IMG/VR virus record: IMGVR_UViG_3300025769_015982
Span: 22,013 to 86,012 of that record
Origin: a virus
Length of the DNA: 64,000 nucleotides
Direction: 5' to 3' (one strand)
In this document: positions 1-64,000 of the stretch, piece after piece
Layout of the letters: each line of letters opens with the position of its first letter
How positions within the stretch are numbered: the stretch's first letter is position 1
Notes under the pieces: generated by a model
The model's database searches: none
Seen by the model: only the letters and a program-made list of their open reading frames with translations
What the model was told of the DNA's origin: nothing
Made by a program: the position numbers and the translations under genes

Positions 1-236
1 ATGGTTATGAGAATGATGAAAAGCGGCTTAAGGAGATTGTAAAACAATTTTCTATTACATTTGGTGGTTCAAAAGATGATGTAGTTGCATTTATGGAGAA
101 TTTTGATGGTACTCTTGAGGAAATGTACTATGCTTATGCTAGAATTAAAGGTATTAAAAACGTTAGTTTATTAGAAACTATGCCTGTAAAAAGACGTGGG
201 CGCGGTAGGCCCCGTAAAAATCCTTTAATACAATAA
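1..236 (+). CDS. 5'-truncated hypothetical protein with C-terminal AT-hook
   Basis: Frame 3 is open from the window edge to TAA at 234-236 and ends KRRGRGRPRKNPLIQ (RGRP AT-hook core). Not in the ORF track. Confidence 0.7.
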   Translation, partial: GYENDEKRLKEIVKQFSITFGGSKDDVVAFMENFDGTLEEMYYAYARIKGIKNVSLLETMPVKRRGRGRPRKNPLIQ

Positions 237-239
237 AGT

Positions 240-704
240 ATGGGAAAATTTCAATCAACAAAATTATTTGACGGATTCAGCTGTGTGTTCCGTCAGTGGA
301 AAGCAGAAAACACACATTGTAGATTTATGCATGGTTATGGAATTAGCTTTAGAGTATGGTTCGAAGGTGGACTAGACGACCGGAATTGGGTTTGGGACTT
401 TGGGGGTATGAAACGTGCTCAAACTAAAATTGACGGTATGAATCCTAAAACCTGGATGGATTATATGTTTGATCATACTATATTGGTTGCTAAAGACGAT
501 CCAATGCTTAGTTTAATTAATGAATTAGAACACAATAAAATAGCCCAAGTTAGAGTAGTAGAGGCTACAGGTGCTGAAAAATTTGCTGAATTTATATTTA
601 ATAAACTAAATACATTTGTACAAACTGAAACTGATAGTAGGGTTAGAGTAGCAAAAGTAGAATTTATGGAACACGGTAAAAACACTGCTATTTATGAAGG
701 TTAA
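240..704 (+). CDS. queD: 6-carboxy-5,6,7,8-tetrahydropterin synthase (QueD/PTPS family, variant ligand set)
   Basis: HCRFMHGY, WVWDFG, FDHT and terminal EHGKN motifs; neighbours queC and queE. Confidence 0.9.
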   Translation: MGKFQSTKLFDGFSCVFRQWKAENTHCRFMHGYGISFRVWFEGGLDDRNWVWDFGGMKRAQTKIDGMNPKTWMDYMFDHTILVAKDDPMLSLINELEHNKIAQVRVVEATGAEKFAEFIFNKLNTFVQTETDSRVRVAKVEFMEHGKNTAIYEG

Positions 705-1485
705 AGTTTCACACGAAGTCCCCCTCCCACTACTTGAGGTTAGTAAAGATTTTAACGACTATGATTACTGCCTCCCCCACTTACTAGACCAACATGATTT
801 ATACGAACAGTATTTTAGGCAAGCTAAAGTCGAAGGTAGGTATATAATTATGGATAATTCTCTCCATGAATTAGGAGAAGCATATGATACTAAACGTCTA
901 TTGCATTGGGTAAATGAACTTAAACCTAATGAATTTATTGTACCCGATGTCTGGGAAAATTGTAATGCTAGCGTTAGGAATGCTAAAACATGGGCTTCTG
1001 TTGAATTACCTGAAGGAGTAGAAAAAGTAGCAGTTGTACAAGGAAAATCATATATAGAGTTTGCTACCGGATACCAACGTTATAAGTGGTTAGGTTACCA
1101 AAAAATAGCATTTAGTTATGGGGCGTCTTGGTTCCAAGAAACGTTTCAGCACCCAAACCCATACGTAGCTAAAATGATGGGTCGTTTAAAAACTATTAAT
1201 AATCTTTATAAAAATAATGTTATAGGAGATTATGATAGAGTACATCTTTTAGGGTGTAATTTACCCCAAGAATTCCTTTACTATAAAGACTTCCCATTTA
1301 TTGAATCTATAGATACTTCAAACCCTGTTATACATGCTTTAAAGGGAATGAGGTATTCCGAGGGGGGTTTATTACATAAAGACAAAGAAAAAATCGACGA
1401 AAATTTCGTTCAACCAATATCCCCAAAACAAAAAGAAGACGTTTTACACAATGTAAAAATGTTTAGAAAAATTAATCAACTATGA
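694..1485 (+). CDS. dpdA: TGT-fold DNA-guanine transglycosylase-like protein (DpdA-like)
   Basis: IMDNS, VAVVQG, RVHLLG and SIDTS motifs of the TGT barrel; no tRNA-TGT Zn domain; inside the Que cluster. Confidence 0.65.
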   Translation: MKVKVSHEVPLPLLEVSKDFNDYDYCLPHLLDQHDLYEQYFRQAKVEGRYIIMDNSLHELGEAYDTKRLLHWVNELKPNEFIVPDVWENCNASVRNAKTWASVELPEGVEKVAVVQGKSYIEFATGYQRYKWLGYQKIAFSYGASWFQETFQHPNPYVAKMMGRLKTINNLYKNNVIGDYDRVHLLGCNLPQEFLYYKDFPFIESIDTSNPVIHALKGMRYSEGGLLHKDKEKIDENFVQPISPKQKEDVLHNVKMFRKINQL

Positions 1486-1952
1486 ATCTAGTTTTAATCA
1501 CAATTACAATTTGCGCCCTAGCTTTTACTTATTATGTTTGGCGTTTCCATGACCAGTTAGCTGAACGAAAAGCAGAAGCCCAATTAGTAAAATGGAAACT
1601 TAAAGAAGAAAAAGCAATTAGAGAAGATGCTTACCAACGTTCTAGAGCAGTTAGCTTTGGTAAAACAATTGAACATTATGTCCCATTTATGGAAAATTTT
1701 CCTATCAACCCTAATGATGTAAGATTTTTTGGTAACCCAATTGATTATATCGCTTTTACAGAAATGGGATCAAAGAAAAAATGTGCAGTACATTTCTTGG
1801 AAGTTAAAAGTGGGGAAAGTAACTTAAACGCAAGACAAAGAAATATTAAGGATGCTATTCAAAAAGGTAGAGTTTACTGGCATGAGTATAATGCAGATGG
1901 TATCTGGACACATGAAACAAAAGATCAACATTTAAATAAAAAAGAAAAATGA
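1482..1952 (+). CDS. Membrane-anchored PD-(D/E)XK endonuclease related to archaeal Holliday junction resolvase
   Basis: Hydrophobic N-terminal helix, coiled coil, RFFGNPIDYIAF and FLEVKSG...RQRNIKDAI motifs. Confidence 0.75.
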   Translation: MNLVLITITICALAFTYYVWRFHDQLAERKAEAQLVKWKLKEEKAIREDAYQRSRAVSFGKTIEHYVPFMENFPINPNDVRFFGNPIDYIAFTEMGSKKKCAVHFLEVKSGESNLNARQRNIKDAIQKGRVYWHEYNADGIWTHETKDQHLNKKEK

Positions 1953-2785
1953 CTAAACAAGCAGTATTGTCACTAAGTGGAGGTATGGACAGCTCCACAG
2001 TGTTGCTTCATCTACTCGCCAATGGCTATGAAGTGACAGCACTGTCTTTCGATTATGGGCAAAAACACAGAGTAGAACTTGATAGGGCCCAATCATTAGT
2101 AAATTATATTAATGATAAAGCAATTCAATCTAATTTAGACGGAGATTTTATTAAAAGATATTCTAAAGTTAAATATGGGGTTATTAAACTTAATGGTTTA
2201 GCTCCTATGCTTAATAGTGCCCTTGTAGAAGGTGGAGATGAAGTACCCGAAGGGCACTATGAACAGGAAAACATGAAAGAAACTGTTGTTCCTAACCGTA
2301 ATAAAATTTTCTCATCCTTAATTCAGGCTGTTGCCTTATCAATTGCAAATAAAAAAGATACAAAAGTCGATATCGCTATGGGTATTCACGCAGGTGATCA
2401 TGCTATTTACCCTGACTGTAGACAAGAATTCCGAGATGCTGACTATACGGCCTTCCTGGAAGGTAATTGGGACGCTGATCGGGTTAGCTATATTACCCCT
2501 TACCTTAATGGTGATAAGTTTGATATCCTTAAAGATGGACTCGAGTGTTGCGAGAAACTGGGTCTTAGATTTGACGAAGTATATCGAAATACAAATACTT
2601 CTTACAAGCCCATTAATATTGCTCATGAGTGGTACAGCGATTATAAATCAGCTTCATCGGTCGAAAGGGTTGAAGCCTTTATTAAATTGGGAAGACCTGA
2701 TCCAGTACAGTATGCTGATGAATCAGGAGTTGTCAATTGGGAAACTGTACGAAACCATGTGGAAAAAGTCTTAGAAAATGCTTAA
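1949..2785 (+). CDS. queC: 7-cyano-7-deazaguanine synthase (Zn-cysteine-less variant)
   Basis: PP-loop SGGMDS, FDYGQKH, VPNRN and YPDCR motifs. Confidence 0.92.
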   Translation: MTKQAVLSLSGGMDSSTVLLHLLANGYEVTALSFDYGQKHRVELDRAQSLVNYINDKAIQSNLDGDFIKRYSKVKYGVIKLNGLAPMLNSALVEGGDEVPEGHYEQENMKETVVPNRNKIFSSLIQAVALSIANKKDTKVDIAMGIHAGDHAIYPDCRQEFRDADYTAFLEGNWDADRVSYITPYLNGDKFDILKDGLECCEKLGLRFDEVYRNTNTSYKPINIAHEWYSDYKSASSVERVEAFIKLGRPDPVQYADESGVVNWETVRNHVEKVLENA

Positions 2786-3551
2786 AAGAATAGAAGATTA
2801 TAATAAAGTTCTACCTATAGTAGAAGTATACCGCTGTGTGCAAAGTGAGGGCTCCCGTTTTGGGCGCCCCACTATTGCAATTAGAACCACAGGGTGTACC
2901 CACCGTTGTTGGTTCGGAGAAGGTGGCTGGTGTGATAGTTGGTATACAAGTATTCACCCTGAAAAAGGTACCTTTACTTTTAACGATATAATCGCTATTT
3001 ATGACGAGAACCCACAAGTTAAAGAAATGATGCTTACAGGTGGGTCACCTACAATGCATGCTGCCCTAGTAAATGAAATTACACATTTTGCCAAAGAAAG
3101 AGGAATCCTCGTTACAATTGAAACCGAAGGATCCCATTTCCTTGAGACTGATAACCCCATTGATCTCATTTCTCTTAGCCCTAAATTTTCTAATTCTGTA
3201 CCTAGGGTGGGCATTACTACTCCCGGTGGTAAAATTGTTGATGAAAGGTTTGTCAAAACTCATAACCGTTTTAGATTACATTATGAAAATATTAGGAAAA
3301 CTTTAGATTACCATAAAGACTACCATTACAAGCCTGTTTGGGATGGTACAGACGAATGTTTAGCTGAGATAGAGGAGTTTAGAGTAAAAATGGATATCCC
3401 TAAAGATAAAACCTATGTTATGCCAGCCGGGGATACTCGTGAAACATTAGTTGAAATGTATCCTAAAGTATTTGAAATGGTAGCAGAACATGGTTATAAT
3501 ATGACAGGTAGAGACCATATAATAGCATACGACACAGAAAGAGGAGTATAA
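2778..3551 (+). CDS. queE: 7-carboxy-7-deazaguanine synthase (radical SAM)
   Basis: QSEG..GRPTIAIRTTGC, CxxxC-x7-CDS, LTGG, IETEG and SLSPK motifs. Confidence 0.9.
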   Translation: MLKRIEDYNKVLPIVEVYRCVQSEGSRFGRPTIAIRTTGCTHRCWFGEGGWCDSWYTSIHPEKGTFTFNDIIAIYDENPQVKEMMLTGGSPTMHAALVNEITHFAKERGILVTIETEGSHFLETDNPIDLISLSPKFSNSVPRVGITTPGGKIVDERFVKTHNRFRLHYENIRKTLDYHKDYHYKPVWDGTDECLAEIEEFRVKMDIPKDKTYVMPAGDTRETLVEMYPKVFEMVAEHGYNMTGRDHIIAYDTERGV

Positions 3552-4063
3552 TGGAAAAGATAATTAGTGAAAAAGAGCTAGATATTAAAATTAAAATTCT
3601 AGCTAAAAAAATAAATGATGAACATAGAGGTGATCCTACACCTGTAGTATTAGTTTGTATCTTAAATGGCGGATTTATGTTTTTTAGTGACCTCGTAAAA
3701 CAAATTACCATTCCAATTGAAATAGATTTTATTCGTTGTAAATCTTATTTAGGTAGAAAACAAGGTGATTTAGTAGTAACTAAAGATTTAGAAACAAAAA
3801 TTAAAAATAAACATGTTTATCTTGTAGATGATATATTAGATTCAGGTAATACTATGAAAGCAGTTACTAAGTTTCTTTCGGTTAAAGAACCTAAATCAGT
3901 TACTCCTGTAGCAGCAATTTATAAAGAAAGTGTGGACTTTAAGAAAGTACTTCATATATTTAAACAAGATACCGATTCATTATTTGATCCATGGTACATA
4001 GGGTATGGTATGGATGATGAGAATGGACACAATAGAAATTTAAGCACTATTTATACAATATGA
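3551..4063 (+). CDS. hpt: Hypoxanthine/guanine phosphoribosyltransferase
   Basis: LNGGFMFFSDL, KSY loop, PRPP-binding VYLVDDILDSGNT, and GYGMD. Confidence 0.88.
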   Translation: MEKIISEKELDIKIKILAKKINDEHRGDPTPVVLVCILNGGFMFFSDLVKQITIPIEIDFIRCKSYLGRKQGDLVVTKDLETKIKNKHVYLVDDILDSGNTMKAVTKFLSVKEPKSVTPVAAIYKESVDFKKVLHIFKQDTDSLFDPWYIGYGMDDENGHNRNLSTIYTI

Positions 4064-5064
4064 TCGCAAAAGCAAGCTACTATAAATTAATACATCAAAT
4101 GCAAAATAAAGTAATAGACACCCAAAAATTTAACCATAGTTATGATCACGAATTTTCTCCTACAAAAGAATATTTAAAATCAATGCCTGATCTCCAAAAT
4201 GGAGATACTATTAAAGGGTCTAAAGTTGGGATTGAGCGAGTAGGTATATCTAATTTTAGATTACCACTTAAAATTCAAATGAAAGATGGTAATGTTATGG
4301 AAGTTGAAGCTTCTGTAATTGGTACTGTATCCCTTGAAGGTGTAAACAAGGGCATTAACATGTCTCGTATTATTAGAACGTTCTATGAGTATAAAGACGA
4401 AACATTTTCACTTGATACACTTGAAAAAGTACTCCTAGGATATAGAGAACGCCTGGGTTCATATGGAGCCCACATCCAAATCAGCTTCAACTACAGATTG
4501 TGGCAAGAGTCAATGCGTTCTGTAGATGCTGAAGGTAATAAAAATGGTGGTTGGCAATATTATAAGGTTACACTTGAATCCTTATTAAAAGAAAGTGGTA
4601 AATTTAATAAATATATCCATTTTGATTATGTATATTCTTCAACATGCCCTTGCTCTACAGAGCTTGCTTTGCACGCACTTGAAGAAAGAAATCAATATGC
4701 AACCCCACACTCACAACGTTCAGTTGCCCGCATTTCGCTTAAACTAAAAGACTTTATTTGGATTGAAGATATCCAAGATATGTGTCTTAAAGCTCTTAAA
4801 ACCGAAACTCAAGTATTTGTTAAGAGAGAAGATGAGCAAGCATTTGCTGAATTAAACGCTGCAAATACTAAGTTTGTAGAAGATGCTGTTAGATTGTTAT
4901 TTGAACAGTTTGATGCTGAAGAACGAGTATTAGATTTTAAAATCATTGCTTCACACAATGAAAGTCTTCACTCACACGATGCAATTGCAGTAATTACTAA
5001 AGGAATTGAAGGTGGATTTAACAAACATGTTTCCATCGCAGATATGAAATCATTAATATACTAA
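4060..5064 (+). CDS. folE2: GTP cyclohydrolase IB
   Basis: KGINMSR, YSSTCPCS, PHSQRS, VKREDE, FVEDAVR and ESLHSHDA motifs. The true start may be slightly downstream. Confidence 0.9.
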   Translation: MIAKASYYKLIHQMQNKVIDTQKFNHSYDHEFSPTKEYLKSMPDLQNGDTIKGSKVGIERVGISNFRLPLKIQMKDGNVMEVEASVIGTVSLEGVNKGINMSRIIRTFYEYKDETFSLDTLEKVLLGYRERLGSYGAHIQISFNYRLWQESMRSVDAEGNKNGGWQYYKVTLESLLKESGKFNKYIHFDYVYSSTCPCSTELALHALEERNQYATPHSQRSVARISLKLKDFIWIEDIQDMCLKALKTETQVFVKREDEQAFAELNAANTKFVEDAVRLLFEQFDAEERVLDFKIIASHNESLHSHDAIAVITKGIEGGFNKHVSIADMKSLIY

Positions 5065-5076
5065 AAAATAAAAGTT

Positions 5077-5277
5077 ATGGCATATTGGCTAGCAAAAGTA
5101 AAAATTGAAGAAGAAACAAATCGTGGTGCCGTTAGATGGACCAACGAACAGTTTATTGTCAACGCTGAAAACGCAACTGACGCAGAAGTAAAATTAACTC
5201 AAGAATATTCCAGTTATCCTATGGATTGGCATGTTGATCAGTTAAAGCAAATTAAAATCGTAAAAGTTATTGAGTAA
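5077..5277 (+). CDS. DUF4494-like small protein
   Basis: W.AKVK..E...EQFIVNA.NATDAE pattern resembles Bacteroidota DUF4494. Confidence 0.55.
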   Translation: MAYWLAKVKIEEETNRGAVRWTNEQFIVNAENATDAEVKLTQEYSSYPMDWHVDQLKQIKIVKVIE

Positions 5278-5813
5278 TGAGTCAAACATATAGAGATTTA
5301 GAAAGAAAAGTCAAAAGTAATGATGTTCCTTTTGTGGATGAGGTAGAGGAATTTAATAAATTAATGAATAAACCCAATAACTATGAACCCACTATTCCAG
5401 AAAAGAAAGAATGGCAATTCGTATATGACTTCGTATTGGAAGAACTTGAGGAATATCGAAACGCATGTGAACGAGGTGACATCGTCGAAATTTTGGACGC
5501 GCTGTGCGACATTGCTTATGTTTCCTTTGGGAACGGAACTATGCTACATGGTCTTAAGGATAAAATTTGGCCAGCCTATCAAGAAGTTCAAGCCTCAAAC
5601 TTATCAAAGGCTTGCTCGACTGAGAAAGAAGCTCAAGCAACGATCGCAGTCAGGTCTGCCGAACAAGGGGAGCCGTGCCACTATGAAAAGTGTGGTGATA
5701 AATATATTGTTTACAGAACGCGTGACAGAAAAGTTATGAAAAATGTTAACTATTTCCGTCCGGATCTTAAACAATTTTTTAACGAAAAAGAATTAAAAAA
5801 TGTCAACTCGTGA
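5277..5813 (+). CDS. MazG-like nucleoside triphosphate pyrophosphohydrolase
   Basis: EELEEY...DIVEILDALCDIAYV acidic motif, EVQASNLSK, and KVMK..YFRPDL. Confidence 0.82.
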   Translation: MSQTYRDLERKVKSNDVPFVDEVEEFNKLMNKPNNYEPTIPEKKEWQFVYDFVLEELEEYRNACERGDIVEILDALCDIAYVSFGNGTMLHGLKDKIWPAYQEVQASNLSKACSTEKEAQATIAVRSAEQGEPCHYEKCGDKYIVYRTRDRKVMKNVNYFRPDLKQFFNEKELKNVNS

Positions 5814-6093
5814 TTATGAAGGGTGGAGACGTTATGGGCAGTGGAAGAAAGAACAATATGAAAATTATCAAAAACAAATGAGTGATAGAGAAATCATGAA
5901 CGCTAAAAGAGTTCAACCAGTAAAATTAAAAAACATAGATCAGATGCCTGATCAAAAGTGGCACCGTATTATTTCCTTTATTAAATCAGGAATTAGAATC
6001 TTAGGTTATGCCCTTATTCCCTTTAACCTAATTACTGCTACAGTAGTTTTAATTGCTAGTGAGGTAGTAGGAATTATAGAAGAATTAGTATGA
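5800..6093 (+). CDS. Hypothetical membrane protein
   Basis: Coupled ORF with a hydrophobic C-terminal half. Confidence 0.6.
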   Translation: MSTRDYEGWRRYGQWKKEQYENYQKQMSDREIMNAKRVQPVKLKNIDQMPDQKWHRIISFIKSGIRILGYALIPFNLITATVVLIASEVVGIIEELV

Positions 6094-6341
6094 AAAAGTT
6101 TTTATATTTTAGTGCCCCATGGTGTGGGCCCTGTAAACAATTAGGTCCAATTATGGATGAACTTCAAGCAGAAGGATATACAGTCCAAAAAATCGATGTA
6201 GATTCTAACCCAGAAATCTGCCAATCGTTTAGTGTCAGAAATGTCCCAACAGTTGTCTTACAAGTAGATAACGTAGAAAAGGGAAGAAAGCTTGGCCTTA
6301 ACCCAAAGAATACATATATTGACCTATATAATCAGGTTTAA
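6090..6341 (+). CDS. Thioredoxin
   Basis: WCGPC active site and VPT cis-Pro motif. Confidence 0.92.
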   Translation: MKKFLYFSAPWCGPCKQLGPIMDELQAEGYTVQKIDVDSNPEICQSFSVRNVPTVVLQVDNVEKGRKLGLNPKNTYIDLYNQV

Positions 6342-8056
6342 TGTATAAAAATTGTTATGTTCAAAGAGGTGATGAGTGGAATCATTACCGAATACACCTA
6401 TGGACCGATGAAGGTTACACTGAAGAGGAATTCCAAAATTATGGTTATCAAGAATGCTCCGAAGCCCAAGCGACCCATAAGGGCCTAAAGGGAGAAAACT
6501 TAAAGAAAGTGTTTAATTGGGATAGAGAAAACCCCCAAATGCACTATTCTGACCATACTAGAGGAAATATCCACACTAAATTTCTTATTGACAAATATGG
6601 TGATGATGATACTCCTTCTGTTACCCATAGGGAAGTATTTTTCGATATCGAGATTGAGATGGGTGGTGCTCTTACCCCAGAATATATTAAACAAGCACCT
6701 AAGCCTGTTACCTCAATTGCATGGTGGGATCGACAATTAGATGATTGGAAAATTATTATTGTAGATAAAGAAGGAAAACTTGAACAAACAATTGATAAAC
6801 AAGGAAGAGAAGTAATCCCCGTAAAACGGGAAACAGACTTATTAGACTTATTTATTAGGATGATGGAAGAAATTCAACCAGATATCCTTGTAGGTTATAA
6901 TAGTGATTATTTTGATATTCCTTACTTATATTATCGAATTAAAAACACAATGGGTGATCGTACAGCAAAACGCCTTTCACCCATTAATATTGTAGAAGAA
7001 CAAACTTGGAATGAGGATGTACCCATCAAAATAGCAGGAGTTAGTTCTCTTGACTATATGCGTTTACATAAAAAATATAGTTTTAAAGATGAACCATCAT
7101 TTAAACTAGATGCATTAGGTGAAAAGTATGTAGGTCAGAAAAAAATTGAGTACGAGGGTTCACTTGATAGGTTATTTGCAGAGGATAAGGAAAAGTTTAT
7201 TGAATATAACTTTGTTGATGTTTTAATACTTAAAAAATTAGACGAAAAATTCCAATATATTAATCTAACTAAAAATCTTGCTCATAAAGGGAAAGTATTA
7301 TATGAAGAAGTATATCTATCCTCTAAAATCCAAGATGGGGCTATTTCAGGTTGGTTATTATCTCAAAATATTATTCCCCCTAATAAGGATTTAAACCCAC
7401 TTACAAAGAAAAACTATGCTGGGGGTTATCTATTCTGCCCCAAAACAGGTATTTACAACTATATGTTTGATGAGGACCTTACATCACTGTATCCCTCAAT
7501 TATTATGTCTCTTAACATTGGTAAAGAAACATACGTTGGTAGAGTATTAGATTTGTATAATGATAGGAATAATAGGTTGGGTTTAAACGATTTAGAAGCT
7601 ATGGTCGCCCAAGACCCCGAAGCAACTATTCCACTTGAAAATACCGCACGTAACCAACAAAATATGCCCGTTAAAGACATAGTCAATAAAATCAAAACCC
7701 ATAATCTTGCGGTTACAGCAAATGGTGTTATGTTTAGAACTGATAAAAAATCAGCACTATCTGTTATACTTGATACTTGGTTTGACGAGCGAGTTAGATA
7801 TAAAAAAGCAATGAAAACTGCTTATAAGAGTGGCAATAAAAAAGAAGGTGAATTGAATCATTTGAAGCAATACACAATGAAAATCTTGCTCAACTCACTT
7901 TATGGTGCAACCGCCCTACCAAGTTTTAGGTATGGTAGTGTTATTTTATCTGAAGGTATCACACTTACAGGACAACGTATTATCCAAGAATCGGCTTTAT
8001 TTGCAAATACACATATGAATAAAGTGCTTCGGGGAGAATTAAAATTAGAATTATAA
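6341..8056 (+). CDS. Family B DNA polymerase, N-terminal part (3'-5' exonuclease, motifs A and B)
   Basis: ExoI FFDIEIE, ExoII GYNSDYFDIPY, ExoIII YNFVDV, motif A DLTSLYPSII and motif B KILLNSLYG; stops before motif C. Confidence 0.93.
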   Translation: MYKNCYVQRGDEWNHYRIHLWTDEGYTEEEFQNYGYQECSEAQATHKGLKGENLKKVFNWDRENPQMHYSDHTRGNIHTKFLIDKYGDDDTPSVTHREVFFDIEIEMGGALTPEYIKQAPKPVTSIAWWDRQLDDWKIIIVDKEGKLEQTIDKQGREVIPVKRETDLLDLFIRMMEEIQPDILVGYNSDYFDIPYLYYRIKNTMGDRTAKRLSPINIVEEQTWNEDVPIKIAGVSSLDYMRLHKKYSFKDEPSFKLDALGEKYVGQKKIEYEGSLDRLFAEDKEKFIEYNFVDVLILKKLDEKFQYINLTKNLAHKGKVLYEEVYLSSKIQDGAISGWLLSQNIIPPNKDLNPLTKKNYAGGYLFCPKTGIYNYMFDEDLTSLYPSIIMSLNIGKETYVGRVLDLYNDRNNRLGLNDLEAMVAQDPEATIPLENTARNQQNMPVKDIVNKIKTHNLAVTANGVMFRTDKKSALSVILDTWFDERVRYKKAMKTAYKSGNKKEGELNHLKQYTMKILLNSLYGATALPSFRYGSVILSEGITLTGQRIIQESALFANTHMNKVLRGELKLEL

Positions 8057-8322
8057 TGGAATTAACACCACAATCTATAAGGAATAATGTTTTTATCGAA
8101 TTAAATGACGAATACATTAAAAAAGAACATGTAATAGAATTAAGCAAAAGTTGGAATGATAAACAGATTTCTTATTTTCGTAAAATGCTAAAACAAGGGG
8201 GTAGTTTAAAAATTAATGGTAATTCTTTTAAAATCACCATTAATGATAGTATAATCTTAAACTCCCGTGGGGAGAAAGATGGTGGTATTATTACCATTCC
8301 AGGAATAGATGAAAGATTTTAA
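8056..8322 (+). CDS. Hypothetical protein between the two polymerase halves
   Basis: 88-aa ORF coupled to the upstream gene by a TAATG overlap. Confidence 0.7.
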   Translation: MELTPQSIRNNVFIELNDEYIKKEHVIELSKSWNDKQISYFRKMLKQGGSLKINGNSFKITINDSIILNSRGEKDGGIITIPGIDERF

Positions 8323-8326
8323 GTAA

Positions 8327-9253
8327 ATGAGTAATCAAGAAGAAGTACCATGGTGGATCTGTAAGGAAGAAGATAAAAATTTCTGTACTTATGTAGACAC
8401 TGATTCAAACTATTTCCATGCTGAACCCCTATTAAGACACCTCTACCCGGATTTTAATGAAATGGATGAGAGTAAACAAGACGATTTACTCGAGAAAATG
8501 GCTCTCAAATACCAAGATCTCATTACTGAATACTATGATACACTAGCTAGAGACGCTTTTAATATCCAAAAACATCGTCTTGAAATGAAAACTGAATGTA
8601 CTATTCGTTCAGGATTTTTCTCAGGTAAGAGACGATACGCCCAATACATTACTAAAAAAGAAGGTATAAAGGTAGAAGATATTGATGTTAAAGGTCTTGA
8701 TTTTATGAAATCAAATTTCCCACCTCTATTTAAGAAGTTTTTTAATGAAATACTTAATAAAATCCTATTTGGAGCTACTAGAAATTCAATTGACCAAGAA
8801 ATCCTTGAATTCAAAAACAGTTTAGATGAATTGCCACTTGAAATGTTAGGCAAACCCACAGGAGTTAAAGATATTAAAAAATATATTGAACGTCCTCCGG
8901 GTGCAGGGAATATCTTTACAGTACTAAAAACAGGAACCCCAGTTAATGTTAAAGCTGCTGTCCGTTATAATGATTTTCTTAAATTTAAAGGATTAGACAA
9001 GCAACATTCCCAAATTGTACAGGGTGATAAAATTAAATGGGTATATTTAAAAGATAACCCTTATAAAATTGATACAATGGGTTTCTTAGACTTTGATTTC
9101 CCAGAAGGTATTCGTACATTCGTAGAGACTTATATAGATAGGGATAAAGCATTCGATTCTATTCTAAAAAATAAGTTAGAAACTTTTTATAAAGACTTAA
9201 GTTGGGGTAGTTTAACCCTTAACACACATGTAAATACATTTTTTTCATTCTAA
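8327..9253 (+). CDS. Family B DNA polymerase, C-terminal part (motif C palm and thumb)
   Basis: YVDTDS, GKRRYA, VKGLD and GDKIKWVYLK motifs; hydrophobic clamp-binding-like tail TFFSF. Confidence 0.92.
   Translation: MSNQEEVPWWICKEEDKNFCTYVDTDSNYFHAEPLLRHLYPDFNEMDESKQDDLLEKMALKYQDLITEYYDTLARDAFNIQKHRLEMKTECTIRSGFFSGKRRYAQYITKKEGIKVEDIDVKGLDFMKSNFPPLFKKFFNEILNKILFGATRNSIDQEILEFKNSLDELPLEMLGKPTGVKDIKKYIERPPGAGNIFTVLKTGTPVNVKAAVRYNDFLKFKGLDKQHSQIVQGDKIKWVYLKDNPYKIDTMGFLDFDFPEGIRTFVETYIDRDKAFDSILKNKLETFYKDLSWGSLTLNTHVNTFFSF
9092..9122 (+). promoter_or_regulatory. Putative internal Bacteroidota-type promoter inside the polB C-terminal gene
   Basis: TTTG-N19-TACATTCG preceded by TTCG, the same geometry as the repeated early promoters. 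Confidence 0.4.
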
Positions 9254-9981
9254 TGACAGATAAAAGAGTTATAGATCAATTTATTTCAAAGTATCACTTA
9301 GGGGGTACTATTGAAAGAGTTAAGTGGGTTTCTGATAAGGAATCCCTTAAAGCAGACTTCATAAATGATTCACAAAACTTAGTAGGTAGTGTAATATCTA
9401 AAAACTTTAAATTCCCCGTTGGTGAATTTGGAATTTATAGTACTTCTACTTTAAGTAAAATGTTAGGAATCCTTGAAAATGAAGTTATATTTGAAGTCCA
9501 AAAAGAAGGAGGTACACCTGCTAGGTTTAATATAGGTGATACTGCTATGGATATTAAATTTAATCTAGCAGATCCTCAAGTAATCCCCAATGTACCTAAC
9601 ATTAGTAAAACAGAAGGCGACATTCATGTGGAATTAACTGAAGAATTTGCTACACGTTTTATTAAATCTAAAGATGCCGTAGGTGAAGAAGTATTTTATA
9701 TTTCTACCCAAGATGGGTTTACTTCAAAGGAAATTAAATTCACTATAGGAAATAATACATCTAATTCAGTATCGTTTGCTGCTCTTATAGAAGATAGAAG
9801 CCCTGATATAGAATTAGACAGCATTCCCTTTAATGCGGACTTAGTAAAAGAAATATTTAAACACAATAAACGTTTTGAAATTGGTTGGCTAAAAATAAAC
9901 CCAAAAGGATTAATGACTTTTGTATTTAAATTTGGAGACCTAGAAACTAATTATTATCTTGTAAGAAATCAAAATCAATAA
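9253..9981 (+). CDS. Sliding clamp (gp45/PCNA-like)
   Basis: 242 aa; FGIYS...L.KML, ADP.VI and terminal YYLV patterns; between polB and the clamp loader. Confidence 0.7.
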   Translation: MTDKRVIDQFISKYHLGGTIERVKWVSDKESLKADFINDSQNLVGSVISKNFKFPVGEFGIYSTSTLSKMLGILENEVIFEVQKEGGTPARFNIGDTAMDIKFNLADPQVIPNVPNISKTEGDIHVELTEEFATRFIKSKDAVGEEVFYISTQDGFTSKEIKFTIGNNTSNSVSFAALIEDRSPDIELDSIPFNADLVKEIFKHNKRFEIGWLKINPKGLMTFVFKFGDLETNYYLVRNQNQ

Positions 9982-9983
9982 AA

Positions 9984-10283
9984 ATGGAGAATATCCCAAT
10001 TACACCGTTGGCTGATCGCGTGTTGATCCAACCGATTGAAGCCGAAGAATCAACCTACGGGAACATTGTTGTTCCCGACATGGGTAAGGATCGTCCTGAC
10101 TTCGGTAATATACTTGCTGTAGGCCCGGGCCGTTATGACAATAATGGTAATCTGGTTCCTGTACGAGTAGAAGTAGGACAAAAAGTTATTATGCCTAAGT
10201 ACGGGGCAAATACCGTAGAAATAGAAGGCGAAGAGTACGTACTCGCCTCAGAATCAGAAATTTTAGGAATTGTAAATCAATAA
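9984..10283 (+). CDS. groES: Co-chaperonin GroES
   Basis: PLADRVLI, AVGPG, VGQKV..PKYG and ESEILG motifs. Confidence 0.95.
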   Translation: MENIPITPLADRVLIQPIEAEESTYGNIVVPDMGKDRPDFGNILAVGPGRYDNNGNLVPVRVEVGQKVIMPKYGANTVEIEGEEYVLASESEILGIVNQ

Positions 10284-11902
<1,619 letters not shown>

Positions 11903-11903
<1 letters not shown>

Positions 11904-12793
11904 TGGATTTATTTGTAGAAAAATATAGACCACAAGATCTAAATGGGTTTGTAGGAGATGATACTATTCGCCTTAAAATTCAAGAATATCTTAAAACTGG
12001 TAAACTACAAAATCTACTATTGTTTGGACCAGCGGGGACAGGAAAAACCTCGCTGGCTAAACTAATAGTGGGGCAGTTGGGTGCTGATCATCTTTATATT
12101 AATGCTTCAGACGAAAGAGGTATTGATACAATTAGAGATAAAATCATCCCATTTGCTTCTAGTATTGGTTTTAATGGATTAAAAGTAGTTATATTAGATG
12201 AATCAGATTATCTTACAGCGCAAGCTCAAGCAACTCTACGAAACGTTATGGAAAGTTTCAGCGCATCCTGTAGGTTCATACTTACTTGTAATTATCTTGA
12301 TCGCATTATTAGCCCCCTTCAGTCTCGTTGTATGGCTTTTGGGATTACCCCACCTTCTAAAAAAGAAGTTGGCCAACATCTTTTAGGCATTTGTGACAAA
12401 GAAGAAATTACATATGCTAAAGAAGATTTAGGCCAGGTAATTCTTACCCACTACCCTGACATTAGAAAAATCCTTAATACCCTACAGGGTAGTCTAAAGG
12501 ATAACCAATTAGTACTAGATACTAAATCCCTTAAAAATACTGACTTCGAAAATAAGGTAGTAGAGGGATTAAAAAATAAAACTAAAATCAACAATATTAG
12601 ACAAATTATAGCTGATAGTGGAGCTACACAGTTTGAATCACTATTTAGGTGTTTATATGATAATGTTGAAGAATATACTACAAACGTAGGTGATGCAATA
12701 ATTATAATAGCTCAATATCAATATGAGTATGGGTTTGTAGTAGATAAAGAAATTTGTGTCGCCGCAATGTTAAATAAATTATTAAAGTTATGA
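11903..12793 (+). CDS. Clamp loader ATPase subunit (RFC small subunit/gp44-like)
   Basis: VEKYRP, GPAGTGKT, NASDERGI, ILDESD and SRC motifs. Confidence 0.93.
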
Positions 12794-12921
12794 GTGTAAA
12801 TTCAACACAACAAAATTACGATCAATTTCAAGATTGGTACAAGTGGTTTAATAAAAAATATAATAGATTCCACAAGCTTAGATTTAAAAAGCCCACTAAG
12901 AAAAATTATCACCAAAAATGA
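12790..12921 (+). CDS. Small basic hypothetical protein (43 aa)
   Basis: ATGA overlaps at both ends and fills the gap exactly; not in the ORF track. Confidence 0.5.
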   Translation: MSVNSTQQNYDQFQDWYKWFNKKYNRFHKLRFKKPTKKNYHQK

Positions 12922-13145
12922 TGAATCCACAACAACAACAACAATTTAATATTGATTTTAGTCAAACTACCCCAGTAGTTTGTGACGAATGTGGTCATGA
13001 ACATTTTGTTCAAGTTAACATGATGAGAAAATTATCTCCTATGTTATCCCCCACAGGTCAACCAGCATTAATTCCTATTCCTGTATTTGCATGTGCAAAA
13101 TGCAGCCATGTAAACGAAGAATTTATGCCTAATGACACCCTTTGA
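12918..13145 (+). CDS. Zinc-ribbon protein
   Basis: CDECG and CAKC pairs. Confidence 0.7.
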   Translation: MMNPQQQQQFNIDFSQTTPVVCDECGHEHFVQVNMMRKLSPMLSPTGQPALIPIPVFACAKCSHVNEEFMPNDTL

Positions 13146-13545
13146 TTTTTTAAAACTAGTACATAATAAAAGTACTAAGTGGGAAAATTTTAATGAGGAT
13201 GAACAAAAAGCCTATAATACATTTATTATAAATAAAGCTTTGAGTTTTAATTCTAATTATCTAGATGTTGTGAACAAAATCCAACATTTCACCCCAACTC
13301 CTAAAGAATCATTTAAATATTTACAATCTATGACTAGTAATAAATTTAGATATAATAAATGGATTAAGGGAGGTAAAAGCACTAAGTTTAACCTTAATTT
13401 GATTGAAACCATAAGTACTCATTTAGAATGCTCCCAAAAACAGGCTGAAGAATATTTATATATCCTTGAAAAAAAGGAAATTAAAAATATGCTAAAACAC
13501 ATAGGGATTCAAGAGTCTGAAATTAAAAAACTAATGAAAAAATGA
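13132..13545 (+). CDS. Clamp loader small subunit (gp62-like)
   Basis: MTPFDFL start, YN.FIINKALS, KWIK and ECS.KQAEEY patterns; near the clamp loader ATPase. Confidence 0.7.
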   Translation: MTPFDFLKLVHNKSTKWENFNEDEQKAYNTFIINKALSFNSNYLDVVNKIQHFTPTPKESFKYLQSMTSNKFRYNKWIKGGKSTKFNLNLIETISTHLECSQKQAEEYLYILEKKEIKNMLKHIGIQESEIKKLMKK

Positions 13546-13898
13546 TCAATTTTAGCGAAGAAGATGATGCCGCCGTAAAATGGTGTGAAGAAAAATATCC
13601 TGAACTAACTCAGGAATATAAAAAAATCATGATGGAACAGTATGTTCTATTTTGTAAAAAACATCGCAATTATGGTACTTCAAATGTAAATGTAGGAACT
13701 AACCTTGAAACAGATGTTGACATTAAATTAGCTCTTACAGGGTTATGGTTTAGGATTAATGATAAAATTAATCGCCTTAAAAATTTGGTTGTGTTAGGAG
13801 AACCTGATACAGTAGGGGAGCCTATAGAAGATACCCTTAAGGACCTAAGTGTGTACGGAATCATAGGTCAAATCGTACAACAAGGTAAATTTAAATGA
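13542..13898 (+). CDS. DUF1599 / nucleotide modification associated domain 1 protein (MazG-like fold)
   Basis: KHRNYG, RINDKINRL and EDTLKDLSVYGII motifs. Confidence 0.75.
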   Translation: MINFSEEDDAAVKWCEEKYPELTQEYKKIMMEQYVLFCKKHRNYGTSNVNVGTNLETDVDIKLALTGLWFRINDKINRLKNLVVLGEPDTVGEPIEDTLKDLSVYGIIGQIVQQGKFK

Positions 13899-14824
13899 TT
13901 ATTGAAAATATTCAAAGCACAGTAGTCCCTAAAATGGATTACGAAAAATATAGGATGGTTTCCTATACACAACTTTCTTTATGGTTGGAATGTCCCCATA
14001 AATGGAAGTTAATGTATATTGATAAACTTAAACAGCCCCCTAATATTCACTTAGCATTTGGTTCGGCAATGCATGAATCACTCCAAGAATATTTTGAGTT
14101 AATGTATAATAAGTCTATTAAACAAGCAGATGATTTTAATATCCATGAGGATTTCCAACAGCGTTTTATGAAAATGTATCGTGACTATAAGGAACAGATT
14201 GGTGAAAATTTTTCTACCAAAAAGGAAATTATGGAATTTGTAAATGATGGACTAAACATTATTGATTTCTTTTTGCAAAGGCGCCAAATGTATTTTTCTA
14301 AAAGAGGAACTCGATTGCTAGGAATTGAAATGCCTATTTTAACTCCTCCCCATAAAGAACACCCTAATATTATGCTTTATGGTAAACTAGATTTAGTTTT
14401 TTATGATGAAGATTTACAAAAAGTAACTATTTGGGATATTAAAACATCTACTAGAGGATGGGGGAAGTGGGATAAAGAAAATAAAATCAAAATGGCCCAA
14501 ATGGTTCTTTATAAAAAATATTTCGCTGAACAATATAATGTTCCAGTTGATTCTATCGATTGTAAATATTTTATTGTAAAACGTAAGGTACCAAAAGACC
14601 CAAAATACCCAGCAATGGCTTCGCGTATTCAAACATACGAGCCATCATCGGGTAAGACAACAATGAATCGTGTATCTAAACATCTTTATGAATTTATTGA
14701 CGATTGTTTTAAGGACGATATGTATCAGATGAAGGACTACACTAAAAACCCATCAGATAAAAATTGCAGGTGGTGTCCTTTTAAAGATAAACCCGAACTC
14801 TGTGATAAAGAACATTCAAGCTAG
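13895..14824 (+). CDS. PD-(D/E)XK exonuclease (RecB/Cas4-like, Fe-S staple)
   Basis: SYTQL...CP, FGSAMHE, GKLDLV, DIKTS and CRWCPF...C motifs. Confidence 0.85.
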   Translation: MIIENIQSTVVPKMDYEKYRMVSYTQLSLWLECPHKWKLMYIDKLKQPPNIHLAFGSAMHESLQEYFELMYNKSIKQADDFNIHEDFQQRFMKMYRDYKEQIGENFSTKKEIMEFVNDGLNIIDFFLQRRQMYFSKRGTRLLGIEMPILTPPHKEHPNIMLYGKLDLVFYDEDLQKVTIWDIKTSTRGWGKWDKENKIKMAQMVLYKKYFAEQYNVPVDSIDCKYFIVKRKVPKDPKYPAMASRIQTYEPSSGKTTMNRVSKHLYEFIDDCFKDDMYQMKDYTKNPSDKNCRWCPFKDKPELCDKEHSS

Positions 14825-15755
14825 GATATTTCCTTTTATAATTGCCTTATCAGCACTTTCTGTTTCAGCATCAGCTGCTTTCTACTCTGTTAGTGGATTA
14901 AGTAAACTATTTGCTGGAGCAGCATTTGCTGTTATTATAATGGCTGCTTCACTTGAAGTAGCTAAGCTAGTAATTGCTTCTTTACTTTATCAATATAGGG
15001 AGAAATTACCTCGTCTACTTAAATATTATTTATCGATAGCCTGCTTTATACTAATTTTAATTACAAGTATGGGTATTTATGGCTTTTTATCCGCTGCTTA
15101 CCAGGAAACAGCAGCATTAGCAGGAAATGTAGACGCTCAAATATCATTAGTAGAAACTAAACGTGATAATGTAAAAGAACAACTCACGATATATAATGCA
15201 GAAAAAGAAAGCATTAACGAGGCGGTGAGAGACTTAAGGTCTGGCTTATCTAACAATGTAATACAGTATACTGACACATTAGGTAATGTTATTACAACAA
15301 CCTCTTCATCTACTAGGAGAGCCCTAGAAAAACAACTTGACCAAGCAATTGAGCGTCAAACTGAAATCAATACCAGAGTAGACGACTTAAACCAACAATT
15401 ATTTGAATATGAAACAGAAATAGTTGAGGTAACTAGCAACGCTAATGTTACGGGTGAATTAGGTCCTCTTAAGTATTTATCTGGCTTAACAGGTAAACCT
15501 ATGGATCAGATTATAAACTGGTTATTATTAACTATTATATTTGTATTTGATCCTTTAGCTATTGCTCTTGTAATTGCTGCAAATTTTGCTTTTGCCCAAC
15601 TAAAAACTAAAGATAATAAAAAATCTGAAGTTAAAATAATAGAAAAAATAGTAGAAGTACCTATTGAAAAAGTTATTTATAAAGATAACCCTATACTAAA
15701 TCACCCTAGGATACAAGAAGCAATAAGACATGCTAAAAGGGCAGGGGAATTATAA
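14802..15755 (+). CDS. Multi-pass membrane protein with long coiled coil
   Basis: Three N-terminal hydrophobic helices, a heptad-rich middle, and a C-terminal TM segment (IFVFDPLAIAL). Confidence 0.7.
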   Translation: MIKNIQARIFPFIIALSALSVSASAAFYSVSGLSKLFAGAAFAVIIMAASLEVAKLVIASLLYQYREKLPRLLKYYLSIACFILILITSMGIYGFLSAAYQETAALAGNVDAQISLVETKRDNVKEQLTIYNAEKESINEAVRDLRSGLSNNVIQYTDTLGNVITTTSSSTRRALEKQLDQAIERQTEINTRVDDLNQQLFEYETEIVEVTSNANVTGELGPLKYLSGLTGKPMDQIINWLLLTIIFVFDPLAIALVIAANFAFAQLKTKDNKKSEVKIIEKIVEVPIEKVIYKDNPILNHPRIQEAIRHAKRAGEL

Positions 15756-15760
15756 TTTAC

Positions 15761-15784
15761 GTATATGTATAGATAAACATATAC
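15761..15784. promoter_or_regulatory. Palindromic operator candidate GTATATGT-N8-ACATATAC
   Basis: Perfect 8-bp inverted repeat 3 nt before a small DNA-binding gene, overlapping an ATATGTAT motif. Confidence 0.45.
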
Positions 15785-15787
15785 AAC

Positions 15788-15979
15788 ATGGCTTTAAAAT
15801 TAACATCTGTAAAATTAGAAGAACGTTTATTTGAAGATTTCAAAGTAGCTTCAATTAGACAAAAATTTAATCTTCAAAAATTAGTTAATAGAACTATACA
15901 TCTCTATTTAACTGATGAGGAGTTTGCAAAACAACTTCATACACATACCGATCTGACTGTTAGTGGCAGCGGATTATAA
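15788..15979 (+). CDS. Ribbon-helix-helix-like DNA-binding protein
   Basis: Alternating beta ribbon KLTSVKL followed by two helices; 63 aa. Confidence 0.55.
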   Translation: MALKLTSVKLEERLFEDFKVASIRQKFNLQKLVNRTIHLYLTDEEFAKQLHTHTDLTVSGSGL

Positions 15980-15999
15980 ACAATAAAAGGTTTTATTTA

Positions 16000-17469
16000 A
16001 TGAAAAAAGGTTATATTCCTAAAGAGGAAAGGAAAAAAATCCTCTTATTATGCGATGATATTCGCCTCCATAGTGGTATTGCTACTATGGCTAAAGAAAT
16101 AGTATTAAATACGGCTCACCATTTTAATTGGATAAATTTAGGAGCAGCTATTAAACATCCGGAAATTGGTAAAGCATTTGATTTAAGTCAACAAATAAAT
16201 GAAATTGCAAAAATCCCAGATGCAGACGTAAAAGTTATTCCTTTTGATGGTTATGGGAATGATCAAATTATCCGTCAGTTAATTAATCAAGAGAAACCAG
16301 ATGCAATACTTCATTTTACTGATCCACGTTATTGGACTTGGCTATACAGAATGGAAAAAGAAATTAGAACTAAAATCCCTATGGTTTTTTATACTATTTG
16401 GGATGATTTACCATACCCAATGTGGAATAGAGATTTTTACCGTTCAGATGATCTTCTTCTTTGTATTTCAAAACAAACTGAAAATTTAGTTAAAAATGTA
16501 CTTAAAGATTACCCAAAAGAAGATTGGCAAGTACAATATATCCCACATGGTATAGATAAAAATAAATTTTTCCCTATAGCTAATGATCTTGAATTTGACG
16601 TATTTAAAGATAAGTTTTATGAAGGTAAGGAATATGATTTTGTAGTATTTTGGAACAATAGAAATATTCGTCGCAAAAACCCAGGTGATGTAATTACTGC
16701 TTGGAGAGTATTTACAGACCAACTTACCCCAGAACAAGCTGAACGTTGTTTACTTATTATGCACACTGATAAAGTAGATCCTAATGGTACTGATATACCT
16801 GCAGTTATTGAACACATGTGTGATCCTATAAAAGCTAAAGTTAAGTTCACACATGGTAAGTGTGATGAAAAAATCCTTAATTACTATTATAATTTAGCAG
16901 ACGCTCAATTTATGATGACTGATAATGAGGGTTGGGGTTTATCACTCACAGAAGGTATTATGGCGGGTAATATGGCAATTGCCCCTGTTCAGGGAGGTAT
17001 GCAGGATCAAATGCGTTTTGAAGATGAAAACGGTGATTGGATTAATTTCACTACTAAGTTTCCTACTAATAGTAATGGTAAATATGAAAAATGTGGTGAG
17101 TGGGCTATTCCAATGTGGCCTAAAACACGTTCATTAAAAGGATCCCCACAAACCCCATATATTTACGCATCCCAAGTAGATATTGAAGACGCGGGTTTAG
17201 CACTCTTGAAGTGTTATAATCTTGGCAGAGATGAGATTAGTAAAAGGGGCCTTAAAGGTAGAGAATGGTTAATATCTAATGAGGCTAAAATGACTTCTAA
17301 AGACATGGGAGAAAATTTTATAACTCACCTTGATATTTTATTTAAAAACTGGGAACCTGTAGATAGATTTACTATAGAAAAAGTAGATGAAGGGTATACT
17401 ACATTTAATCCTAATCCAGTACAATATACCCCTAAATTTAAACAAAAATTAAAAGAAATTTTAACATGA
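16000..17469 (+). CDS. Glycosyltransferase (GT-B, GT4-like)
   Basis: SGIA N-terminal loop, YIPHG, NRNIRRKN and EGWGLSLTE motifs. Confidence 0.85.
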   Translation: MKKGYIPKEERKKILLLCDDIRLHSGIATMAKEIVLNTAHHFNWINLGAAIKHPEIGKAFDLSQQINEIAKIPDADVKVIPFDGYGNDQIIRQLINQEKPDAILHFTDPRYWTWLYRMEKEIRTKIPMVFYTIWDDLPYPMWNRDFYRSDDLLLCISKQTENLVKNVLKDYPKEDWQVQYIPHGIDKNKFFPIANDLEFDVFKDKFYEGKEYDFVVFWNNRNIRRKNPGDVITAWRVFTDQLTPEQAERCLLIMHTDKVDPNGTDIPAVIEHMCDPIKAKVKFTHGKCDEKILNYYYNLADAQFMMTDNEGWGLSLTEGIMAGNMAIAPVQGGMQDQMRFEDENGDWINFTTKFPTNSNGKYEKCGEWAIPMWPKTRSLKGSPQTPYIYASQVDIEDAGLALLKCYNLGRDEISKRGLKGREWLISNEAKMTSKDMGENFITHLDILFKNWEPVDRFTIEKVDEGYTTFNPNPVQYTPKFKQKLKEILT

Positions 17470-18782
17470 AGCCAACTTGTATAGTTAGTTGTCCAATAGA
17501 TACCTTTAGTGGATATGGACATCGTTCACGTGATTTTGTTCGATCACTTATAGAAGCCAAAAGTAATGATTGGGATATTAAAATTATGCCTCAAAAATGG
17601 GGAAATACCCCATGGGGGTTTTTAGAAGAAACTGATCCTTTAAAACAGTATTATCTTACTCCTGGAGAACACCCCCAACCCGAGGTATGGATGCAAATTA
17701 CAATCCCTAATGAATTTCAAAAACAGGGAAAATACAATATAGGCATAACCGCTGGCATTGAATCTACATGCCCCCCTCCAGACTTTATAGAAGGAATGAA
17801 TAGAATGGATTTAAATTTAGTATCATCTAATTTTACTAAAAATACATTTCAATCCATTAATATTACCCAAAATGATAAGCAGGGGAACCCGGTTAAAGAG
17901 GTAAAACTAGAAAAACCTATTGAAGTTTTACTTGAAGGTTTAGATACAGGAGTTTATTTTAAAGAACCTAATAAATCAGGACTATTAAATAATATTGATG
18001 AAAGTTTTTGTTTTTTATTTACAGGCCACTGGTTACCTGGTAATTTTGGGGAAGATAGAAAAGATGTAGCTACCTTAATTAAAACATTCCTAAAAACATT
18101 TAACCAAAGAGGATCTAAACCAGCATTACTTTTAAAAACTAATAAAGTAGATTATAGTCTTTTGGATAAAGAAGAAATTCTTAAAAGTATAAGGGAAATT
18201 AGAAATCAATTTGAATATAAAAATAATCTTCCTAATATTTACATTCTCCATGGCGAATTTACTAATGAAGAGTTAAATAAAATTAACAATGACCCTAAAG
18301 TTAAAGCATTTGTTTCTTTTACTAAAGGTGAAGGTTTTGGTCGTCCATTACTTGAACAAGCAATTACGGGTAAACCTGTAATTACAACTAACTGGAGTGG
18401 TCATACTGATTTTATTCGCCCTGAATATAATGTATTGCTTGGGGGCGAATTAAAAAATATTCATAAATCGGCTGCTAATAATTGGCTATTAGAACAAGCC
18501 CAATGGTTTGATGTTAATGAAGAAATAGCTTCTAAAGCTATGAAAAATGTTTATAAAAATTATAAAAAGTATATTGAGCAAAGTAGAAAACAAACTAAAT
18601 GGTTAAAAGAAAACTTTAGTCAAAATAAAATGACTGAAACATTAAAACAGTATATGGATAAAGTAGGTATAGTATCTAATGTTCCTTTACAATTACCACA
18701 GTTAAAGAAATTAAATAGTTCTCCTACAAATACTGAACCCCCAAAACTTAAACTCCCTCAACTTAAAAAAATACCAGTATGA
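17466..18782 (+). CDS. Glycosyltransferase (GT-B, GT4-like)
   Basis: SGYG, DRKD and EGFGRPLLE...PVITTNWSGHTDF motifs. Confidence 0.85.
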   Translation: MKPTCIVSCPIDTFSGYGHRSRDFVRSLIEAKSNDWDIKIMPQKWGNTPWGFLEETDPLKQYYLTPGEHPQPEVWMQITIPNEFQKQGKYNIGITAGIESTCPPPDFIEGMNRMDLNLVSSNFTKNTFQSINITQNDKQGNPVKEVKLEKPIEVLLEGLDTGVYFKEPNKSGLLNNIDESFCFLFTGHWLPGNFGEDRKDVATLIKTFLKTFNQRGSKPALLLKTNKVDYSLLDKEEILKSIREIRNQFEYKNNLPNIYILHGEFTNEELNKINNDPKVKAFVSFTKGEGFGRPLLEQAITGKPVITTNWSGHTDFIRPEYNVLLGGELKNIHKSAANNWLLEQAQWFDVNEEIASKAMKNVYKNYKKYIEQSRKQTKWLKENFSQNKMTETLKQYMDKVGIVSNVPLQLPQLKKLNSSPTNTEPPKLKLPQLKKIPV

Positions 18783-19234
18783 CAACAGAATTAATAAAAT
18801 GTCCTTGTTGTAATTCAGATGCTTGTTCCGTAACCACGAATAATGATGTTAAAATTTACTTATGTTGGACGTGTGGGATGACTACAACTAGTGAGTTAAT
18901 TGATGGTAGTAATTTTGAAAAAGAAAATTATGAACACACTGCAGAATTAATTAAAGATTTAAAACAAGTACATGATAATTTAGCTTGGTACCCTAAAGTC
19001 ATTAACTTACAAGAAAACGGAATGGTATTCCCTGAATGGAATAAACGAGTTAAAGATTGGTATTGGGCAGCTGTTAAAGCAATTCCTGTAACAGAGAAAG
19101 AAAAAGAAAAATACCCTGACCCTAATAATCCTGGTGAATTTTATAAATTTAAAACTGACATTAAAAATATAAAACGTTATGACAAGTTATGTTTTATGGA
19201 TGCCGCTGAAGAAATAGGAATGTTTGAACCATGA
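18779..19234 (+). CDS. Hypothetical Zn-finger protein
   Basis: CPCC and CWTCG motifs. Confidence 0.6.
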   Translation: MTTELIKCPCCNSDACSVTTNNDVKIYLCWTCGMTTTSELIDGSNFEKENYEHTAELIKDLKQVHDNLAWYPKVINLQENGMVFPEWNKRVKDWYWAAVKAIPVTEKEKEKYPDPNNPGEFYKFKTDIKNIKRYDKLCFMDAAEEIGMFEP

Positions 19235-19848
19235 AAATAAGTTACGCAATACCGGTCCACAATGAGTATAAAGAAATAGATAGATTACTTGAACATCTTC
19301 TTAAATATAAAAGAAAAGAAGACGAAATCGTAGTACAATGTGATCAAGGCAATACTACAGGAAATGTATATAAAGTATTAAATAAATACGAAAAGCAAAT
19401 TCATATAATTGAATTTCCCCTAAATAGAGATTTTGCAAATTTTAAAAATAATCTAAAAAATAATTGTGAAGGAGATTGGATTTTTCAAATTGATGCTGAT
19501 GAAATACCTGATGAATATTTAATTTCTACTTTACATGCTATTTTAAAAGAAAACCCAACTACTGAAGTATTTTGGGTTCCTAGGATTAATACAGTACATG
19601 GTATAACAAAAGAACATATCCAAAAATGGAGGTGGATTGTAGACCACGATGGAAGAGTTAATTTTCCTGATTACCAATGTAGAATCCTCCAAAATACTCC
19701 TAAGATACAATGGGTTAGTAAAGTCCATGAAGTATTACATGGACATAGTAGCCAAACTAAGTTACCCCAAAACGATGAATTTTGTCTTATTCATCCTAAA
19801 TCTATTGAAAGGCAAGAACACCAGAATAAACTATATAGTGCAATATGA
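19231..19848 (+). CDS. Glycosyltransferase family 2
   Basis: ISYAIPVHNE, WIFQIDADE, PDYQ.R and KVHE motifs. Confidence 0.85.
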   Translation: MKISYAIPVHNEYKEIDRLLEHLLKYKRKEDEIVVQCDQGNTTGNVYKVLNKYEKQIHIIEFPLNRDFANFKNNLKNNCEGDWIFQIDADEIPDEYLISTLHAILKENPTTEVFWVPRINTVHGITKEHIQKWRWIVDHDGRVNFPDYQCRILQNTPKIQWVSKVHEVLHGHSSQTKLPQNDEFCLIHPKSIERQEHQNKLYSAI

Positions 19849-20714
19849 TTTTTTGGAGAATATTTAACAATACTTTATACCCCGTAAAAGAAGTAGAAAA
19901 GTTAGGATTTGAAAAATCTGAAGGATTAAGAATCCCTGATGAATATTTAGAATCTCGTAATTTTACTGTTTTAAGGACTATAAAAGGTATAGGTGATTGG
20001 GGTATTATTTCTGCTATGCCTCGACTGTTAAAAACTAAATATCCTGATTGTAAAGTATTTATACCTTCTAATAAACTTTTTAAAAAATTATTTGATATAG
20101 ATACTAATATAATGTATGATATTTTTTCAAATAATCCCTACGTAGATGGATTTTCGGATGAAATACAAGGAGAAATATTTCATGATCATTACCGAATATA
20201 TGATAATGATAACCCTAATATTCCCTTATTAGAACAAATGTTAAAATTTTGGCAATTTGAGGAACATGAATATCAAGATTCACAACCTGAACTTTATTGG
20301 TCGGACGAAGAAAAACAGTTAGGAGATGCTATTATTGAAAAGTACACAAAGAATCAAGAATTTGGTGCATTACTTATATCGGAAAGATTTGGCACACAAT
20401 TTGGAAAATACGATGAAGTTAGTTATATTAATGATTATAAAAAAATAAATAATTTATTAGACAAATTTCAATTACCCTATTTTTATTGGACTTACAAACC
20501 TTTAGCATCATTTAATTTTAACACTGTAGATCCTATTTTAGATATGCACAATATGGATTTAAGACTACAATTATACATTAAATCTAAAGCCAAAGTAAAT
20601 ATTAGTAACCAATGTGGTACAAACCATTGTGTAGTTAGATATTCAGACGTTTATGAGGTTAAAAGACAATCTATACTAGGATTAAATTTTGTAAAAGGAG
20701 AAAATTACATATGA
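19845..20714 (+). CDS. GT9-like (heptosyltransferase-like) glycosyltransferase
   Basis: GIGDWGIISAMPRLLKTKYP, NNPYVD and QPELY patterns. Confidence 0.6.
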   Translation: MIFWRIFNNTLYPVKEVEKLGFEKSEGLRIPDEYLESRNFTVLRTIKGIGDWGIISAMPRLLKTKYPDCKVFIPSNKLFKKLFDIDTNIMYDIFSNNPYVDGFSDEIQGEIFHDHYRIYDNDNPNIPLLEQMLKFWQFEEHEYQDSQPELYWSDEEKQLGDAIIEKYTKNQEFGALLISERFGTQFGKYDEVSYINDYKKINNLLDKFQLPYFYWTYKPLASFNFNTVDPILDMHNMDLRLQLYIKSKAKVNISNQCGTNHCVVRYSDVYEVKRQSILGLNFVKGENYI

Positions 20715-21427
20715 ACAAAAAAGTAATATACACATCTATATTCGGTAATTATGATACGTTACCTGATATAACCTATTACCCCCCAGGTTTTGATTTTATA
20801 TGCTTTACGGATTCTGATATACAAGCATTAGGGTGGAAGGTAATTAAAGTTCTTCCTCTATATAATGATAATACAAGGAATGCTAAGAAATATAAGATAT
20901 TACCTCATAGATATTTAAAAGATTATGAAATAAGTATTTATATTGACGGTAATTTTTCTGTTACTAAGGATATTAATAAATTAATTGATTTATATTTAAT
21001 AGATGCAAATGCCGCTTTTCATAATCACTCTAAAACTGCATTAGATCCTCGAAATTGTATATATCAGGAAGCTAATATTATACTATCATTTGGTAAAAGA
21101 AATATGCAACTTTGGCCTGAAAGAGGTATGTTAAACTATAAAGATAACCCTGAAACTATAATAAAACAGGTCCAAAAATATCAAAGTGAAGGATATCCTC
21201 AAAATAATGGTTTAATAAAAGGTGGTATTATTTTACGTAGACATAATGAAAAGGAATGTATAACTGCAATGGAAAATTGGTGGTCCGAAATAAAATATCA
21301 TAGTAAACGAGATCAATTAAGTTTTAATTATGTTGCATGGAAAACTAATTTTAAATTTAATTATATGCCCCACGACATCCGCAATAGCGAATATTTTTCA
21401 TATAATAAACATAACCACCAAAAATGA
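20711..21427 (+). CDS. DUF616 (TOD1/MUCI70-like) glycosyltransferase
   Basis: [38 protein letters not shown] and RDQLSFNY motifs. Confidence 0.8.
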
Positions 21428-22167
21428 TCGAATTAGATAAAATAGTAAAATGGGCTAAAAATAATAATTTAGTTTATAAATTAAATCCTAATTATTCTTC
21501 TTCTCACTTAATAAAATCACCTTGGAATATTAAAGAATCAACTTCTTATAATATTTCATTTATAACCCAAGGATGGGTAAGTAATAATGCTGGAGTTGTA
21601 TTTGCCTCAGAAACCCCTGAACATATTGACTCATTATTAGTTATAATCACAACCAGCCCAAAATACCATTTTATAAAGTGCATCAATGAATTTTTTAAAC
21701 CTAATAAATGTGTAGTAACTAAAGGTAAGAATGTTCAAATAGGTCAAAATTGTTCTATAGGGAACGATGGTTTTCAGTATGTGCATGGACCTAAAGGTGA
21801 TATAGTAAAATTCCCTCACTTTGGAAACATTATTATAGAAGATAATGTAGAAATTGCTAATAATGTATGCATTGATAGGGGTGCTTTAAGTAATACTATA
21901 ATCCGTAAAGGAGTAAAAATAGATAATTTAGTACACATTGCACACAATGTAGAAATAGGAGAAAACACTATGGTAGTAGCATTAGCCATGATTGCGGGAA
22001 GTGTTAAAATTGGAAAAAATTGTTGGATTTCTCCTTCTAGTAGCATTAGAGAACAGCTTACTATTGGGGATAATGTTTTAATAGGATTAGGGGCAGTTGT
22101 AATAAAAGATGTTGAATCAAATTCTGTTATGGTAGGTAATCCTGCCAAGCTATTAAGAAAACAATAA
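21424..22167 (+). CDS. Left-handed beta-helix acyltransferase (LpxD-like)
   Basis: [23 protein letters not shown], hexapeptide repeats and GNPAK. Confidence 0.85.
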
Positions 22168-22175
22168 TATAAAAG

Positions 22176-22979
22176 ATGGAAAATATAGTTTTTATACCTT
22201 ATATAAAAAGAAATAAATCATTAGGAAATTCTGGTGTAGCTAAACCCCGGTGGGATACTGGATATGATTATGGGATAGATTCATGGAAAAAATGGTCTAA
22301 CAAAAATAATTGTAAACTTATAATTATGGACGAATTAATGCTCCCCGAAGAGGAAATGTTAATTACGTGGCAAAGGTGGAATGTTTTAAACATATTAGAG
22401 CATAACAATGTTGATTATAATCAGGTTTTAGTAGTAGATGCTGACAGTATTGTACATCCAGATTGTCCCAATTTTTTTGAATTAACTGATAATAAGTTTA
22501 CTTCTCAAATTACTGACGGGTGTTATGAATGGGTTAACAGAGCTATCCGAGGTTACTCACAAACATTTTTTAATAAAAAAAATTGTCTTAAACCTTATGA
22601 ATTTTTCCAAACAGGTTTTGTTATTTGTAATAAAACCCATAAGGAATTTTTTGATAAAGTATTTAAATTTTATTGGGAAAATAAGAATAACATAATTAAA
22701 TCATATGATACTTTAAAAACAGGTAGTGATATAGCTCTTTTAAATTGCCTTAGAAAGGAGTATAATATTGAACTAAATATTTTGCCTAGAGAGTATAGCA
22801 TTATGGATGTAACTAGGAAAAATTTATTATATTATGATAATAGACAATGGTGGGAAGATAGTTTAGAAAATTTAATAAATTCTGGTTGGATATACCAGTT
22901 TACTTCTATACCCGAAAATTCTTTAAATAGAGACCGAAAATATTGGATGGAAAGAATACATAAAGAACTAAGTATATGA
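22176..22979 (+). CDS. GT-A fold glycosyltransferase
   Basis: VLVVDADSIVHPDCPNFF DxD motif and FQTGFVI. Confidence 0.7.
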   Translation: MENIVFIPYIKRNKSLGNSGVAKPRWDTGYDYGIDSWKKWSNKNNCKLIIMDELMLPEEEMLITWQRWNVLNILEHNNVDYNQVLVVDADSIVHPDCPNFFELTDNKFTSQITDGCYEWVNRAIRGYSQTFFNKKNCLKPYEFFQTGFVICNKTHKEFFDKVFKFYWENKNNIIKSYDTLKTGSDIALLNCLRKEYNIELNILPREYSIMDVTRKNLLYYDNRQWWEDSLENLINSGWIYQFTSIPENSLNRDRKYWMERIHKELSI

Positions 22980-23401
22980 AAAAGATTATAGGTTTTACTA
23001 GTGGATATTTTGATATCATGCACCCAGGACATGTTATGATGCTACAAGAATGTAAAAGATATTGTGACTACTTAATAGTAGCTGTAAATGAATATAAAAA
23101 TAAAACCCCCCAACCTGATGGGAGATTTAAAAACGAACCCATATGGAATCCTAATGAGAGATTATTGATGGTTTCATCTTGTAAATATGTGGATGAAGCT
23201 TTTTTGTATGATGGAGAACAGGAGTTATATAATTATTTAAAACATAATTTAGAAAGATTAGATGTTAGAATGGTAGGAGAAGACCATAAAGGTAAACCTT
23301 TTACTGGTAATGATCTAGATTTACCTATTATATTCAATAGTAGAAACCATAATTACAGTACTACTAACACTATTAAATTAATAATAGAAAAAAGAAAGTA
23401 A
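22976..23401 (+). CDS. Cytidylyltransferase (TagD/RfaE-like)
   Basis: GYFDIMHPGH (HxGH), ER...V..CKYVDE and YSTT motifs. Confidence 0.85.
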   Translation: MKKIIGFTSGYFDIMHPGHVMMLQECKRYCDYLIVAVNEYKNKTPQPDGRFKNEPIWNPNERLLMVSSCKYVDEAFLYDGEQELYNYLKHNLERLDVRMVGEDHKGKPFTGNDLDLPIIFNSRNHNYSTTNTIKLIIEKRK

Positions 23402-24147
23402 TGAAAATTGAATTTATATTTTCGGAATTTGGGCCAAGAACCCAAGCCAATCAACAATGGGTTAATTCCATCCCCAGGTTAGATCCTACATATAGTTCTG
23501 TAAAAACTTACTTCCCCGAAGCTAACTTAGTTCTATATACAGATAGACCAGAAATTAAAAACGATTATAAAGATATTGAAGTAAGATTAATTGACGTAGA
23601 TAAAAGTCCTTTTAATAAAAAAAATCACAGATGGGGATGGCATTGTTGTGACTATTACCAAGTACTAGGATTATTAAATTCAAAAGCAGATATAGCAATT
23701 TCTTGTGATTCTGATCTAATGTTTATCTCTGATCAAGTAAAAACGTTAATCCCTATAATTGAAAAATTTGGAATATGTGTACCTACAAATGAAAGACAAC
23801 TAGTTAAAGTTGATGGCATACATACTAGGGGAAATGATGGAGATTATTACCTTGATGAAGATCAAAGTATGGGTAATCTATTAACATATGACTTATGGTG
23901 GGCTGGATTTAATACTAAAGATAACCGAGCTAGAAAGTATTTAGAAGAATTTTGTAATCTTATGAAAACCAACCCTAAAAGAGCCCCATTACAAATGACT
24001 CGAGCTGCATGGAATACAGGTATTTATCCATATTCAACCCCCCAACAGTGGGGTGTGGGTTCGGGTTATATTGGTTGTGGTAATGAAATTATATTACATG
24101 TAGGTCATAAAAATGTACAAGATTTTTATTTAGAAAAAAGTATATGA
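23401..24147 (+). CDS. Putative GT-A glycosyltransferase
   Basis: LYTD, ISCDSD (DxD) and terminal ILHVGH; island context. Confidence 0.5.
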   Translation: MKIEFIFSEFGPRTQANQQWVNSIPRLDPTYSSVKTYFPEANLVLYTDRPEIKNDYKDIEVRLIDVDKSPFNKKNHRWGWHCCDYYQVLGLLNSKADIAISCDSDLMFISDQVKTLIPIIEKFGICVPTNERQLVKVDGIHTRGNDGDYYLDEDQSMGNLLTYDLWWAGFNTKDNRARKYLEEFCNLMKTNPKRAPLQMTRAAWNTGIYPYSTPQQWGVGSGYIGCGNEIILHVGHKNVQDFYLEKSI

Positions 24148-25496
24148 TTAAATTAATTATTTTTGACCTAGATGGTGTTTTAGTTGAAGCTAAACAAATC
24201 CATTATGATGCTTTAAATCAAGCTTTAGGGGAAAAATATGCTATAAGTTGGGATGAACATTTATCCACCTATGATGGTTTAAAAACTAACCAAAAATTGG
24301 ATATGCTTACACAACATAAAGGACTTCCTATAAGAGAACATTCTAGTATTTGGGCTAAAAAACAACAATTAACTTTAAAAGCCCTTAGTAATCTACAACC
24401 TAATTCTACTATTAAAAATACCCTTAGTAAATTAAGTAAAGAAGGGTATAAAATAGCGTGTTGTAGTAATTCTATTAGAAAAAGTGTATTAACTATGTTA
24501 TCTAAATTAGATTTAATTGAGTATATGGATTTAATTTTATCTAATGAAGATGTTAAAAATAGTAAACCCCATCCTGAAATATATTGGAAAGCTATTTCTA
24601 TGATGAAATGTTTACCAGAAGAAGTTTTAATTATAGAAGATTCTCCCTATGGCCTTTTAGCGGCTAATAGGAGCAAAAGCAATATTATGAGAGTTGGTTC
24701 CCCTTCAGATGTTACATACAATAACATTAGCAAATATTTAAAATCTAATAAAATGAACTTAACCCCTAAATGGAAAAATGACAAATTAAATGTTCTTATC
24801 CCTATGGCGGGTGCTGGGAGTAGATTTGAAGCCGCGGGTTATACTTTCCCTAAACCCTTAATTGAGGTTAAGAAAAAACCCATGATTCAGGTTGTAATAG
24901 AAAACCTTAATATAGATGCTAACTATATTTATGTTGTCCAAAAATCACATAGAGAAAAATATAATTTAGATACTCTTCTAGGATTACTAACCCCTGGATG
25001 TAAAATAGTAGAAGTAGATAGAATTACTGAAGGAGCAGCCTGCACAGCTTTATTAGCTAAGGAATATATTGATAATAATAATCCTTTATTTTTTGCTAAC
25101 TCAGATCAATTTGTAGAATGGGATTCAAATGAGTTTATGTATAAAATGCAAGAAACAAATGCTGATGGGGGTATTGTAACATTTAATGCTACCCACCCAA
25201 AATGGAGCTTTGCCAAAGTAAACGAACAGGGATTAGTTACTGAAGTAGCAGAAAAAAACCCCATCTCAGATATTGCTACTGTAGGATATTACTATTGGAA
25301 AAAAGGCTCTGATTTTGTAAAGTACGCAGAAGATATGATTAAGAAAGACATTAGAGTAAATAATGAATTCTATGTTTGCCCCGTATTTAATCAAGCTATA
25401 GATAATGGATCACATATTAGAACATTTAATGTTAGTGGAATGTGGGGTTTAGGTACTCCTGAAGATTTAAATTATTTTCTAGAAAATTATAAATGA
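24144..25496 (+). CDS. HAD phosphatase fused to sugar nucleotidyltransferase
   Basis: N-terminal FDLDGVL, KPHPEIY and IEDS; C-terminal IPMAGAGSRF..PKPLI and GLGTPEDL. Confidence 0.88.
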   Translation: MIKLIIFDLDGVLVEAKQIHYDALNQALGEKYAISWDEHLSTYDGLKTNQKLDMLTQHKGLPIREHSSIWAKKQQLTLKALSNLQPNSTIKNTLSKLSKEGYKIACCSNSIRKSVLTMLSKLDLIEYMDLILSNEDVKNSKPHPEIYWKAISMMKCLPEEVLIIEDSPYGLLAANRSKSNIMRVGSPSDVTYNNISKYLKSNKMNLTPKWKNDKLNVLIPMAGAGSRFEAAGYTFPKPLIEVKKKPMIQVVIENLNIDANYIYVVQKSHREKYNLDTLLGLLTPGCKIVEVDRITEGAACTALLAKEYIDNNNPLFFANSDQFVEWDSNEFMYKMQETNADGGIVTFNATHPKWSFAKVNEQGLVTEVAEKNPISDIATVGYYYWKKGSDFVKYAEDMIKKDIRVNNEFYVCPVFNQAIDNGSHIRTFNVSGMWGLGTPEDLNYFLENYK

Positions 25497-25942
25497 AACT
25501 AATTTCACATAGAGGTAATACGACAGGCCCCAATCCCCAACAAGAAAATCACCCTAATTATATTATAAACACTTTACATCAGGGGTATGATGTTGAAATA
25601 GATGTATGGTATAGTAAAAATAAGTTTATGCTAGGACATGATAACCCCCAATATAAATTTCCTTTTAACCTATTATTAAACTTTTATACAAAATTATGGA
25701 TACATTGTAAAAATATTGAAGCCTTAATTAAATTTAAAAATACAGATACTTTATCGAATCGATTAAATTATTTTTGGCACGAAAAAGATACAGTTACTTT
25801 AACGAGTAAAAATTACATATGGGCATATCCCGGAAACCAACCTATAACTAATAGTATAGCAGTTATGCCTGAAATAAATAATGATAACACATCTCAATGC
25901 ATAGGAATATGTAGTGATTATATAAAAAATTATAAAAAATGA
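25493..25942 (+). CDS. Glycerophosphodiester phosphodiesterase-like protein
   Basis: ISHRG, EN, DVEIDV, LGHD and GICSD motifs. Confidence 0.7.
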   Translation: MKLISHRGNTTGPNPQQENHPNYIINTLHQGYDVEIDVWYSKNKFMLGHDNPQYKFPFNLLLNFYTKLWIHCKNIEALIKFKNTDTLSNRLNYFWHEKDTVTLTSKNYIWAYPGNQPITNSIAVMPEINNDNTSQCIGICSDYIKNYKK

Positions 25943-26676
25943 AAATAGCATTATGCATCTCTGGACAACCCCGGAATACAAATAGAGGTATCCCTAATAT
26001 ATTAAAACATTTAAACTTTGATTTTGATGTATTTCAACATGCTTGGTGGGATAGTAATTCTTCTGAAGAACTTTTTACAAAATCTAATGCTGCTAAGTTA
26101 AACGATATTGTAAGCGAACCTGTACATAACGATTGGATTACTTCAATGTACCAAAATTTTAATATTAAAAAGTTATTTCTAGAAACTCAGGTCCCTTTTA
26201 AAGTATCTAATTTATTAGAAGAAAGAAAAGCTTATTTCGCTAACGCTTTTAATATATATAGTAGTTTATATAGTATCTATATGTGTAATAAGTTAAAAAA
26301 AGAATATGAAAAACAAAATAATTTTAAGTATGACCTGGTAATAAGAACCCGATTAGATTTTGGGTTTAGTGAAATCTTAGATGTACAAAAATACAATGAT
26401 GGTCTAATACACGTGCCCAATGATTTTGGTTCCCATCGTTATGGTTTTAATGACCAATTTGCTATTGGCCCTAGTTCTAAAATGGATATATATGCAGATG
26501 CTTTTAATAATGTAGAAACCATCCTAAATTCAGGATATAATGATCCAATGGGTCATGAACAAATAATTCAAAAACATTTAGAAAATAATAATATAGAATT
26601 TATTTCAGAGGATTTTAAAAACTTTTTATGGAGACATGAAGGTAGTAGATCCCGTATTCATTCTATAGAAGGATAA
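25939..26676 (+). CDS. Putative glycosyltransferase
   Basis: KIALCISGQPR, YDLVIRTRLD and NDQFAIG pattern, as seen in glycan loci. Confidence 0.55.
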   Translation: MKIALCISGQPRNTNRGIPNILKHLNFDFDVFQHAWWDSNSSEELFTKSNAAKLNDIVSEPVHNDWITSMYQNFNIKKLFLETQVPFKVSNLLEERKAYFANAFNIYSSLYSIYMCNKLKKEYEKQNNFKYDLVIRTRLDFGFSEILDVQKYNDGLIHVPNDFGSHRYGFNDQFAIGPSSKMDIYADAFNNVETILNSGYNDPMGHEQIIQKHLENNNIEFISEDFKNFLWRHEGSRSRIHSIEG

Positions 26677-26684
26677 TAAAAATA

Positions 26685-28307
26685 ATGAAAATAATAGGAT
26701 TACACGGAGGACATGACGCGGCCTATGCTATTTTAGAAAATGGTATACCCGTAAAACACAATGAATTAGAAAGATTTAATAGAGAAAAAGGATGTAGGGG
26801 AGATACACTTAAACTTTTTCTAGACAATGAACTTACAGAAAACATATCTTATATTACTACTAATAGCACAGGTAAGTGGAAACAGTATTTTAATTATACC
26901 CAACAAGGTTTTTTAGATAAATTTCCTTCTTCTAAATTATATATTGCTAATCACCATCAATCACATGCTGCTAACGCTTTTTTTACTAGCCCTTTTGAAG
27001 AAGCCTTAGTAGTAACTATAGATGGGGGAGGAGCAGATTATGAAAATGGAAAAGAAAACACATGGGGGGATTTAGATACTTATTTAGGTCCTGGGGGTAT
27101 TATAACAGCTACTACCTTTTGGAGTGGAAAAGGAAATAAAATAACTCCAATAAATATGATTAGTAAAGGAGAGCTTAATATAGGGTTATATTGGGATATA
27201 TGTACCTATAATATATTTGGCCTTAATAGAAATCCAGTTAAAAGAGGAGAAGAAGGGACAGTTATGGGGATGGCGGCCTTTGGAAATCCTGATAAATATT
27301 TAAAATATTTTAAAAATTTAGGAAATGCCCGACTTGCTAAGGATTGGGGTCCCTATGAAATAGATTTCCTAAAAGCAGAAGCATTAAAGAGTGAACAAAA
27401 TAAATTTGACATAGCAGCCTCATTACAAAAAGAAACAGAAACTGTTATAAAGAATTTACTAGATCCATATGTAAAAAAATATAACCCTAAAAATATATGT
27501 CTTTCAGGTGGAGTTAGTTTAAATTGTGTTATGACAGGAAAAATGTTAGAGTGGTATCCTGACATTGAAATATTTTGTGACCCGGTTCCCCATGATGCTG
27601 GTTTAACTCTAGGTTCTTGTAGATATGTCTGGCATCAATTACTTAATAATCCTAGAGTATATAATAACCCTAGAAACCATAGTCCCTATTTAGGGAAAAT
27701 CTATGATAAAAAAGATGTTTTATCTTCTATAAATAAAGTCTTAGATAAAATAGAGTACAAAGAAGTTAATGATGATTATGTAGTAAATTTACTCACAGAA
27801 AATGATAATGTTATTTCTTTATTTGGGGGAGGGTCTGAATCAGGTAGAAGAGCTTTAGGAAATAGGAGTATAGTTGCGGATCCTAGAAGCCCTAATATGA
27901 AAGATATTATTAATAAAAAAGTAAAACACAGACAATGGTTTAGACCGTTTGCCCCCTCAATTTTAGAAGAAGAAACTAAAAATTGGTTTACCCACGATGT
28001 CAAAAGCCCCTATATGAGTTTTGCTATACCATTTAAACAAGAAAAACTATCTCAAGTCCCCGCAGTAGTTCATAATGATGGCACCGCCAGACTACAAACA
28101 GTATCTGAACGTGATAATAAGTGGTATCATAGCTTTATTAAAAAATTCCAAACTAAAACAGGAATCCCTATTATATTAAATACTAGTTTTAACGATAGAG
28201 AACCTATTGTAGAAACCCCGGAACACGCTATTAATTGTTTTTTAAGAACAGACATAGACTACCTATATTTTAGGGATTGTAATATATTATTAAATAAAAA
28301 ACAATGA
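26685..28307 (+). CDS. Carbamoyltransferase (NodU/CmcH family) 1
   Basis: GHD, ERFNR.K, HHQSHA, IDGGG, GGVSLNC, GRRALGNRS, RPFAP and LNTSFN motifs. Confidence 0.92.
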   Translation: MKIIGLHGGHDAAYAILENGIPVKHNELERFNREKGCRGDTLKLFLDNELTENISYITTNSTGKWKQYFNYTQQGFLDKFPSSKLYIANHHQSHAANAFFTSPFEEALVVTIDGGGADYENGKENTWGDLDTYLGPGGIITATTFWSGKGNKITPINMISKGELNIGLYWDICTYNIFGLNRNPVKRGEEGTVMGMAAFGNPDKYLKYFKNLGNARLAKDWGPYEIDFLKAEALKSEQNKFDIAASLQKETETVIKNLLDPYVKKYNPKNICLSGGVSLNCVMTGKMLEWYPDIEIFCDPVPHDAGLTLGSCRYVWHQLLNNPRVYNNPRNHSPYLGKIYDKKDVLSSINKVLDKIEYKEVNDDYVVNLLTENDNVISLFGGGSESGRRALGNRSIVADPRSPNMKDIINKKVKHRQWFRPFAPSILEEETKNWFTHDVKSPYMSFAIPFKQEKLSQVPAVVHNDGTARLQTVSERDNKWYHSFIKKFQTKTGIPIILNTSFNDREPIVETPEHAINCFLRTDIDYLYFRDCNILLNKKQ

Positions 28308-29086
28308 GAAAATTAGCATTTATATCTGAACCTCGAAAACATAAAGCTTTAAAATTTGTATTAGAAAATTTTCTTACTATTTTGCCTAAAGATTGGAATA
28401 TTCAAATTAATCATGGGCTAAATAATTTAGAATACATAAAGGAAGTAATTAATAATAGTAAAATTATTTCTAGTGCTAATTTAGAAAATCGAATTATTTT
28501 ACATAATTTAAATATTAGTAATTTATCTCATAAAGAAGAAAGTGACTTATTAAGGACAGTTGAGTTTTATAATGATTTAAAAGGGGATATTTTATTAAAA
28601 TTTGAATGTGATACTATTTTATGTCCTAATTCTAAATATAAAATAGATGATTTTTTACAATTTAAATATATAGGGGGCTATTGGGGAAATAAACTTTATC
28701 CTTTAGATAAACCTTATCCCACTTTAAAACCTGGTGGGGCATACGCAGCCGCTTATGGAGGTCCCCAAACACTACCCCTAAATGGAGGATTATCTCTTAG
28801 GCATAAAGATACAATGATTAATATTATTCAAACATATTTAAAAGAGTATAAGGAGTCTGAAAAAACATACTCTGAAGATTATTTTTTTACCGAATATATG
28901 GGCAATAGACCCCTAAGTAAGGAAGTAATATCTTTTTCAATAGATAATGGATACATTGCTCCTTTAAATGGTGAATCTCCCTTTGGGTTACATAAACCCT
29001 GGGCAGATAAAGGTAACGCTTATGCTTCTATTAAATGGGCATGCCCGGAAGTAGTTACTTTAGAATCACTTCAACAAGTTATTTAA
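28304..29086 (+). CDS. DUF5672-like putative glycosyltransferase
   Basis: EPR.H, FECD, YIGG.W, NGGLSLR, EDYFF and FGLHKPW motifs. Confidence 0.7.
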   Translation: MRKLAFISEPRKHKALKFVLENFLTILPKDWNIQINHGLNNLEYIKEVINNSKIISSANLENRIILHNLNISNLSHKEESDLLRTVEFYNDLKGDILLKFECDTILCPNSKYKIDDFLQFKYIGGYWGNKLYPLDKPYPTLKPGGAYAAAYGGPQTLPLNGGLSLRHKDTMINIIQTYLKEYKESEKTYSEDYFFTEYMGNRPLSKEVISFSIDNGYIAPLNGESPFGLHKPWADKGNAYASIKWACPEVVTLESLQQVI

Positions 29087-29098
29087 AAAATTAAACAC

Positions 29099-30268
29099 AT
29101 GAAAAAACAGTTTTTAAATTTAGGAAAACAACCTATAGCAAATAGATTTATATATAAGGATCAAATAGAAAACGAATTTCTTTTTGACTTAAAAGTAGCT
29201 TTTGATGAGGAAACTAAACTTGTAACTCAAGTAGAATATGTAGATCCTCCTTTAATGTTTAATAAAAATTACACTTATAGGGGTTCTATGTCTAATACCA
29301 TGCAAAAACATTTTAAAAAACTAAGTAACTCCCTAAATACAAATCCTAATTTTAAAATATTAGAAATAGGGAGTAATGATGGTGTTTTTATAAAAAATTG
29401 GCCAACTAGTCAGGCAATTGCTGTTGAGCCATGCGGTAATTTTGCAAAAGAAACCCAAAATTTAGGCTATACCACGTACCCCGAATTTTGGACTACAAAG
29501 TTATCTGATAAAATTAAAGCTAACCATGGTCATCAAGATATAATATTTGCAGCTAATTGTATTTGCCATATTCCTGATTTAGATGAAACATTTAAGGCTG
29601 TAGAATCTCTCCTTAACAAAAATGGTGTTTTTATATTTGAAGACCCCTCTTTAGCAGAAGTAATAAATAATACATCTTATGATCAAATATATGATGAACA
29701 CCCACATGTATTTTCAGTAATTGCTTTAGATAATATTTTAAAAAGAAATGGATTGCAAGTAGTTAAAGTAGACAATCTTTCAGTCCATGGGGGGTCTAAT
29801 AGAATATACGCCCAAAAATTAGGAACTAAAGTTGATTCCTCAGTAGAGGAAAATAAGTCATATGAAAGAATTTTAGGACTTGATAAGTTTGAAACTTTTG
29901 AAAGATTTGCTGAAAAAGTAGAACAATCTAAAAAAGATTTAATCAGAATACTTACCCAATGTAAAAAAGAAAATAAAAAAGTAATAAGTTATGGCGCTAC
30001 TTCTAAATCAACTACTATATTCAATTACTGTGGTATAACCCCAGAATTAATTGATTATATCACAGATACTACGCCAGAAAAACAAGGCAAATTATCACCG
30101 GGCACTCATATTCCAATAATAACCCCCGAAGAGGGATTTAATGAAAGTGTAGATTATGCCTACTTAGGAGCATGGAACTTTATTAAAGAAATAAGCAAAA
30201 AAGAATCTAAATATTTGGATAGAGGGGGAAAATTCATTACACATGTACCCACGGTAAAAATAGTATGA
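29099..30268 (+). CDS. NDP-hexose C-methyltransferase
   Basis: LG.QPIAN, EIGSNDG, ANCICHIPD, YDEH, HGGSNR, YGATSK, PGTHIPI and AWNF motifs. Confidence 0.87.
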   Translation: MKKQFLNLGKQPIANRFIYKDQIENEFLFDLKVAFDEETKLVTQVEYVDPPLMFNKNYTYRGSMSNTMQKHFKKLSNSLNTNPNFKILEIGSNDGVFIKNWPTSQAIAVEPCGNFAKETQNLGYTTYPEFWTTKLSDKIKANHGHQDIIFAANCICHIPDLDETFKAVESLLNKNGVFIFEDPSLAEVINNTSYDQIYDEHPHVFSVIALDNILKRNGLQVVKVDNLSVHGGSNRIYAQKLGTKVDSSVEENKSYERILGLDKFETFERFAEKVEQSKKDLIRILTQCKKENKKVISYGATSKSTTIFNYCGITPELIDYITDTTPEKQGKLSPGTHIPIITPEEGFNESVDYAYLGAWNFIKEISKKESKYLDRGGKFITHVPTVKIV

Positions 30269-30675
30269 TGAACTATACTTTTACGAAAATTCCATATCAC
30301 GAAGATGATAGAGCCCAAAGATATTTAGATATATTTAAAAATTTAGGACCTGGCCAAATAAATATTTCTTATGTAAATTCATCTGAACATATAGTAGCTT
30401 GGCATAAACATAATATACAGACTGATTACTGGGTTTGTATAAAAGGTTCTTTTAAAGTAGGTTTAGCAACTAAAAAAAATGGAGCTTGTTTTGAATACCT
30501 TTCAGATAGAAATCCTCGAGTATTAAAAATACCCCCCGGAATATATCATGGTTATAAAGCAATTGAACCTGGTTCTATATTAATGTATTATTTAACTGAA
30601 AAATATAACCCCCAAGATGAGTTTAGAGCTAAAGTAGGGGAATTTAATGAAAAATGGCATACAGAAAACAAATAA
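30265..30675 (+). CDS. dTDP-4-dehydrorhamnose 3,5-epimerase-like cupin
   Basis: DDR, AWHKH..QTD and IPPGIYHGYKA motifs. Confidence 0.75.
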   Translation: MMNYTFTKIPYHEDDRAQRYLDIFKNLGPGQINISYVNSSEHIVAWHKHNIQTDYWVCIKGSFKVGLATKKNGACFEYLSDRNPRVLKIPPGIYHGYKAIEPGSILMYYLTEKYNPQDEFRAKVGEFNEKWHTENK

Positions 30676-31076
30676 CTATTAACGACGTTAAATTTTTTAA
30701 TACACGCACCATGGTTGAACCTGATGGGAATTTAGTTCCTATTGAATCTAACTATGATGTTCCCTTTCCTATTAAAAGAATATTTTATGTGTATGGTGTT
30801 AAAGACCAAAATGATAGAGGTAAGCATGCCCACCACAAAACACAACAAGTTTTAATATGTTTAAATGGAAAAACAGAAGTTTTAGTTAATGATGGTTTTA
30901 AAAGCCAAAAATACCTTTTAGAATCCCCACAACAGGCCCTTTATATCCCTGAATTAATATGGGATGAACAAGTATATCTTACAGAAGATACAGTATTATT
31001 AGTAATATCAAGTACTAAGTATGACCCTTTAGATTATATACATGACTTTAATGAATTTAAAAAACTAAAAAAATGA
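30654..31076 (+). CDS. Sugar 3,4-ketoisomerase (FdtA/QdtA/WxcM-like)
   Basis: PFPIKRIFYVY, RGKHAHH and YDPLDYI motifs. Confidence 0.85.
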   Translation: MAYRKQITINDVKFFNTRTMVEPDGNLVPIESNYDVPFPIKRIFYVYGVKDQNDRGKHAHHKTQQVLICLNGKTEVLVNDGFKSQKYLLESPQQALYIPELIWDEQVYLTEDTVLLVISSTKYDPLDYIHDFNEFKKLKK

Positions 31077-31729
31077 AAATAACAAAGCATAATTTTACCA
31101 TACCTTGCGTTTCTATAGATGATTTTATTCCTTCTATTCCATTGTTAAGAGCAGCTTCTGAGGGATTTAATGATATATTTTTCGATGATTGGGTTGCATA
31201 TAATAAAAAAGACCACAACCAAATACAGTATTGTACTAAGTTAACAACTAAAATCCCCCATGCTACTCAATTAGTACTAGATCATATAGCAACTAATCTT
31301 GACCCAGATGATATATTCGATCTAAACACAAAATCATTCCCAGATATTTCTCACTATGGTGGGGGTTTAATGATAACGCCTAATTCTAAAAATGAAGGTG
31401 GGTACTTAGGCATGCATGTTGATGCAGCTATCCATGGCAAACACGATGATTGGAAAAGAGAATATAGTGCTGTATTATGCGTTTCAGAAGAATATGATCC
31501 ATCATTTGATTTATTACTACATGACGGTCAAGATCATATAAGACTTCCATACAAATTTAATAGACTTAATATTTTTAAATGTGGGGAAAATTCGTGGCAC
31601 GGTTTCCCAGAAATAACTAAAGGATTAAATCGGAAAGCTTTAGGAGTTATGTATTGGTCTAAACTTAGTGAACAAGATAAAACTCAGGATTTTGTAAAAG
31701 CTCAGTTTAATAATAATCTACCGTTTTGA
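31073..31729 (+). CDS. 2-oxoglutarate/Fe(II) oxygenase
   Basis: HVD (HxD), FNRL.IF, SWHG and distal R motifs. Confidence 0.8.
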   Translation: MKITKHNFTIPCVSIDDFIPSIPLLRAASEGFNDIFFDDWVAYNKKDHNQIQYCTKLTTKIPHATQLVLDHIATNLDPDDIFDLNTKSFPDISHYGGGLMITPNSKNEGGYLGMHVDAAIHGKHDDWKREYSAVLCVSEEYDPSFDLLLHDGQDHIRLPYKFNRLNIFKCGENSWHGFPEITKGLNRKALGVMYWSKLSEQDKTQDFVKAQFNNNLPF

Positions 31730-32436
31730 AAAAAATCCTAATCACAGGAGGGGGAGGTAATCTAGCTACAGAATTAGTAAAAGCTAATACTAAATATAAA
31801 ATAACAGCTTTATCTAAAGCTCAGTTAAATGTGTGTAACCAAGATGATATAGAACTTGCTTTAAGTAGTTACCGTCCAGATATTCTTATCCACACTGCAG
31901 CATTAACAAGACCTATGGTTAAACATATAGAATCACCTAGTACTAGTATTAACTCTAATATTATAGGAACTTCTAATATAACTTTATCTTGTATTAAATA
32001 TAAAACTAAATTAATTTACATATCTACAGACTATGTTTACCCAGGTATTACTGGTAATTATTCTGAAGAAGATCCTTTATTGCCTATTAATGAATATGCT
32101 TGGTCAAAATTAGGAGGAGAATGTGCTGTTAAGTTATATGATAATTCTTTAATACTAAGAATGGCTTTATGTGAAAAGCCATTTCCCCACCCTAAAGCTT
32201 TAACTGACATTAAAAAATCATACCTTTATATAGATGAAGCCGCAAGTATTATTTTAAAGTTAATTAATAAAAAAGGTATTATAAATATAGGAGGAGATGA
32301 ACTATCCCCCTATGAATTTGTTAAAAAAACAAACCCTCATATTAAAAAAATCACTTTAAACGAAGTTAGTGACGTTAAGATGGGTAAAAATTCATCTATG
32401 AATACTAATAAGTTAAATAATATACTAAATGATTAA
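31726..32436 (+). CDS. dTDP-4-dehydrorhamnose reductase-like (RmlD family)
   Basis: ITGGGGNL, IHTAA, ISTDYV and YAWSK motifs. Confidence 0.82.
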   Translation: MKKILITGGGGNLATELVKANTKYKITALSKAQLNVCNQDDIELALSSYRPDILIHTAALTRPMVKHIESPSTSINSNIIGTSNITLSCIKYKTKLIYISTDYVYPGITGNYSEEDPLLPINEYAWSKLGGECAVKLYDNSLILRMALCEKPFPHPKALTDIKKSYLYIDEAASIILKLINKKGIINIGGDELSPYEFVKKTNPHIKKITLNEVSDVKMGKNSSMNTNKLNNILND

Positions 32437-33361
32437 TTTATTTAATATTCCTAACTATACAATTGATACTTCTGAATTTAACCACTATTTACATGGGGAT
32501 ATAGTAAAACAATTTGAAACTAACTTTTGTAACTATGTAGGAGCTAAATATGGGTGTAGTGTTAGTAGTGCTACCAATGCTATATTTTTAGCTATGTTGG
32601 ATAAAAAACAAACAGTAAACCTTCCCAGTATGATACCACCTGTAGTATGTAATGCCATTATTACTTCGGGAAATAAAATTAATTTTATAGATGATATAGA
32701 TTGGGTTGGTGATTCTTATATTTTACACGAATTCCAGGATTATAAAATTATAGACTCTGCCCAAAAAGTAAATGAAAATCAATTTAAAAAAGAAGCTAAT
32801 GATAATGATTTAATGATATTTAGTTTTTACCCTACTAAACCTGTAGGTAGTTCTGATGGTGGTATAGTTGTATCAAACGATTTTGAAAAAATAAAATGGT
32901 TTAAAGAAGCTACTATGAATGGAATGACTTACGCCCACAATAATTGGGATAGAACCATTAAATTCCCGGGATATAAGATGTACATGAACTCTATCCAGTG
33001 TTATATTGCTAATAAAAATTTAAATATTTTAGATAATAAAAAATCTAAATTAAAATTAATTAGACAAATATATAATAAAGAATTAGGATATAATAATACA
33101 AGTGATCATTTATATAGAATAAAAGTTAATGATAATAAAAAATTTATTAGAAACTTAAAAAATAAAAATATAGTTTGTGGAATACATTATGATACTCTAC
33201 ATAAAAATACTTCGTATAATTCTTACTCTTCCCAATGTCCTAAATCAACTTTAAATTCTAAACAAACAGTTAGTATTCCGTTTAATGAGTCTTTAACCAC
33301 TAATCAAATAAATTATATTATAGAAACTATTAAAAATGAAGGGTATATTTATAACAGTTAG
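32429..33361 (+). CDS. DegT/DnrJ family sugar aminotransferase
   Basis: SSATNA, IDSAQ, FSFYPTKP..DGG and GIHY motifs. Confidence 0.85.
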   Translation: MINLFNIPNYTIDTSEFNHYLHGDIVKQFETNFCNYVGAKYGCSVSSATNAIFLAMLDKKQTVNLPSMIPPVVCNAIITSGNKINFIDDIDWVGDSYILHEFQDYKIIDSAQKVNENQFKKEANDNDLMIFSFYPTKPVGSSDGGIVVSNDFEKIKWFKEATMNGMTYAHNNWDRTIKFPGYKMYMNSIQCYIANKNLNILDNKKSKLKLIRQIYNKELGYNNTSDHLYRIKVNDNKKFIRNLKNKNIVCGIHYDTLHKNTSYNSYSSQCPKSTLNSKQTVSIPFNESLTTNQINYIIETIKNEGYIYNS

Positions 33362-34064
33362 AACGGGATCAACAAGACTACCTAATAAATCAATTTTAAA
33401 AATCAATGGCAAACACACTATTGAATATTTAATTGAACGAGTTAAAAAATCATGTTTAGCAGACGAAATTATTTTATGCACTACATCTAAACCAGAAGAT
33501 GATATTTTATGTCGTATAGCGGTTAAAAATAACATAAAATATTTTAAAGGGCATGAAACTAATAAGTGGGAAAGATGGTTGGGTACTTGTAAGGCATATG
33601 GTATAGATTTTTTTGTTACAGCAGATGGTGATGATTTATTCTATGAAGGAAATCTTGCAGATATTTGTTTTACCCAATATATATCTAACCCAAACCCTAA
33701 TTTATTTTTAAATGGACAGGGATTATATAATGATGTTTACGGAATTAGTTATAATACATTACAAAAAATATGTAATATGGAAAATGTTTCTAAAATAGAA
33801 CCCCATAATATTGTAAATTTTTTAAAAAATAGTGATGTAGTAGTTAATAAAATATTAAATGTTCCTGATCTTTATAAAAAGAAAGATATAAGAATGACCT
33901 TAGATTATGAGGAAGATTTTAACTTTTTTAAAAAAGTTATTAAACATTTTAATGGGGAAAAATTTGGATTACCCGAAATAATTTCTTATATTGAACAAAA
34001 CCCATCAGTTAAAGATATAAATAAACATTTAGAAATAGCATGGAAAGAAAACCAGTTAAATTAA
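33336..34064 (+). CDS. Acylneuraminate cytidylyltransferase-like (SpsF/KdsB family)
   Basis: R.GSTRLPNK, DGDD and RMTLDYEEDF motifs. Confidence 0.82.
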   Translation: MKGIFITVRTGSTRLPNKSILKINGKHTIEYLIERVKKSCLADEIILCTTSKPEDDILCRIAVKNNIKYFKGHETNKWERWLGTCKAYGIDFFVTADGDDLFYEGNLADICFTQYISNPNPNLFLNGQGLYNDVYGISYNTLQKICNMENVSKIEPHNIVNFLKNSDVVVNKILNVPDLYKKKDIRMTLDYEEDFNFFKKVIKHFNGEKFGLPEIISYIEQNPSVKDINKHLEIAWKENQLN

Positions 34065-35254
34065 AGAATAAGCTTTTAAATCATCTTAAAATAGGAAAAA
34101 TTTATAAACCAGAAAATAAGTATAATGGTAATGAATTAGAATATGTGTTAAAAGTTTTAGATTCAGAAGATCAAGATAGAAAAGAAACCCCTTTTGTTCA
34201 GCGTTTAGAAAATTTAGCAACGGAAGTTTTCCAAAGTAAATATGCTATAGCTCACAATTCGGGAACATCTACTTTACATACAAGCTTAATTGCGGCAGGG
34301 GTAAAACCTGGGGATGAAGTAATATCACCCGCTCATACTGTAATTATGAATTCATTTGTAACATTACACCAAAAGGCATTGCCCGTATACGTTGATATTG
34401 ACCCAGATACTTTTAATATGTGTCCCGATGATCTTGAACGTAAAATAACTAATAAAACAAAAGCAATACAAGTAGTTCATATGCATGGAAACCCATCTGA
34501 TATGGAAAGAATAATGGATATAGCAAACCATTATAATATACCTGTTATTGAGGATAGTGCTCAATGTGTTTTAAGTAAAATTAATGGAAAATTAGTTGGA
34601 ACTTTTGGGGATATAGCAAGTTGGAGTTTTGAAAATAAAAAACACCTTTCAGCCGGAGAGGGGGGAATGGTTACTACTGATAATGAAAAATATGCTACTA
34701 TAATCAGAAAAACAGGTGGATTAGGATATAAAACATTATCAGCAGGACAAAGTTTAAGACAATTGTTACCCCAGGACTTTCAAAACCCACATTATAAAAG
34801 ACATGATGTTTTAGGCTACAACTATAGAATGAATGAGATAACTGCTGCTTTAGCATTAGGTCAATTAGAAAGAGCAGAATTTTTAGTAAATAGAAGGTGT
34901 GAAGTAGCTAAAATGTATGATGAAGCCTTTAAAGATTGTGATTATATAATACCCCAAAAAGTATTACCGGGCCATACAAATACCTATTGGACATACACAG
35001 TACGATATGAAAGGGATGATTGGTTTGATTTATATAATGAAGTTAAAGCAGCTGGAGGAGATGGGTTTTATGGAGGCTTATCAGTCCCCTATCAGGAACC
35101 CATTATGAAAAAATACAATTATAAAAAAGGAGACTGCCCAAATGCAGAATCTGTACAACCAAAAATGATGCAATTTAAAGCAAATTATAGAGATCTTAAA
35201 ACAGCTCAAGAAAAAATTAATATATTAAGTAACGTAATTAAAAATAGAAAATAA
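34040..35254 (+). CDS. DegT/DnrJ family sugar aminotransferase
   Basis: NSGTSTLH, PGDEVI, IEDSAQ, SFENKKHL.AGEGG and GYNYRM motifs. Confidence 0.9.
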   Translation: MERKPVKLKNKLLNHLKIGKIYKPENKYNGNELEYVLKVLDSEDQDRKETPFVQRLENLATEVFQSKYAIAHNSGTSTLHTSLIAAGVKPGDEVISPAHTVIMNSFVTLHQKALPVYVDIDPDTFNMCPDDLERKITNKTKAIQVVHMHGNPSDMERIMDIANHYNIPVIEDSAQCVLSKINGKLVGTFGDIASWSFENKKHLSAGEGGMVTTDNEKYATIIRKTGGLGYKTLSAGQSLRQLLPQDFQNPHYKRHDVLGYNYRMNEITAALALGQLERAEFLVNRRCEVAKMYDEAFKDCDYIIPQKVLPGHTNTYWTYTVRYERDDWFDLYNEVKAAGGDGFYGGLSVPYQEPIMKKYNYKKGDCPNAESVQPKMMQFKANYRDLKTAQEKINILSNVIKNRK

Positions 35255-36078
35255 TGAAAAATTATATTATTGCCGAAATAGGAATCAACCATAATGGAGA
35301 TATAAACCTAGCACAAAAACTCATTAAAACAGCTGCAAAAGCAGGTTGTCATGCTGTAAAGTTTCAAAAAAGAACAATTGATGAAGTCTATTCTAAAGAA
35401 GAACTAGATAAGTATAGAGAGTCTCCCTGGGGGACTACAAATAGAGAACAAAAAGAAGGATTAGAATTTGATATTCAACAATATAAAACTCTTGAGGAAT
35501 ATACAAACAAATTAGGTTTGGATTTTATAGTATCTTGTTGGGATTTAAATAGTGTAGATGTAGTAGAAGCAAATTTAAATGTAAAATATCATAAAGTTGC
35601 TTCAGCTCTTGCAACTAATAAAGAATTTTTAAAAAAACTTAACACAACAGGTAAACCTGTTATATTATCTGTAGGTATGATGACAGAGAAAGAAATCGAA
35701 TCTGCAGTAAATATACTTAATAACGTAGAATATATTTTAGCTTGTACTAGTACTTATCCTACAAAGGCCGAAGAAGTTAACCTAAATCATATTTTAACAT
35801 TAAAATCCAAGTATGATAAAAAAATAGGATTTTCAAACCATTATAATGGCCTAGATGCATGTGTAGGTGCAACAGCGTTAGGATCGGAATGCATCGAATT
35901 CCATATAACAGAAGATAGAACAATGTATGGCTCTGATCAACCTGCATCAATTGAAAACGTATCACTAATGGTAGATGCTATTACAACAATGGAAACTATG
36001 TTAGGAGATGGTAAGAAAGTTGTTTATGATACCGAAAAACCTATTGCAGCTAAGTTAAGGAAAGTTAATAATGTTTAA
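35254..36078 (+). CDS. neuB: Nonulosonic acid (NeuB-type) synthase lacking the C-terminal SAF domain
   Basis: IIAEIGINHNGD, AVKFQKR, CTSTYP, GFSNH and EFHIT.DR.MYGSDQ motifs. Confidence 0.9.
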   Translation: MKNYIIAEIGINHNGDINLAQKLIKTAAKAGCHAVKFQKRTIDEVYSKEELDKYRESPWGTTNREQKEGLEFDIQQYKTLEEYTNKLGLDFIVSCWDLNSVDVVEANLNVKYHKVASALATNKEFLKKLNTTGKPVILSVGMMTEKEIESAVNILNNVEYILACTSTYPTKAEEVNLNHILTLKSKYDKKIGFSNHYNGLDACVGATALGSECIEFHITEDRTMYGSDQPASIENVSLMVDAITTMETMLGDGKKVVYDTEKPIAAKLRKVNNV

Positions 36079-36787
36079 TTTAAACGGTAAAGTAGCTGTA
36101 ATTACAGGAGGAGGGGGATTGCTAGGAAAAATGCACGCTGAGGCAATAGAAGAAGCAGGAGGTACAGCTTATTTAACTGACATAGATGGTTCTTGTACCT
36201 ATATGGATGTAACTAATAAATCTAGTATAGAAAAAGTTGCAAATAGTTTAGACCGGGTTGATATTTTAATAAATAATGCTGCCTTAAATCCTAAAATGGT
36301 TACTCAGGGTAATAATAAATTTGAAAATTTAAGCCTAGACCAATGGAATAAAAGTATTCAAGTAAATTTAACAGGTGCTTTTTTATGTAGTCAAGTTTTT
36401 ATTAAAAAAATGGTAGAACATAATATTAAAGGAGTTGTAGTAAATATAGCATCTGATTTAGGGGTTATAGCCCCTGATCAAAGAATATATAAAAATGATG
36501 TTAAGCCTGTTGATTATTGTGTTACTAAACATGGTATAATTGGATTAACTAAATATTTAGCTACCTATTATGCTGATAAAGGAATTAGAATTAATAGTAT
36601 AAGTCCAGCAGGAGTATTTACAAATCAACCTAAAGATTTTGTAGAAAAGTTATCTAATTTAATACCTATGGGAAGAATGGCAAAAAAGAATGAATATAAA
36701 GGCGCTATAAAATATTGTTGTTCAGATGAAAGTTCATACATGACTGGACACAATTTAGTAATAGACGGTGGGAGAACAATATGGTAA
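36071..36787 (+). CDS. Short-chain dehydrogenase/reductase (PtmA/FlmA-like)
   Basis: TGGGGLLG, INNAA, PDQRIY and YCVTK motifs. Confidence 0.85.
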   Translation: MFNLNGKVAVITGGGGLLGKMHAEAIEEAGGTAYLTDIDGSCTYMDVTNKSSIEKVANSLDRVDILINNAALNPKMVTQGNNKFENLSLDQWNKSIQVNLTGAFLCSQVFIKKMVEHNIKGVVVNIASDLGVIAPDQRIYKNDVKPVDYCVTKHGIIGLTKYLATYYADKGIRINSISPAGVFTNQPKDFVEKLSNLIPMGRMAKKNEYKGAIKYCCSDESSYMTGHNLVIDGGRTIW

Positions 36788-37074
36788 TATTTGTAGATAT
36801 AGACGAAACAATATGTTTTTATGATGGGGAAAGGTATTACCCAAATGCGATTCCTAATATGGATAATATAGCTAAAATCAATAAATTATATAATGAAGGT
36901 CATACAATTATATATTGGACAGCTAGAGGAGGCACTACGGGTATAGATTGGACTGAAATAACAAAAGCACAACTTGTAAAATGGAAATGTAAATATCATG
37001 AATTACGGATGAATAGTAAACCTTACTATGATTTATTAATATGCGATAAAACTAAAAGAATAGAAGAATTATGA
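36781..37074 (+). CDS. Small capless HAD phosphatase
   Basis: VDIDETI, WTARG and KP.YD..I.DK motifs. Confidence 0.8.
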   Translation: MVIFVDIDETICFYDGERYYPNAIPNMDNIAKINKLYNEGHTIIYWTARGGTTGIDWTEITKAQLVKWKCKYHELRMNSKPYYDLLICDKTKRIEEL

Positions 37075-37727
37075 AGTCAATTTCAGTATTATGTAGAGGA
37101 GAAAGTTTAAAAGCTATAAAACACCTACCTAAATCAGATATAGTAATGTTAGCTAATAGGTTTGGTGAAGAAATAGAAAATGTCCCTGGGGTAAAAGAAT
37201 ATCTTGATGACGCAGAAATATACTTGTGTACTAGTGGTACTGGTGGAGAATTAGATTCTTTAAAACGAATAGATTTTTTTGAAAAATATAACCCTACAAA
37301 AATGATACGACCTTATTTAGGTGAAATATCTTCTAATATAAGACTACATAACAGCTGTAATTTACCAAATACGTTTTTATCTGAAGCCCATAAAGAATAT
37401 ATGGTTCCAATGAAATACCCTTATGACTACCCTACAACCGGTATAGCAGCAATAGGTTATGCTGTTTTAGAGTCTGAATGTGATACTATTAATATAATTG
37501 GGTTAGATTTTTATGAAAACAGTGCCTACACTACTTCACAACAACTTAATCTTGAAGAAATATATAAAACAGATCCTTGGATTAAAGACGGTAATATGGA
37601 AAAATTCTTTACTAAATTTGTAAAAAATAACCCAAATAAACAATTTAATATAATAACAACTGCTAAGACCTATTTGAATGAACTAATAACATTAGCTAAT
37701 GTAAATTACTATAATATAGCTTTTTAA
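37071..37727 (+). CDS. Sialyltransferase-like protein (GT29/GT42-like)
   Basis: N-terminal G.SL..N strand, PTTGIAAI and IIGLDFY motifs; follows neuB. Confidence 0.55.
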   Translation: MKSISVLCRGESLKAIKHLPKSDIVMLANRFGEEIENVPGVKEYLDDAEIYLCTSGTGGELDSLKRIDFFEKYNPTKMIRPYLGEISSNIRLHNSCNLPNTFLSEAHKEYMVPMKYPYDYPTTGIAAIGYAVLESECDTINIIGLDFYENSAYTTSQQLNLEEIYKTDPWIKDGNMEKFFTKFVKNNPNKQFNIITTAKTYLNELITLANVNYYNIAF

Positions 37728-37728
37728 T

Positions 37729-38391
37729 ATGAAAAAAACTTTAATAACCGGATGTAGTTGGATTCAAGAAATGTATAAGTATAATTCAAAATTTGATTAT
37801 GCTTCTTTTGGGGGCCAAGGTCTTTGGAAAATATATAATCATTTACGTGAGGGTAATATAGAGGGGTATGAAACTATTATAGTGCAACTTCCTGCTCCTG
37901 TTAGAAACCACCCTAATTGTACTTCTACTACTGATAGATTTAATAATTTTTTAGATAGTATAAAAAAATCAGGAGAACAAAAAGCTTCAAAAACCCAATT
38001 AGATAATTATAAACAAAAAATATTAGATATAAATCTTTTACATAAAAACATATATTTTTTTCTATATAATGTTGGAGGTTATCCTTTAAGACATCCTTAT
38101 GATTTTGGTGAAAATGCTAATAAAGATTTTATTAATTGGCTTAAAGAAAATAATTTAAATCATTTACACTTGTCCTTTGAAAACCAAGCAGGTTATGGTG
38201 TAAAAGAAAAATTTGAACCTGATTTAGAATTTTGGGAATATTATCATAAAGAAAATCCTCACAACCGATCAGATAAGCAATTTAAAAAATATTGGAGCAT
38301 AATAGCACCTAAAAATACAATAATTTTTGATCCCCACCCTAATAAAAAAGCTGATATACTAGCATTAGAACTAATAAGTAAAATAACATGA
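37729..38391 (+). CDS. Hypothetical protein, SGNH-like
   Basis: TGCSW near the N-terminus and DPHPN near the C-terminus. Confidence 0.45.
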   Translation: MKKTLITGCSWIQEMYKYNSKFDYASFGGQGLWKIYNHLREGNIEGYETIIVQLPAPVRNHPNCTSTTDRFNNFLDSIKKSGEQKASKTQLDNYKQKILDINLLHKNIYFFLYNVGGYPLRHPYDFGENANKDFINWLKENNLNHLHLSFENQAGYGVKEKFEPDLEFWEYYHKENPHNRSDKQFKKYWSIIAPKNTIIFDPHPNKKADILALELISKIT

Positions 38392-38498
38392 AATTTTTAA
38401 AAAAACTTTGGAATTTAATAAAGTCTTGGAGAAAAAAAAGACAATTTAAAAAAAAGATAAAACAAATGAATATAAAGGATCCTTTTATATATAAATAA
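38388..38498 (+). CDS. Basic micro-protein (36 aa, ...KDPFIYK) upstream of carbamoyltransferase
   Basis: ATGA-coupled ORF MKFLKKLW...IKDPFIYK that fills the gap; not in the ORF track. Confidence 0.55.
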   Translation: MKFLKKLWNLIKSWRKKRQFKKKIKQMNIKDPFIYK

Positions 38499-38499
38499 T

Positions 38500-39954
38500 A
38501 TGAGAATTTTAGGTATAAATTGTCTTAATCATGATGCTGCTATTTCTGTTATTGAAGATGGAAACATATTATTTGCAGCTCATTCTGAAAGATATAGTCG
38601 TCAAAAAAATGATATGTATCTTAATGATAGTATTATAAATGAAGCTTTTAGTTATGGGAAACCTGATAAAATTGCGTATTATGAAAGGCCCTGGATTAAA
38701 AAATCTAGGCAGTTATATGCAGGTCAATATAATGAGGTTTTTAATTTAAATAATTTACCTAGTAAATATTTATCCCCCTGGTTGAAGGAATATAAAATTC
38801 ATTATGTAGACCACCATCTAAGCCATGCAGCGGCAGGTTATTATACTTCCCCGTATGATGAAGCCGCTATATTAGTTATTGATGGTATTGGTGAATGGGA
38901 TGTTTTAACTATATGGCACGGAAAGGGGAATGATATAAAAAAAATATATAGTGTTAAGTATCCTCACTCTTTAGGTTTATTTTATTCGGCAGCCACCCAA
39001 GCTATTAATTTAAAACCCTGTGAAGAAGAATATATTTTAATGGGTATGTCTGCTTGGGGTAAAGATAAACACTGGAAGCAGTTTAAAAATGATTTATTTG
39101 ATAGTGATAAATTATTACGACTTAATCATAACATACATAGAGGAATAGGATCATATAGTAAAGAGTGGGACCGATTTGATGTAGCCGCTAGTACCCAAAC
39201 CTTAACAGAATATATCTTAGATAAGATTATTAATCACACAAAACAGCTATTACCTAATGTAGATAATTTAGTTTACATGGGTGGGTGTGCTTTAAATTGT
39301 GTAGCTAATGGAAAAATTTTACCTAAATATTATTCAAACCATTGGATAATGCCTAATCCCGGAGACGCAGGTTCATCATTAGGGGCAGCAGCAGCATTAT
39401 ATAAAAAACCTATTAAATGGGAAGGACCCTTCTTAGGATCTGAAATCAAAGGTAAATATCCTGTAAAAGAAGCCTGCAAGTTGCTGTTAAAAGGTGAAAT
39501 AATAGGAATAGCTAATGGTAAAGCAGAATTTGGACCTAGGGCATTAGGAAACAGAAGTTTACTTGCAGATCCTCGTGGATTTAAAATTAAAGATAAAGTT
39601 AATGAAATTAAACGTAGACAAAAATTTAGACCATTTGCCCCGGCAATAATGGAAGAACATGCTCATAAAATCTTTGAAATGCCCGTAAAAAGAATACCAT
39701 ATATGCAATACACAGCAAAATGTAAATATCCTGATAAATATCCTGCTATTTGTCATATTGATAATACTAGTAGAGTACAAACAGTATCTAAAAAAGATAA
39801 TCCAGGTTTTTATGCTCTACTAAAAGAATTTTATACAAAAACAGGATGTCCTATGTTATTAAACACTAGTCTTAATATTAAAGGTCAACCTATAGTTAAT
39901 TCTAAACAGGATGCTGTAGATTTTGAAAATCATTATAATATAAAAGTACTATAA
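38500..39954 (+). CDS. Carbamoyltransferase (NodU/CmcH family) 2
   Basis: NHDAA, ERYSR.K, HHLSHAA, IDGIGE, GGCALNC, GPRALGNRS and LNTSLN motifs. Confidence 0.92.
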   Translation: MRILGINCLNHDAAISVIEDGNILFAAHSERYSRQKNDMYLNDSIINEAFSYGKPDKIAYYERPWIKKSRQLYAGQYNEVFNLNNLPSKYLSPWLKEYKIHYVDHHLSHAAAGYYTSPYDEAAILVIDGIGEWDVLTIWHGKGNDIKKIYSVKYPHSLGLFYSAATQAINLKPCEEEYILMGMSAWGKDKHWKQFKNDLFDSDKLLRLNHNIHRGIGSYSKEWDRFDVAASTQTLTEYILDKIINHTKQLLPNVDNLVYMGGCALNCVANGKILPKYYSNHWIMPNPGDAGSSLGAAAALYKKPIKWEGPFLGSEIKGKYPVKEACKLLLKGEIIGIANGKAEFGPRALGNRSLLADPRGFKIKDKVNEIKRRQKFRPFAPAIMEEHAHKIFEMPVKRIPYMQYTAKCKYPDKYPAICHIDNTSRVQTVSKKDNPGFYALLKEFYTKTGCPMLLNTSLNIKGQPIVNSKQDAVDFENHYNIKVL

Positions 39955-39955
39955 A

Positions 39956-40528
39956 GTGGAAAATATTAATTTTGTAAATATGCATAGGTATCAGAACATA
40001 GAAAGAACTGTGTACCAAAAAGTGATAGAATGGAAACCTAAAACAATAGTAGAATTAGGCCATGGGTCGGGTGCTTTAACTTCTGCTATGGGTCTTGCTT
40101 TAAAAAAACTAAATAATAATGGAAAAATATATAGTTATGATGTTAACGGAACTTCTAACTATACTTTAGGTCTAATGTCTAAATCGGCCCTAGAAAATGT
40201 AAAAGAAAGAAAATTAACCGATATAGTTGAATTTACAAAAGGAAATGTTTTTGAAACATGGGTAAAAGATCCATTTCCATTTGATTTATTATTAATAGAT
40301 ATTAATAATACATGGAATATATTATATGATATTTTAATAGCTAATACTTTTATTAATAATGAAATAAAAAAAGGAGCTAAAATCTTAGTAGAGGGAGGTG
40401 ATCCTAACCACCCTAGAATAAATTCTAATACATTAGATTTTTTTAACAATAGTTGTAATAAAAACATCTTTACTATAGAACATTTAAGTGGTTCTGGGAG
40501 AACCAGCATATCAATATTAACAATATGA
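39956..40528 (+). CDS. Class I SAM-dependent methyltransferase
   Basis: IVELGHGSG, YSYD and FDLLLID motifs. Confidence 0.75.
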   Translation: MENINFVNMHRYQNIERTVYQKVIEWKPKTIVELGHGSGALTSAMGLALKKLNNNGKIYSYDVNGTSNYTLGLMSKSALENVKERKLTDIVEFTKGNVFETWVKDPFPFDLLLIDINNTWNILYDILIANTFINNEIKKGAKILVEGGDPNHPRINSNTLDFFNNSCNKNIFTIEHLSGSGRTSISILTI

Positions 40529-41400
40529 AAAAACTAGCAGTAATAGCGAGTGGTTGGCATTATTCATCACATTTTTATGAAAAAATAGCCAAACAACAGA
40601 AAGTAGAAGGATGGGACATAGAATTATTTGTGATATCTCATAGACACCCTGAACATAAAGACACAATAAAGGAAAAAGAACACGTTAGAAATTATGAAGG
40701 GAAAGAATTAATGACTTACCTTGATAAGGTAATGTATGAAACCCCTATAACTGAAAAAGAAATAACAGATTTAGGATGGACTTATATTGAAAAACCCAAC
40801 ACGATAGGAGATATGGAGGTTTTTAACCAATGGTCTGATGACTATAATTATTTAGATTACGATTTATTCCTTATAACCCATGATGATAATTTTATTTTAT
40901 CAGATAAAATATTTAAAGATATTTTACTTAATAACATAGAGTTACATAAACCTATTATAGAATCAAAATATGGAAACCATCAATTTAAAACCCAACTAGT
41001 AGATAATAACTTAGATTGGATGTTTTTAGATAATGGATATTCAGAATACATAGCTAAGGCTTTTACTCCAAGAGGATCTTTTAGTTTTTATAAAAAAGAA
41101 CTCATAGATTTATTACCTAATAATAAATTTAATATGTACGAAGATGGAGGAACAGGAATAGTTAATCGAGAGGGAAAAACTAATAGTGTTGGGCATGAAG
41201 GAATTTCAGCCTGGAATACTCACGCAGGCACTTTTAGAAATGCTTTGTATGATTTAGACCTAGTTAAACACACTCGTTGGTTATCAAGTACTAAACGTGT
41301 TAGTAATTATTGCATTGAAGGTGAAAGGGGTTTTATTAGTAATAATAATTGTGGGGAAAAGCACTATAAAACCTCAGTAAAACAAATATTTGAAAAATGA
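40525..41400 (+). CDS. Putative GT-A glycosyltransferase
   Basis: YDLFLITHDD motif; island context. Confidence 0.5.
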   Translation: MKKLAVIASGWHYSSHFYEKIAKQQKVEGWDIELFVISHRHPEHKDTIKEKEHVRNYEGKELMTYLDKVMYETPITEKEITDLGWTYIEKPNTIGDMEVFNQWSDDYNYLDYDLFLITHDDNFILSDKIFKDILLNNIELHKPIIESKYGNHQFKTQLVDNNLDWMFLDNGYSEYIAKAFTPRGSFSFYKKELIDLLPNNKFNMYEDGGTGIVNREGKTNSVGHEGISAWNTHAGTFRNALYDLDLVKHTRWLSSTKRVSNYCIEGERGFISNNNCGEKHYKTSVKQIFEK

Positions 41401-42137
41401 TAAATACTCCTGTTATACATGATAGGCATATAGTAAAAGATGTTTTTAATCAAATTATAAAAAGTAAAATATATAAAGATGCTTTTAATAAACCCGATAA
41501 TTTAACAATAGTAACTGTTAGAAACGAAGGTACTATGGAAGATAGAATTATACCTTCATTAAAAGGTTATGAAGATAAATCAATATTAGAAGCTAATCTG
41601 GAATATTTAGGAATAAAGCCCTTAACTATACTAACAGACTCTAGATTACCTTGGAGAAATACTTTCAAGTTTGAAATAATATTAGACTATTTAAATTCGG
41701 GAAAATGCGATACAGAATATTTTATGTTTTGTGATGCTATAGATGTTATATTTACAGATGATCCCCAAAAAGTTATTAATATATTTGAATCATTTGAATG
41801 TGATGCCTTATTTATGTCTACACATTCTACAGATGGTTATAAATGCATGCCCGGAGTTAAAAAATTTATAGATGAAACTATAAAAAGTAATAGAAGATAC
41901 TTAAATAGTGGAGTATATATAGGTAAAACTTCTTTTATAAAAGAAATATTTGAAGAAGCTATTAAATATGCTATTCCTCATGGGGTTACTATGGGGGAAT
42001 ATCATACATATTTAAATAGTAATCCTAATAATTACCCCCAAGGTTCACAAGATCAGGATATATTTAGGTTTTTAGAACCTAAATTCTACCCTAGATTGAA
42101 AGTTGATTATGAGAACAAAATGGCATATAGAAGTTAA
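41397..42137 (+). CDS. PLOD-type (procollagen hydroxylysine) glycosyltransferase domain protein
   Basis: FMFCDAIDVIF, YLNSGVYIG, DQ and KVDYE motifs resemble the PLOD GT domain. Confidence 0.6.
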   Translation: MINTPVIHDRHIVKDVFNQIIKSKIYKDAFNKPDNLTIVTVRNEGTMEDRIIPSLKGYEDKSILEANLEYLGIKPLTILTDSRLPWRNTFKFEIILDYLNSGKCDTEYFMFCDAIDVIFTDDPQKVINIFESFECDALFMSTHSTDGYKCMPGVKKFIDETIKSNRRYLNSGVYIGKTSFIKEIFEEAIKYAIPHGVTMGEYHTYLNSNPNNYPQGSQDQDIFRFLEPKFYPRLKVDYENKMAYRS

Positions 42138-42149
42138 TTTTAAACCAAT

Positions 42150-42794
42150 ATGAAGTTTTTAAATTTTAATAAAGTTTTATGTTTATCACCCCACCCAGAT
42201 GACGTAGAATATAGTATGTTAGGAACTATTACTAAATATACAAGTACAGTTTTTGATGTTTTATGCTTAACAAAGGGGGGAGCAAAAGGGTTTGATCAAA
42301 CTAATGGTCCTAATAGATTAAAAGAAGTACAAGCTGTGTGGGATAGTATTGATACCCCTAATGTTAATTTATTATTTTCTGATTGTGATTTTTTTGAAGA
42401 CAAAGCAGGTGATGCTGGTTGGGTAAACTACATAGAAAATAATTTTGTAAAAAACACAGATTATGATTGTATATTTTTACCTACAAAAGATGATTCTATG
42501 TTTGAACATAAATTTGTAAATGGTTTAGGACCCGCCATAGTAAGAATACTCCCTATTAGTTTAGTAGAATACAGAACACCTAGTACTACTAATGAATGGA
42601 AACCTAATATATTTGTAAATGTAAAAGACCAATATAATAAAAAACTTAAAAGCTTAACTAATTTTACCTCTCAAACCAGTAAATCTTATTTTCAGAAAAA
42701 TACTTTAGAAGCATTTCATAGTAATTTCCAATGCAGAAAAAGAGGTATACAATTAGTAGAACAGTTTAAAACTATAGAAATATTTAATAAATGA
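42150..42794 (+). CDS. PIG-L family deacetylase
   Basis: LSPHPDDVE, R..E and SQ motifs. Confidence 0.82.
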   Translation: MKFLNFNKVLCLSPHPDDVEYSMLGTITKYTSTVFDVLCLTKGGAKGFDQTNGPNRLKEVQAVWDSIDTPNVNLLFSDCDFFEDKAGDAGWVNYIENNFVKNTDYDCIFLPTKDDSMFEHKFVNGLGPAIVRILPISLVEYRTPSTTNEWKPNIFVNVKDQYNKKLKSLTNFTSQTSKSYFQKNTLEAFHSNFQCRKRGIQLVEQFKTIEIFNK

Positions 42795-43711
42795 AAAAAG
42801 TACTAATAACCGGAGGAGCAGGTACAGTAGGTAAAGCCTTTATTAAAAAATATTATAACGATTTTGAATTTTTTAATATTAGCAGAAACGAATCTCAAAT
42901 AGCTAAGCTAGCTAGGAAATATCCTAAAGTAACTAATTTTATAGGAGATATAAAAAATTTAGAATTAATGATTAATATATTTGAAAGAGTAAAGCCAGAT
43001 GTAGTCATACATGCTGCTGCTCTCAAACATGTTAATTTGGCTGAGTTAAATCCTTCAGAAGCTGTAGAAGTAAATATTAATGGTAGTCTTAATGTGATAA
43101 AAGCTAGTATTAGAGCTAAGGTACCTATAACCATAGGAGTTAGTACTGATAAAGCATGTGATCCAGATAATATATATGGTTATACTAAAAGTTTAATGGA
43201 AAAAATGTTTTTAGAAAACTATAATTCTGAAACTAAATTTGTTTGTACACGTTTTGCCAATGTAGCTAAAAGTAATGGATCAGTAATTCCTTTTTGGAAA
43301 AATTTAATAAAAAAAGGACAACCATTAAAATTAACCGATCCTAAAATGAATCGATTAATGTTTTCTAAACAAGATTCTGCTGAATTAATATATAATGCTT
43401 ATAAAAATGCTTTAGATTTAGATAAACCGTTTATATTATCTAATATTATGAAAAATGTTAATTTAGGAAGGTTAGCTAATATTATGTCCCCAGGTAATGT
43501 AGAAATAGTAGGATTAAGACCTGGAGAAAAATTAAATGAAACTTTAGTAAGTTCTAAAGAAATCCCTTACTCTAGATTAAAAAATAACTTAATTTTTTTA
43601 TTTAAAGACAAACAACCACCTAAACACAATTTACCTATGCATGAACATTCATCCATGACAGCTAAAAATATGTCTGATAAAGAACTACGCGAATTATTAA
43701 CATTAAAATGA
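42791..43711 (+). CDS. UDP-GlcNAc 4,6-dehydratase (PseB/CapD-like)
   Basis: ITGGAGTVG, HAAALKHV, STDKA, YGYTK, SNGSVIP and RPGEKL motifs. Confidence 0.9.
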   Translation: MKKVLITGGAGTVGKAFIKKYYNDFEFFNISRNESQIAKLARKYPKVTNFIGDIKNLELMINIFERVKPDVVIHAAALKHVNLAELNPSEAVEVNINGSLNVIKASIRAKVPITIGVSTDKACDPDNIYGYTKSLMEKMFLENYNSETKFVCTRFANVAKSNGSVIPFWKNLIKKGQPLKLTDPKMNRLMFSKQDSAELIYNAYKNALDLDKPFILSNIMKNVNLGRLANIMSPGNVEIVGLRPGEKLNETLVSSKEIPYSRLKNNLIFLFKDKQPPKHNLPMHEHSSMTAKNMSDKELRELLTLK

Positions 43712-44640
43712 AAGTAGCTTTTTTTAGTGAAGCCGGCTATGTTGGTAAAATAGATAGAAATAATCCTAATATTAGGACAGATTCCGCTTGGGTTTGTTCG
43801 TTAGAAGCTACTCATCATCCTTTAGTTGCATTACATCAGATTCCGGATAATAGCTATGATTTTGGGGTAGTAATTATTCCTAAAAATAAAGACCATTTAT
43901 TTAAATACCCTTTAATAGAAAATTTAAAAAGAATTTGTACCAAAATAGGTACTATGCAGGAAAGTACTTATTGGTATTGGCAGGGAGGAACCGTTCAAGC
44001 CCAATTATGGTATCATAATATTATCCAAAATATGGATATTATATTTTGTCATAATGATATGGATTTAAAATACTACAGAGGTATTACTGATGTTAGATGT
44101 GAATTAATGCCCACCCTTATGATAACAGATAATATTCAAACGTTTGAGGGTGAAAAAACAGGTGTAATGGTGGGGGGTAATTGGGTTACAGCATATAGAG
44201 GTTTTGATTCATATATTATAGGAAAAATATTGAGTAATGAAATTTATTCACCTACTACGGGTAGAATGAAAGAAGATGAAACTTTATTAGATATAAATCA
44301 TTTATCTTGGATTCCTTGGTCACAGTGGATGTATGAATTATCTAAAAGAAAATATGGTGTGCAATTAGGTACTGCTGCTGCTGGAACTTTTAACTTAAAT
44401 TGTTCTTATTTAGGTATTCCCTGTATAGCATACGATAACGTTAATACACAAAAATATTTACACCCGGAATTGTCTGTCCCTGATGGTGATATAGAAAGTG
44501 CAAGAAAACTAGCCAATAAGTTGGCTAACGATTCTGATTTTTATACACATTGTTCTACTTCTGCAAAAGAAAATTATAATCAACTTTATTCTGAACAGAT
44601 ATTTACCACTAAGTTAAATAAAATATTAAATAGTTTATAA
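43708..44640 (+). CDS. Putative GT-B glycosyltransferase
   Basis: AAGTFNLNC..LGIPCI donor-binding-like motif. Confidence 0.55.
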   Translation: MKVAFFSEAGYVGKIDRNNPNIRTDSAWVCSLEATHHPLVALHQIPDNSYDFGVVIIPKNKDHLFKYPLIENLKRICTKIGTMQESTYWYWQGGTVQAQLWYHNIIQNMDIIFCHNDMDLKYYRGITDVRCELMPTLMITDNIQTFEGEKTGVMVGGNWVTAYRGFDSYIIGKILSNEIYSPTTGRMKEDETLLDINHLSWIPWSQWMYELSKRKYGVQLGTAAAGTFNLNCSYLGIPCIAYDNVNTQKYLHPELSVPDGDIESARKLANKLANDSDFYTHCSTSAKENYNQLYSEQIFTTKLNKILNSL

Positions 44641-44641
44641 A

Positions 44642-45862
44642 ATGAAAATAAGTTTAATACAACCAGGTAGAAATAATCTTAAGTACCTAAAATGGTCTTA
44701 TAATTCAATTAGAAAAAATCAAGGCGATCATAAAGTAGAAATATGTGTCGCTGACGATTTTAGTAGTGATGGTACGTGGGATTGGTGTTTAAAAATGATG
44801 GATAAAGATCCATTATTTAAAGCTATTAAGAATGAAGGACCAACTAGGTTAGGCCACACTATATTATATGATCGCCTTGTAAATGAAGTAGCAACAAATG
44901 ATATTTGTATGATTTATCATGCTGATATGTATTTATGCCCGGGTGCATTAGATGCTATTGAAGATGAACTTAAAGAAAAAACAATAGTATCACTTACTAG
45001 AATTGAACCACCATTACACCCTGATGGGCCCGAAAAAATACTTAAAGATTTTGGTATTGAACCTGAAGAGTTCAATGAACAGGGTTTACTTGACTTTTTA
45101 AATTCAAGAGTACCTAATAATGATACTACTGAAGGTATATTTGCCCCGTGGGCATTTTGGAAAAGTGATTTCCAAGAAATAGGAGGACACGATCCTATAT
45201 TTGCACCCCAATCAAAGGAAGATACAGATATATTTAACCGTTTTCAGTTAAATGGTATTAAGTTTATCCAAACGTGGCATGGATGTGTTTATCATATGAC
45301 TTGTAGAGGTAGCAGATTTGCTGATGGGGCAAAACGAAATCCTAATGGTGAGGTATTTATGAAAAATAGGGAAACAGATGAGTGGTTAAAACAAAATCAA
45401 AAATCAACCAAAGAATTTATCCGTAAGTGGGGCCATTACTGTAAACATGACCCATTAATGAAACCAATTATTCCACCTAAATATGATATAGGATTTTTTA
45501 TAAAAAACGCTAATTTAAAATTAATAGAAATTCTTGAACCTTGGTGTAATACGGTATACTATAATGAAAATGAAATTCGTAATTTCAAATATGTAGATTA
45601 TATTAAAAATGAAGATACTTCATTTAATTTATATGAAAAATTTAAACCATATAAAGGTGAAAAGCAAAATAGTATACTAATTAAAATAGATGGTAATAAC
45701 TTTAACCAACAAGATTTCCAGATAATACAACAATTATCTGAAATTATTCAAGATAGTGGTGAAATAGGAAAATTTAGCATAAGTAATTTGGATATTGAAA
45801 TATCAGACATTACAACAAACGAGCACGAATTAATAATTTGTAAAAATAATTTAATAAAATGA
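44642..45862 (+). CDS. Glycosyltransferase family 2
   Basis: ADDFSSDGT, HADM, IGGHD..F..EDTD and VYH motifs. Confidence 0.85.
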   Translation: MKISLIQPGRNNLKYLKWSYNSIRKNQGDHKVEICVADDFSSDGTWDWCLKMMDKDPLFKAIKNEGPTRLGHTILYDRLVNEVATNDICMIYHADMYLCPGALDAIEDELKEKTIVSLTRIEPPLHPDGPEKILKDFGIEPEEFNEQGLLDFLNSRVPNNDTTEGIFAPWAFWKSDFQEIGGHDPIFAPQSKEDTDIFNRFQLNGIKFIQTWHGCVYHMTCRGSRFADGAKRNPNGEVFMKNRETDEWLKQNQKSTKEFIRKWGHYCKHDPLMKPIIPPKYDIGFFIKNANLKLIEILEPWCNTVYYNENEIRNFKYVDYIKNEDTSFNLYEKFKPYKGEKQNSILIKIDGNNFNQQDFQIIQQLSEIIQDSGEIGKFSISNLDIEISDITTNEHELIICKNNLIK

Positions 45863-46725
45863 AAAAAGTATTAGTAACTGGTGGATTAGGATTTGTAGGA
45901 TCTACTTTAGTAAAAAAATTAAAAAACACAGGTAATTATAAAATTACTGTTATAGATAATTTATCTTCGCCTTCTAGTAATGTAACATATAAAGAGGAAG
46001 GCGTTGAGTATATTATAGATGATATACTTAATATTGACAATATTTCTTATAAAGATCTTAATTTTGATATAATTTATCATTTAGCTGGTTTAGCAAGAAT
46101 TCAACCCAGTTTTCAAAACCCCGTAAAATATTTTAATAACAATACTTTTGGTACTGTTAAAATATGTGATTTAGCAAGAAGATGTAATGCCAAAATCATA
46201 TATGCAGGTAGTAGTTCGGCATATGCGGGTACTATGAATAGCCCATATGCTTATTTTAAATTTAATGGAGAAGAAATATGTAAATTATTTAGTCAGTTAT
46301 ATGACATGTCTGCAGTTACTGCTAGATTTTTTAATGTATATGGGAAACGACAACCCACTGAAGGTAAATTTGCTACAGTTTTAGGAATATTTGAGCGCCA
46401 GTGTAAAGCTAAAGAACCATTAACAGTAGTAGGTGACGGTGAACAAAGACGTGATTTTACCCATGTAAATGATATAGTAAATGGGTTAATAGAATTATCT
46501 AAAGGCGAATATAAAGGAGAAATTTATAATTTGGGTACTGGTAGAAATTATAGCATAAATGAATTAGTTAAGTTTTTTGAGTGTACTTCTGTTAGTATAC
46601 CTGAAAGACCAGGAGAAGCTAGGTTATCTATTGCTGATATAACAAAAACAAAACAAGAACTAAATTGGGAACCTACCCATTCGTTAAAGCAATATATTAA
46701 AGATTTTTTAAACAATATAAAATGA
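45859..46725 (+). CDS. NAD-dependent epimerase/dehydratase
   Basis: TGGLGFVG, YHLA, YAYFK, RFFNVYG and GDGEQRRDF motifs. Confidence 0.9.
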   Translation: MKKVLVTGGLGFVGSTLVKKLKNTGNYKITVIDNLSSPSSNVTYKEEGVEYIIDDILNIDNISYKDLNFDIIYHLAGLARIQPSFQNPVKYFNNNTFGTVKICDLARRCNAKIIYAGSSSAYAGTMNSPYAYFKFNGEEICKLFSQLYDMSAVTARFFNVYGKRQPTEGKFATVLGIFERQCKAKEPLTVVGDGEQRRDFTHVNDIVNGLIELSKGEYKGEIYNLGTGRNYSINELVKFFECTSVSIPERPGEARLSIADITKTKQELNWEPTHSLKQYIKDFLNNIK

Positions 46726-47591
46726 ATATAGGAATAATTGGTAGGGGCTTTGTAGGCTCTGCAGTAGAATATGGTTTTTCCCCACAAACCGGATGTGATG
46801 GGGCAGTAGTTAGAGTTTATGATGCTGATCCTAGTAAAAGTCAAAACACTTTAGAAGAAGTAGTAACAAAATCAGACTTTATATTTTTATCAGTCCCTAC
46901 TCCATCTAATCTAGATGGATCATGTAACTTAGATATAGTTTATACTGTAATGCAGGATATAAATAACTATATAGATCCAAATACCCCTAAATCAAAGCGG
47001 CCAATAATACTTCTTAGATCTACAGTTATTCCTGGTACTACTAGAAAAATCCAAAAACACTTTCCCGCCTTAAATATAGTGTTTAATCCAGAATTCTTAA
47101 CCGAAAGATCAGCTAAATTTGATTTTATTAATCAATCTCGATTTATATTAGGAGGTTCAAAAAAGAATACTAGTAAAGTAACTTTACTTTATCAGTGGAG
47201 ATTTGGTAATACTAGTGCATATATTGAAACCAATTTTGAAACAGCAGAAATGATTAAATATATGAATAATTGTTTCTTTGCAACCAAAGTTTCATTTATG
47301 AATGAAATGAAATTAATTGCAGAAAGAACTAATGTTGAATGGGATACTGCGGTCGACGGATTTGTGTCTGATGGGAGAGTAGGCCATAGCCATTTAGCAG
47401 TACCCGGCCCTGATGGTAAAAGAGGGTTTGGTGGTTCATGCTTCCCAAAAGATATACAAGCAATGATAAAATTAGGTGACGAGTTAGGCATTAGTACTTC
47501 TACACTTAAAGGAGCGTGGGATACTAACATTAATGTTAGACCCGAAAAGGATTGGGAAAAATTAAAAGGACGAGCTATTGTTAATCCTTAA
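46722..47591 (+). CDS. UDP-glucose/GDP-mannose 6-dehydrogenase (short form)
   Basis: GRGFVG, VPTP, RSTVIPG, NPEFL and GFGGSCFPKD motifs. Confidence 0.9.
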   Translation: MNIGIIGRGFVGSAVEYGFSPQTGCDGAVVRVYDADPSKSQNTLEEVVTKSDFIFLSVPTPSNLDGSCNLDIVYTVMQDINNYIDPNTPKSKRPIILLRSTVIPGTTRKIQKHFPALNIVFNPEFLTERSAKFDFINQSRFILGGSKKNTSKVTLLYQWRFGNTSAYIETNFETAEMIKYMNNCFFATKVSFMNEMKLIAERTNVEWDTAVDGFVSDGRVGHSHLAVPGPDGKRGFGGSCFPKDIQAMIKLGDELGISTSTLKGAWDTNINVRPEKDWEKLKGRAIVNP

Positions 47592-47614
47592 TATATTTAT
47601 AACAAATAGCAATA

Positions 47615-47980
47615 ATGAAAAAAGCTGAATTACACGACTTAGTCCTTGAAACCGTTAATGAATATGTTAACGAAGCTGAACTTAAAACAGGGGATAATGA
47701 ATTTACTATTAAGGTAGATGTAAATAGAAATCCAACTAAAAAAGGTATTAAAATTCAATTAATCCCTAAAGGTGATACTATATTAAATGATCCAGACGAA
47801 AAAATCGACGTTAATGAAAAAGTCCAATCAGCAATGAATACTAGGCTTAAAAAATATGATTTACAGGTTAATATTGACCCAGATATAAAACAGGCAACGG
47901 ATAATCCTAACGTGTTAGGTTATTACATTCCCTTGAACCAGTTTAAAAACTTAATAACGAAGGCTCTTAAAGGAGAATAA
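47615..47980 (+). CDS. Hypothetical protein
   Basis: ORF preceded by an ATATTTAT motif. Confidence 0.65.
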   Translation: MKKAELHDLVLETVNEYVNEAELKTGDNEFTIKVDVNRNPTKKGIKIQLIPKGDTILNDPDEKIDVNEKVQSAMNTRLKKYDLQVNIDPDIKQATDNPNVLGYYIPLNQFKNLITKALKGE

Positions 47981-48023
47981 TAAAAATTTGGTTTTTAGGA
48001 GCTTTCTTCTTAAATTTAATTAG

Positions 48024-48323
48024 ATGAGAAAAAGAAGAATTATCCCCACGTTACCGGTTGATTTTTTTAGGGATGCAACCAATAAAGTAAAGTACCAAAA
48101 AATGTTATATTCTAGCATTTTAGATGGTGTTGAACAAACAATTTGTAATGGTAAAACTAGCTTTGTAATGGCTAGAGTAAATGATGGTAAGAATGTTAAG
48201 GATATTTCTATATTAAAAGACTCATTCAAATCTAACTTAAAAACATGCTTAGATTTTTATGAGCAAGTTGAAGAATATGAACAATGTTCCCGTACTGTTA
48301 ATTTAATTAATCAAATAAAATGA
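48024..48323 (+). CDS. Hypothetical protein with C-terminal UVR-like motif
   Basis: FYEQVEEYEQCSR..NLI; preceded by TTTG...TAAATTTA. Confidence 0.6.
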   Translation: MRKRRIIPTLPVDFFRDATNKVKYQKMLYSSILDGVEQTICNGKTSFVMARVNDGKNVKDISILKDSFKSNLKTCLDFYEQVEEYEQCSRTVNLINQIK

Positions 48324-48508
48324 GTAAATCAATATTTATACTTGAAACTAGGCCTATAACAAAAGGTACTCGTGGTGAAAGAATCAATAAAGTAGTAGCG
48401 GATTCACTTTCTGAAGCAATAGAAATGTTTTCTACTATAAAACAACTAAGGCCCGACCAATTAATAGAAATTTATAAGGTTTATGAGCAACCAACCGATG
48501 CCAAATGA
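48320..48508 (+). CDS. Hypothetical protein
   Basis: Coupled ORF. Confidence 0.55.
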   Translation: MSKSIFILETRPITKGTRGERINKVVADSLSEAIEMFSTIKQLRPDQLIEIYKVYEQPTDAK

Positions 48509-48890
48509 TCAGCTAAAAAACGATCTAAAAGCAATCTTAAAAATTAAAGGTACTGTTACTAGACAGCGCCCTGTAAAAGGTCTAATTAAGAAAGAAGCAT
48601 TTATTAGATTTATAGAAAATTATAGATATTCTAATGAAAGGACACTTCTATTAAGATCAGAACATGCTATTGATTTTGTTAATTTTGAAGAACCCTTCGT
48701 ACAATCAATAGAAGCACTACTCGAACTCCATTTTAATAAAAATCAAGTCCAAATTATTCATTGGTGGCTTTATGAAAAATGGAATACAGGAGACGAATCA
48801 GTTTTACAATTAAATAATACAGAAACAGGTGAGGAATTACCCTCAGACACACCAGAAGAACTCTGGGACCTGATTCAATCACTCAAATGA
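48483..48890 (+). CDS. Hypothetical protein
   Basis: Coupled ORF with a WWLYE...TPEELWD motif. Confidence 0.65.
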   Translation: MSNQPMPNDQLKNDLKAILKIKGTVTRQRPVKGLIKKEAFIRFIENYRYSNERTLLLRSEHAIDFVNFEEPFVQSIEALLELHFNKNQVQIIHWWLYEKWNTGDESVLQLNNTETGEELPSDTPEELWDLIQSLK

Positions 48891-49543
48891 ATAAAATAAT
48901 CCTTACAAAGGACGACGTTTTAAGAGCCCAAAAGCACACATTAAGTAATAGGGCAGCCGCTCGTTATTTAGGTGTATCGTATAATGTTTATAAACGTTAT
49001 GCACTTACATTTAACGATAATGAAACGGGCAAAACACTATTTGATAAACATTTAAACCGTCAAGGTAAGGGTATTAAAAAACATTTAGGTGGTTATGGTA
49101 AAAGTAAAAATTTCCATAAACACGCTCTAGAAGACGTATTAGAAGGTAGAGTAGATGTTTCACATTATACAATCGATATTCTTAAGGCACGTTTAATTCA
49201 AGAAGGTTACTTAGAAGAATGTTGTAATAGTTGTGGGTTTAACGAAAGAAGGGTTGTAGATTATAAAGTGCCATTAGTACTTAATTTCCAAGACAAAAAT
49301 AAGAAAAACTGGAAACGCGACAACCTAGAATTCCTTTGTTACAATTGTTACTTCCTAAACGTAGGTAACATTTGGAGTGACAATCAACTCAAGCAAATGG
49401 AAGACTATGAAGTAAATGAAAACACATTTAATAAAGACGATGAACCAAATTGGGATTTAGATGATACCCATATCCAACATTTGAAAGAATTGGGACTATG
49501 GGAGGGCGACGATGGTGATGAATTTATCGATTTTCAAAACTAA
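48887..49543 (+). CDS. HTH plus degenerate HNH/Zn-finger DNA-binding protein
   Basis: AAARYLGVSY HTH, CNSCG and NLEFLCYNC; acidic tail. Confidence 0.65.
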   Translation: MNKIILTKDDVLRAQKHTLSNRAAARYLGVSYNVYKRYALTFNDNETGKTLFDKHLNRQGKGIKKHLGGYGKSKNFHKHALEDVLEGRVDVSHYTIDILKARLIQEGYLEECCNSCGFNERRVVDYKVPLVLNFQDKNKKNWKRDNLEFLCYNCYFLNVGNIWSDNQLKQMEDYEVNENTFNKDDEPNWDLDDTHIQHLKELGLWEGDDGDEFIDFQN

Positions 49544-49603
49544 AAAGAACTTACTATCACCCACCACACACCTTAATCCGTATATACAAAACAATTAGAA
49601 ATC

Positions 49604-49753
49604 ATGGGTAAACTAAAAGAATATCACTTCGGCAATAAGTCCTTCAAAGACTATGAAGACGACTTTCTAGACGACGATTATGAATACTATAAATTGAATA
49701 AAAATAAAAAAAAGAAGCAACGCAAAGGTGGAGCTGAAGATTTAACAGAATAA
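49604..49753 (+). CDS. Small acidic/basic hypothetical protein (49 aa)
   Basis: MGKLKEYHF...; A-rich leader; not in the ORF track. Confidence 0.5.
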   Translation: MGKLKEYHFGNKSFKDYEDDFLDDDYEYYKLNKNKKKKQRKGGAEDLTE

Positions 49754-49755
49754 AA

Positions 49756-50076
49756 ATGGATAAAAAAGAAAGGTTTCAATTAGCAAAGAAAAACGTCAAA
49801 CGGCGTTTTCCTAAAGCACAAACTGTAATAGACAGCACGGGTAAATTCTACGTTGCCCAAGATGGAAAAGACATCTGCAATAAAGAATTATATAAAGCTG
49901 TAAAGCGAGGAGCAAGCCTTGAAGAGCTTAATTTAATTAAAGAGGTAAAGCACACTACAACTATATTTGACGCTTGGCTACAAGCCGAAAGCATGGTTAC
50001 CGTTAACCGAGTAATCGAAAGTAACACCGAACGATTTAGCGACGAAAAAGTAATCAATAAAAATTTAGAAGAATGA
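49756..50076 (+). CDS. Hypothetical protein
   Basis: ORF in the operon. Confidence 0.6.
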   Translation: MDKKERFQLAKKNVKRRFPKAQTVIDSTGKFYVAQDGKDICNKELYKAVKRGASLEELNLIKEVKHTTTIFDAWLQAESMVTVNRVIESNTERFSDEKVINKNLEE

Positions 50077-50423
50077 GTGACGTTAGATCATTTATAATCG
50101 GTGTAGGAATATTTTTATTCGTACACGTACTCACCTGGTTCCAACTAAACGGCCAGTTTTTTAGTGAGTGGTTTAAAAACAACAATTTTATCCTAGCGTT
50201 GTGTGGGATCCCAATTTCGTACCTTTATATATACGGAACAAAATATTGCTATGAAGGTTTCGGTGGTTTAGTATGGCCGGGACGGTTTATTGGGTTCGCC
50301 TGTGGGATGGTTATTTTCGCTGTTTTGGCCTCCCTTGTTTTGGGTGAGGGTATGACTACAAAAACATATGTGAGTTTGACTTTAGCAACAGCGTTAGTTG
50401 CTGTTCAAGTGCTTTGGAAATGA
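50073..50423 (+). CDS. Small 4-TM membrane protein (DMT/SMR-like)
   Basis: Four hydrophobic helices and LGE near the C-terminus. Confidence 0.6.
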   Translation: MSDVRSFIIGVGIFLFVHVLTWFQLNGQFFSEWFKNNNFILALCGIPISYLYIYGTKYCYEGFGGLVWPGRFIGFACGMVIFAVLASLVLGEGMTTKTYVSLTLATALVAVQVLWK

Positions 50424-50605
50424 AAGTAGGCGATAAGATTAAGTTTTATGTGTTTAGTGTTTTGGAAGAAGGCACTGTAACTGAAATTAATAAGGATAAA
50501 ACATACAATATCGCTTATGGTGGAGTAGTTTATCCTGCCGTACAGACGTTTAAAACATTACCTAAGAAAAAAGACATTCCACCATGGTATATCCTAAGGA
50601 AATAA
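50414..50605 (+). CDS. Hypothetical protein (SH3/KOW-like)
   Basis: MKVGDKI...EGTVTEI pattern. Confidence 0.55.
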   Translation: MEMKVGDKIKFYVFSVLEEGTVTEINKDKTYNIAYGGVVYPAVQTFKTLPKKKDIPPWYILRK

Positions 50606-50902
50606 ATGAAAGAATATAAACGATATCCTAAACTTAATAAGTTTCTTAGTAACTTAGTTGCTGATAAAACTTTAACCCCATTAGAAAGAATATGTAACCG
50701 ATTAGGTTATATGGGTACTGCTTTTTTAATGATGTCACCTTATTTATTAGCTTATAATAATGTAGGGGTGTATACTTACCTTATTGGTGGTGCACTTTCA
50801 ATCCCACAAGTATGGTTAGCTAGGCAATGGAATTTAGTTGCATTGCATACTAATTTATTAGTGGGGTATGGATTTTATTTATATGTATATCTGACTGATT
50901 GA
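50606..50902 (+). CDS. Hypothetical membrane protein
   Basis: Three hydrophobic segments. Confidence 0.6.
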   Translation: MKEYKRYPKLNKFLSNLVADKTLTPLERICNRLGYMGTAFLMMSPYLLAYNNVGVYTYLIGGALSIPQVWLARQWNLVALHTNLLVGYGFYLYVYLTD

Positions 50903-51418
50903 TCGACAGACAATCTAAAAATTAACCCGGCACCTTAGGGGCCACAAAACTTATAAAACATGGTACATAAATTAGACCTATTTGACCAGCGAGTATTCTC
51001 GCCACTTGACGTCCTAGTTAAGGACTTTTTTAACAAAGAATCTCAATTTACTAAAATTGACAATCGCACAGTAAACCAACCAGTAGATATCTATGAAGAT
51101 GAAGGTGGGCTTACATTTGAAATCGCTTGCACCGGTATTCCCAAAGAATTAGTTCAGATCGACCTCCAAGGAGATTACCTATGTGTTAAGTATGATAAAT
51201 CTGACTTACCTAAAGTAAACAGTGAACGACGTTATTTTCACTCTAGTGTTAAGAGATCTAGCTTTAACACTGGTTGGAAAGTAGCTCGTCGATTTGACTT
51301 AGCTAAAGCTCAAGCAGAAATGAATGATGGGCTACTAGTAGTCAAGATTCCTTATGCTAATGAATCAAAACCAAAAACACTTAAAATAAAATAAACTGAC
51401 AAAACGATCAGTCAGTCA
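50892..51418 (+). repeat. 14-bp long-range inverted repeat bracketing hsp20
   Basis: TGACTGATTGATCG (50892-50905) and CGATCAGTCAGTCA (51405-51418) give 13 Watson-Crick pairs plus 1 U-G. Confidence 0.7.
50960..51394 (+). CDS. Small heat shock protein (Hsp20)
   Basis: PVDIYE, IACTGIPKE, A.MNDGLLVVKIP and KPKTLKIK motifs. Confidence 0.9.
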   Translation: MVHKLDLFDQRVFSPLDVLVKDFFNKESQFTKIDNRTVNQPVDIYEDEGGLTFEIACTGIPKELVQIDLQGDYLCVKYDKSDLPKVNSERRYFHSSVKRSSFNTGWKVARRFDLAKAQAEMNDGLLVVKIPYANESKPKTLKIK

Positions 51419-51440
51419 TGAGGGGGCTTCGGCCCCCTCA
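51419..51440 (+). terminator. GC-rich terminator-like hairpin after hsp20
   Basis: TGAGGGGGC-TTCG-GCCCCCTCA. Confidence 0.75.
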
Positions 51441-51464
51441 ATATTTATATATAAACAATAAGAT

Positions 51465-51707
51465 ATGTCTACATTTAACGTATACGAATGGAACCACAAA
51501 CGCCGTTTAAGCGAGATAGAAGAACAAGCTGAAGGAAAAGTTTATGTTGTAATAGCAGGGAGACCAGGAGAAGCTCAAGGCCCCGTTAAAGCATTTATGG
51601 ATAAAGCTTCTGCCGAACAACACGCTGCCCAATTTAAACAGGAGTACGAAGACCGTTTTGTAGGGGATAAATTAAATACTGTAGTGAGAGAAATACCTAT
51701 GGGGTAA
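51465..51707 (+). CDS. Hypothetical protein
   Basis: ORF preceded by ATATTTAT. Confidence 0.6.
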   Translation: MSTFNVYEWNHKRRLSEIEEQAEGKVYVVIAGRPGEAQGPVKAFMDKASAEQHAAQFKQEYEDRFVGDKLNTVVREIPMG

Positions 51708-51931
51708 TGAGTAAATTAAGAAAATACATTAGAGAGTACGTTATGTATCTCTATAATGCTAAAGTTGCAGATGCTGATGAAGATTATCAGTGGAAACACC
51801 CTAGCGATATAGAACACCCACTACAACCTGGTTATCCAGGTGATTTAAAAGGGTTCCCTTACGATAGTTCCCAAAACAAACTACCACCCGCTTATATAAG
51901 GAAAAGATCGGTTGCTAAACCACCTTTTTAA
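51707..51931 (+). CDS. Hypothetical protein
   Basis: TAATG-coupled ORF. Confidence 0.55.
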   Translation: MSKLRKYIREYVMYLYNAKVADADEDYQWKHPSDIEHPLQPGYPGDLKGFPYDSSQNKLPPAYIRKRSVAKPPF

Positions 51932-51970
51932 GAGAGCCTTTGGCTCTCTTTTATTTTGTTCGTATATTCA
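51931..51970 (+). promoter_or_regulatory. Terminator hairpin overlapping a Bacteroidota-type promoter
   Basis: AGAGAGCC-TTT-GGCTCTCT plus a T tract; TTTG lies at the loop and TATATTCA at 51963-51970. Confidence 0.65.
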
Positions 51971-51974
51971 CAGT

Positions 51975-53105
51975 ATGAACTATAAGAACATTCTAAGAGG
52001 ATATTACGATACAGAAAATAAAGTTAAAGCAATAGATGTAATGTCAGATCAACCTTATTATATTGAGGATAGACCTGACATGAAACAACGTATTGAACGA
52101 GCTATTAATTTCAAACAGTATCTAGCCATATATCAACGTGGTACTCGCAATGGCTTTGAGTATATTAACCAAAACGATATAGTTTGGGGTGACCAAACAA
52201 CTACACAACCAAAAGAAGTTACAATGATAAATAAGCCAGACGATTTTATTATTAGCGACCTTAAGTGGAAGTACTTAACTCGCTGTATTAATAAGGGTAA
52301 AAACCTTATGTTTGTAGGACCTGCAGGTACAGGTAAAACACAGATTGTTTTTGAAGCCGCTAAGGCAATTAAAAAGCCAATCTTCTATTTTAATTTAGGA
52401 TCTACTCAAGATGTTCGTTCGGCTCTTATTGGTAGTACTTATTTTAAAAACGGTACATATTTTGAAGAATCCGCGTTTGTGAACGCGATAAAAACACCAG
52501 GATCTGTGGTTTTACTTGACGAAATTTCGCGAGCAAACCCTGAGGCATGGAATATATTGATGCCAGTTCTTGACGTTAATATACGCAAATTAAGATTAGA
52601 TGAAAAAGAAAACAGCCCTGTTATTGATGTCGCTGATAGTGTCAGCTTCATTTCTACAGCCAATATTGGGTTTGAGTATACTTCAGCTCGTATGCTCGAC
52701 CGCGCTTTGGCTGATCGCTTTAACGTTGTTGAAATGGATACTCTGGATAAGGAAGAGGAGATGAAATTGCTAGCTATGAAGCACCCAGACCTTAAATCAG
52801 AAATAAATGAGGCGTTATGTGATATTAGTTTTAAAATTAGAATGGAATGTCAAAGGGAGAATGCTAAGTTATCAAATGTATTATCAACTAGGACATTGCT
52901 TGAAGCAGCTGAAATGTCAGTTGATGGGTTTAGTATTGAAGAAATAGCTGAATTAATTTTATATCCTCAATACCCAGATGATGGAGGAGTTGATTCAGAA
53001 CGTATTTATATTCGACAATTGGTACAAAAATATGTTCAACAAGGTAATAAAGAAAATCTATTTACTGAAGATGATTTTGCCCACTTAGATAACTATGACA
53101 TTTAA
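51975..53105 (+). CDS. MoxR/CbbQ/NirQ-type AAA+ ATPase
   Basis: GPAGTGKT, LLDEISR, TANIG.EY, LDRALADRF and STR motifs. Start moved to the ATG at 51975, just after the promoter. Confidence 0.85.
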   Translation: MNYKNILRGYYDTENKVKAIDVMSDQPYYIEDRPDMKQRIERAINFKQYLAIYQRGTRNGFEYINQNDIVWGDQTTTQPKEVTMINKPDDFIISDLKWKYLTRCINKGKNLMFVGPAGTGKTQIVFEAAKAIKKPIFYFNLGSTQDVRSALIGSTYFKNGTYFEESAFVNAIKTPGSVVLLDEISRANPEAWNILMPVLDVNIRKLRLDEKENSPVIDVADSVSFISTANIGFEYTSARMLDRALADRFNVVEMDTLDKEEEMKLLAMKHPDLKSEINEALCDISFKIRMECQRENAKLSNVLSTRTLLEAAEMSVDGFSIEEIAELILYPQYPDDGGVDSERIYIRQLVQKYVQQGNKENLFTEDDFAHLDNYDI

Positions 53106-53661
53106 AAAAGACTATATAGAAGTTTGTTTAACCACAGGGGATGGCATCCAACACCTTAGATTACATGGGTGGCTGAAACGTGAACATGTATTAGTTAAAT
53201 CAGAACAGATATTTGGTAAAAGTGGAGACGACTTTGGTATGTTTATTGTTGTAATTCCTAACGGTGAATTGTATCAATTAGTAGAATTAAAAGATGATAT
53301 GTTTACTACTTTTGAGATATTATCTCAAGAAGAAGAACGGTGGACATCATATAAACAGAAACGAGATAAAGATTTTATAGAAAACATTTCTAATTTTATG
53401 TTTAGTTTGGCCCCTGAAAATAAAGTTGATATTGAAAGTTTTGTTGAAAAAGCAAACGAGGCAACACTTAGTTTATTTAAATCATCTAGAGATTTTACAG
53501 GGGATTATGTTGTAAATGATTTTATGTCTGTTGAAGAAAAAGTAGCTGATCTTGATATGTTAATTGATTTTTTTGAAAATAAAGAACGTTATGAAGACTG
53601 TGCTTATCTTCTTAAAATAAAAGATAAAATAGTAGTAAATGAAGAATTCAAAACAAAATGA
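53095..53661 (+). CDS. Hypothetical protein with C-terminal UVR-like motif
   Basis: FFENKERYEDCAYLLKIKDKI. Confidence 0.6.
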   Translation: MTFKKDYIEVCLTTGDGIQHLRLHGWLKREHVLVKSEQIFGKSGDDFGMFIVVIPNGELYQLVELKDDMFTTFEILSQEEERWTSYKQKRDKDFIENISNFMFSLAPENKVDIESFVEKANEATLSLFKSSRDFTGDYVVNDFMSVEEKVADLDMLIDFFENKERYEDCAYLLKIKDKIVVNEEFKTK

Positions 53662-53845
53662 TTATTGGATAAGTACTTGTACTTATGACATTGGAATAGT
53701 ATATATTTACAAATGAGAGAGTTTGGATTACGGTTAAAAAAAGCGTACATTATAAAAATAAAATGGAAACGAGCAGTTAAACAATGGTTCAACCATAACT
53801 CTGAACCACTTCATAAACTAAGAAAACAATTAAACAAAATAAACC

Positions 53846-54091
53846 ATGAGCTTAGACAAATTAGACGCCGCCAGAAAGCATTATGAAGGCATCGCAGCAG
53901 AAGCAGAGGTAACGATAGACACATACCTAAATTTTTCCGTTGGAATCGGTGAACACTCAAATGTAATGGAAGAATTGCGCGCTCAAATCGAGAAACTCGG
54001 CGAAGCCCGTGACGCCATTGATACGATTATTACTCTCCAGAACAGAGATAAAAAAAATGACTTAAAAGCTAAAAAACAACTTAATAGCTAA
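53846..54091 (+). CDS. Hypothetical helical protein
   Basis: VGIGEHSN..EE motif; A-rich leader. Confidence 0.65.
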   Translation: MSLDKLDAARKHYEGIAAEAEVTIDTYLNFSVGIGEHSNVMEELRAQIEKLGEARDAIDTIITLQNRDKKNDLKAKKQLNS

Positions 54092-54097
54092 GGAAGA

Positions 54098-54289
54098 ATG
54101 AGTAATGTGAATTGGATAATGGGGTTTTTGGTCCTATTAGCTTTATATGGTAGTGTGTTACCCCCAGATAGTACTGGCCATTATTTAGATTATAATGGTG
54201 ATGGTGTTATTGATCTTTATGATCTTATGGAACATTTAACAAAACGACCACAAGTAATAGAAAATACAACAGATTTTACAGATAAATGA
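54098..54289 (+). CDS. Small exported protein with EF-hand/dockerin-like loop
   Basis: Hydrophobic N-terminus and DYNGDGVIDLYDL. Confidence 0.55.
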   Translation: MSNVNWIMGFLVLLALYGSVLPPDSTGHYLDYNGDGVIDLYDLMEHLTKRPQVIENTTDFTDK

Positions 54290-54507
54290 AAAAGTTTTGG
54301 GCAGACCTTAGTGATGTGTTTATTGAACGAGAACGAGCATACCTCGTTTGTAACGATCAAGCACAATTTTTTAGTGGCTTAAGCGGGGGTAAACCTGTAT
54401 TTAGCGAATCTTATGATGACGCTAGGCCTTTACAAAGAGAAAGCCAATTTAGAAATTTGGTTAGGGCATCGGATGTTCCTATATTTAAGGAGTATATTGA
54501 AAAATGA
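54286..54507 (+). CDS. Hypothetical protein
   Basis: ATGA-coupled ORF. Confidence 0.55.
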   Translation: MKKFWADLSDVFIERERAYLVCNDQAQFFSGLSGGKPVFSESYDDARPLQRESQFRNLVRASDVPIFKEYIEK

Positions 54508-54677
54508 GAATTCATGAGACAGCTAATTGAAATATATAATGAGGCAGCCCAACAATTTGAAGACTTTGCATTTAAACACATTGTACCACGGGTTCTTAAA
54601 GTAGTGGAGATAGCATTACGGTTAACTTTAATCTATGCTTTCTATCTCCTTTTTAAAAATGGTATTAACGAAGTGCT

Positions 54678-54965
54678 TTGAGCAAGAATTTAGTATATTA
54701 CTTTGACCTACATAAGCATCTTGAAGTTAAAATGGCTACTGGTGAATGGAATCAAGTCACTTGTGCTACATTTAGGTCATATGCTGGAGGTAGACGTATT
54801 AATGGTGAAGCATATGATGGTCCCATTTTATACCATAGTACGAATTATTTATATGAAGGTCCCCTTAATGGGAAAATAATTCAACTTGAAGAAGGGCAAG
54901 ATGTTAAAATACTTAGGAAAGTAAGAAAAAATAGTAGGTTTTCCTGGGCAAATGAATGGAGTTAG
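54678..54965 (+). CDS. Hypothetical protein
   Basis: ORF with a TTG start. Confidence 0.55.
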   Translation: MSKNLVYYFDLHKHLEVKMATGEWNQVTCATFRSYAGGRRINGEAYDGPILYHSTNYLYEGPLNGKIIQLEEGQDVKILRKVRKNSRFSWANEWS

Positions 54966-55004
54966 ATTTTTGGTTTACTGAAAATTTGTTCGTATATTTA
55001 AGGT

Positions 55005-55274
55005 ATGAGAAAAGGAAGACAAAAAGGCCAAACTAAGGCTAAAAGTGTAATTAATGACCCATCAATAGCCCCCTTTAAGATATTGATAGAGGAAGACCAG
55101 TATGTTTTAATTGATGATAAAGATATCCCCCGTGGCTATTATACATCATTAGACACAGTAGTATATAGGATATCAAAGATATTTATGGCTAATAAAAGGA
55201 AGGAATTTAACCTTTCAGAATTTGTGGTTGATTATAACAAAACTAAAAATAGTATTTTAGATAGCTTTAACTAA
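55005..55274 (+). CDS. Hypothetical protein (probably leaderless)
   Basis: ATG lies 4 nt after TATATTTA. Confidence 0.65.
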   Translation: MRKGRQKGQTKAKSVINDPSIAPFKILIEEDQYVLIDDKDIPRGYYTSLDTVVYRISKIFMANKRKEFNLSEFVVDYNKTKNSILDSFN

Positions 55275-55449
55275 TGCTAAAAGATGAAGACCATATCAGA
55301 GCGTTAATTAAGATTGAAATGAAGGATAACCTCAAAATCCTAATTGACCCAAAGAAAAAAAATAGCTTTTCTGATTCACGAGTTACCACATGGATTCACA
55401 CAGTAACTGAACGTATTGTTTACCATTTAATGGAAAGAAATAAATCATA

Positions 55450-55644
55450 ATGGCTAGGGACGGATCCTATATTACACCTGTTGTAGTAACATTTAAGACA
55501 TCAAATCGCTCCAATGCTAAAACTAAAGTGAAAGTGATTCGCAACAGAAACATTGACGAGGTATTAGATGTAAAGACAAAAATTCCTGGCATCCCCGAAA
55601 AGGCTGTTATTTTGGAAATCGGAGTAGGAAAGAGTTTTACTTAA
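55450..55644 (+). CDS. Hypothetical protein
   Basis: TAATG-coupled ORF. Confidence 0.55.
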   Translation: MARDGSYITPVVVTFKTSNRSNAKTKVKVIRNRNIDEVLDVKTKIPGIPEKAVILEIGVGKSFT

Positions 55645-55715
55645 ACTTTTGGTTTACCAGCCAATCTATCGTATATTTAGAGAAGAAAGTTAGTTAAAAA
55701 CCTAAAAAAAGTATC

Positions 55716-56606
55716 ATGTCTGAAGTACAAGACACACAATTTTCAACTGCACAGCAGTTAATTAATACGGTTAATCAGAAAATCGAAAACCGTGAATCGC
55801 TCACTATGGATGAATTGAAGATGATTTGTCCTGAAATTTCAACCCCCGAAATTAATCCTGAATTGCGTAAGCACTTGGGTATTTCGGACAAATATGTTCA
55901 CGTACCTACTGAGCAGGTGATTGAGGATGTTATGAAGTTGGGTTGGTCGCCTATCAATGCGTACCGTGTTAATTCACGTAAAAAGCGCAATGGCGTTGGT
56001 CGTCATATGATCAAGTTTGTCAACTATGACTTTATGCAAGAGGGTAAAACCGAATACCCTGAGTTGCTGTTGACAAACAGTCACGATGGTACTACTGCAT
56101 TTAAGTTGGATGTAGGTATTTTCCGTTTGGTGTGTTCGAATGGTATGGTTATTAAGTCGCAGGACTTTGGTTCAATGAAGGTTCGTCACTACGGTTACGA
56201 CTTTGAAACTATTAAGGGTGCTGTAAATAAGTTGGTTGAACAGATTCCTGATTACCTCAAGCAAGTTGAAGATATGAAGGAGCAGGAATTGGAGCGTAAA
56301 CAAATGCTTGAGTTTGCTCGTGAAGCAGCTTTGCTTCGTTTCAAGACAGCTAATATTGAAACGATTGATAAGTTAGTTGATGTAGATGATTTGCTTGAGT
56401 CGACTCGTAAGGAAGACGAGGGTAATGGTTTGTGGGAGGTATTCAACCGCCTACAGGAAAAAGTTGTGAATGGTAAATTTAATTATGCCCTGGGTAAAAA
56501 GGAACGTAAGGCCCGTCCCGTGAAGGGTTTCAAGTCGCAGGTAAAGCTCAATCAGGATTTGTGGGAGTTAGCGAGCAGTTACTTGCCTGAAGCCGCAGCG
56601 GTTTAA
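55716..56606 (+). CDS. DUF932/DUF945 family phage protein
   Basis: LLLTNSHDGTTAF...GIFRLVCSNG, VRH and LWEVFNRLQE motifs. Confidence 0.85.
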   Translation: MSEVQDTQFSTAQQLINTVNQKIENRESLTMDELKMICPEISTPEINPELRKHLGISDKYVHVPTEQVIEDVMKLGWSPINAYRVNSRKKRNGVGRHMIKFVNYDFMQEGKTEYPELLLTNSHDGTTAFKLDVGIFRLVCSNGMVIKSQDFGSMKVRHYGYDFETIKGAVNKLVEQIPDYLKQVEDMKEQELERKQMLEFAREAALLRFKTANIETIDKLVDVDDLLESTRKEDEGNGLWEVFNRLQEKVVNGKFNYALGKKERKARPVKGFKSQVKLNQDLWELASSYLPEAAAV

Positions 56607-56614
56607 ATATAGGA

Positions 56615-56636
56615 GAGGGGGGCCTCGGCCCCCCTC
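56615..56636. terminator. Bidirectional terminator-like hairpin
   Basis: GAGGGGGGC-CTCG-GCCCCCCTC between convergent genes. Confidence 0.75.
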
Positions 56637-56644
56637 ATTTCCAT

Positions 56645-56794
56645 TTATTCATCACTATTCCATGTGTAAATTTCCCCGTCGGGCATCATGACATAGTTAG
56701 TAACAGTTTGGTTTTGGCTAGTAGATTGTGTAATACTAGTAGTTGCGCAACCCGTTAAACACAATACTACTGCGATTGCAAGTAAGTATTTCAT
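56645..56794 (-). CDS. Small lipoprotein (49 aa)
   Basis: MKYLLAIAVVLCLTG-CATTS has a signal peptide with an LTGC lipobox; convergent on the hairpin; not in the ORF track. Confidence 0.7.
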   Translation of the reverse strand: MKYLLAIAVVLCLTGCATTSITQSTSQNQTVTNYVMMPDGEIYTWNSDE

Positions 56795-56952
56795 GTAGTT
56801 GGGTTTTTAATTCGATTATACATATATAAGTAATATACAAGTTATAATAGAGTCATAAAGCGTCATATGAAAGAGTTTATTTAGAAATTTGGTTTTAAGG
56901 ATAGAAGATCGTATATTTAATAAAGAAAGAAGGTTGAGAAAATAAAAACAAC

Positions 56953-57144
56953 ATGAAAAACCCAATCACCATTAACGCAACAAAGTATCCAGATGGATAT
57001 TTGCCTAAGATTGCTTACCACATTGCAAACCAAAATGCTGACAAGTTGGAATACTTTACAGACCAACATGAAGCATTGTATGGTAAGTTGACACAGGAGG
57101 ATATGCACAAAGTAATTGATATGGTGTATGAACATATAAAATAA
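56953..57144 (+). CDS. Hypothetical protein
   Basis: Follows the promoter at 56888-56919. Confidence 0.65.
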   Translation: MKNPITINATKYPDGYLPKIAYHIANQNADKLEYFTDQHEALYGKLTQEDMHKVIDMVYEHIK

Positions 57145-57150
57145 ATGAAT

Positions 57151-57236
57151 GCCCGGGTGGTGGAATTGGTAGACACGACAGACTTAAAATCTGTTTCGCC
57201 GAACGGTGAGTGCGGGTTCGAGCCCCGCCCCGGGTA
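57151..57236 (+). tRNA. tRNA-Leu(TAA)
   Basis: Cloverleaf with ACAGA-CTTAAAA-TCTGT anticodon arm, long variable arm and GTTCGA. Confidence 0.95.
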
Positions 57237-57331
57237 CATAATAAATCCTCAGACGTGGGGTCGGTGGAATCAGGCATGGTTCATGTAAGGGATAAATGGG
57301 GATAGCTTCCTCACCCAGCAAGCCGCAATAT

Positions 57332-57405
57332 GCGCTCATAGCTCAGCTGGATAGAGCAACAGCCTTCTAAGCTGTAGGTCCTAGGTTCGAATCCTAGTGG
57401 GCGTA
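57332..57405 (+). tRNA. tRNA-Arg(TCT)
   Basis: ACAGC-CTTCTAA-GCTGT anticodon arm and GTTCGAA. Confidence 0.95.
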
Positions 57406-57479
57406 CTGGAGTTCTTTGACATCCTGGTTTTTAATTCGCTGATGACGTCACTACGTAATTAAACGTGACGCACCAATAT

Positions 57480-57553
57480 GGGGACGTAGCTCAATTGGTT
57501 AGAGCATCAAGCTTATATCTTGAAGGTCACAGGTTCAATTCCTGTCGTCCCTA
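57480..57553 (+). tRNA. tRNA-Ile(TAT)
   Basis: TCAAG-CTTATAT-CTTGA anticodon arm and GGTTCAA T arm. Confidence 0.92.
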
Positions 57554-57557
57554 CTAT

Positions 57558-57631
57558 GACTTCGTAGCTCAGTTGGTTAGAGCATCTCACTTTTAATGAG
57601 AGGGTCCTGGGTTCGAGTCCCAGCGGGGTTA
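57558..57631 (+). tRNA. tRNA-Lys(TTT)
   Basis: TCTCA-CTTTTAA-TGAGA anticodon arm; three G-U pairs in the acceptor stem. Confidence 0.92.
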
Positions 57632-57658
57632 CGCGTGTGAGGCGAATTAATGCTAGGC

Positions 57659-57733
57659 GGCTCCTTAGCTCAGTTGGTTCAGAGCACCTCGTTTACACCG
57701 AGGGGGTCATTGGTTCGAGTCCAATAGGAGCTA
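57659..57733 (+). tRNA. tRNA-Val(TAC)
   Basis: CCTCG-TTTACAC-CGAGG anticodon arm. Confidence 0.95.
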
Positions 57734-57739
57734 CAATAT

Positions 57740-57819
57740 ACCCGAGTGGTGAAATGGTAGACACGCTGGTCTTAGGAACCAGTGCCACAGGCGTGAAGGT
57801 TCGAATCCTTTCTCGGGTA
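57740..57819 (+). tRNA. tRNA-Leu(TAG)
   Basis: CTGGT-CTTAGGA-ACCAG anticodon arm and variable arm. Confidence 0.95.
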
Positions 57820-58006
57820 CAAATTAAACAAAAATAAATAATATGAAAAAATTTGTAAAATGGACCCCAGTAGCAATCGCACTAATAGCATTGCTCTACT
57901 CAGTAGGATTAGGAATGAATGGCCACACTGAAGAAGCACTATATTCATCACATTGGCCTGTAACACTATTAGTATTTTATTTGGTAATTGATAAGATTAA
58001 CAAGCA

Positions 58007-58261
58007 ATGAGCACAACTATGTGGATTGTAGGTAGCATTATTTTTGTTGTCTACATGTATTTTACAATTTGGAACATTAATAATGGTTCCAAACAAACCC
58101 AACAACGTGAAGATTCATCATATGATGTAATGGATATGGACGGTATGGGTAATTTTAGTCGTTTTCCAATTAAACAACGTCGAATGGAGGAATTTGGTTA
58201 TAGAAAAGTTTTCTATAATGATAAAAAGACCAATGCAAGGAAGAAGAAAAAAACAGTATGA
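58007..58261 (+). CDS. Hypothetical single-TM protein
   Basis: N-terminal hydrophobic helix. Confidence 0.55.
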   Translation: MSTTMWIVGSIIFVVYMYFTIWNINNGSKQTQQREDSSYDVMDMDGMGNFSRFPIKQRRMEEFGYRKVFYNDKKTNARKKKKTV

Positions 58262-58697
58262 GGACAATTGGTGGATGTTAGAAAAAGCAGGTAAGTGCTT
58301 TTTGGTCTCCCTAATCTTCTATCTTATATTCATAGTTGTAAGTTAAAGATGGAGATAGTATCAAATTCTAGTGGTTATTGGATTGTAGATAAAGGATTTA
58401 TTGATGGTCCTTATGTTAACATCGAATTAGCTACAGAAGCACTTGAAGAAATAAAAAAATGGCAAAAGAAGTAAACATAGTAACACTATGCAATGAGATT
58501 TTTAACGGTCTTGAAGTTAAAGGGTGTGGTATGTCACCTATTAAAGCAGCTGAAGGTGGTTACAACGGAACGTTTGTTAACATTGTATTTGATGCTTTAG
58601 AAAAAGCGAAAAGATAAGGATTTTTGGAAACTGAAAACTCGATCGTATATTTAAGAAGTAAGATTGAGAGATAGTTAAACACACAAAACAAAACAAA

Positions 58698-59480
58698 ATG
58701 GCTGGACGTGGACGACCCCGTAAAAATGCTGTTACACCTAAGACGGTGTTGAAGCATGTAGAATTTACAAAGATGAAGGATATCAAGTTTGATCCTTCGT
58801 TGTTTACCCCTATTAAAACAGGTACTATTGTTGATAGTGTTTTAAGTAATGAAGGTGGTATTTTCCCTGGCACTAATACTGTTGTTATTGGTGACCCAGG
58901 TGTGGGTAAGAGTACTGTATTGCTTGATTTGCTTGCTAATTTTCAGGCAAATAATAAGCGTGTATTGTTTATCTCTGGTGAGATGAATGAGATTGACATG
59001 TTTGGTTATGTTAAGCGTTTTCCTAAATTCGCCCAAATTCCTATTTTGTTTATGCAAAATTACTCTTCATGTCCACAAGCTGCTATTGAAAAGTCGCTTG
59101 ATCAAGGATTTGATGTTGTATTGATTGATAGTTGGGCTGAGGTGAATGATATGGTTCAGGAAGAAAATGGTTGGACACGTAAGAAGGCTGAATCATGGTT
59201 GCTTGATTTGATGGATAAGCACAATAAAGCTGATAATGAGCGTTGTAAACATACTGCATTTGTCAATATCCAACAAATGACTAAGGGTGGTGATTTTGCA
59301 GGTTCAAACCGTATTAAGCACATGACTACAGCTATGGCCCAACTTAAGTTTGATGGCCGCGGGCGTGATGCTTTGCGTTACATGGTATTTAGTAAAAACC
59401 GTCGTGGTGATGTGGGTGATAAAATTTATTTCTCACTTGTTAGGGCGGGTAATGTTCGATACAGTTTTGAACAACTATAA
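58698..59480 (+). CDS. RadA/Sms-like RecA-fold ATPase with N-terminal AT-hook
   Basis: GDPGVGKST, FISGE, VLIDS, FAGSN.IKH and KNRRG motifs; starts MAGRGRPRK. Confidence 0.85.
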   Translation: MAGRGRPRKNAVTPKTVLKHVEFTKMKDIKFDPSLFTPIKTGTIVDSVLSNEGGIFPGTNTVVIGDPGVGKSTVLLDLLANFQANNKRVLFISGEMNEIDMFGYVKRFPKFAQIPILFMQNYSSCPQAAIEKSLDQGFDVVLIDSWAEVNDMVQEENGWTRKKAESWLLDLMDKHNKADNERCKHTAFVNIQQMTKGGDFAGSNRIKHMTTAMAQLKFDGRGRDALRYMVFSKNRRGDVGDKIYFSLVRAGNVRYSFEQL

Positions 59481-59501
59481 AGATTTGTTTTGTGTTGTTG
59501 T

Positions 59502-59536
59502 AGAGGAGGGTGCTGGAGCTTCGGCTCCGCCCCTCT
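59502..59536 (+). terminator. Hairpin with UUCG loop after the RadA-like gene
   Basis: AGAGGAGGGTGCTGGAGC-TTCG-GCTCCGCCCCTCT. Confidence 0.6.
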
Positions 59537-59612
59537 GATACTAATTTAATTTGAATTCCCTCTGACTGAAAGTCAGTCAGTTTATTTTGTTTAACCCTTA
59601 ACCCCAAAAATC

Positions 59613-59831
59613 ATGGCTAAGGATAACCCCACTAAAGCCGGCGGCATGCGTCGGTTTGATGAACTTGTTGCTTTGCGCAGCGTATTTGGAAACGATTCAG
59701 TTCTACTTGAAGAATTGGTTCGTGTAATGTCAAATCGTGATGCGAGTTATTTGTTTAGGCGTGTTGCTAAGTCGTTTGATGTGACAGGTGCTCTGAATCG
59801 AGAACTCGATGTCATCAATCAACGTGACTGA
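59613..59831 (+). CDS. Hypothetical protein
   Basis: A-rich leader; codon usage like the neighbouring early genes. Confidence 0.6.
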   Translation: MAKDNPTKAGGMRRFDELVALRSVFGNDSVLLEELVRVMSNRDASYLFRRVAKSFDVTGALNRELDVINQRD

Positions 59832-59973
59832 TGCTTGACATAGTCGATCGGAATAAGCTCAAAATGGAGCTTTACAAGAATGGTGTAAGCGAAGCTAGGC
59901 AACGTGAAATCATTCAGATGTTGGAAGCCGATGAGGAACAAAGATTCCTCTTGGACATTAAAAGTGAACGAGC

Positions 59974-60015
59974 AGATGAGGACCTTTGAGTCCTCATCTT
60001 TCGTTCGTATGTTTA
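59974..60015 (+). promoter_or_regulatory. Terminator hairpin overlapping a promoter
   Basis: AGATGAGGAC-CTTTGA-GTCCTCATCT with TTTG in the loop, then TTCGTATGTTTA. Confidence 0.6.
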
Positions 60016-60034
60016 CGGTATAAGATTAAAGCAG

Positions 60035-60268
60035 ATGAGTTTATTAGATGAATTGAGAAATGTTAAAGTGCTTGCACTTATTGATGACCATAAAAAGAAC
60101 TACCCATCGTCACATAAAAAGATAATGGATGATCTAAAGAACTCAGAGTTCATTGGTGATCTATCAGTGTTCACAGCACAAAATTTGATTAGTTTTGCTG
60201 TTGATAGTGGAATGAAATTTGATACTGATAGTTTTGTTTTGAAATTGTATAAAATTTTTGATAAATGA
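60035..60268 (+). CDS. Hypothetical early protein
   Basis: Directly after a promoter. Confidence 0.6.
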   Translation: MSLLDELRNVKVLALIDDHKKNYPSSHKKIMDDLKNSEFIGDLSVFTAQNLISFAVDSGMKFDTDSFVLKLYKIFDK

Positions 60269-60401
60269 GTGAAGAAGATATGAAAGAAAAAGCCATCAAT
60301 GAAATGTTGATGGTAGGTACTGCTAAATTGTTTGGTGCCTCAAATAAATTAATTGCGTTCCAATTGGGATTGGATTTGTTGAATATGTTTACAAAGAAAA
60401 A

Positions 60402-60572
60402 ATGACCCGAAATGAATTATTTGATGTGCTCAATGAAATGATTGATCACGTTGGTACTGATGGTGTATTAGATGAATTAACACGAGCCATGTCTACAGAC
60501 GAATTAGAAGAACATGTGAGTCATCTTGATCAATATCTTTTTGATAATCATTTTTTGACCCTTGAAAGCTGA
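60402..60572 (+). CDS. Hypothetical protein (56 aa)
   Basis: ATGA-coupled; not in the ORF track. Confidence 0.5.
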   Translation: MTRNELFDVLNEMIDHVGTDGVLDELTRAMSTDELEEHVSHLDQYLFDNHFLTLES

Positions 60573-60602
60573 AAATTCGATCGTATATTAAAATAAAAAA
60601 AG

Positions 60603-60782
60603 ATGAGTAAGTTAACAAAATTTGAAAAAGCGCTTATCAGCGCTGGGTTGGAAGCAGTTAAGTCTCAATACGCAGAAGAAAACGAGCGTATCAAAGCAGC
60701 AGGTAATAATCCCATCTTTGGTGACAATTACATCCCAACTATCGTAGAAAATATTACTCACACTTTGAAACTGAACGACTAA
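60603..60782 (+). CDS. Hypothetical early protein (59 aa)
   Basis: ATG immediately after the repeat; not in the ORF track. Confidence 0.6.
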   Translation: MSKLTKFEKALISAGLEAVKSQYAEENERIKAAGNNPIFGDNYIPTIVENITHTLKLND

Positions 60783-60967
60783 TGAGCAACATGAGTTATT
60801 GTCGATTTGAAAACACAATGATCGACCTAAAAGATTGTTTGCGTCATATTGATTATGAAGCAGAAAACAGCCGTGATGAAGAGGCACGTCAAGAAATGCT
60901 TGGAATGTTCAAAGAAATTTTTGAGGATTGGGGCGGGGATGTTGAGCAATACGCCTTGTATCTCTAA
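60782..60967 (+). CDS. Hypothetical phage protein (MSNMSYCRFENT type)
   Basis: TAATG-coupled ORF. Confidence 0.65.
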   Translation: MSNMSYCRFENTMIDLKDCLRHIDYEAENSRDEEARQEMLGMFKEIFEDWGGDVEQYALYL

Positions 60968-61026
60968 AAAAATTAATTTAGCCCCTTGTAAACTGAAAAT
61001 TCGATCGTATATTAAAATAAAAAAAG

Positions 61027-61422
61027 ATGGCAACACGAGCAAGCATTAAAATCAGCGACTGCGATGGTAACTTCATTGCAAACATTTATCACCACTACGA
61101 TGGTTACCCTGAGGGGTTGGGTCAGAAATTGATTGACATTTGTGACAGTGGTAAACTTGTAAATGGATTGAGCGCTGGATCAGGTAAACAGTTCAATGGT
61201 TTCAACGATTTAGCTTGTTCAATTGTGTTTGAATTGAAAGAACACTCGGGCAATGGTCGTGTTTATTTGAACACTGAAGACGATTATGGGAAATGTGGTG
61301 AAGATTACCTGTATGAAATTGTTGAAAATCCTGCAATGCGTCAATCACCACTAGTGTTGGTTGAAAATATGAATGGTGAAACTGAATTGGTTCAAGACAT
61401 TTTGGATCGAGTAAATGCCTAA
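61027..61422 (+). CDS. Hypothetical phage protein (YxHxDGYP motif)
   Basis: MATR start, IYHHYDGYPEGLG and EDYLYEI; follows the repeat. Confidence 0.7.
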   Translation: MATRASIKISDCDGNFIANIYHHYDGYPEGLGQKLIDICDSGKLVNGLSAGSGKQFNGFNDLACSIVFELKEHSGNGRVYLNTEDDYGKCGEDYLYEIVENPAMRQSPLVLVENMNGETELVQDILDRVNA

Positions 61423-61662
61423 CAAATGCTAGATAAAATTAAGTCAAAACTACTTACTAAACTGTTCGTTGATTGGGTTAACGATGAGTTTGATGTTGAA
61501 TTGTTGGAAGCAAGTAAATTGATGATCCAAAACAGGCAGGAGCAAGTTAATTTTTTGGTGGCAAAAGCTAATCCGCCTGAGAAAATTGGTTTTCGATATT
61601 AAAGGAAATTGATTGAGACGCTTGTGGCTTGAAGATTCGATCGTATATTAAAATAAAAAAGG

Positions 61663-62178
61663 ATGGATAAGTCAATGGAAAGTGTGATGTGGCAAGTGGT
61701 TGAAGATATGAACTTCAATGGGCGTGGTCATCACAAAGCAGGATTGTATTTAACTGATGAATCAGGTTTGTCGGTTGATGGGATGCGAAAGGTTGAGTCA
61801 TTTGCTCGCCGCAAATGTGGCGCACTGTATAGTCAATTGATTGATGTTACAGGTGTGAGTGACGATAGTTATGACGATTTGCGGTGGCAGATTGTTGCCA
61901 ATGGTGAGGAGTTTTACAATAACATCACATTGGAAAAGGCTCAGAGCATGATTGACAACAATGAGTTCACTGAGAGCTTTGGTTATGCGTTCCACAAGAT
62001 TGATGAAATGGAAAGGACGGATGAACGTGAACAGCAGCTTGCTTACGTTGAGCGTTGTCGTCAAGGAATACATGGTAGCTTTTATAAAGCGCTTGTTGAT
62101 GCCTTTGATAAAGCTGACAATACTAATAAGATGAGGTTGTCACTTGGTTTTAAAGAAGTTTTTGGAGATATTGTTTGA
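61663..62178 (+). CDS. DUF4240-like protein
   Basis: SDDSYDDLRWQIVANGEEFY motif; follows the repeat. Confidence 0.55.
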   Translation: MDKSMESVMWQVVEDMNFNGRGHHKAGLYLTDESGLSVDGMRKVESFARRKCGALYSQLIDVTGVSDDSYDDLRWQIVANGEEFYNNITLEKAQSMIDNNEFTESFGYAFHKIDEMERTDEREQQLAYVERCRQGIHGSFYKALVDAFDKADNTNKMRLSLGFKEVFGDIV

Positions 62179-62223
62179 CCCTTGTAGCTTGAAGGTTCGA
62201 TCGTATATTCAAATAAAAAACAA

Positions 62224-62535
62224 ATGAAAATTTTCCATTTCCACCTCGATGACGGTATGTCAAATAAGTCAACTTTGATTTGTGAATTGAAGGACGGTGC
62301 AATCAAATATCGTTACTTCACAGGCACTGCTTCGAGTGGCATTCCGCTTGCGTTGAGTAATTTGCAAGTTGGTTACCTCCATGGTTCTACATTGCCACTG
62401 GATAATTCGCATCGCAACGGCCTTTTTAAGTTTACGAAGCAAGAATTTACTGATCGTGTGCGCTGGATCATCAATATGGATAGTACCAAGCGTGTTGTAA
62501 ATGAAGTTGAAACTGAAGTGGTATTTGAAGCATGA
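62224..62535 (+). CDS. Hypothetical early protein
   Basis: Follows the repeat. Confidence 0.65.
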   Translation: MKIFHFHLDDGMSNKSTLICELKDGAIKYRYFTGTASSGIPLALSNLQVGYLHGSTLPLDNSHRNGLFKFTKQEFTDRVRWIINMDSTKRVVNEVETEVVFEA

Positions 62536-62756
62536 CTAATTTAGAAACAAGCACTGCACCGATTGTTGCAGATCAAGAAGGTGATCACTACTTTATGGTA
62601 GGTGAAACGGTTTACTACTTGAATGAATTTATGAAAACACTTGGTAACCGGGATTTTGATGGTGTCGCTCACATCACTAACCAAGGAGGAATTGGTATTA
62701 AAGTAGATGAAGCGAACGAGGAGGTTGAGTATACTATCTTTACGGCATCTTACTAG
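62532..62756 (+). CDS. Hypothetical protein
   Basis: ATGA-coupled ORF. Confidence 0.6.
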   Translation: MTNLETSTAPIVADQEGDHYFMVGETVYYLNEFMKTLGNRDFDGVAHITNQGGIGIKVDEANEEVEYTIFTASY

Positions 62757-62804
62757 ACGCTTGTAGCTTGAGAATTCGATCGTATATTCAACCAAAAAAA
62801 GGAT

Positions 62805-63065
62805 ATGGGATTTAAGTTAAACATCGTAACAAAGACAAAAATGAGTGCAAAGGAAATGTCACGCACTTTGATCACACTGAATCAAAGTGAAGTGTTTAAG
62901 ATGGGACGTAAAACATACGTTCCATTCAGTGCAATGAGTGTTGTGTTTAACAGCAAAGGTGCAACGAAGCAATTCGATAGAGATTTGGATAGCATTACTC
63001 ATCCCACCAAAGGCAAGTTGTTTTGCCTTCCGAAAAATGTTGAACAGTTCATCAAGGTAGTGTGA
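62805..63065 (+). CDS. Hypothetical early protein
   Basis: Follows the repeat. Confidence 0.65.
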   Translation: MGFKLNIVTKTKMSAKEMSRTLITLNQSEVFKMGRKTYVPFSAMSVVFNSKGATKQFDRDLDSITHPTKGKLFCLPKNVEQFIKVV

Positions 63066-63328
63066 TGAAGCCATTTTATGAATTACGTGACCCAAGTAGG
63101 TTCGCTGAGGTGTTAGATCGGATGATGCACGATGAACCAATGAAGTGGCAAGGTTGGATGATGGATATGGAAACGAATCAACTGTCACTTGAAGCGTTTC
63201 GTAAGTGGTTGAGTTCAGAATGGTACGAAAAGGAATTGCTTAAGGAAGAGTTTCCTGAATTTCACTTCCTTGATGATGATATGTTGGTTTTGGATATGCA
63301 ACATGAACTTTTAGCAACGTTGAATTGA
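63062..63328 (+). CDS. Hypothetical protein
   Basis: Coupled ORF. Confidence 0.6.
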   Translation: MMKPFYELRDPSRFAEVLDRMMHDEPMKWQGWMMDMETNQLSLEAFRKWLSSEWYEKELLKEEFPEFHFLDDDMLVLDMQHELLATLN

Positions 63329-63524
63329 TGGAGTTTTTTATTACAGGGTTGGTTGAAGTGCTATTTGCAGTTGCTTGTTTAGTAGTAGGAGTAGGACTAG
63401 TTATAGCATTGTCTCAAGCAGGATTTGATAGTGTTCAGAATCGTGCTTATGAGAATAAAAAGAAATGGGATAGGGAAGCTTGACACTTGAGGATTCGATC
63501 GTATATTCAAGTAAAGAAAAAGGG

Positions 63525-63983
63525 ATGGATTTGAAATTTCAAACAGCAGAGCAAGTCATGAAAATGAGCAACACGCCTAACGAGGTAGACTTTGAATGTA
63601 ACCGCAACTCCGGTTTCTCAATGAACATCAATGGTTACAGAATCAGTATTCAATTTGGTCCTGGTAATTACATCTCTGATATGGACATTAGAAGAAAAAT
63701 GGATGACTATGAGCCATTGAATTTCAGAATGTTTGGTACTGACGATGCTGAGGTGATGATTTGGGGTCGTGATAATGGAACAATGTTCAACATTGCACCT
63801 CACACAATTGACACTGATGAGGGATTAGATGAGTTTTACGATGCACAAGGCGGACACATGGATCAGGTATTTGGTCATTGTAGCTCCGATTGTGTTGCTC
63901 GGATGATTGGTTGTTTAGCTAGCTGTGGTGATGAGGATCCACGCCGGTCAATTGTTCAAATTTACAATGCAAGTAAAAAATAA
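63525..63983 (+). CDS. Hypothetical early protein
   Basis: Start moved to the ATG at 63525, after the repeat. The ORF-track start lies inside the promoter. Confidence 0.65.
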   Translation: MDLKFQTAEQVMKMSNTPNEVDFECNRNSGFSMNINGYRISIQFGPGNYISDMDIRRKMDDYEPLNFRMFGTDDAEVMIWGRDNGTMFNIAPHTIDTDEGLDEFYDAQGGHMDQVFGHCSSDCVARMIGCLASCGDEDPRRSIVQIYNASKK

Positions 63984-64000
63984 AGATGATGATAAGTGTG

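Follow-up and report, generated by a model that had tools for sequence, protein, structure and literature searches.

Giant viruses such as the chloroviruses PBCV-1 and NY-2A, and Mimivirus with its fibril glycans, carry their own membrane-independent rare-sugar synthesis and many glycosyltransferases (GTs), and in the flagellin islands of bacteria (Campylobacter/Aeromonas Pse/Leg plus Maf) the protein glycosylated in the cytoplasm is one that self-assembles. For tailed phages, the only case known to have been demonstrated by experiment is the virion O-glycosylation of mycobacteriophages (Che8, Corndog, Myrna; Freeman et al. 2023, cited in PMC12619734 and PMC12801897). There, one to a few soluble GTs, encoded beside the structural genes and using host sugar nucleotides, modify structural proteins of the phage itself within the cytoplasm, at the C-termini of capsid and tail tube. 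The T4-like marine cyanomyoviruses P-SSM2, S-SCSM1 and S-SCSM2R carry large clusters of GT and NDP-sugar genes, the 13 GTs of S-SCSM2R having been described as perhaps the most of any marine phage (PMC12801897).

The window analysed here, 64,000 nt in length, derives from an uncultured, lytic marine relative of Flavobacterium phage "immuto" and is a member of the immuto-like (divPolA1) myoviruses; its promoter motifs point to a host in the Bacteroidota, probably a flavobacterium. It contains one co-oriented block of ~32 kb (positions 15788-47591), comprising a small regulator-like gene and 38 ORFs (Table 1). Exactly 38 plus-strand ORFs, non-overlapping apart from their junctions, lie within 16000-47591, and 29 of the 37 junctions overlap by 1-26 nt, the others being seven gaps of 1-12 nt and one of 108 nt (38392-38499). 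The count and coupling thus agree with the original prediction of about 38 contiguous, mostly coupled genes, while its start at 16000 has to be moved, since the unit begins with the promoter-operator at 15756 and the 63-aa gene at 15788. Independent runs bridge the junctions, so the assembly is not chimeric, an outcome that had been named as a possible refutation.

Table 1. Features of the glycosylation island and its borders (window positions; M1-M3, sugar modules).
Feature	Position	Strand	Remarks
Promoter-like box CGTATATGTA, island head	15756..15787	+	
Probable operator: perfect 8-bp inverted repeat GTATATGT, 8-nt spacer, ACATATAC	15761-15784		overlaps box CGTATATGTA
63-aa protein, candidate regulator of island	15788..15979	+	RHH-like by eye
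GT1, core GT4 (GT-B) GT, virus-only family	16000..17469	+	EX7E motif E310-E318
GT2', second core GT4-like GT	17466..18782	+	EX7E motif; always adjoins GT1
Core 151-aa protein	18779..19234	+	N-terminal Cys-rich zinc-ribbon-like motif
Core GT2 GT, 205 aa	19231..19848	+	
Semi-core 289-aa protein	19845..20714	+	GT9-like N-terminal motif by eye; no support from profiles
TOD1/MUCI70 GT-like	20711..21427	+	Pfam
Hexapeptide-repeat acyl/acetyltransferase	21424..22167	+	Pfam
Semi-core GT-A (GT8-like) nucleotide-diphospho-sugar transferase, w22176	22176..22979	+	DAD motif, Atlas
Small cytidylyl/adenylyltransferase, TagD/RfaE-domain-II-like	22976..23401	+	M1 start
248-aa protein	23401..24147	+	M1
Beta-phosphoglucomutase-like HAD domain + sugar-1-phosphate nucleotidyltransferase fusion	24144..25496	+	M1
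149-aa protein	25493..25942	+	M1
DUF7796 protein, possibly GT-like	25939..26676	+	M1; Pfam
Carbamoyltransferase 1, NodU/CmcH type	26685..28307	+	Pfam
DUF5672 protein, possibly GT-like	28304..29086	+	Pfam
NDP-sugar C-methyltransferase (Methyltransf_13/23/14)	29099..30268	+	M2 start
Cupin, dTDP-sugar isomerase/epimerase-like	30265..30675	+	M2
FdtA/WxcM-type sugar 3,4-ketoisomerase	30654..31076	+	M2
2OG-Fe(II) oxygenase	31073..31729	+	M2
Short RmlD-like SDR reductase	31726..32436	+	M2
Short DegT-family aminotransferase-like protein	32429..33361	+	M2
CMP-sugar (Kdo/nonulosonic acid) cytidylyltransferase-like	33336..34064	+	inserted M3 start
PseC/LegC-like aminotransferase	34040..35254	+	M3
NeuB/PseI-type nonulosonic acid synthase without SAF domain	35254..36078	+	M3
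Short-chain dehydrogenase	36071..36787	+	M3
97-aa protein, weakly HAD-phosphatase-like	36781..37074	+	M3
218-aa protein, candidate transferase	37071..37727	+	M3
220-aa protein	37729..38391	+	M3
Carbamoyltransferase 2	38500..39954	+	preceded by island's only sizeable gap (108 nt)
Methyltransf_24 methyltransferase	39956..40528	+	M2 resumes
291-aa protein	40525..41400	+	M2
GT_PLOD-type GT	41397..42137	+	M2; Pfam
PIG-L family de-N-acetylase	42150..42794	+	Pfam
PseB/CapD-like UDP-GlcNAc 4,6-dehydratase	42791..43711	+	
Core GT-B fold GT w43708, 310 aa	43708..44640	+	AF2, Foldseek; no Pfam hit
Core GT2 GT, 406 aa	44642..45862	+	
Semi-core NDP-sugar epimerase/dehydratase	45859..46725	+	
Short nucleotide-sugar dehydrogenase, UGDH-like, without C-terminal domain	46722..47591	+	
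Late-type promoter motif ATATTTATAAC	47593..47603	+	first transcription signal past island

The enzyme content was assigned with Pfam profiles and structure-based additions. Pfam detects two GT4-like and two GT2 proteins, TOD1/MUCI70, GT_PLOD, DUF7796 and DUF5672 as GT-like; in total eight GTs are well supported and three to five are further candidates (the two GT-like DUF proteins and those assigned by eye), so that the predicted figure of more than ten is about right but short of full proof. Nucleotide-sugar genes include NeuB, a CMP-sugar synthetase-like protein, a PseB/CapD-like dehydratase, epimerases, UGDH, the HAD-nucleotidyltransferase fusion and a TagD-like cytidylyltransferase. The tailoring set comprises two DegT aminotransferases, two carbamoyltransferases, a sugar C-methyltransferase and two further methyltransferases, together with the PIG-L deacetylase, the 2OG oxygenase and the hexapeptide acyltransferase.

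GT1 is a GT-B/GT4 enzyme whose best structural match is a chlorovirus GT4 (3OY2, NY-2A B736L), a likeness at the level of fold only (16% identity). Its family comprises 270 50%-identity clusters at E<=1e-30 and is virus-only, with the nearest Atlas clusters 95-100% viral and the top ones 100%. An intein is present in some GT1 homologues. The RM378 homologue of GT2' is GT-B-like in BFVD (rank 34). The protein w43708, with ~5000 metagenomic homologues, has a GT-B fold by its AF2 model (pLDDT 92) and by Foldseek, whose matches include the protein-glycosylating Gtf3, GtfC and SdgB among other GT-B enzymes; such fold matches leave the acceptor of these enzymes unspecified. The core GT2 near the distal end (406 aa) has a very high depth in metagenomes and is therefore common to many related phages.

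The locus occupies the same genomic place in every relative. In the window it lies within the replication module and away from the structural genes, which counts against virion glycosylation. In immuto, whose sheath and GT1 are 50% and 52% identical to those of the window, it likewise follows a PD-(D/E)XK nuclease, starts with a small ORF, two GT4s, a small protein and a GT2, and ends with an epimerase and a GT2, but the immuto island spans only ~10.8 kb and 13 genes, whereas that of the window is three times larger and has three extra sugar modules. Comparison across related phages, as originally proposed, reveals conserved ends (the virus-only GT4 pair, GT2, GT-B and the second GT2) and a mosaic middle. 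The core GTs are as conserved as the replication genes, while cassette genes are 55-85% identical between phages with backbones only 39-45% identical, which indicates that the middle is a swappable mosaic whose cassettes have been exchanged laterally. The prediction of a very AT-rich swappable core therefore holds for exchange, but the AT excess is marginal (GC 0.292 in the core, versus 0.299 and 0.307 at the two ends of the island and 0.34-0.36 on either side of it). Phages of Flavobacterium, Microcystis and Rhodothermus all carry GT1 and GT2' at this genomic position, and the retention of this pair, with its virus-only GT1, across hosts speaks for an acceptor that the phage brings along and against a glycan intermediate particular to the host.

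Bacterial O-antigen, capsule and flagellin loci share with the window conserved flanks, a hypervariable centre, and genes for nonulosonic acids, amino-deoxy-sugars and methyl/carbamoyl tailoring, but the window lacks their PGT, Wzx, Wzy, ABC or Maf transferase genes. The giant viruses resemble it in virus-encoded, membrane-independent rare-sugar synthesis and many GTs, but have eukaryotic hosts and unrelated acceptors. Compared with the mycobacteriophages, the window has 38 island genes, its own sugar-nucleotide pathways and a location in the replication module. The cyanomyovirus clusters belong to other gene families, and P-SSM2, S-SCSM1 and S-SCSM2R contain no GT1 homologue.

The island products are soluble, as had been anticipated. 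The maximum Kyte-Doolittle 19-residue score over all 38 ORFs is 1.43, below the transmembrane threshold of 1.6, and no transmembrane-like segment is found in the ~100 ORFs of four related islands (~140 over five island versions). Profiles for Wzx, Wzy/Wzy_C, PglC/WbaP (Bac_transf), WecA, ABC-2 (ABC2_membrane), Maf and STT3 give no match, either in the contig or in three complete genomes of relatives (immuto, Mel-JY01 and RM378), in line with the predicted lack of flippase, polymerase, ABC exporter and initiating transferase. The further claim of a cytoplasmic acceptor gains from soluble products and the lack of export and priming genes; missing membrane genes nevertheless fall short of proof. 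Soluble GTs are also able to modify lipid-linked intermediates of the host, which then exports them; the prophage enzyme TarP is a precedent.

A candidate acceptor is suggested by the motif [ST]-G-S, counted with correction by within-protein shuffling. The tail sheath, the only outward-facing virion protein on the window's contig, has five sites versus 0.9 expected (z 4.3), at positions conserved among the window, immuto and Mel-JY01. Immuto outer tail proteins have ~87 sites versus ~19 expected, with no excess in its replication proteins, major capsid protein, portal or tape measure. Outer tail proteins of Mel-JY01 and RM378 also show an excess, and the Mel-JY01 proteins rich in the motif have their orthologues in the baseplate and fibre module of immuto. 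In support of a link to the GT pair, the excess is absent in three myoviruses without GT1 (Melnitz, HSE3 and pf16); against it, the excess is also absent around the sheath genes of the GT1-bearing megaphage LR756508. The motif could have a purely structural role and have been inherited together with the GT pair, and the comparison is therefore phylogenetically non-independent. Indirectly, it favours virion glycosylation with outer tail proteins as candidate acceptor, to which we give about an even chance. Among the acceptors originally proposed, the tail fibres are thus retained, as part of the outer tail, the capsid is unsupported because the immuto major capsid protein lacks the excess, and DNA is opposed by the nucleoside analysis of immuto cited below.

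The main rival, which we regard as possible but clearly less probable, is remodelling of the host envelope, in which soluble phage enzymes would make unusual nucleotide sugars and, at the membrane inner face, attach them to undecaprenyl-linked host intermediates of O-antigen, capsule or general O-glycosylation, and host flippase, polymerase and ligase would export the altered glycan. The resulting surface change could serve superinfection exclusion, keep progeny from sticking to debris, or help avoid grazers. The large marine cyanomyovirus "LPS/cell-wall" clusters are usually read as such host-surface modifiers (PMC12801897). Peripheral GT2 and GT4 enzymes of O-antigen pathways likewise lack transmembrane segments, the layout of conserved ends and hypervariable middle is typical of bacterial surface-glycan loci, and nonulosonic acids, C-methyl amino sugars and carbamoyl groups are characteristic components of the surface polysaccharides of bacteria. 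In addition, the island sits among early and middle replication genes, and the box before its first gene holds the CGTATAT core of the early-like promoter class. Against this, the core GT pair is kept in phages of three host phyla with differing lipid-linked intermediates, RM378 carries the pair without any sugar genes, and the GT1 family is virus-only. To our knowledge, phage seroconversion systems depend on membrane proteins (Gtr, Oac, Wzy variants), none of which is found here, and remodelling leaves the outer-tail [ST]-G-S enrichment tracking the GT pair unexplained.

Less probable still, and in our view doubtful, is another cytoplasmic product, such as a soluble glycoconjugate, a glycosylated small molecule or a non-virion phage or host protein: carbamoyltransferases, sugar C-methyltransferases, aminotransferases and 2OG oxygenases also mark glycosylated natural-product pathways, but Pfam finds none of the enzymes that form a scaffold (PKS, NRPS or cyclase) among the island genes, GTs so many and so diverse suggest an oligosaccharide carried by a macromolecule, and the lineage-wide GT core suggests a conserved macromolecular acceptor. 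DNA hypermodification, with GTs decorating modified phage bases like the T4 alpha/beta-glucosyltransferases or phage GTs on 5hmC, is very improbable, even though the island lies inside a replication and nucleotide-metabolism module close to the 7-deazaguanine pathway, T-even phages glycosylate DNA with GT-B enzymes, a DNA alpha-glucosyltransferase is among the distant fold matches and diverse DNA glycans have been shown (bioRxiv 10.1101/2023.12.21.572611), as LC-UV-MS/MS of DNA from immuto, which has the same core GTs, detected only dA, dC, dT and fdPreQ1 and no sugar-modified nucleoside (PMC10516641), making DNA an unlikely target, no hydroxymethylase or TET-type gene is among the contig's annotated ORFs, and more than ten GTs, nonulosonic acid synthesis and carbamoylation go far beyond any known DNA glycan.

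Under glycosylation of the outer tail, we infer the acceptor, the order of enzyme action and the role of the coat as follows. The locus would serve a lytic marine myovirus of the immuto kind as a self-contained glycan factory in the cytoplasm. A conserved soluble set (GT1/GT2', GT2, w43708 and the second GT2) would first recognise a phage-encoded acceptor, most likely Ser/Thr in [ST]-G-S turns of outward-facing domains in the tail sheath, baseplate periphery and fibres, where the core enzymes would add the inner glycan. Interchangeable middle cassettes would then supply unusual activated sugars and tailor the outer glycan; those of the window may comprise one module for activation of the glycerol- or hexose-phosphate type, one for a C-methylated amino-deoxy-sugar and an inserted one for nonulosonic acid with carbamoylation, giving the particle a strain-specific sugar coat.

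The genes would be expressed as one long transcription unit under the tiny conserved regulator-like protein and a palindromic operator. No other gene of the locus is as conserved as that of the 63-aa protein (75-97% identity); its ribbon-helix-helix-like character is tentative, as Pfam and PDB profiles give it no support. A 4-TM coiled-coil protein immediately upstream of the island (14802-15755) bears no resemblance to a flippase. The promoter at the island head is a hybrid of early-like and late-like motifs, and every relative, immuto among them, has a palindrome at this place, though of different sequence.

The island comprises exactly 38 co-oriented ORFs between 16000 and 47591, which overlap at 29 of the 37 junctions and leave a single sizeable gap of 108 nt (38392–38499), in agreement with the original prediction of about 38 contiguous, coupled genes. 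Pfam searches assign to it glycosyltransferase-like proteins (two GT4-like, two GT2, TOD1/MUCI70, GT_PLOD, DUF7796 and DUF5672), tailoring enzymes (two NodU/CmcH carbamoyltransferases, a three-domain sugar C-methyltransferase, two more methyltransferases, a PIG-L deacetylase and a hexapeptide acyltransferase) and nucleotide-sugar genes (NeuB, a CMP-sugar synthetase-like protein, a PseB/CapD-like dehydratase and a short UDP-sugar dehydrogenase). Further enzymes are two cupins (one FdtA-type), a 2OG oxygenase, RmlD-like, SDR and epimerase enzymes, two DegT-family proteins, a beta-phosphoglucomutase-like HAD fused to a sugar-phosphate nucleotidyltransferase, and a small TagD/RfaE-like nucleotidyltransferase. 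The nonulosonic-acid genes comprise PseB-, PseC/LegC-, NeuB/PseI- and cytidylyltransferase-like members, which, like the other island enzymes with NCBIfam matches, all score below their equivalog cut-offs, and neither a PseG/LegG hydrolase nor a PseH-type acetyltransferase was recognised among the island genes. These divergent enzymes are in many cases shortened; since other phages keep them in the same short form, they are not decayed genes. Whichever target holds, the island offers a wealth of divergent, compact sugar-tailoring enzymes.

Coordinates of the features discussed (window positions unless another sequence is named)
Feature	Position	Description
Tail sheath gene	contig 1206–3344	
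Divergent PolA-like protein	contig 12778–14103	441 aa; 9.2 kb before the window
7-deazaguanine cluster	240–5064	QueD, 263-aa DpdA-like (phrog_19058, weak DUF6610), QueC-like, QueE, phosphoribosyltransferase, FolE2
Family-B DNA polymerase, two ORFs	6341–9253	571 aa and 308 aa; 88-aa ORF between them (8056–8322)
GroEL	9984–11903	538 aa; with the preceding 99-aa ORF
317-aa protein	14802–15755	long coiled coil flanked by TM-like segments, three N-terminal and one C-terminal; conserved; adjoins the island upstream
Inverted repeat and 63-aa ORF	15756–15979	putative switch of the island
Perfect 8-bp inverted repeat, overlapped by box CGTATATGTA	15761–15784	
Cassette module M1	22976–29086	recurs in contig L095
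Cassette module M2	29099–33361 and 39956–42137	contiguous in L096–L100
Cassette module M3	33336–39954	nonulosonic-acid genes and second carbamoyltransferase; insertion into M2; partly common to relative G004
406-aa GT2	44642–45862 (raised contig depth over 44509–45842)	
Six tRNA genes	57151–57820	
PEP mutase–cytidylyltransferase fusion	L090:8658–9938	in the G004 cassette

GT1, encoded by the first of the 38 ORFs, is assigned with confidence from its AF2 model (pLDDT 94) to the GT-B/GT4 enzymes. Foldseek matches the model to GT4 structures at E values of 1e-16 to 1e-12, the best being the GT4 enzyme of chlorovirus NY-2A (PDB 3OY2). GT1 and its neighbour GT2' both fit CAZy family GT4 (retaining GT-B), with two Rossmann domains in the GT-B arrangement and an EX7E motif in the second, C-terminal one; their Pfam matches lie below the gathering threshold. 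Two formerly unknown genes are shown to be glycosyltransferases: w43708 (ORFs are named by window start), whose model (pLDDT 92) has a predicted GT-B fold with GT4 BA1558/BshA, Gtf3, SenB, TarM and SdgB as best matches, and w22176, which carries a DAD motif and groups with virus-only GT8-like clusters. Of the more than ten glycosyltransferase-like proteins originally proposed, eight are well supported, the remainder being two GT-like DUFs and a few candidates seen by eye, and the readings of w19845 as GT9-like and w37071 as sialyltransferase-like are by eye only. PDB profile searches of w43708, w22176, w19845 and the 63-aa protein at the island head gave nothing significant. Comparison of w43708 with the GT1 family by hhalign likewise yielded no match, ten unknown ORFs had none in NCBIfam or relaxed Pfam scans, and the literature on DUF5672 and DUF7796 offered nothing useful. 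Action of the 2OG oxygenase and the PLOD-type glycosyltransferase on a collagen-like fibre finds no support on the contig, which has neither collagen-like (G-X-Y) repeats nor Ser/Thr-rich tracts.

The predicted lack of transmembrane segments and of flippase, polymerase, exporter and initiating transferase stands. The 19-residue Kyte-Doolittle mean reaches a maximum of 1.43 in the island, and none of the ~140 ORFs in the islands of five phages (~100 of them from four related islands) has a segment of 1.6 or more. [quoted passage not shown] Specifically, the initiating polyprenyl-phosphate transferases PF02397 and PF00953 are absent over cut-off from these four sequences and have no Pfam match in the island, the flippase, polymerase and exporter families PF01943, PF04932 and PF01061 likewise have none over cut-off, and the Maf (MptE-like, PF01973) transferase of flagellin-type NulO glycosylation was not found. 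The island thus differs from a Wzx/Wzy- or ABC-dependent surface polysaccharide locus in both its initiating transferase and its multi-pass membrane parts, neither of which was found in it. The 317-aa protein next to the island has no family match and was rejected as an export component, as it has too few helices and is missing at that place in immuto.

The island lies in a linear viral contig of 86,012 bp, of which the window is the final 64 kb; a CheckV completeness of 52% implies a genome of ~165 kb. The 22 kb upstream of the window encode the tail sheath, a tube/tape-measure/baseplate block, the divergent PolA-like protein, UvsX, an exonuclease, DnaB and ribonucleotide reductase, and window positions 1–15755 encode the 7-deazaguanine pathway, the split family-B polymerase, a sliding clamp, GroEL, clamp loader subunits and a PD-(D/E)XK-type exonuclease. 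The window had no megablast match among 50,697 phage records, and relatives are detectable at the protein level only, the closest cultured phages being immuto (sheath 50%, GT1 52%) and Mel-JY01 (PolB 34%, GT1 40%). On account of this kinship, the contig is placed in the immuto-like (divPolA1) group of 155–190-kb myoviruses, which have a divergent PolA plus a regular polymerase (PMC11188092), and it shares with that group its synteny and the core genes for divPolA1, GroEL, 7-deazaguanine synthesis and sheath. The PolA-like protein of the contig fits the divPolA1 marker (PMC11188092). The split of the family-B polymerase is kept in all close relatives, and a 99-aa ORF preceding the GroEL gene occupies the GroES position of immuto. 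The homologous immuto pathway swaps all G for fdPreQ1 (PMC10516641); no QueF was seen in the 7-deazaguanine cluster of the window, whose phage probably carries a different 7-deazaguanine.

Two classes of promoter-like motif were found. The first, ATATTTATAAC, lies 12–22 nt ahead of the sheath, tube and tape-measure genes and may be late-like, while the second, CGTATATTTA, often with TTTG ~20 nt upstream, precedes small genes at 54–63 kb; examples of the two classes are at 47593, 54991, 55670, 56910 and 58644. CGTATATTTA with its upstream TTTG resembles the Bacteroidetes −7/−33 promoter type, and this points to a Bacteroidota host. Together, the motifs, a GC content of ~30–35% and the kinship with immuto suggest a flavobacterial host.

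The transcription unit of the island begins before 16000, at a box that resembles both promoter classes and overlaps a perfect inverted repeat. The 63-aa ORF that follows is the most conserved in the region (75–97% identity, versus 47–63% for its neighbours), and every relative has a palindrome at the island head, although that of immuto differs in sequence. Repeat and ORF probably form an autoregulated switch of the island. The 63-aa protein (w15788) looks ribbon-helix-helix-like by eye only, with no family match or profile backing. Inside the island, no convincing terminator was found on the + strand, the first strong one being at 51419, and the late-type motif at 47593 marks the next unit. 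The internal class-A motif at 33345 was rejected as a promoter, as it sits in conserved N-terminal codons of the cytidylyltransferase, and a sigma-70 scan was discarded after giving fewer matches than shuffled sequence. The stretch also occurs in metatranscriptome libraries (X5–X8), as contigs only and with DNA carry-over possible, so its presence there was not accepted as proof of transcription.

Comparison of related islands reveals conserved ends and a mosaic middle. The upstream exonuclease is carried by 80 IMG/VR loci, and every locus that extends far enough has the same order: TM protein, 63-aa protein, GT1, GT2', a 151-aa zinc-ribbon-like protein and GT2. In every relative examined, the island follows clamp loader and PD-(D/E)XK nuclease genes. 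The four full related islands retrieved span 18.7–24 kb, versus 31.6 kb in the window, and share this left end (often plus a 289-aa protein and a TOD1-like glycosyltransferase) and the right end, formed by the w43708 GT-B enzyme, the 406-aa GT2 and an epimerase, while their middles differ. The immuto version, in which GT1 and GT2' are gp181 and gp180, measures 10.8 kb and that of Mel-JY01 ~6 kb; in RM378, GT1 and GT2' stand alone, flanked by a nuclease-like gene and ribonucleotide reductase. Cassette genes are 55–85% identical to those of the window in phages whose backbone is 39–45% identical, and modules have therefore been exchanged laterally, which bears out the proposed swappable hypervariable cassette. 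The core is not, as had been described, very AT-rich, its GC being 0.292 versus 0.299 and 0.307 at the island ends. The cassettes of relatives add, among others, a PEP-mutase/cytidylyltransferase fusion and a UDP-GlcNAc 2-epimerase; the fusion points to phosphonate decoration of the G004 phage's glycan. Runs of at least eight studies (2017–2025) contain nearly all of a 10-kb stretch from the middle. Independent contigs that differ little from the window span its junctions at 33336, 39954, 43708 and 47591, so that the assembly is sound and not chimeric.

The GT1 family is large and virus-only, and GT1 and GT2' are kept in phages of three host phyla at replication-gene-like levels. This conservation argues for an acceptor that the phage would bring along, rather than a host-specific intermediate. 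Some GT1 homologues of 785–888 aa (P0240, P0259) carry a LAGLIDADG-bearing intein just before the EX7E motif, and such an intein, unusual in a glycosyltransferase, suggests that the gene is indispensable to those phages.

A candidate acceptor motif is [ST]-G-S, for which within-protein shuffles gave the expectation. The tail sheath of the window phage has five sites versus 0.9 expected (z 4.3), every other contig protein has at most one, and there is no excess in the inner structural proteins that the contig encodes. In immuto, a strong excess occurs in the baseplate-periphery/fibre block, gp056, fibres and sheath (gp041; pooled, ~87 versus ~19 expected), and none is seen in replication proteins, GroEL, terminase, portal, major capsid protein or tape measure. 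Mel-JY01 and RM378 also show the excess, and the motif-rich Mel-JY01 proteins are orthologous to the immuto block. None of the [ST]-G-[ST] sites in the sheath of the window phage (residues 93, 165, 214/216, 258, 274 and 397) falls within the conserved C-terminal domain, and three of them (T165, T214 and S274), in the variable N-terminal two thirds, align among the window phage, immuto and Mel-JY01. None occur in the full-length sheath homologue of Bacillus phage HSE3, and the structural regions of Melnitz, HSE3 and pf16, all without GT1, show no excess. No excess surrounds the sheath genes of megaphage LR756508, although it carries GT1; this counts against a link between motif and pair, and the comparison as a whole draws on a small, phylogenetically non-independent sample. 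The motif could also be purely structural.

Virus-encoded glycan factories are established in giant viruses. For mycobacteriophages, virion glycosylation by phage-encoded glycosyltransferases is established according to work cited in PMC12619734 and PMC12801897. The island likewise encodes soluble glycosyltransferases; mycobacteriophage genes of this kind lie in or next to the structural module, whereas the island follows clamp loader and nuclease genes. The most likely function, with about an even chance, is that the phage glycosylates its own outer tail proteins in the cytoplasm; the inner glycan would be conserved and the outer part swappable. More tentatively, the GT4 pair, found from Rhodothermus to Flavobacterium to Microcystis phages, may start O-glycosylation at an [ST]-G-S sequon on exposed domains of sheath, baseplate and fibres, and the cassettes would then build strain-specific glycans by adding nonulosonic acids, C-methyl amino sugars and carbamoyl groups, and phosphonates in relatives. 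Such a coat might shield the particle, or bait the glycan-binding surface proteins of hosts that feed on polysaccharides.

The main rival, in which the phage remodels the envelope glycans of its host by way of the host's own carrier and export machinery, is the usual reading of similar cyanomyovirus clusters (PMC12801897); we consider it rather unlikely here. If it held, the island would be the largest known investment of a lytic phage in rewriting the host envelope, at about one fifth of the genome. Other cytoplasmic products are improbable. Glycosylation of DNA, an acceptor allowed by the original prediction, is very improbable because the DNA of immuto, which has the same core glycosyltransferases, yields only dA, dC, dT and fdPreQ1 by LC-UV-MS/MS (PMC10516641); that DNA thus lacks the glycosylated base that T4-type glucosylation, with its hydroxymethyl-pyrimidine pathway, would leave.

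If the glycans do decorate the virion, abundant marine phages would wear a genetically swappable sugar coat, with possible effects on host recognition, on grazing, and on how sticky and stable the particles are. Virion glycosylation would in that case reach beyond a few actinobacteriophages to a major ocean lineage, possibly with a sequon; were the sequon reading true, it would be widespread and sequon-directed. Large glycan clusters are already known in marine cyanophages (PMC12801897). New here are the size and chemistry of the window version, the conserved ends and laterally exchanged cassettes demonstrated for the immuto-like lineage, a GT4 pair confined to viruses and reaching RM378, and the link to a cultured relative for testing the acceptor: immuto, grown on Flavobacterium sp. 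LMO8, allows a direct answer on the glycan target.

The 406-aa GT2 stands out in depth, at several-fold to 20–50x its neighbours in three of four runs and least in X3. This high summed contig depth indicates that many co-occurring related phages share the gene nearly unchanged.
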